Of a stretch of DNA of 64,000 nucleotides, positions 1 to 64,000 are shown piece by piece. Where the stretch lies: NCBI GenBank assembly GCA_905178155.1, contig CAJINV010000004.1, forward strand, positions 10,895,655-10,959,654. The letters run 5' to 3'. The translations under genes were made by a program, and so were the position numbers. The first letter of the stretch is position 1. The number at the start of each line of letters is the position of its first letter. The notes under the pieces were generated by a model. It saw only the letters and a list, made by a program, of their open reading frames with translations, ran no database searches and had not been told where the DNA came from. This DNA comes from Amoebophrya sp. A120 (lineage: Eukaryota > Protista > Dinoflagellata).

Positions 1-2
1 TT

Positions 3-434
3 CAAGACGTGTACGGTACGCCCGGGTTCTGCTTCGTCGGAAGTGTGATTGCGAAGCTAGAGGTGACGAGATTCGCCGTCGATAAGTATCAAGGAATGCC
101 TCTGACCGACGAAATGAAAAACAGGATGTGTCGCGCGCCGGCGCCAAAAAAAGACCCAAGTTGCGACGACAGCGGTTTCGTGCGTGGCGCTTTGGGAAAA
201 GACCACGGACTGGTGCAACGGTGCGCGAACTTGTTCGATTGGTACGAGATCGCGGGTCTAGGACCATGGCTGCATGGAGAAGACGGTGATGGTACAAGTT
301 CGCAGAAAGGGTCTAAACCGCACCGCCTTTTCAACCTGAATCATTTGTCAAAAGACGAAGCGGAGCGGATGGTAAGGAACATGTGGTTCACCTTAGTTGG
401 CGAGGGGATCATTGACGTGGCTGCTCACGCATAG
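3..434 (+). CDS. 3' end of a hypothetical protein (starts before the window)
   Basis: Open frame from the window start to TAG at 432-434 with protein-like composition, followed by AT-rich non-coding sequence. No recognisable domain. Confidence 0.5.
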   Translation, partial: QDVYGTPGFCFVGSVIAKLEVTRFAVDKYQGMPLTDEMKNRMCRAPAPKKDPSCDDSGFVRGALGKDHGLVQRCANLFDWYEIAGLGPWLHGEDGDGTSSQKGSKPHRLFNLNHLSKDEAERMVRNMWFTLVGEGIIDVAAHA

Positions 435-1091
435 ACGTAGTGTACGTGGCATTTTCTACTTTTCATTGAAAATGCAAGTGCTGGAACGACGTATAGTGAC
501 AGTGAGTTTGGAGCTCACCAAAGAAGAAGAACTACGGAACGAAGTGAAACAAACAAGTAAAAACGCCAGCAAAACCAAAAGCGCAATCGAATTCGACGAA
601 TCATATTGCTGATACTTCTTGCAACTGCAGGAAGTTTCGAACACGCAGAAGACCTCCAGGGTGATGTTCCGCTATAGTCAGGGAAAAAAGATTTTATATT
701 CATTTATTGTTTTGCTTTTGCCTTGCGATCTTCGATGAGGATGATGATGATCCACCAGCGACAGAACCACTTAAGTTGTTGATCTTGGTAAGGCATTTCC
801 ACACATTATGTTTCAAATCATTGTTTTTTTTATTTTTATTTTTTCATCGAAAAGAATTGTCGAAGAAAGTTTTCAAATCACGAATATATGACGTTCAAGG
901 GACAACCTTTTGCAGCCCTCACGCATAGTAGCAATTATCGAGGTTCATAGCTGCAAAAAAGCTTCCTTTGCCACCGTTTTTCGTAACATTATTTTGCAAT
1001 ACCTCAATAAAATATCGAAAGCACGCCGTGCGTTTTTCTTTTCATTTCATTCGCAGGCCTGTAGTGACGATATCGATATCAAAGATATACC

Positions 1092-3199
1092 ATGTTGTCC
1101 TCCGTGCTTCTGCGACGTTCCTGCAGCACGCAGACGCAGTCTCTTCGGAGAAGGAGTGCAAAAGCGACCTCCTGCGGCAGCCCGCTTTTCCTCTCAGTGA
1201 ACAGAAAAGCTTTCGCAGGAGCCGCGACGCCGTCACTCTCAACGACCCACGTTCCTGGAGCAAGCGTAGGAGGTGCGAGCGAGTCTTCGTCCTCGGCGAA
1301 GATAAATCAAAAGCCGCCGCAGCCTGCTCCCACGGCCGCATTGTCTACTAGCGCTTTTCATCCAGCATCGAAGTCCACTAGTACCGCTTCCTCGACCACG
1401 AGTAGTCCCTCCTCCTCGTCCAGCAGTAGCAGTAGCAGTCACAATCCAGTGCAGTCAACTACATTTTCTGCGACATCGTCAACATCAGCTGAAAATAAAG
1501 ATGAACAGCAACAGAAGATGATATCAAGTGTAAAAATGTCTGGGTCTGGAAGAATGCGCGATTTGTCATGCAGATTTTCCATGACCCATGAAATCTGGAA
1601 TGCAGGGCCTAGCATGACAGATTCTGTGCGATCTCTCTCATGCCTATCCTGCATGAGAAACTCCCGCCCGACTTGGTCAAAACTGGACGACTTTTGGTAA
1701 TCATGCAACACAGATTTTTACATGCTTCAGATTTAGCATGACAAGTTGTATTCTTCCAGACCCAGACACTTTTACATTTGATAGATGAACCACGACTACG
1801 ATTTCTGGTTTTTCGTCTCTAAGGGGTTCTATCAAAATGAAAAATCCCCCCGTGCCATATTGAAAAGCTATGCTTCCGGAAGTTTGTGTTGCTGATTTGA
1901 GGTCACAAATCATATGTGTCTTGCAAGACGACAAGGGCAGAAGCGGCCGGCCCACTATGGAAGCGGCTTGTCATGCTGTCGGGCTTAAAGGGGAGCCGTT
2001 TCCTATGCTGAACAAATAGACCAATACGCCCCTATGTAGCCTGGGGATCTGGCCGCAATGCCTTCCTGCAATACACGGCTTATTTGTGTACACAGATCCA
2101 GCATCAGAAATTTCGTTTTGATATGGGGAGGGGGGATTTTTCCTTGCAATAGGTTCGGCTGCGTTTTCACGGGCATCCTATTCTATTACCTCTACCAGGC
2201 AAACTGGTCAATTAAGCAGGCCGAAATTCGGTTTATCACGTGGTTCCGGACTTTACCACTGTATCCGCCACCGACCGCAAAGACGGCGATCCGGAACAGC
2301 GTCATTGACGAGGAAATCGGGAAAGAATTCAAAACGGAAAAGACGTTTTTCCTCCTGCAAAACTGGTTTCTGAAGAAGGACGCAGAATTGGCAAGAGGTA
2401 TTTATAATTGTCTTATATTGAATTATTGAATTTGTGAATATGCGAAGTCCAATATTCGGGTTCGTCTTTGTTTCCACCAGCGCATGATTGGCATGATTCA
2501 CTATTGTCATATGGAGTTCCTATGCGTTTTTGTGGAATCTGCTTTTTGTTTTTCCTTGAGTTCCAGCATTCAATCATTTAAAATAAAATCAAAATATCAA
2601 AAACAAAAAAAGGCGTGACCCGCGACGACGTGCTAATTTTCGTGGAGGATCAAGCCAAACTTTGCCGCGAGGGCGACAGCATTTGCCGGAAGTTTCTGCG
2701 GCAGAACGGCGACGGGGAGAAATCCGACGAGAAGTGCCGGCTGATTGGTGTCGGTTTAGAGGAGTTTCTGCACTTCATCAGCCGTATTTTGAGTGTCAAC
2801 GAAAAATCCGCGAACCTCGACCGGAAAGTTGCGGAGGAGGCAGTTGCCGCGGTGTTAATCGCAGCGGATCCGAGCCTTGGCAGGATGGGCAACTTCGCCA
2901 GAAGCAGAGCCGGACCGGGTGGGAACAGCACTGCAGGTTCGTTTTCTTCGACGGCGTTTATGACAGGTAGCGGAGCAGGAAGTTTGTCACCATCGGCTGC
3001 TGGTAAGCCCGAACCGGAACCGGAGCTGCACGAGATTCTGATGTACGAGAAAGCGAGACTGGAGGAAATTTTGGACGGGCTGCAGAGCTCCTCGCAACTG
3101 TCGTCCGCACAGCGAAGAACGCGGGCGAATGCCGCGGCAGAATTGGAAAAAGTAGAAAAAGATTTGGCGAAACTTCTTGCTGAGGGAAAGACGACATGA
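1092..3199 (+). CDS. Hypothetical membrane protein, possibly mitochondrion-targeted (~432 aa); exons 1092-1521, 1789-1829, 2157-2397, 2613-3199
   Basis: Removing two TIR elements (each with one 5-bp repeat copy) and one GT-AG intron (2398-2612) gives one open frame: ...QQKM-NHDYDFWFFVSKGF-GCVFTGILFYYLYQANW...ELARG-VTRDDV.... The N-terminus MLSSVLLRRSCSTQTQSLRRRS is Arg/Ser-rich like a mitochondrial presequence, and there is one hydrophobic segment. Confidence 0.75.
1522..1783. mobile_element. TIR introner/MITE, family A copy 1 (262 bp)
   Basis: Left end TATCAAGTGTAAAAATGTCTGGGTCTGGAAGAAT, right end ATTCTTCCAGACCCAGACACTTTTACATTTGATA. Direct repeat GATGA at 1517-1521 and 1784-1788. Confidence 0.93.
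1830..2151. mobile_element. TIR introner/MITE, family B copy 1 (322 bp)
   Basis: TATCAAAATGAAAAATCCCCCC...GGGGGGATTTTTCCTTGCAATA. Direct repeat GGTTC at 1825-1829 and 2152-2156. Homologous to 45327-45647. Confidence 0.92.
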
Positions 3200-3599
3200 T
3201 TGACAGCTACTTACAGAAGTACCACGAGGACGCGTCTTTAGTTTTTTCTGTGACTTCAACTCACTTCTGCAGCCTCGACGTAGACATCACAAAAAAAATG
3301 TTTTTCGTGACTCCATGCGTTTTTCTTTTTTCGTGTTCGGACAAGCGTTGTTGAGGCGTGACTCAACGCACTGGCTATGCGACGAAAAGTCCGAGTGCCA
3401 GGAGCAGGACAGAGATGATGATGAGTGCATGACTACCGCCTGCTTCCGAGTGTTGCGTGTGGGATTCGAGAGCGGGCGAGGAGTGGTTGATGCAGGTAGT
3501 AGTACGCGTGAACTGAAAAAGGCCATATAATCAGGACGATGCGTCCTCTACTGGTATTGCGATTGCGGTTCTTGCGGACCAAGTTCGCAATAAAAGCGC

Positions 3600-4215
3600 T
3601 GTCGCTGCTACACAGCCTGCGGCCGTTGCTTCGGCTGCAGAGCCCGGAAGGTTCGCAAAGTCGCATCCCAGGGCAGGAGCGGGCGTCTCTATCGACAAGA
3701 TACCACATGGCGCGACGAGGCTCCAGCGGTCGCGCGACAGCCTAGCAGCCGAAGTGGGGAACGGGAAGAGGTCTGCCGAAATAAGTCGGGGCCGGCGGAA
3801 AAGAAGACGCTGCACAAAAATTGCGACACGCAGATGGGAGCCCGGGCCGCGGGCGGTTTGGGACCGAAGGGCGGAAAGATCGGACCCGAGGCCCGCCGGT
3901 GTGTGCGAGCAGGCGCCCGGAGGGGCAACATTTTGGAAGCCGTGCCGGCGCCCGGTACTTTTCGGCCTTGCCACTTCTTCTGGCCGATGCAAGCCAGGCG
4001 CCGCGCGGTTTGATTGTGTGCGTGGCGCGCCATAGTCCCAGCAAGGCTTGGCCAGCTTCGGCCACATCGTTCTACCGGGCCCGGATTTCCGCCGCCCAGG
4101 CGCGAACGGGCAATCTGCGTGGTTTCGTCCATGATGCCCGCTCCCAATGATAGGGAGCCGAGTAGCCACCCGCGCGCCAGGCATTCAGGGTCGTAGCTGC
4201 CCGGGGCGTGCAACG
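3600..4215. other. GC-rich intergenic island 1
   Basis: Abrupt GC/CpG-rich block between AT-richer flanks. Only low-complexity Arg/Pro/Gly/Ala ORFs in all frames. Boundaries approximate. Confidence 0.5.
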
Positions 4216-5081
4216 GTAAATGTGTATGTGCCGCCCGCCAATTCGGTTTTATTTTTGGATCCATCAATCTTGCTGTTGCGGCTCCGGTTGAGCATTGGAA
4301 AGACAGAGCATTGCCACTTGAAGGACTGATCGTGTTCCAAAAACTCGTGACATACTGCCTTCTTGAGTCTTAGGAAAGCGCTGAATTTGGTTCAGGGCCA
4401 CATTATATTATCGTCACTTAGTAGCAAAGAGAAAGACCGAGGGAACACTCTACCTCGCGGGTGGCATCGCGAAACCGCACGTACACATGTGCCAAATACG
4501 TTGATGACGAGAACAAGCAGAGTGAAATTGGTGACTCAGATTTCAGGCGGAGCGAACGAAGAGCGCAGGCTTTAGCAAGTTGTTTTCGTGGCATGGTCGT
4601 TTGTATCTTTTTTTTTATCATTTTCATTTGTATGTTTGAAAGAATTAGGTGTTTAGCCCGATTATTTTTGATTGTAGGCCGATTACTTTATCAGCAACAG
4701 TTTTTGATCACGAGCGGCGCCAGTCATTGCAATCCGGGCCAACACTTGGCCTTGTGAGTGTGTCTGGCTGCGTGCCCCTATATTTCTACAACGGGCGACG
4801 CTCGGGACACAGTCGACCTTCGATATTTCTCAACATATCAATCGAAGGAAAGAGAGGTCGTGATCGCGATGAAAAGTTGAGAGCATCACTTTTGATACGG
4901 TACTTAATCCGGATGCGGAGATCCGAATCGGTATCCAAGAAAAGAAAGATGCGAAAAAAAAACCACATGCAATATATTTATAGACTTTGTTGGTGCTTCC
5001 AACATTATTTTGTCGCGTCAATCAGTGTTTTTTTTTGTACTAACATAGATACAGAAGTAGCAAGTACATCCAGCATTCAAA

Positions 5082-5839
5082 ATGCCGAATTCGAAGGACA
5101 CTGCTACACTGAAGCGACCACGGGACCACGACGATTTTCACAGTGTTAAATCCTCGCCTAGCTTCGTGGATGGTAAGGACTTACTTTGGCGAGTTCGTCA
5201 TTGTGTGTATGTATTTTTCTTGATGATAATGAAGTTCACAAGCAATCTATTGGGTTGCGAGATGAGGACAGAAAAATTTTGTGCGAGGCGGAAGAGGTGG
5301 AACATCATAATGTAGTAATAAGTCAAATTATAATTCACAGCACCGGACAAGCGAACACTTTTTACGAAAGAGAACGCTGCTGCGACCAAGAAAGCCAGAG
5401 CGAAGTCCCAGGTGCAGGCTCTGCTCGCGACAGGGAGAGGTATAGCACTACACTCTCACTGGTGGGGGAATGATCATAATGCCGGTGATCCGTCTCCTGG
5501 AGTTGACCTTTGCATGAAAACGGAGACCAGACTTTTGATATTCTGAAAAGAGAAATGCTAAAGGAAAGCGACCACACTTTTACATTCTTCGAAAAAACAG
5601 GGGTCAAAGACGTTGTGGAGATCCCGTCGGCGCCAAATGCAGGGTCAGCTGCGTCGAGTGTCGAGCCCGTCCAGACCCGGCCACTCAAGAAGCCCAGCCC
5701 AGAGCGAAAACCGCCGAGCGTGAAGGAGGCGCATGTGATCTCAAAGTCGCCTGAGGCTAAACGTAGAAAGCGAGATTCCGGCCCCGGTTCGGGGAAGAAG
5801 GGTGGACAGGAGGGCTCGTCGCTCGCGCACCAGGACTGA
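5082..5839 (+). CDS. Small Lys-rich hypothetical protein, paralogue 1 (~142 aa); exons 5082-5172, 5341-5439, 5601-5839
   Basis: Two phase-1 GT-AG introns join MPNSKDTATLKRPRDHDDFHSV...-APDKRTLFTKENAAATKKARAKSQVQALLATGR-GVKDVVEIP...SPEAKRRKR. Structure and motifs parallel the gene at 6577-7096. Confidence 0.65.
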
Positions 5840-6576
5840 GGCTGCAGGAAGTTTTACGCTTTTGCCGCAATGAAGATCTTTACAGAGGGTTGCTTTTGCT
5901 CCACTTTTTGCGAGATTTTGGAAATGAACTTGAAGAACGATACCAGCTGTAAATCAGTGCTCTGCAATGTATCATGGCAAGTATTGAGCTCCTTGCAACC
6001 TTTCTGTAATATGGTATATTTTTGTTTTCGGAACTGCTACGAGACTTCCTCTTGCTTCTGAACAATGATCAAGTTTCAAAAACACGGAGAGTGACAAAAA
6101 ATTCTTTCGGAGCTGCTACTATCTAACCGAAGGCACCACTGCTTATTGAGGGCAGAAGACAAACAGATTCGCACTGCAGCAGCGGATGCAAGAGACAGTT
6201 GCTCTTTGTATCGAGGATTCCGACATGGCGGTCGTCCTGGCTGCTTCAGGAATTTGTTCACACGGCTTCATCATGTCCTGATACAGGCAGTGCCTATGTA
6301 GTTTCTTCGTCGTTCGCAGAAGTACTATGTATCAGTCATCGTCGAAATGAATTCGTCTTCGATTTTCGTTGCTCTGCCGAATCGTCGTCGCACATCAACA
6401 TAGTAGAGTAAAAAGATCATGGTCAGGAGGTGAGAAATCAGTATGACGTTGACCGTAGAAGATCCGGTTTTTTGCTGCTCTTACTGACGCAGAAGCAGAA
6501 CCGCAGCGCCTTTTGAATAGGACAACTTTCGCTTTGTTCAGTATTTCTGTCTGAGTTTGACCAGCGTCTTTCCACT

Positions 6577-7096
6577 ATGTCCAAAAAGCGATCAAGGGAA
6601 GAGATCGAGAAAGAGGAACAGGAGGAGGTGTTCTACTCCTGTGAGGAACCGGCTACGGAGGATGAGGAAGTAGTGAAGAAAGGTACAGGCAGACACTTTG
6701 GATTCCATAAAAAGCTAGCCATGCATGCAAAAATATGAGAACGCATGATCACGAAATGTATTTCTTATTTATATCGAGATTGCGAAAGTAGAAACCATCT
6801 CCAATGTGTTTACAGCGACCGTCGTCGAGCAGCCGGAAGTAGCTGCGAAAAAAAAAGCTGCGAAGCAAAAAGTGGAGGCGCTATTGGCCAAGGCGAAAAC
6901 GAGCCAGGGTATCAGCTTCCGTATTCCTTTTTTGCGATGATGCATGAGGTTGCCCAGAGCTCCAGCTAGCGTGAGCACATCGTGAAATGTCGGCCCCGAT
7001 TCAGCAGGTGATAAAAGCACGAAATCCCAATCAGGTGACGGCAGCAACAAAGCGTCTAAGGATGGCAGTCCGCCCGCGAAGCGTCAAAAGAAGTGA
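6577..7096 (+). CDS. Small Lys-rich hypothetical protein, paralogue 2 (~95 aa); exons 6577-6682, 6816-6908, 7008-7096
   Basis: Two phase-1 GT-AG introns give MSKKRSREEIEKEEQEEVFYSCEE...-ATVVEQPEVAAKKKAAKQKVEALLAKAKTSQ-GDKS...SPPAKRQKK*. The C-terminus is NLS-like. Confidence 0.65.
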
Positions 7097-7889
7097 AGAA
7101 AGTCGTGTTGAAATTCGTGGAGGCGACAAGCAGCAGACAACGAAGAAGTTCGAGTAGTGTACAATAAACCGAAGTACTAGGCAGAGTCAAAGTGCAGACG
7201 GCTTTCAGCAAAAACCCAAGAATCAAAAACTTATGTATCAAACCTGTTGTTTTGTTCAAACAATGAGATGACTGAAAGTGAAAAAGAATCTGCTATATAA
7301 TCTGTCCCGGTTCTTTTACTTCAATGAACGATGACTATGTATCAGATGTCAGTGACAGCGTAGATCATGTGGCGTTTTTTTACGTACTTTTCTGAGAGAC
7401 CGAGCATATTCATTTGAAGCAACGTTCTTGACGACAGCCCCTGTAGGATGAAAATCAGCTTCCATGCACAAGTCGGGCGGAGTTTCGAACGAGGCGAATT
7501 GGCCTTGTCGGGTCCTCGTGTTGTTCCTGCCTGGTCTTGCAGCATTCAACGTGGGCGTGTTTTTTGTTGAGTGAGAGCCGTAATGTAAGAACGCGTAGTC
7601 CCTTTCTATTTCTTTCTTTGGTCACACCGGAACCGAGCTGAAGTTGGTCGAGCGTCACACGGAGAAGAAAGCAAAGTTGCTGTGATGTGCGCCCTTCTTC
7701 ACAACGATATCGTTCAGATAGCCATGACCTAAGCAAAGAGACGAGAGAGATATAATATTTTTGACTTTGAACCACCTCTCTAAGACGATCATGGCGCCCC
7801 TGTGCCTGTGGTTGTGCGCTAAGCCCACTGCTTATGTCTGAATGTGTCGCAACCACTGAGATTCCGTAGCAGAAGCAGAAGCTTGTTCA

Positions 7890-8800
7890 AAATGGCGCGC
7901 GCGTCGTCGGCCTTTTCTGCTCGTGATAGATGTGGGAGCCGCTGCGCATGGTGTGGCGCGAGGTCATAGACTTCGGCTCTGGCCGGGTCACCCCATGCGA
8001 CGATAAGGGGCCGGAGCCAGTTGCGCGAAGTTCTCCCGGGGCCGGACGGCCGGGGCCGACGAAGACATGCAGGAGAGTTTGGGCGGGCCCGCTGGTTCGG
8101 CTGCGCAACTACAGGCGAAAAAGCGGCACGCAGGGTCAGGCGGAGCTGGTGGCAATCAGGGCGAGGAGCTTCGGGCGGAGGGTCCGAGCGGGCCCGGGTT
8201 TGGATTACAGCCGACCCCGACCGCGTCTACAAAGCCGGATGCTTCGTGAACGACGACGCCACGCGGACGCTCGACACCATGCTGCCGCCGAGGGACCTCG
8301 AGTGTTGCTTTGCAGCGAGGCAGGCGCCCGCCGGAACCTCAATGACTTGCCCCCCCCTGATCGCGGCCCGGTGGGGCGTGGTGTGGCGAAGTCGGGCGCC
8401 GCCGGCGTCGAGGCGGCCGCGGGCGGTGGGGGAGATCGCGCCGCGCCCTTGCCGCCCCTGTATTGGGTTGCGCGTTGTGGCGCCCCCGCCCCTTCGTTTT
8501 GCCGGAAGGCATCTGGCGGCATGAGTGCCTGCGCGCCGCCCTGGTGGGGCCCTGCGATGTCCCGCCACTGCAGGCGCAGCGGGCGCATAGCGTGCGGGCA
8601 ACTAGATGCCGCCCCCTGTGAAACGTTGGCAGACGCAGGCCTGCCGGCGCGGCTCACAAACCCATCAGTGGCGCGCCGCGCTGGCCGACTGCTCGTTGCT
8701 GCGTGCCGTGCATTCGGACTCATGTGCATTGCCGACGTTGGGGACCCGTCTGGCCCAAACACAACTCCTGTGTAAGTGTGCCCTGCCCTGGTGAACAGGC
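7890..8800. other. GC-rich intergenic island 2
   Basis: Very GC/CpG-rich block upstream of the giant gene, followed by T-rich sequence. Boundaries approximate. Confidence 0.55.
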
Positions 8801-9417
8801 CGGATAGCTGACTTTGCTCCTCGCTCATCTTTGTTCTGTTCCCAGTCTAGTACTACAGAAGGATGAAGTCTTTAAATAAAGTGTTACCTTTTCTTTAGAA
8901 GCAGCCACATGGTTATCTTGGTATACTGCAGTCCAAGTCGTCTGTAGTGTTTTTTTTTCTTTTTTCTCGCGTACAGCGCTATGCGCAGGATATTTGCAGT
9001 GAGACCGTCATGAGCGGAGCAGGTGCACAAAACAGAGTGGTCGTCGTTATTCTGTAAACCTTTTTTCTTTTTCGTTTTTCGAATTTGGCTCGGGGCGTAT
9101 GAGTGCAAACCCAAAATTGCCTTTAGTATCTATATCTTCGAAATTCGCAGGAGTCGCATATCGCTGAGTGAAAAAAAGGCCAACACTCCATTTTCATTTT
9201 ATACATAAGTACGTTTGTTCAGTGTTACCTGTTACCCCTTGTTTGTTCCTGTGTAGTTGCTTGTATCATCACCGCTTCGACAAGGCAGACACAAATTTCA
9301 ATTCGGTTTCCAAACCAAATCATAGTTCCAAACCAAATTGATAACGTGTGAGGACTCTTTGTTGCAACCCAACCGCACAAAACAAGTATTTGTTTTGGTA
9401 CATTGGTTCTTGCCAAT

Positions 9418-12400
9418 ATGTCCTCCGTCTCCACCGAGGCCTTTTCGGGGCTCACCAGAATTTCCCCGGTGAAGCTGGGCGTTGCAGATGTGTCCACAAC
9501 TTTCTTCGCCAACTCCGTCAAGCAGCCAGGCGACCAATTTGTGGAGCTGAATCGCGTCCAGTCCGCGGTGTACAGTGAGATTGCATCCTCGAATGGGGCG
9601 GAAGCTGCCCAACAAGATGCAGCGCTACTTCCAAACCTCGTGCTCGAAGCTCCGCCTTCCAGCGGCAAGCACTTGGCCTTCGAAGTGGTCATGGAGCAGC
9701 CAGGCGAAAGACGTGCTGGAACTTCTGCGGCGGCAGCTTCGGCTTTATCAAGTACGAGCACGAATAAGCTGCGCAGCCTCCTCGGAAACAAGGCGTCGTC
9801 TTCCGCCGGTGGATCCTCGTCGTCTTCGAGCACAAATCAAGGAGCTCCTGGGTCCTCTGCAGCAACCTCCAAGCGCACTCTCTATGTGGCGCCCTCGGAA
9901 GCGCACCTCGCCACCTACTTCAACAGTAGACTGAAAAAACTCCGCCCCGACGCGGAGTGGGTGCGGTGGCACAGCACCGTGCGGAAATACAACTTCGGAG
10001 ACAAGATCGCGAGCACTCTGCAGACCACCTCGAAGGCGATGCTGCAGTACGACCCGGACACACAGGAAGTTTACGAGAAGGCGACTGAGGACAAAGTCGA
10101 CGGTGCTGCGGAACAAGATTTGTCCTTGACTGCTGGACTGCACAAGAACCAGCATGGTCTATACCCGACCTCCGACCGCGCGAAGCTTTCGGCCGCTTCC
10201 CTTCTGGTCGGTCTGCCGGAAGACTTGTGGTACGCGGCCTGCAGCGACCCTACGATCTTCACAAACCTAGATTTGATCTGCCTGGACCACAGCCATCTCT
10301 GGCTAGATGCGGCAGTGTCGAATGATAACCACATTGACGGGTTGCTGTCGCTACTGAAAAATTTGGGGAAGAACAACAACAATTTTCCGCCGCAAATCCT
10401 GCTCTTGGCGTCTCCGATTGCGAACGTAGAGATGCTCGGACAGTGGATTTCCGCCTCTTCGACCAGAAAAACGAAAATCCTGAAGTTCGACGAGCGATTT
10501 GCTGTCAAGCCGTGGAATCCGTCTGCCACGGGCATCGTGATCCCCGTTGCAGATGACGATCGGCAGCAACTGATGCTGAAACGGTACTTGGCCACCGTGA
10601 CGAACTCGAACAATAAGAACCTGCTCGTTTTCAGCGGTTACTCGAGGCGGGCGGTCGACGCGACGGCGCACTTTTTGAAATCCGAGGGACTGGTAGAAGT
10701 CATGAGCAGTCGAGGGCCATTAGTTGGAGCTGGAGGCGATGACCAGTGGTCTTCGTTCGATAGCCAGCTTCAAGACGATGTCTTCATGACCGACGCGAAT
10801 CAACATTCTCATTCTGCCCAGAGACCACTGACGACGGCACAACTGCACGAAAACAACACGTGGGCGACTGGTGGGGTGCAAAACCGCTCGACGCTGCTGA
10901 AAGAATCTGTAAAAAACGATACAATTTTCATCGCGAAGGTTGCGAGTGTCCAAGACGGAAACTTGAAAGCTTTGCTGCAGTCCGGCATTGGGGTGCTGCA
11001 CAGAGAGTACGCTGCAGCAGATCGGGAAGTCGTCTGGACGCTGTTTTGCCAAGGGATGATCCGTGTCTGCGTCGCGGAGCCGTACTACGCGAGTTTCGGA
11101 GCTGCGCCGGAGCACCAGCGGCAGGAAGGTCCAAACCCTGCTGGATCTAGTACTTCTGCAAGACAACTTGTAGACGACGCTGGAGATGTTGTCATGGGAG
11201 CACCTCCGGACCATGGAGTCGATAGTATCCCCGCCAAACACCTCCCAAACAACGAAACCTACCGTCGTCTGCAGGCTGACACCGTGGTGATCGCCGGGAT
11301 CTGCAAGTACGGCACGCTGGACATCCGCGACGGCACGGCGCTCCCGCCGAACAACCATTTCACGCCGATCGAGTTCCTCGAAATGCAGGACTGCGCGGTT
11401 GGCCGCCACGGGCCACCGGTGTTGCGGGTTCTGTGCCGCCCGATCGAGCAAATGTTTGTCACAGAGGTCTTGACGGGGAATTTTAGTGTTGATTCTGCGC
11501 TTTGTCGCGACTGCACCGGAATGGCGGCTAGTACGGGCAACGATCAGCAGATGAGCTCGTCGTTCAAAGGCATCGCGGCGAAAGGCGCTGGGAAAGGTGG
11601 CAAGCCGCAGGCGTCGCCGCGGGTGACCAACGCGCTGGCGAACGGCCATGGGACCACACAACCGCAAACACTTGCGGCACTGATAGACGGAGGGGCGTTC
11701 GACTTTCTCTGGCCCTACGTTCTGCACCAAGACCAGCTTTTAGTACGCGCAAGTGCGAGCCATCGAACCAAAACCACGAACTCGGTATTAACCACGACCA
11801 GCACCCAGCAACATCTCATTTCCGTGCTGCAGAACTCCTGGTTCGGGTTACGACTGAAACAGGACCCCCTGCGCTTCGCCAGGCTGTTTTCCAAGGAGAA
11901 AACCAACAACCCACTGCTGAACGCCGTGCCGGATGTCGACGCGGCACTTTCCCTGATCGTCGCACGGCTTCTGACCAAGTGGCAAAAGGACAAGATGATC
12001 CGGCTGCAGGAGCCAGACAAGAAAGGCGATGGCGACGATGACGAGATGGGTATTCTGGACTTGGCGGCGATCCAGAAAACGATCACCGTGCAGCACCATA
12101 AGCCCAAGATGGGCAAGAAGAACGCAGGAGATAACACGAACAACTGTACGTCCAACCTGACCACCACGTATGTTGTCGGCAACTATCATTTGAAACGCCA
12201 CTCCGCGAGGTACCCGGATATCAGTCCTGGCTCGGTGCAGAAGTGCCTGGATATGGTTACGAAGAAGACCGCGAACCAGCCGGAACTGCTCCTGCGAAGT
12301 CTGTGCGCGCTCCCGGAGCTGCACTGCTGCCTGGCAACGCGGGAGAACACGGAAAGGGACGGCGCAACCGCGATAAAATGTCTGGAGTACGATGCGAACC

Positions 12401-15400
12401 TGTTTTTCTTGCCCGCTGGGAAGTTGTCCGCGGCATTGCCCGCGGCCGGAGAGAGAAAAGCGAGAAAGGTATACATCATGGTTGCTTGTTTTGTGTTGAC
12501 GTCAGGGTCCACATGGTAGGAGAAAGTCTGTTCAGCCTTTCGCCTAGTGGCCTCTTGCGTTGATCGTTAAGTACTTCAGTGAAAACACGACGTAGCGGGT
12601 CAAGGAAGGATCTTCCACAGCGACACCTCATAGAATCCAGTGACATCATGAAAGTAAATGAAAATATCCGCTCCAATTACTTTACAAAATCAGGTTTTCG
12701 CCCTGTGGATGCACCATTTGGCGGATTTCCAGGAGGAGCGGAAGGAGGGCTATCTCACCAAGCACGATCGCTACAAGGTTGTGAGAATCACCGAGTTCTT
12801 TCTCCAACACGTCTTAAAAAGCCTCGCCATCGAGGTGCAAGACGGGTTCGCCCTGCTGAATCTAATCCGGCTGTCCCGCAGCTTTGCCCAGGGCCAGCTC
12901 TTCGTGGGGCAGAGTCACATGCTAAAGCAGTACCTGCACATGCCGCGCTCGCTGGTGTCGTCCCCGACTACATTGACCGAAACTGCAATCGGTGCGCGTG
13001 CGAAAGATGGAACAAACGCTGGAAATAAAGCCGTCTCTAATAGTACTGCGGTAAATAACGTAAACCGTGTCTACATCTCGGACTGGGAAACCTTGCTACG
13101 CCTACTCGACGACCTGCACGTCGGGACGCCGGAGGAGCTCGCGAAGTGCTTTGCGGATATCTTTGCGTACGTGGTTTCTTCCTCCGGCATGGACGAAAAC
13201 CTGACCTCCGACCTTGCTTCGATCCTCGAGGGCGAGGCCATCGACCTGGTCGCGAAGATGCTGCACGCCTGGTATCCCTTTTTGGGCGATGACCTGGCGA
13301 AAAACCTCGGCTTCCTGGCTCACGGGCTGCTCGCGACGCAGTTCCACCTGGAGGTGGCGGTTGTACCATTAGAAGAGATAACCACAGCAGCTGTATCAGG
13401 GGAACAAGCTTTGTTGAAACAGCTGGCAAACAAGAAGACGACCTCTCTCGTCCAGCGACGAAAAAACGCGGCAAGGGGAGGTGGAAACAAAGCGCAGCAA
13501 CAGCAGACCGTGGAGTTGCGGGTCAGCCGGAGGGCGTGCAGTAGTGTCCCTGATCTGCGGAAGCGCGGCCTGGAGGTCGCAGATCGCACTTTGGGCGAGG
13601 CGGAGAGAAGCAACAACGGTTCTTCTTCTTCATTTTCGACGAACAACAACCCCAGTGCCAGTACGTCAAAAATCAAAAACCGCAACCCGATCTTCCCGGC
13701 ACGAAACAGCACATCTTCGAGCAACTCCAAGAGCACTGACTCTTCGCACGAGGATTCAGGAAATAATATCAATTCGAAAAATAAACCTCGAGACGTGAAC
13801 CGCATCTTCATCCCCTCCTTCCGCGACGAGTTCCCTCGGTTGGGGCATGGCGTGCGAGCGGGGGACTCGAAGGAGCTGGTGACGTTTTGGCAGAAAGTTT
13901 TCTTCGACTCTGTTCTGAAGGACACATTGTTGCTCGCTTTTGCGGACACGGGGGCGCTTCTGTACTGTTCGACGTTGGATAAACTGCTGGTCACGGCCGG
14001 GAAAGACAACTACCCCTCCAGTTTGAACAAGTTCAAACCTGTGTCTCTATCCTACAAGAAGGGAATCACCGCGTACCTGGTGCACACAAAGTTCCACGGG
14101 TTCGACTCCAATGTGCGGATAAAAAAACCTTCTGCAACTACGGAGCTGCAAGGCGGGGGGCACCCGGCCACCGAGGCTCCTTCTGTCGAGCTACCATTGG
14201 AGCAATTTGTGAGGCAGGTCGCGCGGGAAGAGGTCACGGACCCGCGGATGGAGAACAACGCCTCTGGGGCAGCCGGCGGGTTCGGAAAACTTCTGCACGG
14301 CTTGTTCCTGCCCTCGAGGCAGCAGGAGCAAGAGCGGGGGTCTGGTGAACCCCCTACTACTACTAGGCCAGCTTTGTCGTACGCGGAGCGCAGGAATCAA
14401 GTGGTAGCGAACAAATCGAGCACCACCGCAGGAGCCCCCAATACCGCATCACAATTTGGAGGGGCGGTGAGTTCTAGCTCAAATACGAGCTTGAACACCT
14501 CCGGGTCGTTCCCAGTCGCGCAGCAAAATCAAAGTGGTCAGCAACCGTTTGTCTTTGGATCTACTTCAGGTTTCGGTCTTCCGCAGCCATTATCCACCAG
14601 TGCAAACAATCACGAATTATCACTACACCTCCCGGACCCGAGTCCAAGCACAGCGAGGAATCGGTCCAACGTGCCGGGGTTATTTCTCCCCGAACAGCGA
14701 AACAACTACAAAGGCAAGGGCAAAAACAGCAGCAGCGGGCTGCAACAGTTTGACCGAGCACGGATGCTGGCAAACGGGACGTTGGATGGTAGCAGCTTCG
14801 ACGCTTCTTTCAGCAGTGGTTTATTGTTCCAGAGCAAAGGTGGTAGTAGCGCTAGCGGTGCTTCGTCGAGTTCGAATTCGTTCAACGCTGGAAAAGGAGG
14901 CTTCGCCACGACGTCGAAAAGCCAGCAACTACCGGCAAACGCTACTGACGGCACCATTTTCTGTAAATGCAACCTGCCTGCGAAGGAGTGTTTCGCGAAC
15001 AAGACAAACAGGTACTTCTGGGGTTGCGCAAGAGGGGCGAAGCACAAGGGCGGCTGCGGCTTCTTTCAGCCGATCTTGAGTAATGAGGAGAAGGAACGGT
15101 GTGGCAAGAAAAGACCGCCGGTATTTGTACCAGCTGAGGGTCGTGCCGCTGCGGCGGCAGAACTCCATGACCAAGCAAGAACTAAAAACCCGGACGTTGG
15201 TTTCCTATCGCTGCCCCCCGGCGAGCCGTGCAGCGCTTGGAACAACCCCACGGAGAAGGCAATTGCCAGCGCCGACGCCCTGCTGAAGAGGATCCGCGCG
15301 GAGGAGAACAAGCCTCTGGGAACGCAGAAGGCAGATACAATTTCCTCGTTCAGTTCGAACGTGGAGGTGGAGCCGGTCGGCGCGGAAATGCAGCTGGAGG

Positions 15401-18400
15401 CAGACGACGTTGACATGGCGCAGCCTTTCGATCATGACGCAGGCGGGGCAGAAGTGTGTGACGAGGAGGAGATTTTTGTGAATCTTCAGGAACCTCCTCC
15501 TGGAGGGGGAGCTCAAGCTGAACACAGAAGCGAGAATCTGTTTTTGCAGAACCCGATTCTCGCACCGGCTGCTCCGCAATTGGTTGCTACTTCGGCGGGA
15601 GAAAACGAAAACGGCAGGAGCGGCACAGCTTTATTAAATGCAGCGGCGACTGGCGTTACTGATACTGACGCGGCCAAAAATAGCATCCAGCAGAAAAAGG
15701 TTGCTCCGACCGTGGGTTCCGCGGCACCGGTTGCGGTACAACCAGCAGCGCCAGCGCACGTGCCGGTAGTGCCCGAGAGGAAGCAGGCTGTCGTCACAAA
15801 GCCCGCTCCTGTGCCAGCACCAGCGGTTCCGTCTGTTGCTGCTGTGGCTTCTGTACAAACCCAACAATCTTCATCAGCTGCATTTGCTGCTCCACCAGCC
15901 GCGACTGCGACTAGTTTTGGTTTTGGTGGTTTCGGTACTACAACTTCGGGTGCTCTGCAGACTACAAACGCTTTTGGTTCCACTTTCGGGAACGCGACCA
16001 CAAACTTCGGCGTTTTCGGCGCAGCAAACACGACAGCTTCGCAACACCAGCAGCAAGCACCGTTTCAAAGCCAGTTTGGAGGTTTTGGGAAAGTGAATCA
16101 ACAAGCACCGCAACCAAATGCTGGCCAAGCCGCGACTGGTTCTTTCCCAACCCTTGCGAAACTCCCCGTAGTTACCAATCAGGATAGTGCGATGGCGTCC
16201 ACAGAGTCCCAGCCGGTGAATACGGACAAGAGCAGCAGCAGCAACTCTTGTTCCTCCCGCGCCGGCGGCGGTGGTTCGTCCGTGATAGGTGACAGAACCA
16301 AAAATCAGCGCTTGCCAGATTCGCTGCAGAACAGAAATGGGAAAAATTTCAACGCAGGGCAGGACGAAGACCATCAGCCTTCTTCGGAGGAAGTGAAACC
16401 AAACGACTCCCCGGCAACAAAAGCGCTGAAGCGTAAGCGAAACGATTTCTTCGCGACTCTGGCCCAGCAGACCTCCGCAGACCGGGATCACTTGCAGATC
16501 GAGCAGGAGGACGAGGGTGGACTGGCAGATAGAGATCAAAGTGCAACAAGCAAGGCTGAAGACGACGGGGGAGCGCCCTCTGTCATTGCGGTTTCCTCTG
16601 TTGTGGACTTGACAAAAGACGACGATGGGCCCCCGCAACAAGTAGGCGAAAAACGACCAGTCGTGCAGCAGGAGGTCGCCATCGCGCCAAACGACGACGA
16701 TTTTGCGGAACTGCAGGGCGTGCCGATTCGACAGAGAAACGCCAACCGAGGCTCGAAGAACAAAAGGCAGAGAATAGCGTTACTCAGCAACGACAACAAC
16801 AGCGGTGGTGGAAATGTAGGAATCACAGCCGGGGACGACCAGGAGAATCCTAAATCAGATTCGCCGACGAAATCAAATAAGCCTAAGCCCTTCACCTTTC
16901 CCGAGCCAGATTTGAACCCGGACGAGAGGCTGGACACGGGCGCGAGAACATCAGCATTGAACATCATGGCTCTGATCGAACAAGCCGAGGAGAAGGGAGC
17001 AAAGAACCGGGCGGCGAGGCAGGCTGCGGCGAAGAATAGCCTGGATGCTTTTGTTCTGCCGAAAAATGGAAGTGCAGCTAGTACTGGTGCAGCTTCTGTA
17101 CTAGGAGCCACTGCAACTACTACAACCGCGCCTCCGATCGCGACGTTGCGTATCCAGAAGAAATACCTGGACGCGATCAAATCTGGGAAAAAAACCGTGG
17201 AAGGCCGGGTGAAGACCGGAAATTTGGTGACGGTTCGACCGGGGAACACACTCCGGCTGGAATCCGGCCCGATGAACAAGTGCGAGGTTGTAGTCAAATC
17301 AGTTCGGGAGTTCGGCAAATTCTCCGACATGCTGGCTTCCATGGGCGTGGAAAACTGCTTACCGGGGTGCAAATCGGTAGCGGAAGGTGTAGAAATCTAC
17401 CACGCCTTCCCGGACTACGAGGATAAAGCGCGGAGATATGGGGTAGTTGCGTTTGTAATCAGCCTGCCGGATGGCGGAGGAGCGACGGGACCTCCAAATG
17501 CGAAGGCGACTGCAGGAACTTCAACGGGGTTTGGATTTGGTGGTGCGAGTAACAATTTTGAAGTTGCTGGGAGCAGCACCTGTTTTCCTAGTGCAACCTC
17601 CAGCACCAGCTTCAACAACAACACGAACGCATCTTCAAACGTGAACCTGCCAGCATCTTCGCTGAAAGTAACTAAGAAGAAGCTCGGCTACCCACACTGT
17701 TTCTGCGATCGGCCGTGCGGCTTTCCCTTCCCGATTAAGAAGGAAGGACCGAACAGCGGAAAACTGCTCTACAAGTGCGCCGCGGCGGGGCAAGGAAGCG
17801 CAGCTGCTGCTGGGAAAAATTACAACAATAGCCGACGCGGCAATTTTTATGGAAATAACCGGCCGGATTTCGAATCTGAAGGTTTCGTGAAAGGGAAGGT
17901 TTGCCACTACCTGGTGATCACCGGCGAGGACGAGGATATTCCGAAGAAGTACAAGCCGGAGGGCCTGATGTGCGCGGAAATTCCGCTTTGTAGCTGCGAT
18001 CGGCCGGCGGTGTGGTACGAGACGAAAGCGGTGCCGCCGAAGCTGTTCTGGAAGTGCGCGAACAAGCAGTGTCAGTTCTTCGAGTGGTACAACGGGCAGG
18101 TGGCGGTACACGACGATAAGATGCAGGTCGTGGTGGAGAAGGCGAATCAAAACAACAATCACGTCGCGGGGGTCGGGAATGATTTTGATACGAAAAATCA
18201 ATTTTTTGTTGGCAAAAACCTGAAAAAGGAAAATGGTGTTCGGATCCCCATGCCCAAGGACAGCGTCCCATCTGGCGATGCTGCAGGAAATCCAACTGAC
18301 AAGCTGAGGCAGCTACTGGGAAAAAAGCCGGCTAAGATGACCGAAACAAACCAAAATGCTACACGCCACCCGCAGCAACAGATGAGGCACGACTCGATGC

Positions 18401-21400
18401 AGAAGATGCCAACGGCTGCCACGGCTCGGAACAACCAGAAAGATACCAGATTCCCCGCACCAGCCGCGTTTGGAAACGTCGAAGGAACTACGAACGGTGA
18501 TGAGTACAAGCAGCGGAACTCCAGCTCATTTGCTGCCGGGGGTACTACAACCGCGGGGAGCGTTACTGCAACCACGACGGGCAACGTATGGCGTTCTCAA
18601 ATGTTACATTCTCAACTGTTACATGATTTGTCATACAAAATTCCAATCAGAATCGACACGACCAAGCTGCTTCGCATGACAAATTCCCGAAGGGACAAAC
18701 AGGATGGGAATCTGTGCCGAACCTGTAATGCAAAAGGCGCAATCTTCACCCTTGCATTTTTGCCATTCTTGCATTACAAATTCATGTAACAGCTGAGAAT
18801 GTAACGTTTGAGAGCGCCATACAATGGGGTTCCCTCAGTTTCGGTGTCCGAAGTTCCACCGGGTGGCGCTGCGACGAACTCGAGTTTCGGGAATTTCACG
18901 TCGGGCACAGATTTCGGACAGCAACAGCAGCACAGAAATCCGGGGTTTGGCTTCACGAATTCGAATCACAATAACGACGACGGCGCGCGCCACAAGCCGC
19001 ATAAGAAACATGCCAGTTTCACCGCACGAAACAAAGAGGAAAAGTCCCTTTTCTTCGGACCGGACGAGGACAAAAATCCTTTTAAGCAGCCGTTTCGACC
19101 GCCGGCACGGCCGTCTACACAGCAAGACGGTAATATGTCAGTTTTCGGCGCGCCGTCGCAACCGCAAGTGAATCAAAATAAACAGTCGAACTTTGGATTC
19201 GGTACTGCTGCAGTGTCGAACATTAATGGAGAAGCCAGAAACTTTGGCACGGCGGCTTTCAACACGAATGGCAACCGAGGATTTGGTTTTGGAACCGCTG
19301 CGGTATCCAACAACAACGTGAATCGTGCCCCTTTTGGTTCCGCCGCAGTGAACCAGAACCTCCGCCAGAGCTGCTTCGGGAACTTCGGCACTGCTGCTCC
19401 GCCGGCGGCACCCGTGAAACAGGCACAGAATGTGTTTCTGCAGCAGCAGTCCGCGTTTCACGGAACAGCAGTCAGTCAAGCGTTCGGCGGAACGAGTTTG
19501 CGTGCTTCGGCTTCGTATGAGGAATTGCAGTTGTTGAAAGCTGGAAAGCAGTCCTCCTCTGTGGCACCGTTCGGAAATCATGGCAACGGGAATAAAAGCG
19601 TGGCTCATGACCAGAATCTTCAAACGCACCACAGACAGTCAGTTCCGCTACAGCAGGCGATGCAACCACCAGCCCGTCCGCCATCAAGGAAAACGAGTTT
19701 TCTTGACAAGCACAGGAACTGGCAGTACCACGAGCCGGTGAAGGGAACGGAGGTTAATGCGAGCCAAAACGCGAAGAACCAAAGCGAAAGCCAAATGCAA
19801 CCAACGAATCAAGATTTTGCTGGGAACGTCGCGAAGCAAGTTGGTCAGTCCCAATTTCTGGTTCCTCCAAGCAACGCCGCGTCCTCACAGTTTGGCGGGG
19901 GCTTTGGCCGTCAGAACCTACAACCGCAGCACTTTGAAGCTTCAGCGTTCGGTGGGCTGAATTTGAATTTGAACAACGACAAACCCAGAGGACTGCAAGG
20001 CCACGAAACCGCAAGCGCCGTACCGGGTGGTCAAAACAGCAAAATTTTCAACGCAGCCAACCATCAAAAGAACCCCAACCAGCCTACCGCCTCCGCCATA
20101 TTGTTTCCTCTCAACAGCATTAACCTTCGAACCCACGATGCCATCGCTCATCGGGAGAAGGAGGCGAAGAAGAAAGCTTTGCAGAACGAGCTCGCAAAGC
20201 AGGAGAAAATCCACGGTCCACCGAGCTGGATCCAGCCGAGGCACAACGAAAACCTCGGTCAACATGCGAAAAACCAACACGAACAGAAAAATCAAAATGG
20301 AAACAACAACAAGCCAAGTAGTAAGCCCAAGCAGTACTACGTGGGTGCGTTCGGGACGAAGTATCCGTACAGGGAAACCTTAAATTTCCAGCACCTCTAC
20401 GAGTTTGACAAGGACGCTTTGCGGGTGCAGCGCCAGGACAAAAACTGGTGCGCAACGGATCCGCTACCGAACGGAGACAAAGCGGTGTACTACGACCAGT
20501 TCAAGTGCAATTTGAACGAGGTGATGTCTTTATCCGAAGACCCCGATAACTTTTCCGACGTCTTTTTCGGCTCGAGCATCTGTGGGTCCATCGCACGACG
20601 ACCCATGACCGCGAGAAACAATAAGCCAGTGGTGCATCAGAGAGTGATGTCGTCGAAGGCGGTTGGTGGAAGTGGAACTGCAAATGCGGGTCAGCAGCAG
20701 GCACAGGCGTCCGGGAAGATGACGAGATCCCCCTTGATGCAAGGGAAGAAGGTGGCGCGGACGACGGGGACAACAAGGCCGGAGACGGTATTTACGCCGA
20801 GTCCGGTCAGTAAGGCGAAGGAAAAAGGGGAAATTGACAGGGAACTGTTGGGCCTGGGCAATGGGAGGTACTGTTGTTCTGTTGTTGCTGTTTCTCCTAT
20901 CTCGATGATCCTCATCTTTTTGTTCGATGTTCTTTCGTTTCAGGACTAGAAGCACATCATCCATGAGGCATTCGGATCTGTTGTTGACTCTGTTTCCACC
21001 TTTTTTTTTGAGTTGATATTGAATGAAAAAAACCAAATCAGGCCTTCTGAAGTCGTTGACCTTACCGCAGAAGACGACGATGAACCCTCCGCAGAGAAGC
21101 GCGTTTTCCCGCCACCATCGAAGCGACTCTTCGAGCGGATTCCTGGAGCGTCACCACCGCTGAAGAAGTTCTGTCCAGACGAGAACGAAACGGTGGGGCA
21201 CAAGATTCACCAGCACCATCAACGCAATACCGTCGCACACATTGATCCGGAGGAAATCAAGTCTGCCCTGCACTGGCTGAAAGCGCAGATCAAGACGCAG
21301 CTCTGGATTATCGCGAAAGCAAAGATCGACAAAATTCTGGCTGCGATTGGAGAAGTGCTGGTGAGAGGAGAAAAAATGCCAGTTGCGATGCTCACCTTCG

Positions 21401-23361
21401 AGATCCAAAAGGTGATCAGCAGTTGTGCCCATGATGGCAACGAAGCAGGGCCAGCACATGGTCGCTCTTCAGCACTTCAGATGAAGCACCAGGAGCTGAT
21501 CAGTGGGATTGTTGAGAGACGGGCTCATTTGGCTCTTGCGCTGCAGGAGTACAACATGGTGCAGCAAAACAATTGCAGAAAGCAGGAGGGGGCTGCGCAA
21601 GGAGCTGAGATTTTTAAAGCTGCTCCGGATCATGTTGTGCCGCGATCGGGCAATCGCCATGGAAATGGTTCTCTACATCGAGCTGCTGTTGATCAGCACG
21701 AGGTCGAAGAAAATTCTGGCTACAATGGCGTCGGCTGCAAGATCACGAACGTGATGTTTCAACCCCTGACCGTGATCAACCCGAAAAACATCCAACAGAA
21801 CAAGGAGAGGCAGTTCGAGAACAAGAGGCCGCCACAGATGCCGGATGTAATGCCCTACCAGCAGTCCACCGCCTTACAACTGCAGCAAACCTGCAGCAGC
21901 CATATGGTTAAGAACAACTCTGGTGCACCGCAACCTCTCCCTGATGAAGCACCACATCAAATAGACTCAATAAAGATGAACTATTTCGCCGCGAAAAAGA
22001 AGTATTCTCAGTACAAAAAGCAGCTCCGCGAGCAGATCCTGCAACAGAACCTTCCCCGTCCGACCTGCAAGTGCGGGGTGACGACGCTAAAAGCCATCCG
22101 GATGGGGTACAGCTACATGTACGTCTGCCACAACTACCGGGAGGACCAAGGGAGGGGTGATTGCGACTTCATCCAAGCCTGGAAGAATATGGAGATCGAT
22201 GTGGGGAAAATTGTCGAAGAAGTCAACAAAGTGGAGCAGAAGGAGATCGAGAAACAACTGCACGAGATCGACAACATCGGAAACTTTCGGAATTACCGGG
22301 ACTTGGAGCCCGGTGTGGAAAAGGAGCTGCGGGGGTCTTTATCGAAAGTGGATACTTTCGAGAAATTGACGTCGGGGAAAGACAAAATCGACGACTTCGT
22401 TCCGAACGGGTTTTCGGAGAAGGCGCGGGAGAAGTTGATCCAGGAACAGCCCGGGATGTTTATTGCGGGGAACAAGAAAGATTCTGCTCGGCATAAAAAT
22501 CGTGGCGCTCATGCGACCTCCTCCGATCTATTGGATGTGGATGACGAGCTCCGTGCGTCGATGGCGAATGTGAACGTGATTGGGCCGGACGATAGTGTGT
22601 CGAACTACGTGCCGTCGCCCGAACGGAGGATGGACAATAGAACGTCGCGGAATATTCACATTCACGAGCAGAGGCACAACTCCAACCAAGGTTTAGCGTC
22701 TTCGAAACCGAATCTCTTCACATTGGCAAACGGGAACGCGGTCCCGCCGGTAGTTCGGAAAAATGAAAACAAGAGCAGTTTCGCCGACGCTCTGTTTGGC
22801 TCTTCGAGGAACGAGCGGCAGGCACAGAGCAGAAGTAATGTAAACTACAACGTTGACAGAGACAGTTTTGGGTACAACAACAGCCAAAAGCAGCTCAACG
22901 CTCGATCGGAATTTCGGCCTCCGAATCGTACGGATCAGAAACAGCCGTTTCGCATGAATATGAATCCGCCAGCGATCAACAAGAACCGGAACAATAGGCA
23001 GAAAACTTCTGAACAACCGATAATTCCCGTGCAGCAACAGCAGCAGCCGCAAGTTTCGAACTGCCACTGCGGTTTGAAAGCGAAATTCGTCACAACCGTT
23101 GACGCAACGAGGACACAAATCTACGGGTGCGGGATTGGCATGGCAGGAGTTCCAAAATGTGGGTTTCAGTGGGAGTGCTCAGCTGCGGTCGGAACGGGTT
23201 TACCCCGGAAGGGAAGTTCTTCTCTTGCGCCCGTGCAGCAGTACGTGCAAGCGAGACCGGCGGGTCTGAGCTTGAACGATTACGAGATGCAGCGGTTGCG
23301 AGAACAGGAGGAGGAGGATCCGGAGTTGAAGCGGAGACGGTTGTATGTGGGGATGGATTGA
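9418..23361 (+). CDS. Giant (~4,438 aa) protein: degenerate Ski2/Mer3/Brr2-like helicase + Sec63-like region, ASCH domain, ~5 GRF-type zinc fingers, FG-rich disordered tracts; exons 9418-12480, 12694-18586, 18827-20867, 21042-23361
   Basis: Four ORFs join in frame via GT-AG introns 12481-12693 and 20868-21041 and the TIR element at 18587. Helicase-like motifs: DLICLDHSHL, ILLLASPIANVEMLGQWI, LLVFSGYSRR, SGIGVLH...DREVVWTLFCQGMIRVCVA, ADTVVIAG. ASCH: LRIQKKYLDAIKSGKKTVEGR (~17140-17465). CxC...C...C.FF.W fingers near 14961, 17698, 17988, 22066, 23062. Confidence 0.78.
18587..18821. mobile_element. TIR introner/MITE, family C (235 bp)
   Basis: ~40-bp TIR TATGGCGTTCTCAAATGTTACATTCTCAACTGTTACATGA / TCATGTAACAGCTGAGAATGTAACGTTTGAGAGCGCCATA. 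Direct repeat CAACG/CAATG. Removal gives TTGN-GVPSV in frame. Confidence 0.92.
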
Positions 23362-23974
23362 GCACAAAAAGAAGCTCTGACAAAATTCTCTAATCTTGTT
23401 TATCAATAGTCATCGTTTCAATTTTATCGTTTGTGAGAGCTATGGTATGATCCTGTGGCTAGCTTTACAAGTCACATTTGCAATATTCCTAGAATGAATT
23501 TTAACAATTTTATGGCGAGATCCAGAGCGCCACCAATGTCCTTTACTGTTTTGGTACACTACCCTAGCGGAACTGCGGGATCCTTTACCGTTTCGAAAGC
23601 TCAGGCTTGAAGAATCAACTCTCTATCTAGTACTCGAAGGGGAAATTAGTTGCAAATGTGAATACCAAAAAATCAGAAAATGAACTGGCCAGTAGACAGC
23701 ACCTTCACGAACTTCTTTCTAGAGAACTTGTTTATCCTTTCTTCTTTATTTTTTCAGTTGCAGCTGCTATGTATTGCATTTGCAGTTACTCTTTGTCCTG
23801 TTTCAGAAAATAAAGCTAGCACTGCGTTCGTCTTCTAAATTTTCATGCCCTCGAGAACTTTTCTTCTTTTCCAAGAACAATTTTACATTTTTTATCTCTG
23901 GGATTTTACAAAGCAATGTCATCATCTCTCGCGCTGATCGCACTCCATCACCGGCCGGAAAAAAAAAAAGAGAA

Positions 23975-24022
23975 AGCAAATTTCTATTTCAACAGCAAAT
24001 TTCTATTTCAACAACCAAATTT
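23975..24022. repeat. 19-bp tandem repeat (AGCAAATTTCTATTTCAAC x2 plus a partial copy)
   Basis: Read directly in AT-rich intergenic DNA. Confidence 0.7.
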
Positions 24023-24953
24023 GGGAACATATTTTGATTTTGAGAATTTCTTTCTAAAGGTCAATCAGACGCCGAATATCAATACATTTGGTTTTATTGA
24101 TGGAGATGGCGTTGCTACTCGATTTGTGAACTTTTTTCTTCTTGAATGCTTGCGGCCAGAAAAGCTACTTAAAGGAAGCAGAACTGTAAAAGTCAATGTA
24201 GAATAGATACCGAACGAGGACCACAACAATAAGATGAAGTTTACTACAAATTCAAATATTTATTATCGGTTATCGAAGTGGAAGTTAAAAAATTGAGCTA
24301 ATATTTGGTTCCAGTTTCGATTGCGGAAAAATTTAAATGATTTTCGGCTTGGATAGAAACTCCTGTCTGTGACTGGTGCTACAGAAGAAAATAGAAATGA
24401 AAATGATAAAGTTTCAATTTGCTTTTTTTGTTCTTCATTAGCGGAGCAGACAATTAAATGGTGGCGCCGCCTGTTCGACGTGTGATTTTGGAGGGCGTGT
24501 GCAAGTGCGTCAGGAGGTATTGAAGGTGATGGCACCTGTGTAGAATGAACTTCAACCTGTTTCTGCTTCACAAAGCGTGCGTATGTGGTGTACTACCCGG
24601 TGGATTTTTGTGGAGAGTAGAGTGACACGATCTGTTGAATATCAGCGCAGTAGAGTCGAGCCTATCGGCTCCTTAGTGTGTTTGCAAAATGGCAGAAAAT
24701 CGTACCAGAAAGCAAGAAGTTCTTGAAAAGCACACGACTCGGACTCGGTAAAGTAGAGGATCGAGAGTGAGGTAGAGAATCACACCTCACATCGAGACTC
24801 CGAAGATGAGCCCCTTGAAGCAGACACGAAAACGCCTCTCAAGTTGAAGAGGCCACAAACCCAACGTGCTGGTGAAGATCAGGAAGACCTTCAGAACTAA
24901 ACGACCACGGCGCGGTCCTTCGCTTTCCAACGGAGTCACGACCATCTCCCACG

Positions 24954-27929
24954 ATGGGCATGGGTTCGGCCGGTGGCGGTGCCGCCACGGTCCCGCTCCG
25001 GACAAAAGGCGGGGTTCGCGATTACATGACCTGCGGCCTCTACTCGTGGACGGGAAGTTTGTCCTCGACCTACGGCTTCCACCTGCTCGTCCTGATCTTC
25101 ACCGGGCACCACATTTTGAAGGGTTTTGTTGGCGGCGGCGGGTCTGGGGGGATTGTCGGCGCGGGGATGGAGTATCACTTCCGAGATCATAAGGTACTAC
25201 AGGTGCTGATAGATTAATACCGATTGCGTCCTCGCTTAGCGCTCGCGTATGCATGACAGATCCCCACACGACCCACCCTGCTCTGATTCTCTTTCAGGTT
25301 TCCGGTTCCAGCCTTCAGATTTACCAGTCCGTCGCCTCCCTCCCTTGGTCGATCAAAGCCATCATGGGCCTCGTTTCCGACTCCTTCCCCATGTACGGCC
25401 GGTACTACAAAGCCCCCTACGTCGCCTTCACGACCATGGTCGCCTGTGGCTGCTACCTGTTCGTCGGAAGTCATTTCGTCAGCGTGCAAATCAGCACAAT
25501 CTGCTTCTTTTTCGCGTTTTTCCAGATGTCGCTCGCGGACCTGATGATCGAGGCGAAGTACGTATCCACAGAAAAAAACCCATCCACATCCAATTTGTCA
25601 TGCAAAACACGTATCAAATCACGTGTTTGTCATGCAAAAAACGGATATGGATGGTTTTTTTTTCTGTGGATAGTACGCGGAGCAAGTGAAAAAACACCCC
25701 GAGAAAGGCCCGGACTTGATCTCCTTCGTCTGGGGCGGGATGTCGTTGTGGACGCTTTTATCCACCGTGATCGTCGGGTATTTGATCGAGAACCTCGGGG
25801 CGGACAGCTGTTTTCTCTTCGCCCTGCCGTTTGCGGCTTTGATCTTACTCCCAACCCTCGGCGATTACTTCGAAGAGGGCGCGGAGTACGACGAGCAGAG
25901 ACTACGCGAGCAGCAGGAACACGAGGAACAGATGGAGGCCTACGCGGAATATGTATTGCAAAAGCATCGTACTAGCATCAATCGCAATACAAATTTTTTC
26001 ACAAAGAAAAATGGAGTTTGTAATGCTGATTTGGCCATGAAAGCAGATTTGTCATGCATGATTGCAATCAGTATCAGTACGAGTGCGATACTTTTGCAGA
26101 GCATACGGAGCAGCAGCCGACCATTGAGTCTGAGACAACGCGACTCGCCGATTCCGGCGCCGCGTCGCAGGCGAGCGACTACAAGGCAGCCGACACGTAT
26201 GGAAGCGTCAGGTTTGAAATCGTCAAAGTTGAAATAAGTTGTAATGCATAAGATGCATGACCCGAGGCACGTGCGTTGGAGAGCAGGCAAGTGAGGCCGA
26301 TTGTGAGCCTGTTTGGGGTTACAGCTCGAGCTGCTAAAGTAGCATGAGAAAATCACTCCTCTTTGCCTAAACAGCATGACAAACTGGACTTGGGGACCAC
26401 CGAAATTTGTCTTGCGCGACTTGGAAACTGGGTTCCAACTGGCATCCATTTAATGCATGACAAATTATTTCAACTTTGTCGATTTATTCAACTCCGACGC
26501 TTCCATAACACGGCGAGCGCCGCGGTCGCACTTCAAAGGACCAGTCCGCAACTACCGCTTAACAGCGCGTCGTCTTCCCCAGAAGACAATACCGCATTAG
26601 TAGTACCAGGTGGAGGAAGTGCTGGTGCTCGTCCACCTTCCAGCTTGGTGAGAAGCGAACCCGAGGGGGAAAACGCGATAGCGAGTCAACGAACCAGCAC
26701 ATCCTCCGTGAAAAACAGCCAGCACTTGCTGCAAATTGAGGAGAACAGACCGATCTTCTACCTCGCGATTTTCATGGGCATTTCCGGCATTACCACCGCC
26801 GCGTTCTCCGTGCTAGTCACGTCAAAAATCCTGAATTTCATCGTCGCCTACGGCCTGGGCCTGACCGTGCTTTTCGGGTTCTCCGTCTTCCTCCGTCCGA
26901 TCGTCGCCAAAATGAACGCGTTTTTCTTCATTCAGAACGTGCTCGCGGTCTCCGTGCACGGGGCGGCGTTCTACTTCTTCACCGACACGCCCGAGCAATA
27001 CCCCGACGGGCCGCATTTCGAGCCGCATTTCTACATCTCCGTGATCGGGATCGTCGCTTCGGTGTTTAGTTTGATCGGGATGACGACCTACAACATGTAC
27101 GCCAAAGAGTGGAACTACCAAACAATCCTGATGTACAGCAACATTGTCGCCATGTTCCTGCAGTTGGTCAACTGCATCGTGTTTTTGCGCTGGAACGTGA
27201 AGATGGGCATACCGGATTCGTACTTCATGGTCTGCTCCACGGGGATCACCAGTGCGGTGTTTCAGTTTGGGTACATTAATGAATATGGGACTGGTGTTGA
27301 TCTTTTTAGGCACTACATTTCTTGTGTTGTTGTCCTCGCTTGATGAGCTCATGTCTCGCCTTCTGATGTTTGTGTTGATGTCGAGACTATGCTTTCTCAG
27401 TGTTACCACCAATATCAACAGCTGGATGCCTGGTACCGTCATGCTCGCGCAGATGGTTCCCCGCGGCTTGGAGTCCACGATGTACGCCTTACTCGCTGGC
27501 AGCTTTAACATGTCGACCATGATGTCCAATTACAGTGGCGCGCTCCTGCTCGAACTCCTCAATTGCCGACCCAACGGCAGCAAGAACGAGGGGAAGGAGT
27601 TCGAGTACCTCTGGGTGGGCGCGCTGGTCGGGTCCGCGCTGCCGTGCGTCACGCTGTTCGCAATACCGTATTTGATTCCGAACGCGAAACAAACGGAGAA
27701 ACTGTTGGTGGAAAACCCGGAAAGCCCGACGATTGGGTCGGTCTACAGTCGGTATTTGAAAGGCAGGTACGGGCGGTTAGTCGACGACCCGAGCAGCGCA
27801 CCACCAGGGGGCGGCGGGGCGGAGGTCCTGGTTGTAAACAGGGGGGAGCAGGAGGAGAATCACCGTGTGGTGTCTCCGGTGCTGGGGCGACAACGCAGTC
27901 CGGTTGCTGCGGGGGAGAATGCGGTGTGA
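24954..27929 (+). CDS. Folate-biopterin transporter (BT1/FBT family, MFS), ~709 aa; exons 24954-25193, 25298-25562, 25678-25949, 26111-26197, 26513-27270, 27422-27929
   Basis: Family motifs LPWSIKAIMGLVSDSFPMYGRYYKAPY, GPHFEPHFY and WMPGTVMLAQMVPRGLESTMYALLAG, with many TM segments. Two GT-AG introns and three TIR elements must be removed for one open frame. Confidence 0.88.
25563..25672. mobile_element. TIR introner/MITE, family D (110 bp)
   Basis: TATCCACAGAAAAAAACCCATCCACATCC...GGATATGGATGGTTTTTTTTTCTGTGGATA. Direct repeat GTACG. Removal gives EAKY-AEQVKKHP. Confidence 0.93.
25950..26105. mobile_element. TIR introner/MITE, family E copy 1 (156 bp)
   Basis: TATGTATTGCAAAAGCATCGTACT...AGTGCGATACTTTTGCAGAGCATA. 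Direct repeat CGGAA/CGGAG. Removal gives YAE-QQPTIE. Reverse-complement homologue of 31792-31933. Confidence 0.88.
26198..26507. mobile_element. TIR introner/MITE, family F (310 bp)
   Basis: TATGGAAGCGTC...CAAAGTTGAAATAA / TTATTTCAACTTTG...GACGCTTCCATA. Direct repeat ACACG. Removal gives AADT-ASAAVAL. Confidence 0.92.
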
Positions 27930-28569
27930 CGAGGTGACGAGGTCAACACGACGGTAGCACTGTCCGTAGTACCGTCGTCGTGAGTGTCATCAGCGCCGTC
28001 TGGTCTGGCTTTGGCTTCGAAGAAGTGCTTGCGGAAGAAGGTCAGGCTTCGTTGCCCGGGGATGCGACGGTGATGTGTTGATGATTTCGATTTGTTCCTA
28101 GGAATACAGTCTTGATGTTTCGACTGCGGCTGCCGTTTGCATTTTTTTTGGCAGTGGGAGGCAGAGGCTTACTGGGTTGACAGATAGAAACGTGAAATGA
28201 ACTACTTGATGTTGGAAAAATTAGTTCTACCTATATATAATGATAATCACTTGAGAATACAAAGAACCGCTGAGGAAAATGATTCCAAAATTGATTGTAT
28301 GGACCTGCAAGCGTAATCCATTGGACTGCCGGGAAACGGCGGCCTGAATCTGGTAAACAGCAGCCATGGAAGCACCACGTGCGCGGCTTGCTTGTTCTGG
28401 AAAAGCACATGCTCTGCGACCCTGCCGGAGTTGTGTTTTCCTAACACGAGACGAGGGGCCGGCGGCATTGAGTGATTCTATTTTATGTCCCGAGAAGAGT
28501 TTGTGGCCTTGAAGGCACCAGAAAGTTGTTGTTCGGAGCGTGAGGTGGATTGTTCCTAGTTCTCTCTTC

Positions 28570-29440
28570 AGCAGACGGCGAGTGGGACTTGGCTCAGTAG
28601 TGACGCAGACCGAATGAGTGAAGGGAGTCGGCCGCTGCCGTGCAGATCCATCCGCTTCGTGCGCACTTGCCGGGGCCTTCCCCGCATGTTTCGCCGGAAG
28701 GTGGCGGGCGCCCGCTTCGTCGCGTCGTCGGCGATCGGAGCACGGGCGCGCGCGTGGTGGGGGCGATCTGCAAAAGACCTCCAGTAAAGCACCGGGCTGC
28801 AGGGGGCCGGCCAGATCGGGGGGCCAAAGTACACTACTGGCTTGCAGCGGGGGCCGCCTTCTCAACTGGCAGGCCCTTACTGCGCCTGGAGCGGCCTCTG
28901 CGCACGAACGTCTCCTCCACCGAAACACAGGAGAGCCCTCTCGCGCGGTATGTTGCTGAGCACGCGAGCAGCCACGTAGCGCAACCGGTGCGGCCCCCGA
29001 CATTGCAAACCCCCACCACCGCGCGCCCGCGCCGCGGGCGCTCGCTTCCATCGATCCTTGCGCGGGCCAGCCTGCTGCTGGCAAAGCCGGCCGCCAGCGC
29101 CTGGGCCCGCGCCGCGGGCCCAGGCGGAAACCAGAGGAGGACCCCACCGGGCCTCTCTTTGTTCGGTCGCTTCATCTCGTCGCCGGGCCCGCCCAAGTTG
29201 CGCCCCAGGATTGGGGGGGCTCTGTTGGGTAAGCCCGCAAGCAGAACTCGCAGCACGCAGTTGCTGTTGGCGCACCTCGGCGCTTTTATGTTTCAGCGCC
29301 AGCCAGGCGGGCTCGTCATCGTGGGCGCGCATGTGGCGCCGCCGGTGTTGCTACGCCTCCCCAGCTTGTCAGAGGTTGCGCCGCACGGGGAAGTAGCCAA
29401 GCGGAAAGTCGAGGTCGAGGACAATGCCCCTGGTCTGTTT
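28570..29440. other. GC-rich intergenic island 3
   Basis: GC/CpG-rich block upstream of the archaemetzincin gene. Boundaries approximate. Confidence 0.55.
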
Positions 29441-29855
29441 TGCAGTCGTCCGCAGGATAATTGTTCTTTGTGGTTGTTCTTTGTGGCAGTGTGTCCGCTA
29501 TGCTGAGTTGGTGACTGTTTCGATGGTCCTGGTCGGCAGAGCCCGCATGCACTTGGCCGAGTCGGCGCGTATGAATGCTTCATGTGTTGAACGCATGAAG
29601 CAGAGACTCCTGTTGCAAGCGCACTGAGCTGAGTTGTCTTGCGTGCTTATCAAGCGAGGGAGGCAGTCAGGAGGAAGTTCAGCGGGTGAGAGTCTACGAA
29701 AGAGAGCGCTTGTTCGATGTGCTTGTGCATTGAAAAAGAAGCGGTCTGAGTCTTGATACCGTGGCGAGGCAGCTATTCGTGCTCCGTCCCCATCAACACC
29801 CGGCTCGACGTCCTTGGTCGCTAAAACCAAGCACACAACCAATCCTCGCTCATCC

Positions 29856-32479
29856 ATGGCCCTCTCTCCCAAGTTGGAATGGAAGGCCATCCTGAACGAC
29901 TCGCCGCCGCGCCGGCGGAGCAGTGTGGACGCCTCTTGCAGTCCCGTGATGCGGTTCCGCGCCACGGCGCACGCGATCGGCCCGCCCGGATCATCCAAGA
30001 CAGATTTCTCCTATCATGGAGGAACAACTCTCACGGCCGCAGGGCTGCAGAAGAAGCAGATGGAAGCGTTTCGACTGGCTTCCGCAGCGTCCTCGCCCAA
30101 CAGCACGGGCGGAGCGAAGCAGTGCCTCGTCGTGGACCTGAACGCACTAAACCCTGCGACACATCAGCATGATGTCATCCCACAGTCCTTGCCAGTGCGG
30201 CGGCTGTTGCCACAGGTACCATTGTTTTGTCATCTGTTATTAGAAGTACCAGTCCGCACCACGACCTGCAGGAACAGGCACAAGTGCCATATGCTTGACT
30301 CGGTGAAGTAGAACTCACGCGTTTTCATTTGTTCAAACTTTGGTTTCTTCACGAGCTAAACGCACTTCGACAGAAGTAAGCGCGAACTACAACCTCGACC
30401 TACCAGGCCGTGCAACGATACCGGCTTCAAGGTGGCGGAAGCTCGGGCTCTTCCGCAACTCCGCTCCAAATTTATCTCCGCGCAGACGCATCTCTAGATG
30501 AGGCGCCTTGGCAACCGAAGAGCACAAAAGTGGCGCCGCCGCACAACTGGCAACGGGAAATGTCGGTGGAGCAAGCGGGGTTGTTACACGACATTCCATC
30601 ACAGTACTTGGAGGTACTTCCAGACGTGGTTAGTACCGGTAGTTCAAAAACGTCGGGGGCCGCAGCTGCATCTCGGTCTTCCTCCTCCTCGCCAAGCAAG
30701 AAAGCGGGCAATAAAAAACGGCTGGACGCCCTTCTGGTGAAAACGAGAACGGAAAACGTTTCGGAAGATTTCAGTGGGATACCGAAGGCCGGGCCGAATG
30801 ACTGGAACGCTTTGCACGACGAAGAGGGCCAGAACGTTGCCGAGTTCGTGGAGCGCGTGGTATCACGACGGTCAAGACCGGTTGCGCGATCGGGAAACAA
30901 CAAGCCAGTACAACGGGCGAAGATCTTCCTCCTCCCTTGCGGAACAGGGTCGAGTTTCACTGTCGCACCGCACAAAAACCAGGCAATGAGCTCTGCATCG
31001 GCACCTGCGTCAGCAGGAGCAAACTCCACTGTTAGTCGTGCCAGTAAGCAATCAGGCTTCGCCGGGCCGTTCGGCGGCTTTGTGCAAAAAACCACCAGTG
31101 CTAGCGTCTCGCCAAGCAAAACCGCCGCGCGTTTTCGGAGCGCCAGTCGTTCTTCGACGAGTTCTCCGGATGCGAAACTACGCATGCGCGCAACGGCAGC
31201 TTCGAGCAGTGGTGCTGGTTCGCAAACGCAACAGCATTCGGAGCAGGAAACTTCTTCCACGAGATCCTCCAGCATCCCGGCATCTTCACAAGCACGGGGC
31301 CGGAACACGAACACGCGAAACAGAGCTGGGACTCTGCCGGGCGAGGATAATTTGGAATACGATGCGAAGGCCTTTTTAGAACAGCTTCGCCAGTACTGCG
31401 AAGCTTTTTTCACTAACGCAACAGTCTCTCTTCTCCCCTACCAACGGTTCACGGACGTGCAAACGCGCCTGACGGGAGGGAATACGATGAACAGTCCGAC
31501 CGTGAAGCAGCTCCACGCGGGGGAATTGCTGAAAAAGCACCTGATACCGCTGAAAAAGCGCAATGGGTTTTCAACATCTACGGGCGACACTAATGCGGAC
31601 GACGACAGCTCTTGTGCGCCCTACGCGGTTATGGCGATCACCTACGAGGATCTGTATCCCTGTGAGGACTGGCCCTTCGTATCTGGTCTCTCCGACACCT
31701 TGCAGCGCGTCGGGGTCTGTTCGATTGCGAGGTACGTACTTTACCCGGACGACATGCCCCTCCTCGGCGGGTATTGCTATTTGAAACTCCTTATCCTGTG
31801 CAAAAGTATCGTACTCGTACTAATTGCAAACGTGCATGACAAATATTTTTCCTATGGCAAAACAGCATTACTTTCCTTTTTGCCAAAATTTGTCATGCAA
31901 TTTATACTTAGTACGATACTTTTGCAATGCATACCCTTGAAACGCACGTTCCGCTTGATCACGCACGAGCTGTGCCACTGCTTCCAGATGAAGCACTGCG
32001 TCTACTTCAGCTGCCTGATGAACGGGTCCAAAAATTTTCATGAGGCCGAGCAGAAGTTCTTCGATTTGTGCCCGGTGTGCCTGACGAAGCTGTACTTCAT
32101 GCTGGAAATGGACGTCCAGGAGCGGTACAGGAAGCTGCACCACTGCGTCGGGAGTTGCAAGCGGAAGGCATGTTCGAGTTCTACGTTGGGTTCTTTTACT
32201 TGCAGCTCGTCTGCAGCGATCAGTACTGGGGCGTATGAAACAGCTTCAGCAGCTGCTAATACAACAACTTCTGCTGCAGCGAAAAGAGCAACCGGTTGTT
32301 CTGCTGATGTCGTCTTCGAGTGTGACGCACCGGCTGCTGCGCTTGGAATCGTCGGCGATGGCAGTGATTATGGCGGAACGTTGGGAAGAAGCGCACTGTG
32401 CCCGTCGGAGGTGAACGCGACTAATCGTGTTCTTGCATCGTGGACTGCATGGTGGGAAAGGAGACTTGCAATGTTTTGA
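29856..32479 (+). CDS. Archaemetzincin-like zinc metalloprotease (peptidase M54), ~761 aa; exons 29856-30215, 30407-31791, 31939-32479
   Basis: Motifs PKAGPNDW...H.E.GQ, AITYEDLYP..DWPFVSG, VGVCSIARY, and THELCHCFQMKHCVYFSCLMNGS...DLCPVCLTKL (HEXXH plus the Cys-rich C-terminus of AMZ1/AMZ2-type proteins). Confidence 0.85.
31792..31933. mobile_element. TIR introner/MITE, family E copy 2 (142 bp, inverted relative to copy 1, stop-free in frame)
   Basis: TATCCTGTGCAAAAGTATCGTACT...AGTACGATACTTTTGCAATGCATA. Degenerate direct repeat CTCCT/CCCTT. Removal gives YLKLLKRTFRLITHELCH, the normal archaemetzincin active-site helix. Confidence 0.85.
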
Positions 32480-32937
32480 CGCATCAGGTTCAGGCGCAAT
32501 GCAGTTTGTAATACTTCTAACTTCTCGCTGCAGGAGGATGAAGACCTCGCTGCGTAAGGCATGACTAAAGATTGTGTTTCAATACGTGTTCATCAACATT
32601 TGAAGGCTTATTTTGGACTCAGGAACACGAACACATAGAATCAGCCTCCAATTCTCAAACAAGTGATGAGCCACTCTTTCTTTGCGACTGAGTGTGAGTT
32701 GTAAAAACGAGCCGCAACGAAAGCGGATCAGGTTCGATGCAAGCTTTTTTCTATGGGAATACGTAACTCATAGATCATCATAAGCAAAAGAAAGTCAGTT
32801 GTGTAGCAGGAGCGACAAAAGGCGGATTGGTACGCCAAAAAAATGTAAGCTCGGCCCAGGAGCGGGTCGGGCGTGCCAGCAGTGGATCCCTTTAGGACAA
32901 AAGGGACTCCACTGATTGTGAATTTATCCACACCGCG

Positions 32938-35155
32938 ATGAAGCCCCCCATCCATGCGAGCGGGTCCTCGTTCGTGGCGCATCTTCCAGCTGCGCCGCCA
33001 CCATCCGGAACCGACCGGCTGGGCTTCGCGAGATTCGCTGAGCTTAATCGGCTGTACCCGATCATCTTCGTTTTGGGCACGACCATCTACGTCTGGACTG
33101 TGTACGCGGCGTGCTACCTCGTTCCCAGTCTCGGCTTCCCGCAGCACACCATATTTGAGCCCGGGGTGACTGTGACAGCAGAGGGGAAATTTACGGCGCA
33201 GGTATATGCAAGTCTTACTGGTCGTGCGCTTCTCAGTTTGCCAAATTCGTATATTCTGTTTTTCGTGATGAACATGACGTGTGGTGGGACTGGGAGCAAA
33301 ACCTCCTTCTGAACTAGCGTGGCCTTGTACTTGTTCCAGGGACGGTGATGTCGAATGTACTTCTACGCACTTTAGATGAACAAACCCTCGTCCTCCAGGT
33401 CCAAGGATGGTTTTTTCTTGCGTCCACTCTGCTGTTCCTGCACAGCTATGCCAACGCGATATTCACGGAGCCTGGGTTCATTCCCGACAGCCGCGCGTGG
33501 CGGATGCACGCCAACAACGACGGCAGTGAACTTGCTCCCTTCCTGATCGAGAAAAAGAAGGACGGGTTACTCCGGCACTGCAAGTGGTGCGCCAAGTACA
33601 AACCGGACCGCGCGCACCACTGCCGCGTGTTGGGGAAGTGCGTGTTGAAAATGGACCACCACTGTCCCTGGATCTGCAACACGGTTGGGTTCTACAACCA
33701 CAAATATTTCATGCTGATCCTCTTCTACGCCACGTGCTGCCTGTGGATTCTCTTCTTCAGCCTCCAGCCCTTCATTCGGCAGATCATCACGGAGTCGGCG
33801 ACCGGGATGATGGAACTTCCCGCGGTCTCGCTGTTCCTGCTGATTTTCGCGGCCAGCATCGGGTTTCTGTTGGGAATCGTGGTGACTTCGTTCTTCGCGT
33901 TCCATTTGTACCTGGTTTCGATTAACTCCACGACAATTGAATTCTGCGAGAAGCAGGGCCAGTGGGAGATGCAGGATCAGTTCGAGTTGCTCGGCGCGGT
34001 TTCGCGGGCAACGGAAGAGCCGGTCTGTGGCGGGAACGCGGATTCAAGGTTCGACTTGGGGTGTTTTGCGAATTTCAAGGCAGCGTACGGGGAGAACTTT
34101 TTTTGCTGGTGTCTGCCGTTCACGGGGCCGGAAGGTAGAAAAAGATAAACAAGGTTTGGATGGTGTGATTTTGGCCTTTATTGTGTTTGTTGGATTTCCA
34201 TTCTTGCAGTTGCATAACGATGGACTAGGCATCAATAATTGGTTTTCAGAAGAACAATGATGTTGATCAGAACAAGGGAGTGCCATTATGTTGATTTACG
34301 TAATCCACCCCGACTTCACCAGATGACGGCATCATCTACCCGCATAACCGGTTCCAAGGCGGGAGTTTAAGCAATGCGGCAACGAGCGGAACAAGTAGCA
34401 ATCGAACCACCGACCAGCCACTGTTGCAGATGAGCAGCGGGATAAGCACGACGCGGCGGTCGGATGCTAGGAAGAACAAGAAGGATAAGAACAGAGAGAA
34501 ACAGAATTCTGCTGCAAAGATGAAGCAAATCGAGGAAGAGGACAAAGCAGCAATTACGGCGGATCAGTTCTTCGCTAGGACCGATGCATCTCCATCGGCG
34601 CTTGGGCCGGTTGTAGTTCCTCCGTCCGGCAAAAATAAAGAGAACATGAAGTCAGCACATCTCCTTCCTACCGCACAAGGAGTAGCTCATAACATAGCCG
34701 AAGCCTCGCTCGCGAAGGTAGAGATTACCGACGGGGGCAAGATTTTTGAGAACGGGCACTACGAGGGGGTGCACAATTTGATGAGTTCGGTGGGGGTGAA
34801 TAAAGGGGCAGGAGCTCCGACCGTATTAGCAGGAGACGGCGGTGTGATCGATGAGGAAGATACGCCAGACAGTTCTGCAGCTTGCGCCCCGTCCTCCAGC
34901 AGAAATCCGACCTCGTTCTCCCATCGCAGTGGAGGTTTAGAAGTGCAAGAAGAAGAAGAAGAACTACAGAGGGCGACGTCCGCAGCAGAGCAAACATCTA
35001 CATCTTCCGCGGCACCAGCTGCACGGGGTCGACAGCGATTCACTGCGTCTGTCCTGGCAACCACGAAAGACGAGGAGCTATACTCCACCTCCGAGACTCG
35101 TTCGAAGTCGACTGCGTACCCGAGCAGCTCGTCCGCCAACAAGAAAAAAAAGTAA
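32938..35155 (+). CDS. DHHC-type palmitoyl acyltransferase, ~610 aa; exons 32938-33201, 33399-34134, 34323-35155 (extreme 3' end uncertain)
   Basis: CKWCAKYKPDRAHHCRVLGKCVLKMDHHCPWICNTVGFYNHKYF, TTIE motif, FDLGCFANFKAAYG, and DGIIYP. GT-AG introns 33202-33398 and 34135-34322. Confidence 0.92.
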
Positions 35156-35686
35156 AAATAAAAAAAAAAGACAAAAAAAAAAAAAAAAGAAAGAAAAGCT
35201 ATATAAAAAAAAAAAAAAATAGAAAACTAATACAAAAAAAAATATTTAAAAATAGAAAAAATAAAAAACAAAAAAAATCAAAAAAGAAAAGAAAAAAGAA
35301 TTAAAAAAAAAAAAAAAAATAAAAAAAAAAAAAAATTTATAAATAGAATAAAAAATAAAAAACAAAAAAAAAGAAAAAAAGAACAAAAACAAAGAAAAAA
35401 GAAAAACAGAAAAAAAACAAAAACAAAAAAAATTTAAAATACAAATAAACAATAAAAAGAATAAAAAAAAAAAGAAAATCAAAAAAAAAAGAAAAAACAA
35501 AAGAAAAAAGAAATAAGAAAAGAAAAAAACAAAAAAAAAAAAAAAAAAAAAAAAACAGAAAATACAAAAAAAAAAAGAAAAAATAAAAAAAAAAAAAGAA
35601 ATAAAACTAAAAAAAAAAAAAAAAAGAAAACAAAAGAATAAAGAAAAAAAAAAAAAAAAAAACAGAATAAAAATGAAAAAAAGACA

Positions 35687-35721
<35 letters not shown>

Positions 35722-37111
35722 AAAATAAAAGATCAAAAACACCAAAAAAAACAAGAACAAATATTAAACAAGAAAAAAATACAGAATATACTAGAGATAA
35801 AAAAAAAACGAATAAAAAGAAAAAAGAAAAAAAAAAAAAAAGAAGACAAAAAAAACAAAAAAAACTACAACAAAGAATACAAAAACGAAAAAAACCAAAA
35901 AAACAACAAATAAAAGAAAGCAAAAAACAAAAAAAAAAACAAAAACAATACAAAAGAAAAAAAAAAAAAAAACAACAAGAAAAAATATTACACAGGAAAG
36001 AAAAAAAAAAACAAAAAGAAAGAAAACAAAAAAGTAAAAATAAAAAAAAAAAAAAAAAAAAAAAAACAGAAAAAAAAAAGATAAAAAGAAGAAAAAGAAA
36101 AATTATAGAAAAACCAAAAAACAGAAAGTAATAATGATAAAGAAAAAAAAAAAAAAAAAAACAAAAAAAAAAAAAAGAAAAAGAAATAAACAAAAACAAA
36201 AAAAAAAAAAGCAAAAAATAACAACTCAGAAGAAAAAATAAAAAAAGAAAAGCAAAAAAAAAAAGACAAAAAAAATAAAAATAGACAAAAACAAACAAAA
36301 CAAAAAAAAAAAAAAATAACAAAAGAAAAAAAAAAGCAAGAAAAAAAAAAAACAAAAAAAAAAACAAAGAAAAAAAATAAAAAAAAAAAACAAAAGAGTA
36401 AAGAAGGAAACGAAAAAGAAAAAAAAGAAACACAAAAAAACAATAAAATAAATAAAACAAAAAAAAAAAAAAGAAAAAAAAAAGTGACAAAATAGAAAAA
36501 AAAAAAAAAAGAATATAAAAAGAAAAAAATAAAAAAGAAAATTCAAAAAACAAATTAACAAAATACAATGAAAAAAAAAAAAAAAAAAAAAACAAACAAA
36601 CATAAAAATCAAAAATTAAAAAAAAAAAACAAATATGCAATGAAAAAAAAAGAAAAAAAAAGAAAAAAGAAAAAAACGAAAAAAAAAAACGAAAAAAAGA
36701 AAAAAAAAAAAATAAAAGAAAAAAAAAAAAAAAAAAATAAAAAATAAAAAAAAAAAAAAAAAAAAAAACAAAAAAAAAAACAAAATAAGCATAACAAATT
36801 TAAAAAAATAAGTAAGTAAAACAAAAAAATAAACAAAAAAAAAAACAATAAAAGACAAAAAATATAATAAAAATCAAAAACATAAAATAAAAAAAAAAAA
36901 GGACAAAAACAAAAATAAAAAAAAAAAAAATAAAAAACAAACTAAAAAAGAACAAAAAACAAAAAAATATAATAAAAAACAAAAACAAAAAAAACAACCA
37001 AAAGAAAAAACAAAAAAGTAAAAAAAAAAAAAAAAAAAAAACATAAAAAGAAATAAAATAAAAATTAAAAAAAACAAAAAAAAACAAAAATAAAGAAACA
37101 AAAATAAAAAA

Positions 37112-37153
<42 letters not shown>

Positions 37154-37214
37154 CATAAAAACAAAAAAAAAAATAGAAAGAAATAGAAAAAAAAAAAAAA
37201 AAAAAAAAAAAATA

Positions 37215-37256
<42 letters not shown>

Positions 37257-38853
37257 CAAAAAAAAAATAAAAACAAAACGCACAACTACAAAAAAAAAAA
37301 AAATAGAACAATAAAAAACAAAAAAATAAAAATAAAAAAAGAAAATAAAAGGAAAAATAAAAAAAAAAAAAAAAAAAAAATAGAAAACTAAAAAAAAAAA
37401 AAGATTAAAAAACTGCAAATAACAAAAAAAAACAACAAAAAAAAAAGAAAGAGAAAAAAAAAACAAATAAAAAAAACAATGAAAAAGAAAGAACAAAAAA
37501 AAAAAAAAGAAAAAATAAAAAAGTAAAAAGAAAAAAGATTAAACAAAAAAGAACAAAAAAAGAAAAAAAACCAAAAAAAAAAATAACAAAACAACAAAAA
37601 AAACAAAATAAAACAAAAGAAAAAAAGAATTAGAATTAAAAAGAAAAAAATATGAATAAAAAAAAAGAAAAAAAAAACACAAAATAAATAAGAAAACACA
37701 AAAAAAATTAACAAAAAAAAAAAAAACGCAAAACAAAAAAATAAAAAAAAACAAAACAAACACAAAAATAAAAAACAACTACATAAAAAAAACAAAAAGA
37801 AACTGAAATAAAAAAATAAAAAGAAAAAAAAAAAAAAAAAAAAAAAAGCAAAAAAACTCCACGAAAAAAAAAAAAAACGAATAACAAAAAAAAGAAAAAA
37901 GCAAATGAAGAAAAAAACAAAAAAAAAAAAGAAAATAAAAAAGAAAAACCAAAAAAAGAATACATTAAAAAGTAATACAAGCAATAAAAAGAAGAACAAA
38001 ACGAAAAAAAAAAACAAGATAGAGGAAAATGAAACAAAGAAGAAAAAGAAAAGATAAAAAAAAAAAAAAAAAAAAAAAAAGAAAAAAGAAAAAAAATACA
38101 AAAAAAAAGAAAAGAATGAGAAAAAAAAAAAAAAAAGCGAAATAAAAAAAAAAAAAAGATAAAAAAAAAAAAAAAAAAAAAAAAACGAGAACAAAAATAA
38201 AAAAGAAAAAAAAAAAAAAAAATAAACGAAAAAAAAGAAAAAAGAAAAAGCAAAAGACAAAACAAAAGAGACAAAAAAAACAAAAAAAACAACAACAACA
38301 GCAACAAAAAAAAAAAAAAAATTACAATCAAAAAAAACAGGAAAAAAAAAAAAGAAAAAACCGAACAAGAAAAACAAAAAAAGGAAAAAAAAAAAAGTAA
38401 AAGAAAAGAAAAAAAAAAAAAACATGAAAAACAAGAAAAGAAATAAAAAAAATAAAATACAAAAATAGCAAAAAAGAACAGAAGATTAAAGAAAAAGAAA
38501 AAATTATAAAAAAAAAAAAAATAAAATATAGAAAAAAAAAAAAAAAAAAGCATAAAAAAAAAACAAAAAAAAAAAAAAAAAATAAAAATAAAAAAAAAAA
38601 ACAAAATAAAAAAAGAAAAACGAATAATAGAAAAGCAAAAAAGAAAGAAAATAAAGAAAGAACAAAGAAAAAAAAATAAAAAAAAGAAAAAGAAAAGATG
38701 AAAGAAAAAAAAATTAAACAAAAAAATTTTCAAAAAAAAAAAAAAAAAAAAATAAAAAACATAAAAAAAAAAAACAAATAAAATAATAATAAAAAAAAAC
38801 AATAAAAAAAAAAATAAAAAAAAAAAAAAAAATAAAAATAGTAAAAAAGAAAG

Positions 38854-38885
<32 letters not shown>

Positions 38886-39846
38886 AGAAAAATTAAAAAT
38901 AAAAAAAACAAAAAAGAACAAAACAAAAAACAGAAAAAAAAAAAAAAAAAAAAAAGAAACAAAAAAAAAAAGAAAACATAAAAAAAACAAGCAAAAAAGA
39001 AAGAAACAAAAAAAAAAAAAACAAAAAAAATAAAAAAAAAAAAAAAAAAAACAAAAAAGAAAAGAAAAGAAGAGAAAACAAAAAAAACCGAAAAAAAGAC
39101 AGATAAAAGAAATGAAAAATAATACAAAAGAAAAAAAAAAGAAAAAAAAAAAAAAACCAAAACAGAAAAAAAGAAAAAAAAAGAGAAAAAAAAAAAAAAG
39201 AAAAACGAAGAAAAAAAAAAAAAGAAAAAAAAGAAAACAAAAAAAAAAAAAAAAGAAAAAAAAAAAAAGACAAAAGCAAAAAAAACAAAAACAAAAACAG
39301 CACAAAAAAAAGAAACAACGAAAAAAAAAAAAGAAGAACAAAGAAACCAAGAAACAGAAGAAAGAAAAACCGAAAAAAAAAAAAAGAAACAATAAAAGAA
39401 AAAAAAAGAAGCAAAAAAAAACAACGCAGTAGAAAAAAAAGAAAACGACATAAAAACAAAAAAAAACGAAAAAAAAAAAAAAGTAGCAAAAGAAGGAAAA
39501 AAAAATAACAAAAAAAAAAACATAATAAAAAAAAAAAAAAAGAAAAAAAAAAAAAAAACAACAAAAAAAACAAAAAATAAAAAACAAAAAAAAAAAAAAA
39601 AAAAGATTAAAATTAAAAAAAAAAAAAAAAAAAAAAAAGACAAAAAAAAGCAAAACGAAAAAACAGAAGCCAAAAAAGGAAAAACAAAAGAAAACAAAAA
39701 AAATACAATAAAAAAAGAAAAAAAAACGAAAACTAAATAAAAAAAACAAAAAATAAAAAACACAAAAGGAAAGACAAAAAAGAAAGAAAAGCAAAAAAAA
39801 AAAAAAAAAAAAAAGAAAGAAAAAAAAAAAAAAAAAAAAAAAAACA

Positions 39847-39878
<32 letters not shown>

Positions 39879-40026
39879 AAACAAAAAAAAAAATAAGCAA
39901 AAAAAAAAGAAAACAAAAAAAAAAAAAAACAAAACATATTCACAAAAAAAAAGAAAAAAAAAATAAAAAAAAAAAAAAACAAAAAAAGAAAGAAAAAGAA
40001 AATAAAGAAAGCGAAAAAAAAAAAAG
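35141..40026. repeat. ~4.9-kb aperiodic A-rich low-complexity tract, probably a long-read or assembly artefact
   Basis: Almost pure A runs with scattered C/G/T, no repeat unit, abrupt edges. It replaces the expected upstream exon of the next gene. Confidence 0.75.
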
Positions 40027-40291
40027 TATCAAATGTAAAAATGTCTGGGTCTGGAAGAATCCAACTTGTCATGCTGATTTTGGATTCTAAAAAAATCTGT
40101 ATTGCGTGAGCAGCAAAGAGAGTCCAAGTTTTGCTACACGGAAAGAGCATTTGTCATGCGGTATAGGCATCAGGAAGCCCTCACAAAATCTGTGATGCTA
40201 GGGCATGCATCACAGACATCAGGAGTCATGCAAAATGTGCATGACAAACCTGGCAATCTTCTTCCAGACCCAGACATTTTTACATTTGATA
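40027..40291. mobile_element. TIR introner/MITE, family A copy 2 (265 bp, inverted relative to copy 1)
   Basis: TATCAAATGTAAAAATGTCTGGGTCTGGAAGA...TCTTCCAGACCCAGACATTTTTACATTTGATA. Right flank ACAAG, left flank AAAAG at the edge of the A tract. Confidence 0.9.
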
Positions 40292-40296
40292 ACAAG

Positions 40297-43200
40297 TTCC
40301 CGACAGCAAGAAGCCGCAGAAGCGGTCGCAGTACGGCATCAACCCCGACCACGACTACAAAATGCAGCCGCTGAAGCCGAGACACGAAGAGGTCTACATC
40401 AACGGGGTTCGAATCCCGAAGAGGAAGTTCGACGAGACCTTCGTGTTTGCGGAGAAGGTTTTGAAGCGCAACGAACCTTTGACCTTCCCCTTCCGCGGCC
40501 TCGCCTGCGTGTGCGGGAAGCGCCGGACGGAGACTTCAAGGCAAAAAACCGTGATGGCGGGGGTCGAAGCGGCGCTCGCTCTGCGCCGGAAGGCGGGCGG
40601 TTTGACCGTGTCGGGTTTGGGCGCGATGACGAATTTGCTATCCACTAAGGGGTTTGAGTCGCTGCAGAACAGCGGGTTGCTCCAGGCGAAGGGCATGGGC
40701 ACGTTCGGGACGTTTGATCCGACGGATTTACCGCCGTTGGACACGAACGAGATGAACCAGCCGCACATGCCGGGACGCATGCTGAACACGCAGCACAACC
40801 TGCTTTCCCTGTACAAGAACCGGCTGATGCGGGGCGAGGATTTTGACCGCAAAATCGTGGACGACGACAACCATCTCCGCGACATCGAGGTGGAGATCAT
40901 GAAGCGCAAGCGGGCCGAGGACCCCGAGGAGGTCGAGCGGGTCCAGCGGGACGCGGAGCGCGCCGACCGCCGGTTGAAGCGGGAAGAGAGACGGCGGTTG
41001 CGCCGGGACCGCCGGGAAGGGCGCAGACAGGAGCGGATCTTGCTGGGGCAGAACCCGGACGACATCAGCAGCGACAGCAGCTCGTCCAGTTCGAGCAGTT
41101 CGTCCCGGTCCTCCCGGTCCGGGTCCTCCCGTTCGCGCGGGCGGCAGCGCGACAAGTCCGAAGACCGCGACGCGCCGTGGGACCCGATCGAACGCATGCG
41201 CCGAATGAAGATCGCGGACGAGATCAAGCGAAAGCAGGAGGAGGAGCGGGAGCGGAAGCACCTGGAAGACTTGGAGAAGTTGGAAAAGGCACTGCAACTG
41301 GAAGCGGACAGGAAGGGCATCACGGTGGACGAACTGCGCGTGTTGCAGGCGGAGGAAGCGGAGCGCGAGGAGCAGGAAAAGGCGGAGCGCTTGAAGAAGG
41401 AGGCGGAGGAGCAGGAGAAGCGCCGCCAGGCGATCTGCGCGGAGAAGGGCTGGGACATGCAGGAACTGCTGGAACGCGAGATTCTTGCCGCGGAGAACAA
41501 CTTGACCTTGGATCAACTGGAGCTTGCCATGAAGAAGGCGAGCTTCTGGAAGAAGAACAAAATACCCGACTGGTTTTTGACGGGGGACGATATGGAGGAC
41601 GACATTAGCAAATCTTCCCGGTCGGGCTCGCGCAGCCGATCCCGGTCCAGCAGCCGGTCCCGCTCTCGCTCTCGCAGCCGGTCTCGGTCCCGCAGTCGCC
41701 GCAGTAACTCCGGTTCATCTCGTTCCCGGCGTGGTGGTCGCGGGGGCAGCAAGAGCAAGACCTCGCTGTCCCGGGGCAGGAATAAGGAGCGGTCGAAGAA
41801 GCGGGCTCCGTACAACCCGCGGCGCGCGATGGATGCTGACGACGACGACGGCCCGGTGACCACGCTGGACCGCGAACAGGCCCAGCGGCTGAAGGGCAAG
41901 GGCAAGAAGGGAGGGAAAGGTAGTGGTAAGGGGAAAGGCAAGGGAGGCTTCGACCCGTTGACCGGTCTCGCGGTGGAAGAGGAGGAGGAAGACATGCACT
42001 TCCCCGGGTGGAACGTCGTGGAAGAGGACGTGGAGCGCGGCAAGAGTCTGATGCCGACCGTTGCGGGGATTCTCGGCAAAGACAAAGTTGCTGCGGAGGA
42101 GGACGGACCGTTAGGTGGTGTGCTGGACACGATGGCCGCTCCCGAGCAAGACTCGGTCGCCGGCTTCCTCGGCGGCGCGAAAAAGCGGCGTGGCAACCGC
42201 CCGGCCCGGCCGGACGAGATGCCGATCCCGGGCAACAAGGCGGCGGACTTGCGGGCGAAGAAGAATCCGAACTGGTTTGAGGAGAAGGGCGAAGGTGCCG
42301 AAGAGTTTCTGCAGGCCGCTGCGAATAAAGCGCGGGAAGAGTTTTTGAAGAAGGCTTTGAACTCTCTGAAGAAGGGTCAATCGCTCGAGTCCATCGACTT
42401 TGCCACGTTGATGAAGGAGGAGATGGACGCCGACGTGGACGGGGAGGACCAGCAGGAGAGCATGACGAAGCAGGGAAAGCGGGTCGTGTTCGGCGTGCAG
42501 AAGTCCACGAACTACCAGTACCAGGCGCAGCGGCAGGCGGGCACGAACGCGGGGACGACCACGAACCAGAAGCCGGTCGTGGGTGCGGGCATGAACACGC
42601 AATTTGCGCAGATCCAGGAGCAAGCGCGAATCGCGAAGGACGAGGCCACTTTGCGCACCATGGAGCAGATGCAGACGTTGCAGTCGATGGGCGGGTCGCT
42701 GATGGCGGGCGAAACGCCCGAGGAGGCGTTGATGCGACAGCAGATCGAAACCCACCTCCAGGGCGCGGGCGGCGGCATGGCGGCTCCGCGCATGGGCGAA
42801 GCGGTGCCTCTCACCGGTGGTGCGCAACTCGTGATGGCGCCGGCCCAGCCGAACCACCAGATGACGCTGGTGGACCCCCGGGCGGAAAAGAAGCGGCAGA
42901 AGAAGGAACAGAAGAAGAAGAAGCAGCTGGCCACGGCGTTGCAGAACTTGGACGCGGGAGACACTTTGGAATTGGACACTCTGACGCTGGAAAACATGGA
43001 TGAAGAAACGAAAAAGTTGATGACGAGCGATCTGGTTATCACCTCCACCGGTTCCGGGTGGATGTTGAAAAAGGTCGGGGACAAGGTCGTCAACCCGAAC
43101 GCCGGGAAAAAGAAAAACAAGATTACCACCGAGGCGCAGCAGGCCGCGGCCGACGAGATGGCCGAGCAGCAAGAACCCGCGCCGGTGATCGACCGGAACG

Positions 43201-46053
43201 AGATCACGTTGGACGACATCACCGACGACAAGATTGCGGCCTTGGAAGCGGAACAGAAAACCAAAATCGTGTCTTTGGACGATCGTCTGCGCGCGATGGA
43301 CGCCCTGCGCGAGCAGCAGCAACAGTTGAAGGACCGGCGAAAGCAGGAGCGCGCCGACCAGGGCTTGCCGCCAATCGAGGAGGGGAACGAGGAGGACGAG
43401 CTTGAAGGAGATGATGATGGCACAGGGGCGAATAAAGCCCCGGGCCTCGAACCCATGGTTGGCTATGGGCAGGAGCAGGGCCCCAGCATCCCCGCGGCCT
43501 TCGACAAATCCGGCGGGATCACGAAGAAGCGCAAGAACGAGGCTACCAACGAGAAGGAGGTGAACCTGGGGTCTATCTCCATCGTGGCGTACGGGCAGCA
43601 GGGCCCGCGGGACATGCTCAACGTCGAGGTCGACGAGGAGGGGAAAGTCACGACAAAAAAGAAGGACGATAAATCTAAAGCTGCTGTTCCTGCAAAAGAC
43701 GATGCGAACAAGGATGAGTTTGACGCTATGGTCTCCTCCAAGTTGGAGAAGGAACTCGCCGGGCAAACGAAGAAGGTCGGCCAGATCCTTCCCGGGTTCT
43801 TCGGCGGCAGCTCGAAGCAGAAGGAAGCTGCGACTCTGAAGCGCAAGTCGGACGAGGGGACGAGCGTCAGCGTCGGCGGCGCGGTGCCGAAAGCCGGGGG
43901 CAAGAAGCTGAAGATCACCACGGATGAGGACGAGGCGTTGCAGGAAGGAAAGAAGAAGAATTCCCTGAAGCGACAGAGCAACGACAACGTAGGTGATGAA
44001 ACCGCAACGAAGAAACCCTTCGGGTCGGTGCCGAAAGCGAAGGCACCAGTCAAGAAGGTGAAAAAGTTCACAATCGGGGGCGACGACAGCGGCAGTTCTT
44101 CGAGCAGCTCTTCCGACAGTTCCGATGACGACGAGTTCCACGACGCGAAGTCCAAGCCGTCCACCTCCCCGAAGGAGACGCCGGAGGAGGCGGAGCGCAA
44201 GCGGGCGGCGCGCGCGGCCCGAAAGGAGCGGGAGCGGCAGGAGAAGGTGCTGGCAAAGGCAGTGCCGAAGTCGGCGGCGGTTTCGGCGCAGCGCCCGGGC
44301 ACGGAAGGACAGGCGGTCGTGCAAAAGGATACTTATCAGCTGACGGACAACCAAAACACGGAGTCGTACGACCCGAACGAGGGCGAGGCTATGGACTACG
44401 TCCAGCAGCTGCAGATGCAAAACATGATGATGCAACAGTCTTACGCCTCCGTGATGCAATCCATCACCGACGAAGCCGCCGGACCGGGGGCGAACGGGCC
44501 GGTCCTGGGGCGGAAGATCTACAAGACCCGCATGTGTCGCTTCATGCACGAAAAGGGCTGGTGTCCGCACGGAGAAATCTGTACCTTCGCACACAACGTC
44601 GAGGAGCTGCCGCCATCGTACAAGAGGGAGCTGTGTCAGGCATTTCAGCTGCTCGGAACCTGTCAGCACGGAATCAACTGCAAATACGCACACGGTAAAT
44701 TATATGATTCTTGGATCTTTTCTTCATCTTCGAGCAATCGAATGATGCGATAGATAGATTGCCTCAGTACATCTTCATGTTGTACGTAGTACATAAGGAG
44801 AGCCAGCATTATTTGTTTTTGCATTTTCCCAGGAGCACACTAACATATAAGAATAACAAAAAAACAACAGGTGTCGCGGAACTCCGTGGTCAGCGTACGG
44901 CTGCTGGCGGCAAGTTCGTGGAGGACGACGACGAGAAGATCGTGTGCGAGGACGTTACCGGCTTTGGTTCCGGTGCGAACAACGTGCCGCTCGGGACCCC
45001 CACCTTTAGTGCCGACGCCGCGCCCCCACCGCCGCAGCGGCAGCAACCCCCACCAGCACCCGCGAAACCCCTGCCAAATATGCGCACCCTGACGGAGAGC
45101 TCCATTCCGGCGGAGAGCCACATTCCCGGGTTCAGCCAGACTATGCTGCAGGCATCTATGGCGCGGTCCCAACCCAAGGCCGCGGGTTTAAGAGAGAGAA
45201 TGGGCGGCGACGGGACGGCGAGTGCCGTGATGCGCGATGTCGATGACGAGGAAAGAAGAGACCATCGTCGAGGAGGAGATCGGGAAGAGAAGGGCCGAGA
45301 CGGCGGTGGGAGCCGAAACAAGGACGTATCAAAAGGAAAAATCCCCCCACCCCATATCGAAAACGTATCCGTCTGAAAATTTGTGATGCGCATTTGTGAC
45401 CTCAAATCCTGTCTGTCGTGCAAGAAGGCAAGTCCAGAAAGCCTTCCGCATTTTGCAGGCGGTTTGCCATGCTGTTTGGCTTAGAGCATACACGTTTGTC
45501 ATGCTAGGCGCCTACGTCAAAGCCTCTCGGCTGAGGCTTGGCATATGCCTGCACTCCTCTACTGCAATACAAATCTGATTTGTGTATGGAAATCCAGCAT
45601 CAGAAACTTCGTTTCGATATGGGGAGGGGGGATTTTTTCTTTTGATAGGACGGCTACTGGGACAAGAACGGCGAGTTTCAGTTCACTGGTGGAGGCAAGA
45701 AACGCGAGGAAAACCTATCAAATGTAAAAATGTCTGGGTCTGGAAGATTTCTAGATTTGTCATGCATATTTTCCATGACCCATGATGTCTGTGATGCATT
45801 TCGTAGCACTACAGACTCTTAGAGCGCTTTATGATACCTCTACCGCATGAAAAAAGAAATGCCTTCTCCGCGTAGCATAAACTGGAGCCCTCTTGCTAGT
45901 CATGCAATACAAATTTTTTCAGAATCCAGAGACAGCATCACAAGTTTAGAATGTTCCAGACCCAGACATATTTGCATTTGATACAACCGGGAGGACGACT
46001 ACCAGAGAAGTCGCCGGGAAGAACGCGAGAGGGAACGCGACTACGGGAGATAA
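40297..46053 (+). CDS. RS-rich tandem CCCH zinc-finger protein, paralogue 1 (5' end missing, >1,650 aa); exons <40297-44694, 44871-45326, 45653-45715, 45989-46053
   Basis: RSRSRS tracts and coiled-coil. YKTRMCRFMHEKGWCPHGEICTFAH and YKRELCQAFQLLGTCQHGINCKYAH (TIS11-type C-x8-C-x5-C-x3-H). GT-AG intron 44695-44870. Removing two TIR elements gives NKD-GYWDKNG...EEN-REDDY...RDYGR*. Confidence 0.85.
45327..45647. mobile_element. TIR introner/MITE, family B copy 2 (321 bp)
   Basis: TATCAAAAGGAAAAATCCCCCCACCCCATATCGAAA...TTTCGATATGGGGAGGGGGGATTTTTTCTTTTGATA. Direct repeat GGACG. Confidence 0.93.
45716..45983. mobile_element. TIR introner/MITE, family A copy 3 (268 bp, same orientation as copy 1)
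   Basis: TATCAAATGTAAAAATGTCTGGGTCTGGAA...TTCCAGACCCAGACATATTTGCATTTGATA. Direct repeat AAACC/CAACC. Confidence 0.9.
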
Positions 46054-48809
46054 GGAAATGGTATGGAAATATCATCATGGAGTTTATGGTCAACCTCAAC
46101 ATACTTACAACTACATCAACAACGTCTGTTCATCTTTTTCTTTGCATTCCTCGCTCTCTATCTAAGTCAAGAACCAGTATCCATGTCAAGCGTGGACGAT
46201 ATGCCAATCTGTATCTATGCCGATGGATCATGATTTTTATTTCGATTCGTTTGTCTAAGTTCAGTTGACAATTGAAATAAAAACAAAAACAGGTATCGCA
46301 CGACCAAACAAGTAGGGAATTGCATGATCGACATGGAGCTACTGGAATCACTACCGATACGATTGAGGTATCACAATTACAACCGCAACTTGTCGTGGAT
46401 CGTGATGTAGTTGATGCAATACTTCTTGCTAAGTTTTACGTGATCGACGACACATGAAACTTATTCTCAGTGTGATTGAGCAGATTCAGGAGGACAAATC
46501 AAACCTTAAGGTTAACCTAAGTATTATTCTACACTGAATTAAAGGTACAACTACAACCTCATGGCGACAGCACGGGGAGAAACGAAAAGGAACACTGAAA
46601 CCCGTTGTGGAAAAATCCGATTCTACCGATAACGATGTCATGCTCATGCCTATTAGTCGCGAAAAATTGATTGTCCACAAAACCGAATAGTAAATTTTTC
46701 ATTTTCGCAGAACAAAGACAAACATCATCGTCAACATCAACTTCAACAGAAAGCAAGTTTAAGTGTAGTTTATCTGAAGCATCTGAGTCGGTGGATCTTT
46801 GTCTTTCGACAAAGATGCTTCATCTTCTTGTGTCAAGAATACAGAATTGTATATTCTTCCCGATTGCAGTAAAAGCATTTATTTTCTGCAATCGAGTAAC
46901 CATACGTCAGCGACCAATTAATACGAAGATAGATGAAGCTGTTGCTGCCCCCGGCAGGTGCCACGAAGACAACAGTTTCGAAGAAAAAAATGTCATGGGC
47001 ATCACGACCAAAAAAAACATCCTTTGAACATCAGTTGGGCGCCACTGCCATGACTCTGGACTATTGCCAAAATAGTTTGCAGAAGCAGAAGAAGCTGATC
47101 GTATTCGATGATAGTGGAGCAAGATAGATGACCTTCATAATTTCACCGCTTAACTTCATCCAACTTGAGCCTCTTTCCTGATCTGTACCTATTTGAACCT
47201 GAATTTCACCGCTACAAACTGGCTACAGCTAGAAGACTTGTATTGTCTGACTGATGAAAATATCAATTTCATCTCAGATTTTTTGGAGATAATGCCTTTT
47301 GCTTCATCTCTTGGTATAGTTGTTTGGAAAAGAAAACACAAAAGCGAGCCCGGGTTTCGGCCTGGGCATCACCTGCGCCGATGCGTCGGTAGTTTTTTTT
47401 TCGCCCCTCTGCGAGAGTGTTCGAGAGCTTTTTTCCAAAATGGCTTTGATAAAACTTGATGCACGCGTGCGTCAGTCGTCAAAGCTTCCGCTGCGTTATG
47501 TTGTATTGGGGGGTCTCGGTGTCTTGGAATGCAGAAGGTCGCCTTGGAAAATCCATCAGCAAGAAACAGTGCGCGAGCTTGTACCGGACATTTTTTTTTC
47601 ATTTTTGAAACTGAGTAATTCGCCCTTTCTGCAGATGGAGCAAATTTTGCACCACGTAAAAATGCTCAAGACGCGCTGCACCCCACTTGATGAATCCTTT
47701 ATAGATCCTGCCGCAGGAGCAATTGTTGCCTTTTTGCAAGCGATCTAAAATATCATGCATGCAAACGTAGAAGAACCAACACCAAGCTGCAGTCATCTTG
47801 TAGTCTTGTCTTGTCTTCGGACGCTGCACTAAATCATCGCTTCCGTCGGATTGGAACTCGTCGCTTCTAAAAATGCGAAACGAGCGAATGTAAGCAGCTT
47901 AAGTCGCGACTTTGAGCATCGCATGAGGTTGCATTCTCCATCGAGTTTTCATCGAAAAGCAATTTCGCGAATTTTGCAGACATCGTATCTATACGTACTG
48001 ATCGAGTTCTTGCACAACCCATAGAAGTAAAACAAAAAGTCCACCACTCCATACCATAAATCACGAAATTTGCCACCTAAGCATGAAATTGAAAGTGAAT
48101 ACTTTCATCCACTGCGAAGCAGCAATATTTCACGTCTATGAAATTGAAAACCTATTAAGATGAAGTAGACACTGATGCATAATGACACCAGATGAGTACT
48201 ACGACGAAGTGCGACGAGAACAAAAAATGAATTTTGATCCTGTTCACCAAAACCTGATGCACGCAAAGGTCCTCAAAATGCGAACTCTTACCCCCTACTT
48301 CTCGGTATTACAACGCCAAATCTATTCCATACCCGCACCAGATTGATCGCTCTACTTCCATGCTACCCTGTCCAGACAATTTCCAGCAAAAAAAAATCGA
48401 CCATAGCTGCAGCGAAAAGACAAAAGCAACCTTGAGGACTACAACAAATTTGAACTGACGTCCAGCTACAACGAACTTTTTAGGCTCAACAAACTGATTC
48501 ATTTTTGTCTATCATAAACACGGATATAATCTCGTACCCGCTCCGAATTTGGCTTGCTTGTGTTTGCATTTGTCAGTTTCTCATCTTCGGATAGACATTG
48601 CTTTTGCCTTCTGGTGTAGGACCACGACTGCCTCCTGTCTGGAGAAATCGCAATCTTAGTTCTATTGCAAGAATCTCTACTTCTACCACCAGAAACGCAA
48701 AGGCAAAGTCTCCTTTGAACAGAACTGAACGACAAGCGCTGCATAAAGCATTCCAGGAATTGGGAGTGGTGTACGTAGTGTTTTCATTCCAATAAGACCG
48801 ATTTCGGCT

Positions 48810-51800
48810 ATGCCATGGAAAACTGCGGAGCATATTAACCACGAGGTGCCCCCCAGCAACATGCAGACGACAAAATCGAAATCGAATTCGCTCTCCCGGT
48901 CCCGCGGGCGGCGACGGTCCGGCAGTCGCAGCAGCAGCAGCTCCCGTTCGCGCGGTCGGGGCAAGAGCTCCTCCCGCAGTCGCGGCCGGACCCCGTCGCG
49001 CGATCGCGGCCGCCGGCAAGATAAAAGTCGCAGGGAAGATTCCCGTTCCCGCGGAAATCGTCGCCGGGATCAGGAGTCCCGGTCCCGCCGGAGAGAGGAC
49101 GAAGCTGCGCGAGGCGGAAATGCCAAGGGGGACAAGAAAGGCAAGGGTAAAAAGGGAAAGAAGCAAGGATACAGCAACGACAATGAGCAGGATCATGCAG
49201 CTCCCGGCTCCAAATTCGACCCTTTAGCCGGTCTCGGCGGCGACGATGAGCTCGAATTCGTGGACGGGAAGGACGCTCGCGGAAAGTCGAGGAAGCAGAA
49301 AGAAGAAGATGAGGAATACAACGATGAACGTGGCTGGAATACCGTCGCGGAACAGGACGAGCAGAACATCAAACCCGGTACGTCAGGAAGTGATGATCAA
49401 CCAGACGACACTGGCGCAGCGGAAAATAACGACGACAACGGCAGCACCAAATCGGCGGAGCAGCTTCTGAAGGACATCGCGAACAAGGCGCGGGAAGAGT
49501 TCCTGAAGCGCGCCTTGCAGGGCCAGTCCGTGGACTCGATCGACTTTGCGAGTCTGATGAAAAGCGCAGCGGCAGGAGGTGAACAAGGGGAGCAAGATGG
49601 GGATGACGAAGAACAAGACAGCAGTTCGCCAAAAGGACATCAGAATCAAAACCCGTCTTCTCCGCAAGGAATGAATTCATCGTCGGGAGGTATCAAGCTC
49701 AAGATCAAGCCCGCGGGTGCGAACACCGTTTTCACGAATTTACAGGAGCAAGCGAGACTCGCGCGCGAAGCCCAGGAGAAGATGAAGGAGGCGCAGGACG
49801 GGATGAATTATCGGCTCAGCGGCGAAACGGAGGAGCAGATGCAGATGCGGCTGCAAATCGAAGAGTTTCAGAAACAACAAAGGGAGCAGTACTTGGCAGC
49901 GAAAGCGGCAGCGGAGGCAGCAAAGGCCGAACAGGGCGAGGAGGAGGAGGCGGACGAGGTCGTCGTCGAGAGGATCAAAACGCCAGCGGAACTCGCGGCC
50001 GAGGCGGTCCGGAAAAAGCGCAAAAAGGAGATGAAGCGCCAAAAGCGCATCGCGTTGAATATACTAGGTTTAAAGCCCGGCGACTCCATCGAATTCGACA
50101 ACGCGAGCTGGAAGGGGTTGGCAGAGGCAACGAAAAAACTGATCACCGGCGACTTGGTCCTAACCTTCGCCGTCGGCGGCTGGGTCGTGAAGCGGATGGG
50201 AGAGCCAGAAGCTGCAGTAGAAGATGGTGATGGTGAAGACCAAGATGTTGACCAAGAGATGAAAGATAGCAGTGAACAACAAAATGAGCCCGTTCTTTCT
50301 ACTGGAGACGCTGAAGTAGAGGAGAAGGTGGACATCACCGAAGAAGATGGCACGACCACAAAAGCTGCCGCCGCAGAGAACGATGAGGAAGGTGAATCAG
50401 AAGAGACGAAAAAGGACGTCGTCGAGAAAAAAGCAAAAGCTCCCGCTCGCCCGACCGGCCCAAGACAGCTGAAAGTGACTGCGGCCGACGAGATCTCCTC
50501 TGACGAGGAGGAGGATGACACAGGGGTGGCCACGACCACTGGGACGAACAAGAACGACAAAACCACGAGCTTGAAACGGCCAAAGGAGGATGTCGATGTG
50601 GAACAAGACGAAGTTGAAGACAGCAACCAAGGTCCGGACTTCGAAGCCGCGAAGGAGTACGACGGCAGCCGTGAGGGGTACGTGTTCAAGACGGGAAAGA
50701 AGGGGCTGGGGTACTACCGAGACACGTTTGGAAAAATCGAGTCAAAACCGAAAAAAGACAAGCCGATGACGGAAGAAGAGGAAAAGGAACTAAAGAAAAA
50801 GAAATTAGCCGACGCCCTGACCAAATCCGGCGGTGCGATTTCCCGCGCGCCGGAGATTAACACCACCGGTGTGCTCGCCCGGCAGATGGAGCAGGAGGTG
50901 AAGGAAATGTATCCTATGTAAAAACGTACCCACACCATAGTTGTAATGCAAATCTGCATGCTGAAAATGTTTCTCATGCGGAGCCCCATGAGAAGCAGTT
51001 TCTAGTCGTGTTTTGCAATTTGTCATGCTCCAATCAGCATGGTATGCGAGGTCTGTGATGCTGCTGAGCTAGCTCAAACAGCACTACACTACGAATCCAA
51101 ATTTGTGATGCAAAACAGCCAAAACTTGTGGATTTGTCTAGCCGATTCCCCATCTTGACTATGGTGTGGGTACGTTTTTACTCAGGATAAAATGCAAAAC
51201 ATCTTCTACGACAAGGACGGCAAGCCGGTGCACATGTCGGACACGACTGGTACGCAACGGATCGATTTCGAGCAAGCGGGGTTGAATGTGGGGTCCGTGG
51301 TGATGGCGGATGGATACTCCCTCGCCGCGGTCGAACACGACGAGTACCGACCGACAGACCAGGTTGCGGACAGTTGGGCGACGCCTTTGGAACAGGAGAA
51401 GATGTACAACAAAACCAACTTTGACGAAAAGGGGCGGTTCCCGATAAACGTCGAAGCCAAGGCGAAGGTGGCCGCCACGCGGGTCCTGCGGAAGCCCAAG
51501 GCGCAGGCGTACGCGCTGGGCGAACGGATGGCGCTTGCGAAGGCGAACGCCAAGGCAGCGGCAGAGGCGGAAAAGGCAGCCCAGGAGGGAGAACAGGTTC
51601 CTGTGGACCAAAACAACGTCTATGTTGATCAGCAACGGCAAGGTCCTCCAGGTGGAGTCGTCGCTCAGGCCGAAGAGGGCGTTCCTGGAGAAGAAGATGG
51701 TGAACTAGAAGTAGAAGAGGTGGAGTCCAGTAGCTCGGAAGAGCGCAGCGACGACGACGAGGAGACGCGGAAGCGCAAGCGGAAGAAGGCCAAGAAAAAG

Positions 51801-54800
51801 GCCAAAAAGGAGAAGAAGCGGCAAAAGCAGCTCGAGCAAATGGGCAAACCCATCCCGAAGTCCGCATCGGTGTCCTTGCGTCGACCGGGGATGGACGGAC
51901 AGACGGTGATGGTACAAAAGGACGAGTTATGGATTGCAAAAATGTCTGGGTCTGGATGATTGCAACTTGTCATGCTAAATCTGAATCAGGCAAAAAACTG
52001 TGTTGCATGATTGCCAAAAGTGGCGCACTTTTGACCTAATCGAGAGGCAGTTTCTCATGCAGGATACGCATTAGAAAGGTCCTCCCGCAGAATCTGTCAT
52101 ACTATGTCCTACATATCAGACCTCATGGGTCATGGAAAACCTGCATGACAAGTCTGGCAATCTTTCAGACCCAGACAGTTTTGCAATCCATACGAGTACG
52201 AACTGAGCGATAACCAGAACAACCGCGTGTACGATTCCGGCGACCCGAACGAGGGCGAGGCCATGGAATACGTGCAGCAGCTGCAGATGCAGAACATGAT
52301 GATGCAACAGTCCTACGCGCACGTGATGCAGTCCATCACGGACGACGCGGCCGGGCTGGGCGGCACCGGGGCGGTGTTGGGACGGAAGATCTACAAGACG
52401 CGAATGTGTCGGTTCATGCACGAGAAGGGCTGGTGTCCGCACGGAGAAATCTGTACCTTCGCGCACAACGTCGAGGAGCTGCCGCCATCGTACAAGAGGG
52501 AGTTGTGTCAGGCGTTCCAGCTGCTGGGAACCTGTCAGCACGGGATCAATTGCAAATACGCACACGGTAAGTCGCGTCTTCTATCTCATATTGCAAGTTC
52601 GTTCTTGTGAATCAGCACTGCTAAGGCAGCAGTAGCAATCTCAAGTCAACTACTAAAGTCAAACGAACCTGGTGCTTAAGGCTTACAGAAATTAGTTCCT
52701 ACCCTTGTTCCCGAAAGCTTAGGTTTGAAAAAAATGGAGTTACAGATATTAGCTCTCAGGATTTCCGCCGCATCACGAAATTCTTGACGCAGCGAAGATC
52801 CTGGAAATAATTTCTGAAAGCTACCTGCGTAAGATTTGTCTTCTCACTGGTAATACCGATCTGGGCACAAATCTTATGCAGGTGACTTACAGAAATTAGT
52901 TCCCAGGATTTGCGTGCTGCGTCTCCAATCGCCTCACTTGGACACACTGATGTCAGTGTGTCCAAGTGAGGCGATTGGAGACACAACACGCAAATCCCAG
53001 GAGTGCATTTCTTTGAGGCACGAACGCTGAAGCTGTAGGCGCGCGAGTTCTGATGTGCTCTTACGGAAGAAAGCTCGCGCAGCAGCTTTTTCCTCCTGGC
53101 CTTCTACAAGTGTGCTGCTGAACACATGTACAGAGCGATCTGCTTTTTCTTCTAGGGAGAAGACGCAGCTTCTGCTAGAAGAAGAAGCAGCTTCTTCTAG
53201 AAGCTGCGTTTTCTAGAAGAAAAAAAGTCTGCGTCTTCTACAGGAAGACCAGTCTTCTAGAAGAAGACAAAACTTCGTTGCGTAGGATTTGCAGTCAGGT
53301 CGGGATTACCGATCGAAATGCAGATCCTACGCAACCGACTTACAGAAATGAGTTCCCAGGATTTCTTCTAGAACAATCTCAAGGCGCCTCTGAGGCACCT
53401 TGAGACTCTAGAAGAAATCCTTTGAGAGTCTAAAAGAAATCCGTTGGATTTCTTTTAGACTCTAAAAGAAGTCTTCTTGACTTCTTCTTGTCCAAATGGG
53501 GTGATTGCAGAAAAAAAGCGGAAATCCTGGGAACTCATTTCTGTAAGTCCGTTGCGTAGGATTTGCACTCAGCTGGGGATTACCGGTCGAAACGCAGATC
53601 CTACGCAACCTACTTACAGAAATGGGCTCCCAGGGTCCCACATCCGAGAATTCCTCGGATGTGAGTTCACATCCGAGGACCTCCTGGATGTGAGCTGACA
53701 TCTTCCGAGAATTCCTCGGATGTCAGCTCACATCCGAGAACTTCGCGGATGTGAGATGTCAGAGAACTTTCACACGCAAAGTGCCAAAGTTTGGCCCCCT
53801 GCTCGTGAAAGTTCGATCCACGTGTCCAAACGAGGCGATTGTAGAAAAAAAGCGGAAATCCTGGGAACTAATTTCTGCAGTAGCAATCTCAAGTCAACTA
53901 CTAAAGTCAAACGAACCTGGTGCAGCTGCCTGGTTAGGTCCAAACTAAAAACTTCCCATCTCTTTGATACTTATAACATGTACCTGTAGCAGCTACAGCA
54001 GTTTCCAAACGCAAATCCAACATTTTTGCGGATGACCACATTACAATCAATGGAAAACAGGTGTTGCCGAGTTGCGTGGGCAGCGTACCGCCGCGGGCGG
54101 TAGATTCGTGGAGGAGGATGAGGACAAGATCATGTGCGAGGACGTGACCGGTTTTGGCGGTAATGCCGCCCCACCCGCACCCGCGCCTGGCGGTCTGGCA
54201 CCGCCAAGAGCGGATACCACGGGGCTGAGACGGCTCCCAGGTTCGGGAATCGACAGCACGAGCATGATTCCGGGCGCGATGAGCTCGGGCATAGGTAGCT
54301 CGATGATCCCCGGGGGCGGCGGGGGCATCGGCAGCGCGTTGCCGAAGGCGGGGTCGCTGCAGAGTCGGATCAACCGACCCATGGGGGTGGGCATCGCCTC
54401 CGGCATGCTGCCCTCGAGCATGGGCACGGGCGTGCCGCCGAGCGGGATCGCGAGCGGCATTTTGAGCGGGCTGGTGTCCCACGGAGCGCTAATCCCCAAC
54501 GCCGGGTTCAACGTTGGGATAAACACGAAGAAACCGGAGTTCGAGGGCAAAAACAACAAGGACGACGGTGACAAAAATGGAAGAGGACGCGGCGACCGCC
54601 GGGTGCGCAACGCGACGGACGACGTGCTGACCAAGGCGTACGAAGACGAGAAGGCCCGGGCGATGGGCGCAAAGTCCTTCTACGAGCAGGGCGGCATCGC
54701 GTCCGCCATCCGACCCGATTTGGCGTTCGGCAACCGGCAGTCCGAGCAGTCCAAGCGCGAGGCCCGGGGCAGGGAGCTCCGAGGCGAACGGCGAGACCGC

Positions 54801-55462
54801 GATCGGGATCGAGACCGCGACCGGGATCGCGATTACGACCGCGACTATGGGAGAGGAAGAGACAGATACAACGACGGTATCAATTCCTGTTTCATTCATG
54901 TTGATCGACAACTGTTTTCTGTAGTTGATGCATTTGCAGGTTGTAAGAACACTCATCTTAAAACTTAATCGATATGTGTATGTGGATCTTCAGCATTTTC
55001 GTTTTGGATGCGCGACATGCTGACCCCGAGCAATTCTGATTCCACTTCTCTACAAAAACAGGCATCGCATCGAGATCGGGGATCTCCTCTACCTACGGCC
55101 GACGAGACGGAGGTAAGACCACGAACAAGTTATTCCGTTCATCACTATTCTCGAAGAACGCGTATCAACAAGATTTCAATCTGCACTTCGAAAGTTTCGA
55201 TTTTGATGTTGCACCACGCAATGATCTATTTTTTTATGCACGGCATCATCATGCTTGAAAAAAAACAGGTTCCGGAAAATCCGGTACAATTTTTGTCGAC
55301 GACGAGCCGTTGCGGGAGGGTGGTCGCGATGTGCAGGAGCGCAGACGCGGGGGTATCAGCACACCGCAGATGGCGTCTGGTACGTATCACACCTTTGACG
55401 AGTTTGATCACAAGCGGAAGTACCACGACCCATTGGAGAAGCACTGGCGTCGAGGACGATAA
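48810..55462 (+). CDS. RS-rich tandem CCCH zinc-finger protein, paralogue 2 (~1,420 aa; start uncertain); exons 48810-50909, 51195-51927, 52198-52566, 54061-54876, 55062-55112, 55269-55462
   Basis: Collinear with paralogue 1 (FDPL.GL, ANKAREEFLK.AL, SIDFA.LMK, identical CCCH pair, same intron position in AH|GVAELRGQ). Two TIR elements and three GT-AG introns removed give one frame. Confidence 0.82.
50910..51189. mobile_element. TIR introner/MITE, family G (280 bp)
   Basis: TATCCTATGTAAAAACGTACCCACACCATAGT...ACTATGGTGTGGGTACGTTTTTACTCAGGATA. Direct repeat AAATG. Removal gives VKEM-QNIFYD. Confidence 0.93.
51928..52192. mobile_element. TIR introner/MITE, family A copy 4 (265 bp, inverted relative to copy 1)
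   Basis: TATGGATTGCAAAAATGTCTGGGTCTGGA...TTCAGACCCAGACAGTTTTGCAATCCATA. Direct repeat CGAGT. Removal gives QKDE-YELSDNQN, matching the uninterrupted paralogue QKDTYQLTDNQN. Confidence 0.94.
52629..53923. repeat. 1,201-bp multi-hairpin insertion (52676-53876) flanked by perfect 47-bp direct repeats (52629-52675, 53877-53923) inside GT-AG intron 52567-54060
   Basis: GCAGTAGCAATCTCAAGTCAACTACTAAAGTCAAACGAACCTGGTGC occurs twice. The interior is built from alternately inverted copies of ATCCTGGGAACT(A/C)ATTTCTGTAAG and other palindromes. The equivalent intron in paralogue 1 is only 176 bp. Confidence 0.85.
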
Positions 55463-56490
55463 AAAGAGACGTGCAAGCAGGTTGATTCAAACTGTTCAAA
55501 GAAAAGCGTGCTCGACGACACATAGCAGGAACAAGGCGACGACAATTTTTAAACTGATTGATGTTCTTTTACCAGGTGTAAAGCTAAAGGAAGTTGTGAC
55601 TTTTTCAAGAATACAGCAGTTGTCAAGCTTGAAGAACATCAAGAACCTTTGACAACACTTTACTTTAACTACCAAAAGTTAGTTGATCGGACATAAATTA
55701 AAAGCGACTCTTTTACTTTTTACCTCCACCGTTTCTAAGAAATCTTTGCTTTCGTGATTTCGCCCACCAAAAACTGTACTTCACTTTTGGCGCATGTGCT
55801 GTGAAACGACTTCTACCCGAAGTCTGGCCGGGAGGTGCTTGCAGAAAAAACGACTTGTTGATCCTGTTGTGAACAAGCACCGCTACAAACCATCTTGATT
55901 CTTTGTCTGTAATCTTGTTTGGATATGACTATCAGTGAAAAAGAAAAAAGAAAATAAGTAAAGCTTATGAGAGCATCAGCTCCTGCTATTGTTGCACCAC
56001 AAGGCGGCAGGACTGCAATTGCCAGCGCGACGATTTTGGTCTTCGTCTTCTTGTTGTTCCTCCAGATCTCTTTTGCCGCATTGGAAACAGGTTGCTATCG
56101 TGAAAATTTGTGCTTTTGCCCTTTCTCTCCTGTCTCTGTTAGTTTATCCAGCATCCTCATTTGAACACAGCTTGCTTTCCATGTGAAACGCGAAGATCTA
56201 TCAAGACCCTGTTCCTCCCTCTTTCCTGCATCGCTTTCCTACGAAAGAGCTGATGCCGCGCAAACCGTTATAGTAGTTTTAACACTTATTTTTCAACAAA
56301 CGAAACAACAACGAAAGCCTGCATCTATTCGATTGTCAGGCCATGGCTACGTGAGTGGCGGGTAGAAGTAGTACCATATAGTTTTTCACTTGTTGATGTT
56401 TTTGTTTGGTCTAGTAGACTGTCAGATAGAAGATAACGCTATTTGACCTTTATTGTCCCTTCGATAAAAACACAAACTTCCCGAGCCAAA

Positions 56491-59291
56491 ATGTCCGAAG
56501 TCCGCCGGTTTCTCCTGGACCTCGGCCGTGAAATGGGCCGCACGGAGCAGCAGATGGAGCCGATGATTGCGAAACTCGAGGATCAATGGTATGACACGCT
56601 AGATTCTCTGCGAGCAGTCACGGATTGGTCGGCGTTGGGATTGCCGCAGAGGTTGGTCGATACGATGAAGGAGCGACTCGGGGTTGGTAGTGCCGGAGCC
56701 GCAGTAGTTGTCACCGGAACCAGCCCGGCAAGCTCATCCAGGGGCCCCATGCAAGCAGGTGGTCCAGCACAACCGGGGAAAGGGATTAGCCCGGTAGAAT
56801 AATACTAACGCCGCATGCTTTTGCTTTGTTGTGTAGTTTTCCGCGAGCAGCAACTGATGTTGTAGTTGTTGAACTTGAAACAGATAGAGATTGTGATTGA
56901 TACAGGATGTGGATAACACCCATGATGATGATTCGAGTACTTGATAGTTCCATTTGAATGAGTTGTGTGACAATTCAACTGGTATTGTTGCTGTTGGAGC
57001 GCGCAGGAGAAGATGCTATTTGAAAACAGCCCCGCGCGGCAGCGCAGCAGCAACAGCCGCCGCCTTCTAAAGCCAACGCGTCCTCCTGGGATCTCGCGCC
57101 CGAGGAGATCGCGTTCCAGGGGGTCGATGTGGAAGCCGTGGCGGCTCGGCTCATGAGCCTGGCGAGCGGGGAAGAGTTGAGTACGTGCGTCATGACCTTG
57201 GTCAAGCTCCTTGATGCGGTCCTGAAGTCTCCACAAGACGAAAGCAAGCGCAGCATCAACCTGGGCAACGAGAACTTTCACAAAAGGGTATTGTGCGTTG
57301 TTGATCATTTGTCCAATAGCAAAAGTAATCAACAAGAACCTTCGTATGATGTTACCTATGATACTAGAAAGTCCTACGTTCTTTCTGTCGCAGCTTGTTC
57401 CGCTTTTGTGACATTTGCATGCGGGAGGTCCTCGCTGCAGGAGCACCAGCAGCACAATTATAATCAATAGAAAAAAAATTAATTGCATATTATCAAAGGT
57501 CGGGCGCTTCCCTGCGGCAGTCGAATTTCTCGAGGGTGTTGGATTCCGAAGGGACCCTTCCGGCAGTAAGATTGTGATGGAGAAGGCGTACATCTCGCGA
57601 CTGACAGACGCGAGGCAAATTCTGGCGCAAGTGAGCAGCCGCAATGGCCTGCAGATCCAACTGCCGCCCATACCAATGAATTTCAACCCCTTTGTGTCGT
57701 CTGTATCCACCACGGCTGGGTCTTCGGCAGGAGGCCCACAGGGCCGGGCGGCTGAGAAAAGTATTTTAGAAGTCTTAGAAGGAGCAAGGCTGATGCTTCT
57801 CCTGATGATGATGTCGATGTCGTGTTTTCGTACACCTATCAAACTAACAACTACCAAAAAATGCTAAATGCGTGTCTGCGAATAGGTCAAACCCGATATT
57901 ATTGGAAGGTTTTTGGCTACTATTCTCTTCTCGGTTCATCTTGGTCTTCAAGGCCGTGTTTCCCCGTTTCGACACATAAAAAATCAAATCAGGAACCCAA
58001 GAGGCCGCGCAGCTTCAGGAGGAACTGTCACGGAAGCGACAGCAGCTGGAAGCGATGGACAAACCGGATAATTCAGTGGACGACTCAGTCCCGCGGTTTC
58101 TCCTGGGACCACCAAAACTCTGCTGGACTCAGGATCTAGGTTTGTTTTTGTATAATACGGGAGAAGTTTCATCACAATCACTCAATCATGTTCATGTGGT
58201 TTACGGGATGCAGCGTGAAGATTTCTGCATGATGGCGAATTGAGTCGTAAAGTATTTGTCTACGGACCACTTTTGCGTAGTTTTAGTACGCATCTTTATT
58301 CAGGTTCCCTGAAAGACGCGATTCGTGACAGCGCACTGGATTTCGTCGGTGAAGACGAAAATGACGAGGATATCGTTCGCGATCTGGTCCGCGGCATGCA
58401 GGGCACCGGCGCGGGGCAGTTTAAGGCAAGGGAAAAATCAGAACTGGCCGAGTTCCAGCGGAAAAAAGTCTACCAGGTCGTGCTGATTCGGGTTTTGTTT
58501 CCCAACAAAATGATCTTGGAGATCAAGTGCAAGCCGAATGAAACGGTATAGAGCAGGATGAGTTTTGCTTTATCGATGGGCCCCTCGTCGTCCAGCCGAA
58601 TTTACTGTGCACGGCAGCGTCGATGGGATCTTCGACTAAGAACTGCGTGGCAGTCGTTCTGCCGAACCGTCGGTACTGCAACAACATGGCAAACTCTTTT
58701 TACAAATCTCACATTTCGATGAACTCGATGTCGATGAAACCGTATTTCTATTTTTAGGTCCGCGCCCTGTACGCCAAAGTCGGTTCCGTGTTGCAGCTGC
58801 AGCCCGATACAGACTTTTACCTCTACGACACCCCGCCCATCCGCAAGCTCACCGTCCAAAGCCGCAAAACCCTGGCTGCTGAGGGCCTCGCCCCCGGGAG
58901 TAACCTGCACCTCGGGCTGCATCCGACGTCCCAACGGCTGCAGGACTACCAGCGGGATTTTTTGAAAAAGCGCGAGCTTCCGACCGTCGGGGCGAAGCGG
59001 CCGATGCAGGCGAGCCATCAGACCGTCGCGCAAGCACCGCTGCCTATGGACGCGAAGTTTTACCTCAAAGGGGAGTGGTTTTCCAAGTTACCTCCGGAAC
59101 CACTGCTGGACGCATCCCTGGGTGCGTCCAGCTCGTCGTCCCACTGGACCCCCACGGCGAGTCACGCGACCTCGGTCGATCGCCGGGCCCAAAACATGGC
59201 GGCGGTGGCCGCGAGGACAGGAGCGGCGAACGGGGCACCGGGGAGCGGAAGTTCTTCTGGGAATACGTTGCTTCCCATGGATACGAGCTGA
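56491..59291 (+). CDS. PUB + UBX domain p97/Cdc48 adaptor with an N-terminal SAM-like segment, ~581 aa; exons 56491-56793, 57030-57287, 57499-57760, 57993-58139, 58304-58545, 58758-59291
   Basis: PUB: TLVKLLDAVLKSPQDESKRSINLGNENFHKR-VGRFPAAVEFLEGVGF. UBX: YQVVLIRVLFPNKMILEIKCKPNET-VRALY...FYLYDTPP...TLAAEGLAPGSNLH. Five GT-AG introns keep the frame. Confidence 0.82.
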
Positions 59292-59699
59292 TTGCTGAGC
59301 CTGAGCGGTCGGAAAATAGTGGCGTGGGTCAAAGAAGACTCCATAGACGACTCAGAGGCAACTTAGGGTAAAAATCGCAAAGGCTTTGAGTCGTTCCGCA
59401 CCGACAAGCTGTCGCAATTTTGTGAAAGGCGTAGACGTGACGCGTTGTATTAGCATGAAAAAAATATGTGACTGGACAAGCAAGAACGAATGACGTGCCA
59501 GACAACGAAGGGCCCTCAGCACTGGACCGAGCCACCTCCGTGGTGCAGTTTATTTTTTCTCCTGTGTGTGCGTTTGGGTTTGGGATTCGCATTCGGGGGA
59601 GGCGCGCTTCGGACTGTTCTATCGCGCACCACCCGCGAGACGGGGGGAGGAGGAAGGAAGTGTAGCTCCGCCCCCCTGCTCATCCTGCCTTTTGTAATG

Positions 59700-61100
59700 A
59701 GCGCCGACTGCATGTGAGTTGCAGCCGCTGGCAGCGGCCCGGAATCCGCAAAATCAAGAGGCTTGCAGCACGTTGGAACCCGCGGAACGGTGGGGCTGGC
59801 AGGATGCGACAGCCCAAAGCCTACAGCGGGCGCCCATCTCATGACACGGACCGCGGCGCCGCATGCCTCAGCTCGCAGGCCCTCCCTGCGCGCCGGGCGG
59901 GTAAAGAAGTGCCAGCGCCCGCCGGGGGTCGAAGGAATCGCAGAGCCCCCCCTGCGTCCGAGAAGTAAAGGAGCGCCGGGCGCCGTACTCCAACGCGCCG
60001 CGAGTGGCGGGGCAAGCGGACCCGTCGAAGCATGGCGAAGCACATGGCGCTGCGCGAAAAGGTCGCGGCGCGCCGGGCGCGCCCGGCCGAGCTCAGCCGG
60101 GGCGGGCATGCCGCCGCAGGCTGGGGGGCCCCCTCCCCCGACCAACGGGCGCGGGAGATGTTCCGAGGCGAGAAGTTGCGGAAAATTTGCAGGGCTTGTC
60201 ACATTACGCCGGAGCAGGCGCGCGCCCGCCGGACGGGCCAAGAGAAGACCACGACCGTCCTGGTGTAGGATGGGCTGGCAGGCATGTATCCCCGGGCGGA
60301 GCTGGTGGCGTGAGCGTGTGTGTGCGGCAGTATCGCGAGATGAAGGAAAGCGCGGCAGCCCAGTCGCGTGCCCGCCCGCATGCGGCCCGCTTCGCGCACT
60401 CTGGCCGCCAATTGAAGGCAAGCGGGCCGGGCGGGTTGGGGGCAGGTTCCGACCGGCACAGCCCCAGCAAAAAACCCGGCGGGCCCCCGTTGGCGTCCCG
60501 CGCGCCGTCGTTGTCGGAAGCCTGCCGCCAGGGGGGGGGACACACACTGGACCCGGCCGCCCGGCGTGACTCCGGTCCGTCCGCCCCCTGAAAGCCTCCG
60601 GCGGTTCCAGCGCTGCTGGTGCCCCCTGCTCCATCTGTGGAAGGGAAAGACGAGCAAGCTCGAGGAAGTCAAGAAAGAGGCGGAGTGCGCCGCTCGCGCT
60701 GCCTTGGATGGATGCCGGCCAGCCTGCCCCCCCGTTCTTATCTCCCCGGCCCGGGTTGTGCCCTGTTTCAAGCGGGCGCGTGCCCCCGCCCCCGTGTGGC
60801 CTCCGGCGGTCGCGGCGCTTCGCGCGCCTTTGCGCGGTGGATGTTTGTTGGCAAGAAAGAGGCGGGGGCAGCCGGGCCTCCTTTGCTCCTCGCGTGGCGC
60901 CGTTGCACCCGGCCGCGCCTCCCTGCGCCGGTCAGCCTCGTGGCCTCCCCCGCGCGCCCGCGCCCCCTATTTATTCAGCCCGTACCATGGGGGCGCTCGC
61001 GCCCGTTGCCTTCGCCGCCCTGGCGGCATTGTGAACGAATGCGGCCCCCGGGCTCGTTCCTATTTGGGCGGTGGCCGGGGCCCACCCGACCTGGTTGTGC
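59700..61100. other. GC-rich intergenic island 4
   Basis: Longest GC/CpG-rich block, followed by T-rich sequence and then the next gene. Boundaries approximate. Confidence 0.55.
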
Positions 61101-61562
61101 CGGTCGGAATTCTTCGATTGATAAAATTGACTGAGAAGTGCCAGCGCCAGCGTCTGGGCCTGCTGGCGTGCAATGTGTTCTTCACAAATTGCTTTTTTAG
61201 TTTTAATTTTTATTCGTTGTTGCTTGGTGTTTATCGTGATTGTTACCCATTTTCGTTTTCCTCGTTCCGAAACCGAGTCCGTGGACGTGGAGATGGTCAC
61301 CGGTTCGCATATTGAGGGATAACACTGCAGGTAGAGATCCGTCGAGTCGTGGGTGCGACGGACTAAAGGTCGAGGCCAGCGGTCGTGAGTGTTTGTGTTT
61401 GAAGTTAAGCTGTTGGAGATTTTTATCTTCCCGTAATTCCTTACTGTGCTTATGATTGTGATTATCCTATGATGTGAGTGAGGATGAGCAGAGCGTGCTG
61501 GAACTACTAGCAGATGAGTGCTTTAAGAACTCCAGCTGGTATGATTGTGCGAAATACAAAGA

Positions 61563-64000
61563 ATGAAAATCGCCGGCGGCGGGAAAATGCAAGTATCGTC
61601 ATCTAATCCCCGGAAATTGCGCGACGTATTGCCATGGCGGTTTCAACAGAGCCGGTTGTCAACGAACGCTACTGGTTCTTCTCTGCCAGACCACTCGCCC
61701 ACCACGTCAAACGGCTGCACCTCACTGAGAGAGTGGCGCGAATCGCTGGACAAACGCTGTCAGATTCTGATCGACAGTATCGATGCAGACCTCCGTTTCT
61801 ATTCCGACAAAGCCGACGTGGAACTGTTCATGGAAACGCATGACCTCGTTCTAGTTTCTCTCGCGCCGTTGAATACGGGGCTGAAACACAGGAACATTGT
61901 TGCAAGGAAACCAATCGTGCTAGCACGAGAGAAGAAGAAGCGGGAAAGGGAGGCGGGGTCGGACGCTCCACAGCTAGTAACTGCTGCTGCAGAAGATGTC
62001 GACGACATGATTCTTGCTGCCCCCGCAGCCCTGCAGGACGAGAAATGCCTCAGCGACCGCAATCTTGCGATTGAAACGGTGTGCACGGCTTTGAAAGTGG
62101 CCTGGCTTGCTACTTCTTCTATGAAGCTGCAGAAGGGAAGAGAACAGCACCTCCAGGGCGCTCTTGCGTACTACCAGCCAGCAGAAGACGCGGATCTTTG
62201 CCACCACGAGGACAACTCGTTCGAACACGAGAAGCACTATGTGGTAGAGGCGCTCGATGAGCTGATCTTTCTTCCAAAAGGAAAAGGGAAAATAAACGTC
62301 ACGGCATCGACAATCACCCGCCCGTGGTCAACAGAGAAGGGAGAAAAAGAACCACGCCCTGAAGAAGTTGGACGAAAGGCCGACGACAAAGACGCAAAAG
62401 AAAAAGTCCTAGTGTTGCGTCGCAAAAAAATCTTCGCTCACCAGATCTTGCAGGACGGGTTCGAGGAGTTGTTGGATGAGCTGCAGAGTTACGTCTTCCA
62501 CTGTCTCCAGCTCCTACAAGGCATGGTCCTTATGCGACGGTCTCAAAAACACGTGTGGCGTGTGCGCAGGGAACAGGCGTTGATCCAGGACTACATGAAG
62601 AGGGCCGCTGCGGATGCGCGTTTTGGAAATAAAACCTCCGAGGTGAAGTTCTCGATCGTGTTGAACTATCCTCATGACTTTCGTCACCAAGAAGTACAAC
62701 AAGTCGAGGTGAACAAGGCACAAGCAGCCGCTACGGAGCTTTTTTGCGTCCGACACCTTGCGCTCTTTGGTTGCGAGGGGCGCGAAATTATGGCTTCATC
62801 TGACGCGGCGGTGGCGACGGAGGGAGGTTCAGTTCGCGAACAATCAGCGAACCGCGACACACCAACTGCAGAGTCGTGCGTCGAGATCTCCAGCATCCAG
62901 TTCGGAACGCCTTTTGCGGAGAAGCGCATCTGCATCGGGGATCGCCTGACCCACATCAGTGCCAAGCCATGGATGCGTGTCCGCGAGCAGGTGCCGCTCG
63001 GGAAGGTTCTTTCTTTTTCGTCTTCAGCCGGGGGCAGCGCGGTGCCCGCGATAAAAACTACTTCGCGACCGATTTTCTTGGAGTTTCGGCGACCAGCGGC
63101 CGCGGTTGCCGAGGTTTCCCAGGGGAGTAAGCGGACGCTGGAGAAGCCGCGCTTTCTGAGCGCTTTTGTTTTCGGAGTAAAAGGACCTGAAGATGTAGAT
63201 GATCGGTTCAGTGAGATGAACACAACAAAAGTCGGAGTGGTGCCTGATACTGGTTATACCTCCCCGCCGGACCGACATTTTTACCTGGCAATCCGGCATC
63301 CAGCGGAACGGCGGGGGGAAATTTTTGCTTTCAGAGCAAGCGAGGGACCGCAAGTAGGTGACCGCGATAGAACAACCGCTGTACAAGACGGCGTAGATGG
63401 TGAAGCCAGCGACGCTCTTGACGCAGTGCTGCAGCGCTTTTTTTCGGAGAAAGCGGACCAAAACTTCCACCAAAGCCGCCCTGATGCGTCTATTTGGGAA
63501 AGCTTTGCGCGCGATAAACTCCTGCGACACAAGTCTCGGCGCATTCTGACTGAGAACGACTACGATTGGCTGGCTCAGTGCGAGGATGAATTTCTCGGAA
63601 GTGTCCGCCAGCGCGACGCGGAGCTCGTTGCAGCGCGAATCACCAAGATCGTGCAAGATTTCGCTACAGGAACAGCAGCAGGCGGCGATGGCAATGGGGC
63701 TTCCAATCCCGACCCTGGCGATAAGTCCTCCAGCGCCGAAAGTGGGGCTCCAGCGGGCGCTGGAAAAGAGGAACGACAGAAGAGCGGGCCGCTCCGCCAA
63801 TCTCGGTTCGCGCCCGTCGCTGTCGGCCACGTTGCGAGGACGGCCTGTTCGAAGCTTCTGCACACGCTGCTGCCAAGAGTAAGTGCCAGGTCGCCGCCCA
63901 ATACTGTTGCGGCTGTTGAAAACAAAAAGGACGATTTGGTGTGTGAAGTGTTCGAGTCCGACTACTTTCCGAAGCTGAAAAATAACAGCTTTTCAGTATC
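61563..64000 (+). CDS. Hypothetical protein, >810 aa, runs off the window end; possible PDZ-like segment near 62880-63095
   Basis: Manually translated frame is stop-free from ATG 61563 to the end (absent from the ORF track because it has no stop). VEISSIQFGTPFAEKRICIGDRLTHIS...RPIFLEFRRP resembles a PDZ fold. Confidence 0.7.
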   Translation, partial: MKIAGGGKMQVSSSNPRKLRDVLPWRFQQSRLSTNATGSSLPDHSPTTSNGCTSLREWRESLDKRCQILIDSIDADLRFYSDKADVELFMETHDLVLVSLAPLNTGLKHRNIVARKPIVLAREKKKREREAGSDAPQLVTAAAEDVDDMILAAPAALQDEKCLSDRNLAIETVCTALKVAWLATSSMKLQKGREQHLQGALAYYQPAEDADLCHHEDNSFEHEKHYVVEALDELIFLPKGKGKINVTASTITRPWSTEKGEKEPRPEEVGRKADDKDAKEKVLVLRRKKIFAHQILQDGFEELLDELQSYVFHCLQLLQGMVLMRRSQKHVWRVRREQALIQDYMKRAAADARFGNKTSEVKFSIVLNYPHDFRHQEVQQVEVNKAQAAATELFCVRHLALFGCEGREIMASSDAAVATEGGSVREQSANRDTPTAESCVEISSIQFGTPFAEKRICIGDRLTHISAKPWMRVREQVPLGKVLSFSSSAGGSAVPAIKTTSRPIFLEFRRPAAAVAEVSQGSKRTLEKPRFLSAFVFGVKGPEDVDDRFSEMNTTKVGVVPDTGYTSPPDRHFYLAIRHPAERRGEIFAFRASEGPQVGDRDRTTAVQDGVDGEASDALDAVLQRFFSEKADQNFHQSRPDASIWESFARDKLLRHKSRRILTENDYDWLAQCEDEFLGSVRQRDAELVAARITKIVQDFATGTAAGGDGNGASNPDPGDKSSSAESGAPAGAGKEERQKSGPLRQSRFAPVAVGHVARTACSKLLHTLLPRVSARSPPNTVAAVENKKDDLVCEVFESDYFPKLKNNSFSV

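Follow-up and report, generated by a model that had tools for sequence, protein, structure and literature searches.

A short internal motif shared by otherwise dissimilar introner families in Amoebophrya sp. A120

The genome of Amoebophrya sp. A120 is reported to contain tens of thousands of introners assigned to up to 1,954 families, the mobilization and splicing of which were left unexplained in that report (PMC7789003). The window analysed here, a 64,000-nt stretch of this genome, raises the question of what, if anything, such families have in common. A first-pass annotation had noticed that a 9-mer recurs in all 12 transposon-like elements of the window and had proposed that it serves as a common binding site for a transposase or excision factor, which would unite these families. 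One conserved cis-element with a fixed geometry would indeed make the families a single system, and the motif could then be used both as bait to pull down the mover and as a query for an autonomous element.

Introners of the window and their motif sites

The 12 elements are known introners of A120, i.e. short, non-coding, transposon-like sequences that are spliced from mRNA; in the DHHC open reading frame (ORF) of the window, 223 of 244 residues match an A120 protein, and a single 21-residue gap accounts for the remainder. All 12 have TAT…ATA inverted ends and a 5-bp target duplication (TSD), measure 110-322 bp and together occupy 2,936 bp. The 5-bp repeat at their borders is perfect in seven, matches at four of five positions in another four and at three of five in one, and TAT followed by seven variable bases and at least three A is seen at 10 of the 12 left ends (the exceptions are introners C and F). 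Scanning for TAT…ATA inverted ends without reference to the motif gave 14 candidates outside the A-rich tract of the window, 12 of which are the elements already annotated and contain all 19 exact motif copies; the other two (34179-35669 and 44390-44795) have neither motif nor 5-bp duplication nor family-profile match. Folding two of the 12 elements gave a stem-loop joining the ends (z = -9.7 for E2 and -11.8 for D), and an Rfam search gave no match. In run X6, summed contig depth was about 10^4 as against 45, with loose contig ends at element borders.

These elements resemble the introners described by Farhat et al. (PMC7789003) for the same organism in their inverted repeat of TAT, seven variable bases and AAA, their hairpin and their non-canonical splicing, whereas the direct repeats given there are 3-5 nt long and the TSD found here is uniformly 5 bp. 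Being short, non-coding and dispersed in many copies with terminal inverted repeats (TIRs) and TSDs, they fit a MITE, i.e. a non-autonomous TIR DNA transposon, and Gozashti et al. 2025 (PMC12130899) likewise class A120 introners as TIR DNA elements.

The motif has the consensus AAT-YTSTVATGC-A, with TTGTCATGC as its commonest form and YTSTVATGC as its degenerate core. That the word is shared by all 12 elements is confirmed: TTGTCATGC occurs 19 times in the window (12 on the plus and 7 on the minus strand), always within an element, as compared with a mean of 0.66 and a maximum of 3 exact matches in the shuffled window, and 40 of the 43 matches to YTSTVATGC also lie within elements. Fifteen of the 19 positions had been annotated correctly and four were 1 bp off (they are 1968, 18674, 26455 and 40151), and the remark that the word often lies 30-45 bp inside an end applies to 12 of the 19 copies (9 inward-facing).

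With the strand of each site attached to its position, and no strand assigned to the elements themselves, the sites are distributed as follows. In family 0, A1 (1522..1783; TSD GATGA/GATGA) has exact sites at 1563+ (41 bp in from the end) and 1736- (39 bp in) and variants at 1612-, 1635+ and 1651-, and excising this element plus 5 nt opens a plus-strand frame; A2 (40027..40291; AAAAG/ACAAG) has exact sites at 40066+ (39 bp in), 40151+ and 40239- (44 bp in) and variants at 40190+ and 40207-; A3 (45716..45983; AAACC/CAACC) has an exact site at 45757+ (41 bp in) and variants at 45789+ (32 bp further) and 45935- (40 bp in); and A4 (51928..52192; CGAGT/CGAGT) has exact sites at 51967+ (39 bp in) and 52143- (41 bp in) and variants at 52052+ and 52068-. 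In family 3, B1 (1830..2151; GGTTC/GGTTC) combines an exact site at 1968+ with a variant at 2101- (42 bp in), and B2 (45327..45647; GGACG/GGACG) an exact site at 45496+ with variants at 45381+ and 45597- (42 bp in). Introner C of family 8 (18587..18821; CAACG/CAATG) has an exact site at 18674- and variants at 18723+, 18771- (42 bp in) and 18628+, the last being the form TTGTCATAC that had already been annotated there. The two exact sites of D (family 7, 25563..25672; GTACG/GTACG), at 25595+ and 25627+, are spaced by 32 bp and lie 32 and 64 bp in. In family 1, E1 (25950..26105; CGGAA/CGGAG) has an exact site at 26049+ and a variant at 26018+, 31 bp apart, and E2 (31792..31933; CTCCT/CCCTT) has exact sites at 31834- and 31890+. 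F (family 5, 26198..26507; ACACG/ACACG) has exact sites at 26374- and 26455- (44 bp in) and variants at 26239+ (41 bp in) and 26342-, and G (family 4, 50910..51189; AAATG/AAATG) has all its sites on a single strand, an exact one at 51020+ and variants at 50941+ (31 bp in), 50971+, 51053+ and 51103+.

Splicing is directly visible for part of this set. Introners D, E1 and F, together with two GT-AG introns, interrupt the plus-strand transcript of a host BT1-family transporter (24719..28317; Pfam BT1 in three ORFs), every exon of which is joined in a single RNA contig that terminates in A's. In RNA contigs (four contig sets from one sample), all four covered elements, D, E1, F and E2, are removed as the element plus 5 nt (115, 161, 315 and 147 nt, respectively) and without GT-AG ends; for C, no RNA joint was seen in the contigs. 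E1 is cut no later and E2 no earlier than TSD base 4, and from these two copies we infer an intron that starts 1 nt ahead of TAT and ends 4 nt past ATA. Such a candidate fixed register, as opposed to the splice sites left variable in PMC7789003, would account for the odd NT donors and the free acceptors.

The motif in independent loci and families

In 598 kb of independent A120 loci, calling elements motif-blind yielded 381 copies, 265 of which contain the exact word and 371 YTSTVATGC. The inside-versus-outside count that the first-pass annotation had recommended gave 433 exact copies in 96,247 bp inside and 201 in 501,762 bp outside these elements. Its impression that the word is confined to elements thus holds for the window but not elsewhere: 147 of the 201 outside copies lie in element-homologous pieces and 54 do not, and a relaxed end search accounted for just 2-5 of these 54 orphan sites by intact elements. 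Equal frequency in exons, or absence from most other TAT…ATA elements, had been named as arguing against a shared site; predicted exon, however, has 3 exact copies in 175 kb, and most of the called elements carry the word. Two loci (L046 and L119, 18 kb) with chance matches and no elements, probably bacterial from their appearance, were kept in the denominators of the 598-kb counts and dropped for the profile and predicted-intron analyses.

A 5-bp TSD is perfect in 297 of 446 candidates with TAT ends, as compared with 0-1 for nine other triplets. In the 381 elements, TSD sequences are unbiased and the termini read TAT(C/G), and 88-94% of the 762 ends have A at positions 11-13. The motif is present in all 13 families, the interiors of which otherwise do not align, just as the annotation had described for the window. 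TTGTCATGC is the top 9-mer common to the 13 families; nine of the 13 family consensuses carry it, against at most four in 300 shuffles, and once TIRs and sites are masked, only one 19-bp match is left that connects any pair of consensuses. At their ends all families have TAT and an A-tract at positions 11-15. Variation in the motif is tolerated mainly at positions 1, 3 and 5, a restriction that resembles a binding site.

Elements have about 2-6 sites, and the 52 family-level sites of the 13 families occur in direct as well as inverted order. Outer sites face inward at 31-32 or 40-43 bp from the end in 9 of 13 families, and 10 of 30 adjacent same-strand spacings, from eight families, measure 30-33.5 bp (P=0.00045). 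Such an inward site lies near only one end in 136 of 377 elements and near neither end in 24. A 10.5-bp phasing of all sites to the end appeared strong with copy weighting but was no longer significant when each family site was counted once (p=0.068 for all sites; p=0.96 and R=0.03 for those deeper than 46 bp), so that only the 31-32/40-43-bp offsets and the 30-33.5-bp spacing were retained. The terminal repeat is not a degenerate motif copy, with negative profile scores and offset 1 ranking first in just 3-4 of 13 families.

Conservation, strand and host introns

In 182 nearest-neighbour element pairs, the fixed motif positions differ by 3.3, 4.0, 4.7 and 6.5%, whereas the interiors of the same pairs differ by 3.5, 7.9, 15.2 and 29.1%, respectively; the floor at the fixed positions is near the TSD mismatch rate of 4.0%. 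This is expected under selection at each jump. Exonic and non-exonic copies retain equal site numbers (p=0.50), and the motif thus resembles a DNA-level site maintained from one round of copying to the next, with no detectable protection after insertion. The shared TAT ends and A-tract do make common descent of the families plausible, but that the motif merely survives, without a function, from their common ancestor is highly improbable: this idea is largely refuted by the roughly fourfold stronger conservation of the fixed positions in distant pairs, by the several non-homologous places that the sites occupy in each family and by their position-specific degeneracy.

Elements spliced without GT-AG ends, in an organism in which U1 was not detected (PMC7789003), could alternatively owe the motif to an RNA splicing signal, either branch-point-like or a stand-in for the missing U1 recognition. 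Sense sites are slightly in excess for the exact word (183 versus 140), in the one-sided families 4 and 7 (21 versus 9) and in predicted introns (31 versus 18). Overall, however, a strand bias that would mark an RNA signal is not significant: in 291 strand-called elements, 671 sites are in sense and 619 in antisense orientation, 25 of the elements have no sense and 27 no antisense site, and site retention by strand gives an odds ratio of 1.12 (p=0.40). Moreover, elements are inserted in both orientations (55 versus 56 in family 0), 20 of 250 predicted-coding copies, a loose set for which the coding model was trained on excised loci, have no sense and 23 no antisense site, and the sites of high-confidence TIR-less introns divide into 12 sense and 13 antisense. 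We thus consider an RNA signal improbable.

More weight has to be given to the roughly 16-fold enrichment of the motif in predicted GT-AG introns without TIRs. In 218 such introns dissimilar to elements, the exact word was found 18 times and tolerated variants 24 times, where about 1 and 3.3, respectively, are expected, but one-mismatch words at fixed positions numbered 12 versus 9.4, and so few fixed-position mismatches are incompatible with 20% neutral decay (P=1e-4). The word is the top enriched 8-mer in these introns, 9 of 21 orphan pairs are again 31-33 bp apart, and in the motif-bearing TIR-less introns, inverted-repeat, TSD and hairpin signals do not exceed those of other introns. One of them (locus L013, 4456-4711) is supported by Pfam domain continuity, and in the window the plus-strand GT-AG intron 25194..25297, which has no inverted ends and an RNA joint in four runs of one sample, carries one variant site, CTGTCATGC, at 25251 on the minus strand; it is the only one of six RNA-verified GT-AG introns there that has such a site. 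Such introns hint at a host role, in which a host or domesticated DNA-binding protein would read the motif, marking introns or organizing chromatin, and introners would carry it because they are then better tolerated or spliced, the motif being kept after the ends decay. By contrast, the fixed positions of young elements decay at the TSD rate, site numbers are the same in exonic and non-exonic copies, just 34 of the 218 predicted introns bear the motif (as called by a crude parser, with 3 of 10 test-stretch calls exact against RNA and 6 of 10 overlapping), at least one orphan intron, in locus L048, keeps a family 1 trace visible by eye, and the fixed distances from the TAT end favour end recognition. 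A host reader is therefore possible, but in our view rather doubtful.

A candidate transposition site and its relatives

The interpretation that we favour, with moderate confidence, is that the shared word is a putative double-stranded DNA site, bound by one component of a transposition machinery that all TAT…ATA families would share, and we infer a single shared transposition protein behind it. The proposal of a common transposase or excision-factor site thus survives as far as a shared transposition factor and the unity of the families are concerned; 'excision factor' was the wrong term, since the elements are retained in the DNA and lost, as introns, from the RNA, and a transposase alone leaves the enrichment in TIR-less GT-AG introns unexplained. 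The few decayed variants there, unexpected for immobile relics under transposase-only selection, also weaken the favoured interpretation. The same holds for the several families in which only one end has an inward site nearby, for the absence of significant phasing of the deep sites and for the slight sense excesses. The protein would bind tandem sites spaced by about three turns of the helix, and once bound may help to bring the two element ends together; a DDE-type enzyme would cut at TAT…ATA and insert with a 5-bp stagger, and the family-specific inner arms could form an RNA stem rendering a copy spliceable in either orientation.

A more speculative and less probable extension would be that two TTGTCATGC words with a spacing of three helical turns form a DNA mark independent of orientation, with one protein mobilizing all A120 introner families and, domesticated, marking host introns where U1 seems absent, such that introners lose their inverted ends, keep the mark and become GT-AG introns. 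If so, this would be a transposon-derived intron-definition system operating at the DNA level, and the motif kept in TIR-less GT-AG introns could reveal the route from introner to ordinary intron.

As to the mover itself, no transposase or mobile domain was found in the 125 longer of 244 long ORFs (from loci representing <1% of the genome) or in the ORFs of locus L060. Long TAT…ATA candidates for an autonomous element proved to be chance joins or captured DNA. Viral contigs gave 0 matches to the family-0 end and four to the paired motif, the latter being two phage sequences without such elements. Farhat et al. report no transposase or autonomous element for A120 and argue against general transposase mobilization (PMC7789003). 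In the searchable literature on A120 introners the internal motif was not found: the text and supplement legends of PMC7789003 name no shared internal motif, and the text and 12 of 14 supplement files of PMC12130899 contain no subterminal one.

Comparable sites are known from other transposons. Lemi1 proteins bind subterminal motifs of the MITE Emigrant cooperatively and in trans (PMC1636448), and there too short motifs are repeated inside the ends; Emigrant, however, is one family with a known pogo-like partner, whereas here at least 13 families with unrelated interiors are involved and the copies are introns. TnpA, a protein that transposition requires and that can affect host transcripts, binds the subterminal repeats of En/Spm (PMC2613891); these repeats are likewise short, in both orientations and distinct from the terminal repeat, but En/Spm has CACTA ends and a 3-bp TSD, and the TAT termini and 5-bp TSD found here do not fit the CACTA superfamily. 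Ginger elements have TGTNR termini and mostly 4-bp, sequence-biased TSDs (PMC2836005), as opposed to TAT(C/G) and unbiased 5-bp TSDs, and the TGT-end control gave 0 perfect TSDs. Within Ginger2/Tdd, however, TDD-4/5 do make 5-bp TSDs, and TAT is one base from TGT (PMC2836005); in A120 itself, fam38 is described as a TIR DNA element with a 5-bp TSD and TA/TA termini, annotated as Ginger-like and with Copia/Gypsy-like ORFs (PMC12130899).

Introners of the window and their splicing

The window contains 19 copies of the word TTGTCATGC (0.66 expected), each within 1 bp of the position assigned to it in the first-pass annotation. Searching for TAT…ATA inverted ends without regard to the motif yielded 14 candidates beyond an A-rich tract, 12 of which contain all 19 copies, confirming the motif in every one of the 12 elements (A1–A4, B1, B2, C, D, E1, E2, F and G). 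Only these 12 candidates match family profiles, and all 12 have a 5-bp direct repeat on both sides, perfect in seven. One ORF of the window encodes a product that is identical, save one gap, to a protein of Amoebophrya sp. A120. As the accessible text of Farhat et al. (PMC7789003) describes A120 introner elements, i.e. with inverted repeats of TAT + 7 + AAA and direct repeats of 3–5 nt, the 12 elements are these introners.

An A-rich tract (35144–40025; 4.9 kb) is about 80% A and aperiodic, interrupts an ORF and stops at introner A2; it may have arisen in long-read assembly. At 52690–53880 there is a cluster of inverted repeats and nested palindromes, their arms up to 146 nt long, with neither TAT…ATA ends nor the motif. 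Two adjacent genes (40293–46050 and 48747–52570) have a near-identical stretch (at ~44391 and ~52262) ahead of CCCH-like zinc fingers and differ in their introners; they are likely paralogues, usable as empty-site controls.

Splicing was read from contigs of four runs of one sample, whose label as RNA is a guess; these contigs skip GT-AG introns and terminate in A's. They omit D by 115, E1 by 161, F by 315 and E2 by 147 nt, in all four cases the element plus 5; no contig joint crosses C, and seven of the 12 elements lie outside contig coverage. The imperfect target duplication (TSD) of E1 (25944–26110) rules out a cut beyond TSD base 4 and that of E2 (31787–31938) one ahead of it, so that together they place it after base 4. 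From these two copies we infer that, if one rule holds, the intron would begin 1 nt ahead of TAT and end 4 nt past ATA (N+TAT…ATA+NNNN), the first T of the element serving as the donor's +2 T. This register predicts donors GT 79, AT 61, CT 53 and TT 43 (n=236) with free acceptors, a mix broadly resembling the assorted donors listed for A120 families. Of 205 locus copies, 92 regain long frames when the element plus 5 is removed, compared with 51–54 for control excisions of +3, +4, +6 and +7, and both window copies that were folded form strong hairpins. One GT-AG intron (30216–30406) has alternative 3' splice sites: three runs show the joint to 30404, and one shows it to 30370.

Distribution and geometry of the word across families

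Scanning with the family-0 end gave at least 148 independent loci, with wide flanks taken for 80; all but two are JACKZZ01 contigs, one protein of which clusters with an A120 protein. In the merged 598 kb, motif-blind calling found 381 elements, 311 with perfect TSDs, against 1–15 for each of eight control triplets. Rather than being absent from most TAT…ATA elements, the exact word is present in 265 of the 381, and in 113 of the 214 outside family 0, the seed of the search, with 433 copies in 96 kb within elements versus 201 in 502 kb outside. The degenerate form YTSTVATGC occurs in 370 of the 377 members (12 from the window) of 13 families with at least three members each, and in 13 of 16 singletons. 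The exact word is the top 9-mer common to the families, being found in nine of 13 consensuses versus at most four in 300 shuffles, and the full profile approximates RRAAT-YTGTVWTGC-WRAW. With ends and sites masked, a single 19-bp match is left among the 13 consensuses; the word does link otherwise dissimilar families, as had been proposed from the window.

A 1,104-bp family-5-like element at one locus (L016, 505–1608) has a perfect TSD, a GC-rich insert with internal repeats and no convincing ORF. At another (L060, a 20,354-bp contig), a perfect inverted repeat runs from 3300 to ~5450 against the contig's other end in the part examined, either an artefact or a large inverted duplication; a 1,362-aa ORF there has no Pfam match.

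Among the 52 family-level sites of the 13 families, the outermost inward-pointing site lies 31–32 bp from the end in five families and 40–43 bp in four, in keeping with the distance of about 30–45 bp first noted. Adjacent same-strand sites are spaced by 30–33.5 bp in 10 of 30 cases, in eight families (P=0.00045), i.e. three turns of B-DNA at 10.5 bp per turn; longer-range phasing was lost in the family-level test. Many elements are one-sided, a near inward site being present at both ends of 217 of 377, at one end of 136 and at neither of 24. The terminal repeat is bipartite, with TAT and weakly paired positions 5–8 followed by an A-tract and a family-specific arm: across the 13 families, pairing is good at positions 1–3 and 11–14 and poor at about 5–8 in most, and positions 16–30 are family-specific, frequently with short 6-bp repeats.

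Introner elements are already known; the motif is a real cis-element of this system, of the subterminal-binding-repeat type, and apparently unreported. Its strings matched only unrelated papers in the full-text literature, no literature linking introners, internal motif and families was found, and the motif did not turn up among the literature listed on Amoebophrya introns and transposases. Term searches of PMC7789003, PMC12130899, PMC9860276, PMC11282704 and PMC12005148 did not find it; figures and logos (PMC7789003 Fig. 3, S19, S25), files 13-14 and online consensus files of PMC12130899, and Roy et al. 2023 could show it.

Timing of selection and what may read the word

Across 182 nearest-neighbour pairs, all disjoint, divergence is 3.3–6.5% at the fixed motif positions and goes from 3.5 to 29.1% in the interior, the closest bin comprising only 10 pairs picked for low interior divergence. 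The floor lies near the 4.0% at which TSDs mismatch, a clock from insertion onward and a minimum value, as only near-perfect TSDs were accepted. By this comparison the sites are purified through rounds of copying and left to decay freely after insertion, the pattern expected for a transposition signal. Site numbers are equal in exonic and non-exonic copies. The leading reading, somewhat beyond an even chance, is that the word marks the DNA to which a transposition protein common to all families would bind, the protein, its binding and the chemistry all being putative; Emigrant/Lemi1 subterminal motifs (PMC1636448) and En/Spm TnpA repeats (PMC2613891) would be the precedents. That the word is a functionless relic seems very improbable. 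A120 fam38, with 5-bp TSDs, TA termini and Copia/Gypsy-like ORFs in the accessible part of PMC12130899, offers a lead, and only a lead, towards an integrase-like enzyme for A120 introners; Ginger transposons have TGT termini, unlike the A120 elements.

That the motif acts in RNA is improbable, and a strict RNA signal unlikely. Among 291 elements with an assigned host strand (locus-level and element-level calls agreeing in 53 of 53, with Pfam matches on the assigned strands), 671 sites are sense and 619 antisense, family 0 is inserted in either orientation (55:56), and site retention is independent of strand (per site: OR 1.12, p=0.40). Exact words, however, lean sense (183:140), as do the one-sided families 4 and 7 (21:9), and there may be a weak sense-strand preference.

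The first-pass annotation had seen no exact word outside elements, which holds for the window (none in 61 kb) but not for the other loci, where 54 exact copies lie outside element-like DNA (orphans) versus ~4 expected, 44 after a stricter mask. By predicted context, the orphans concentrate in introns (26 in 57 kb), exons being far from equally endowed (three in 175 kb), and the remaining 129 kb of DNA has 13; nine of 21 orphan pairs are 31–33 bp apart. A crude parser (against RNA introns, 3/10 calls exact and 6/10 overlapping) predicted 228 GT-AG introns, or 218 without 10 element-like ones, and these hold 18 exact sites (~1 expected), 24 tolerated variants (3.3 expected) and only 12 broken variants (9.4 expected), for which reason 20% neutral decay is rejected. 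Neither inverted ends nor a hairpin was found in the orphan-bearing predicted introns, and the 65 best predicted introns have no strand bias (12:13). The orphans are either old introners that lost their ends and keep their sites under host selection, or unrecognised young families. This result counts against a transposase-only reading. Of the common transposase or excision-factor site originally proposed, the shared DNA site has transposition-type conservation in its favour, and a transposase alone would not account for the orphans in introns. Recognition by a host DNA-binding factor is a rather unlikely alternative. A variant site is present in one of six RNA-verified GT-AG introns of the window, and at one locus (L013, 2625–6080) a C-5 cytosine DNA methyltransferase gene is divided by a predicted intron that lacks inverted ends and carries the exact motif, the intron being supported by Pfam continuity.
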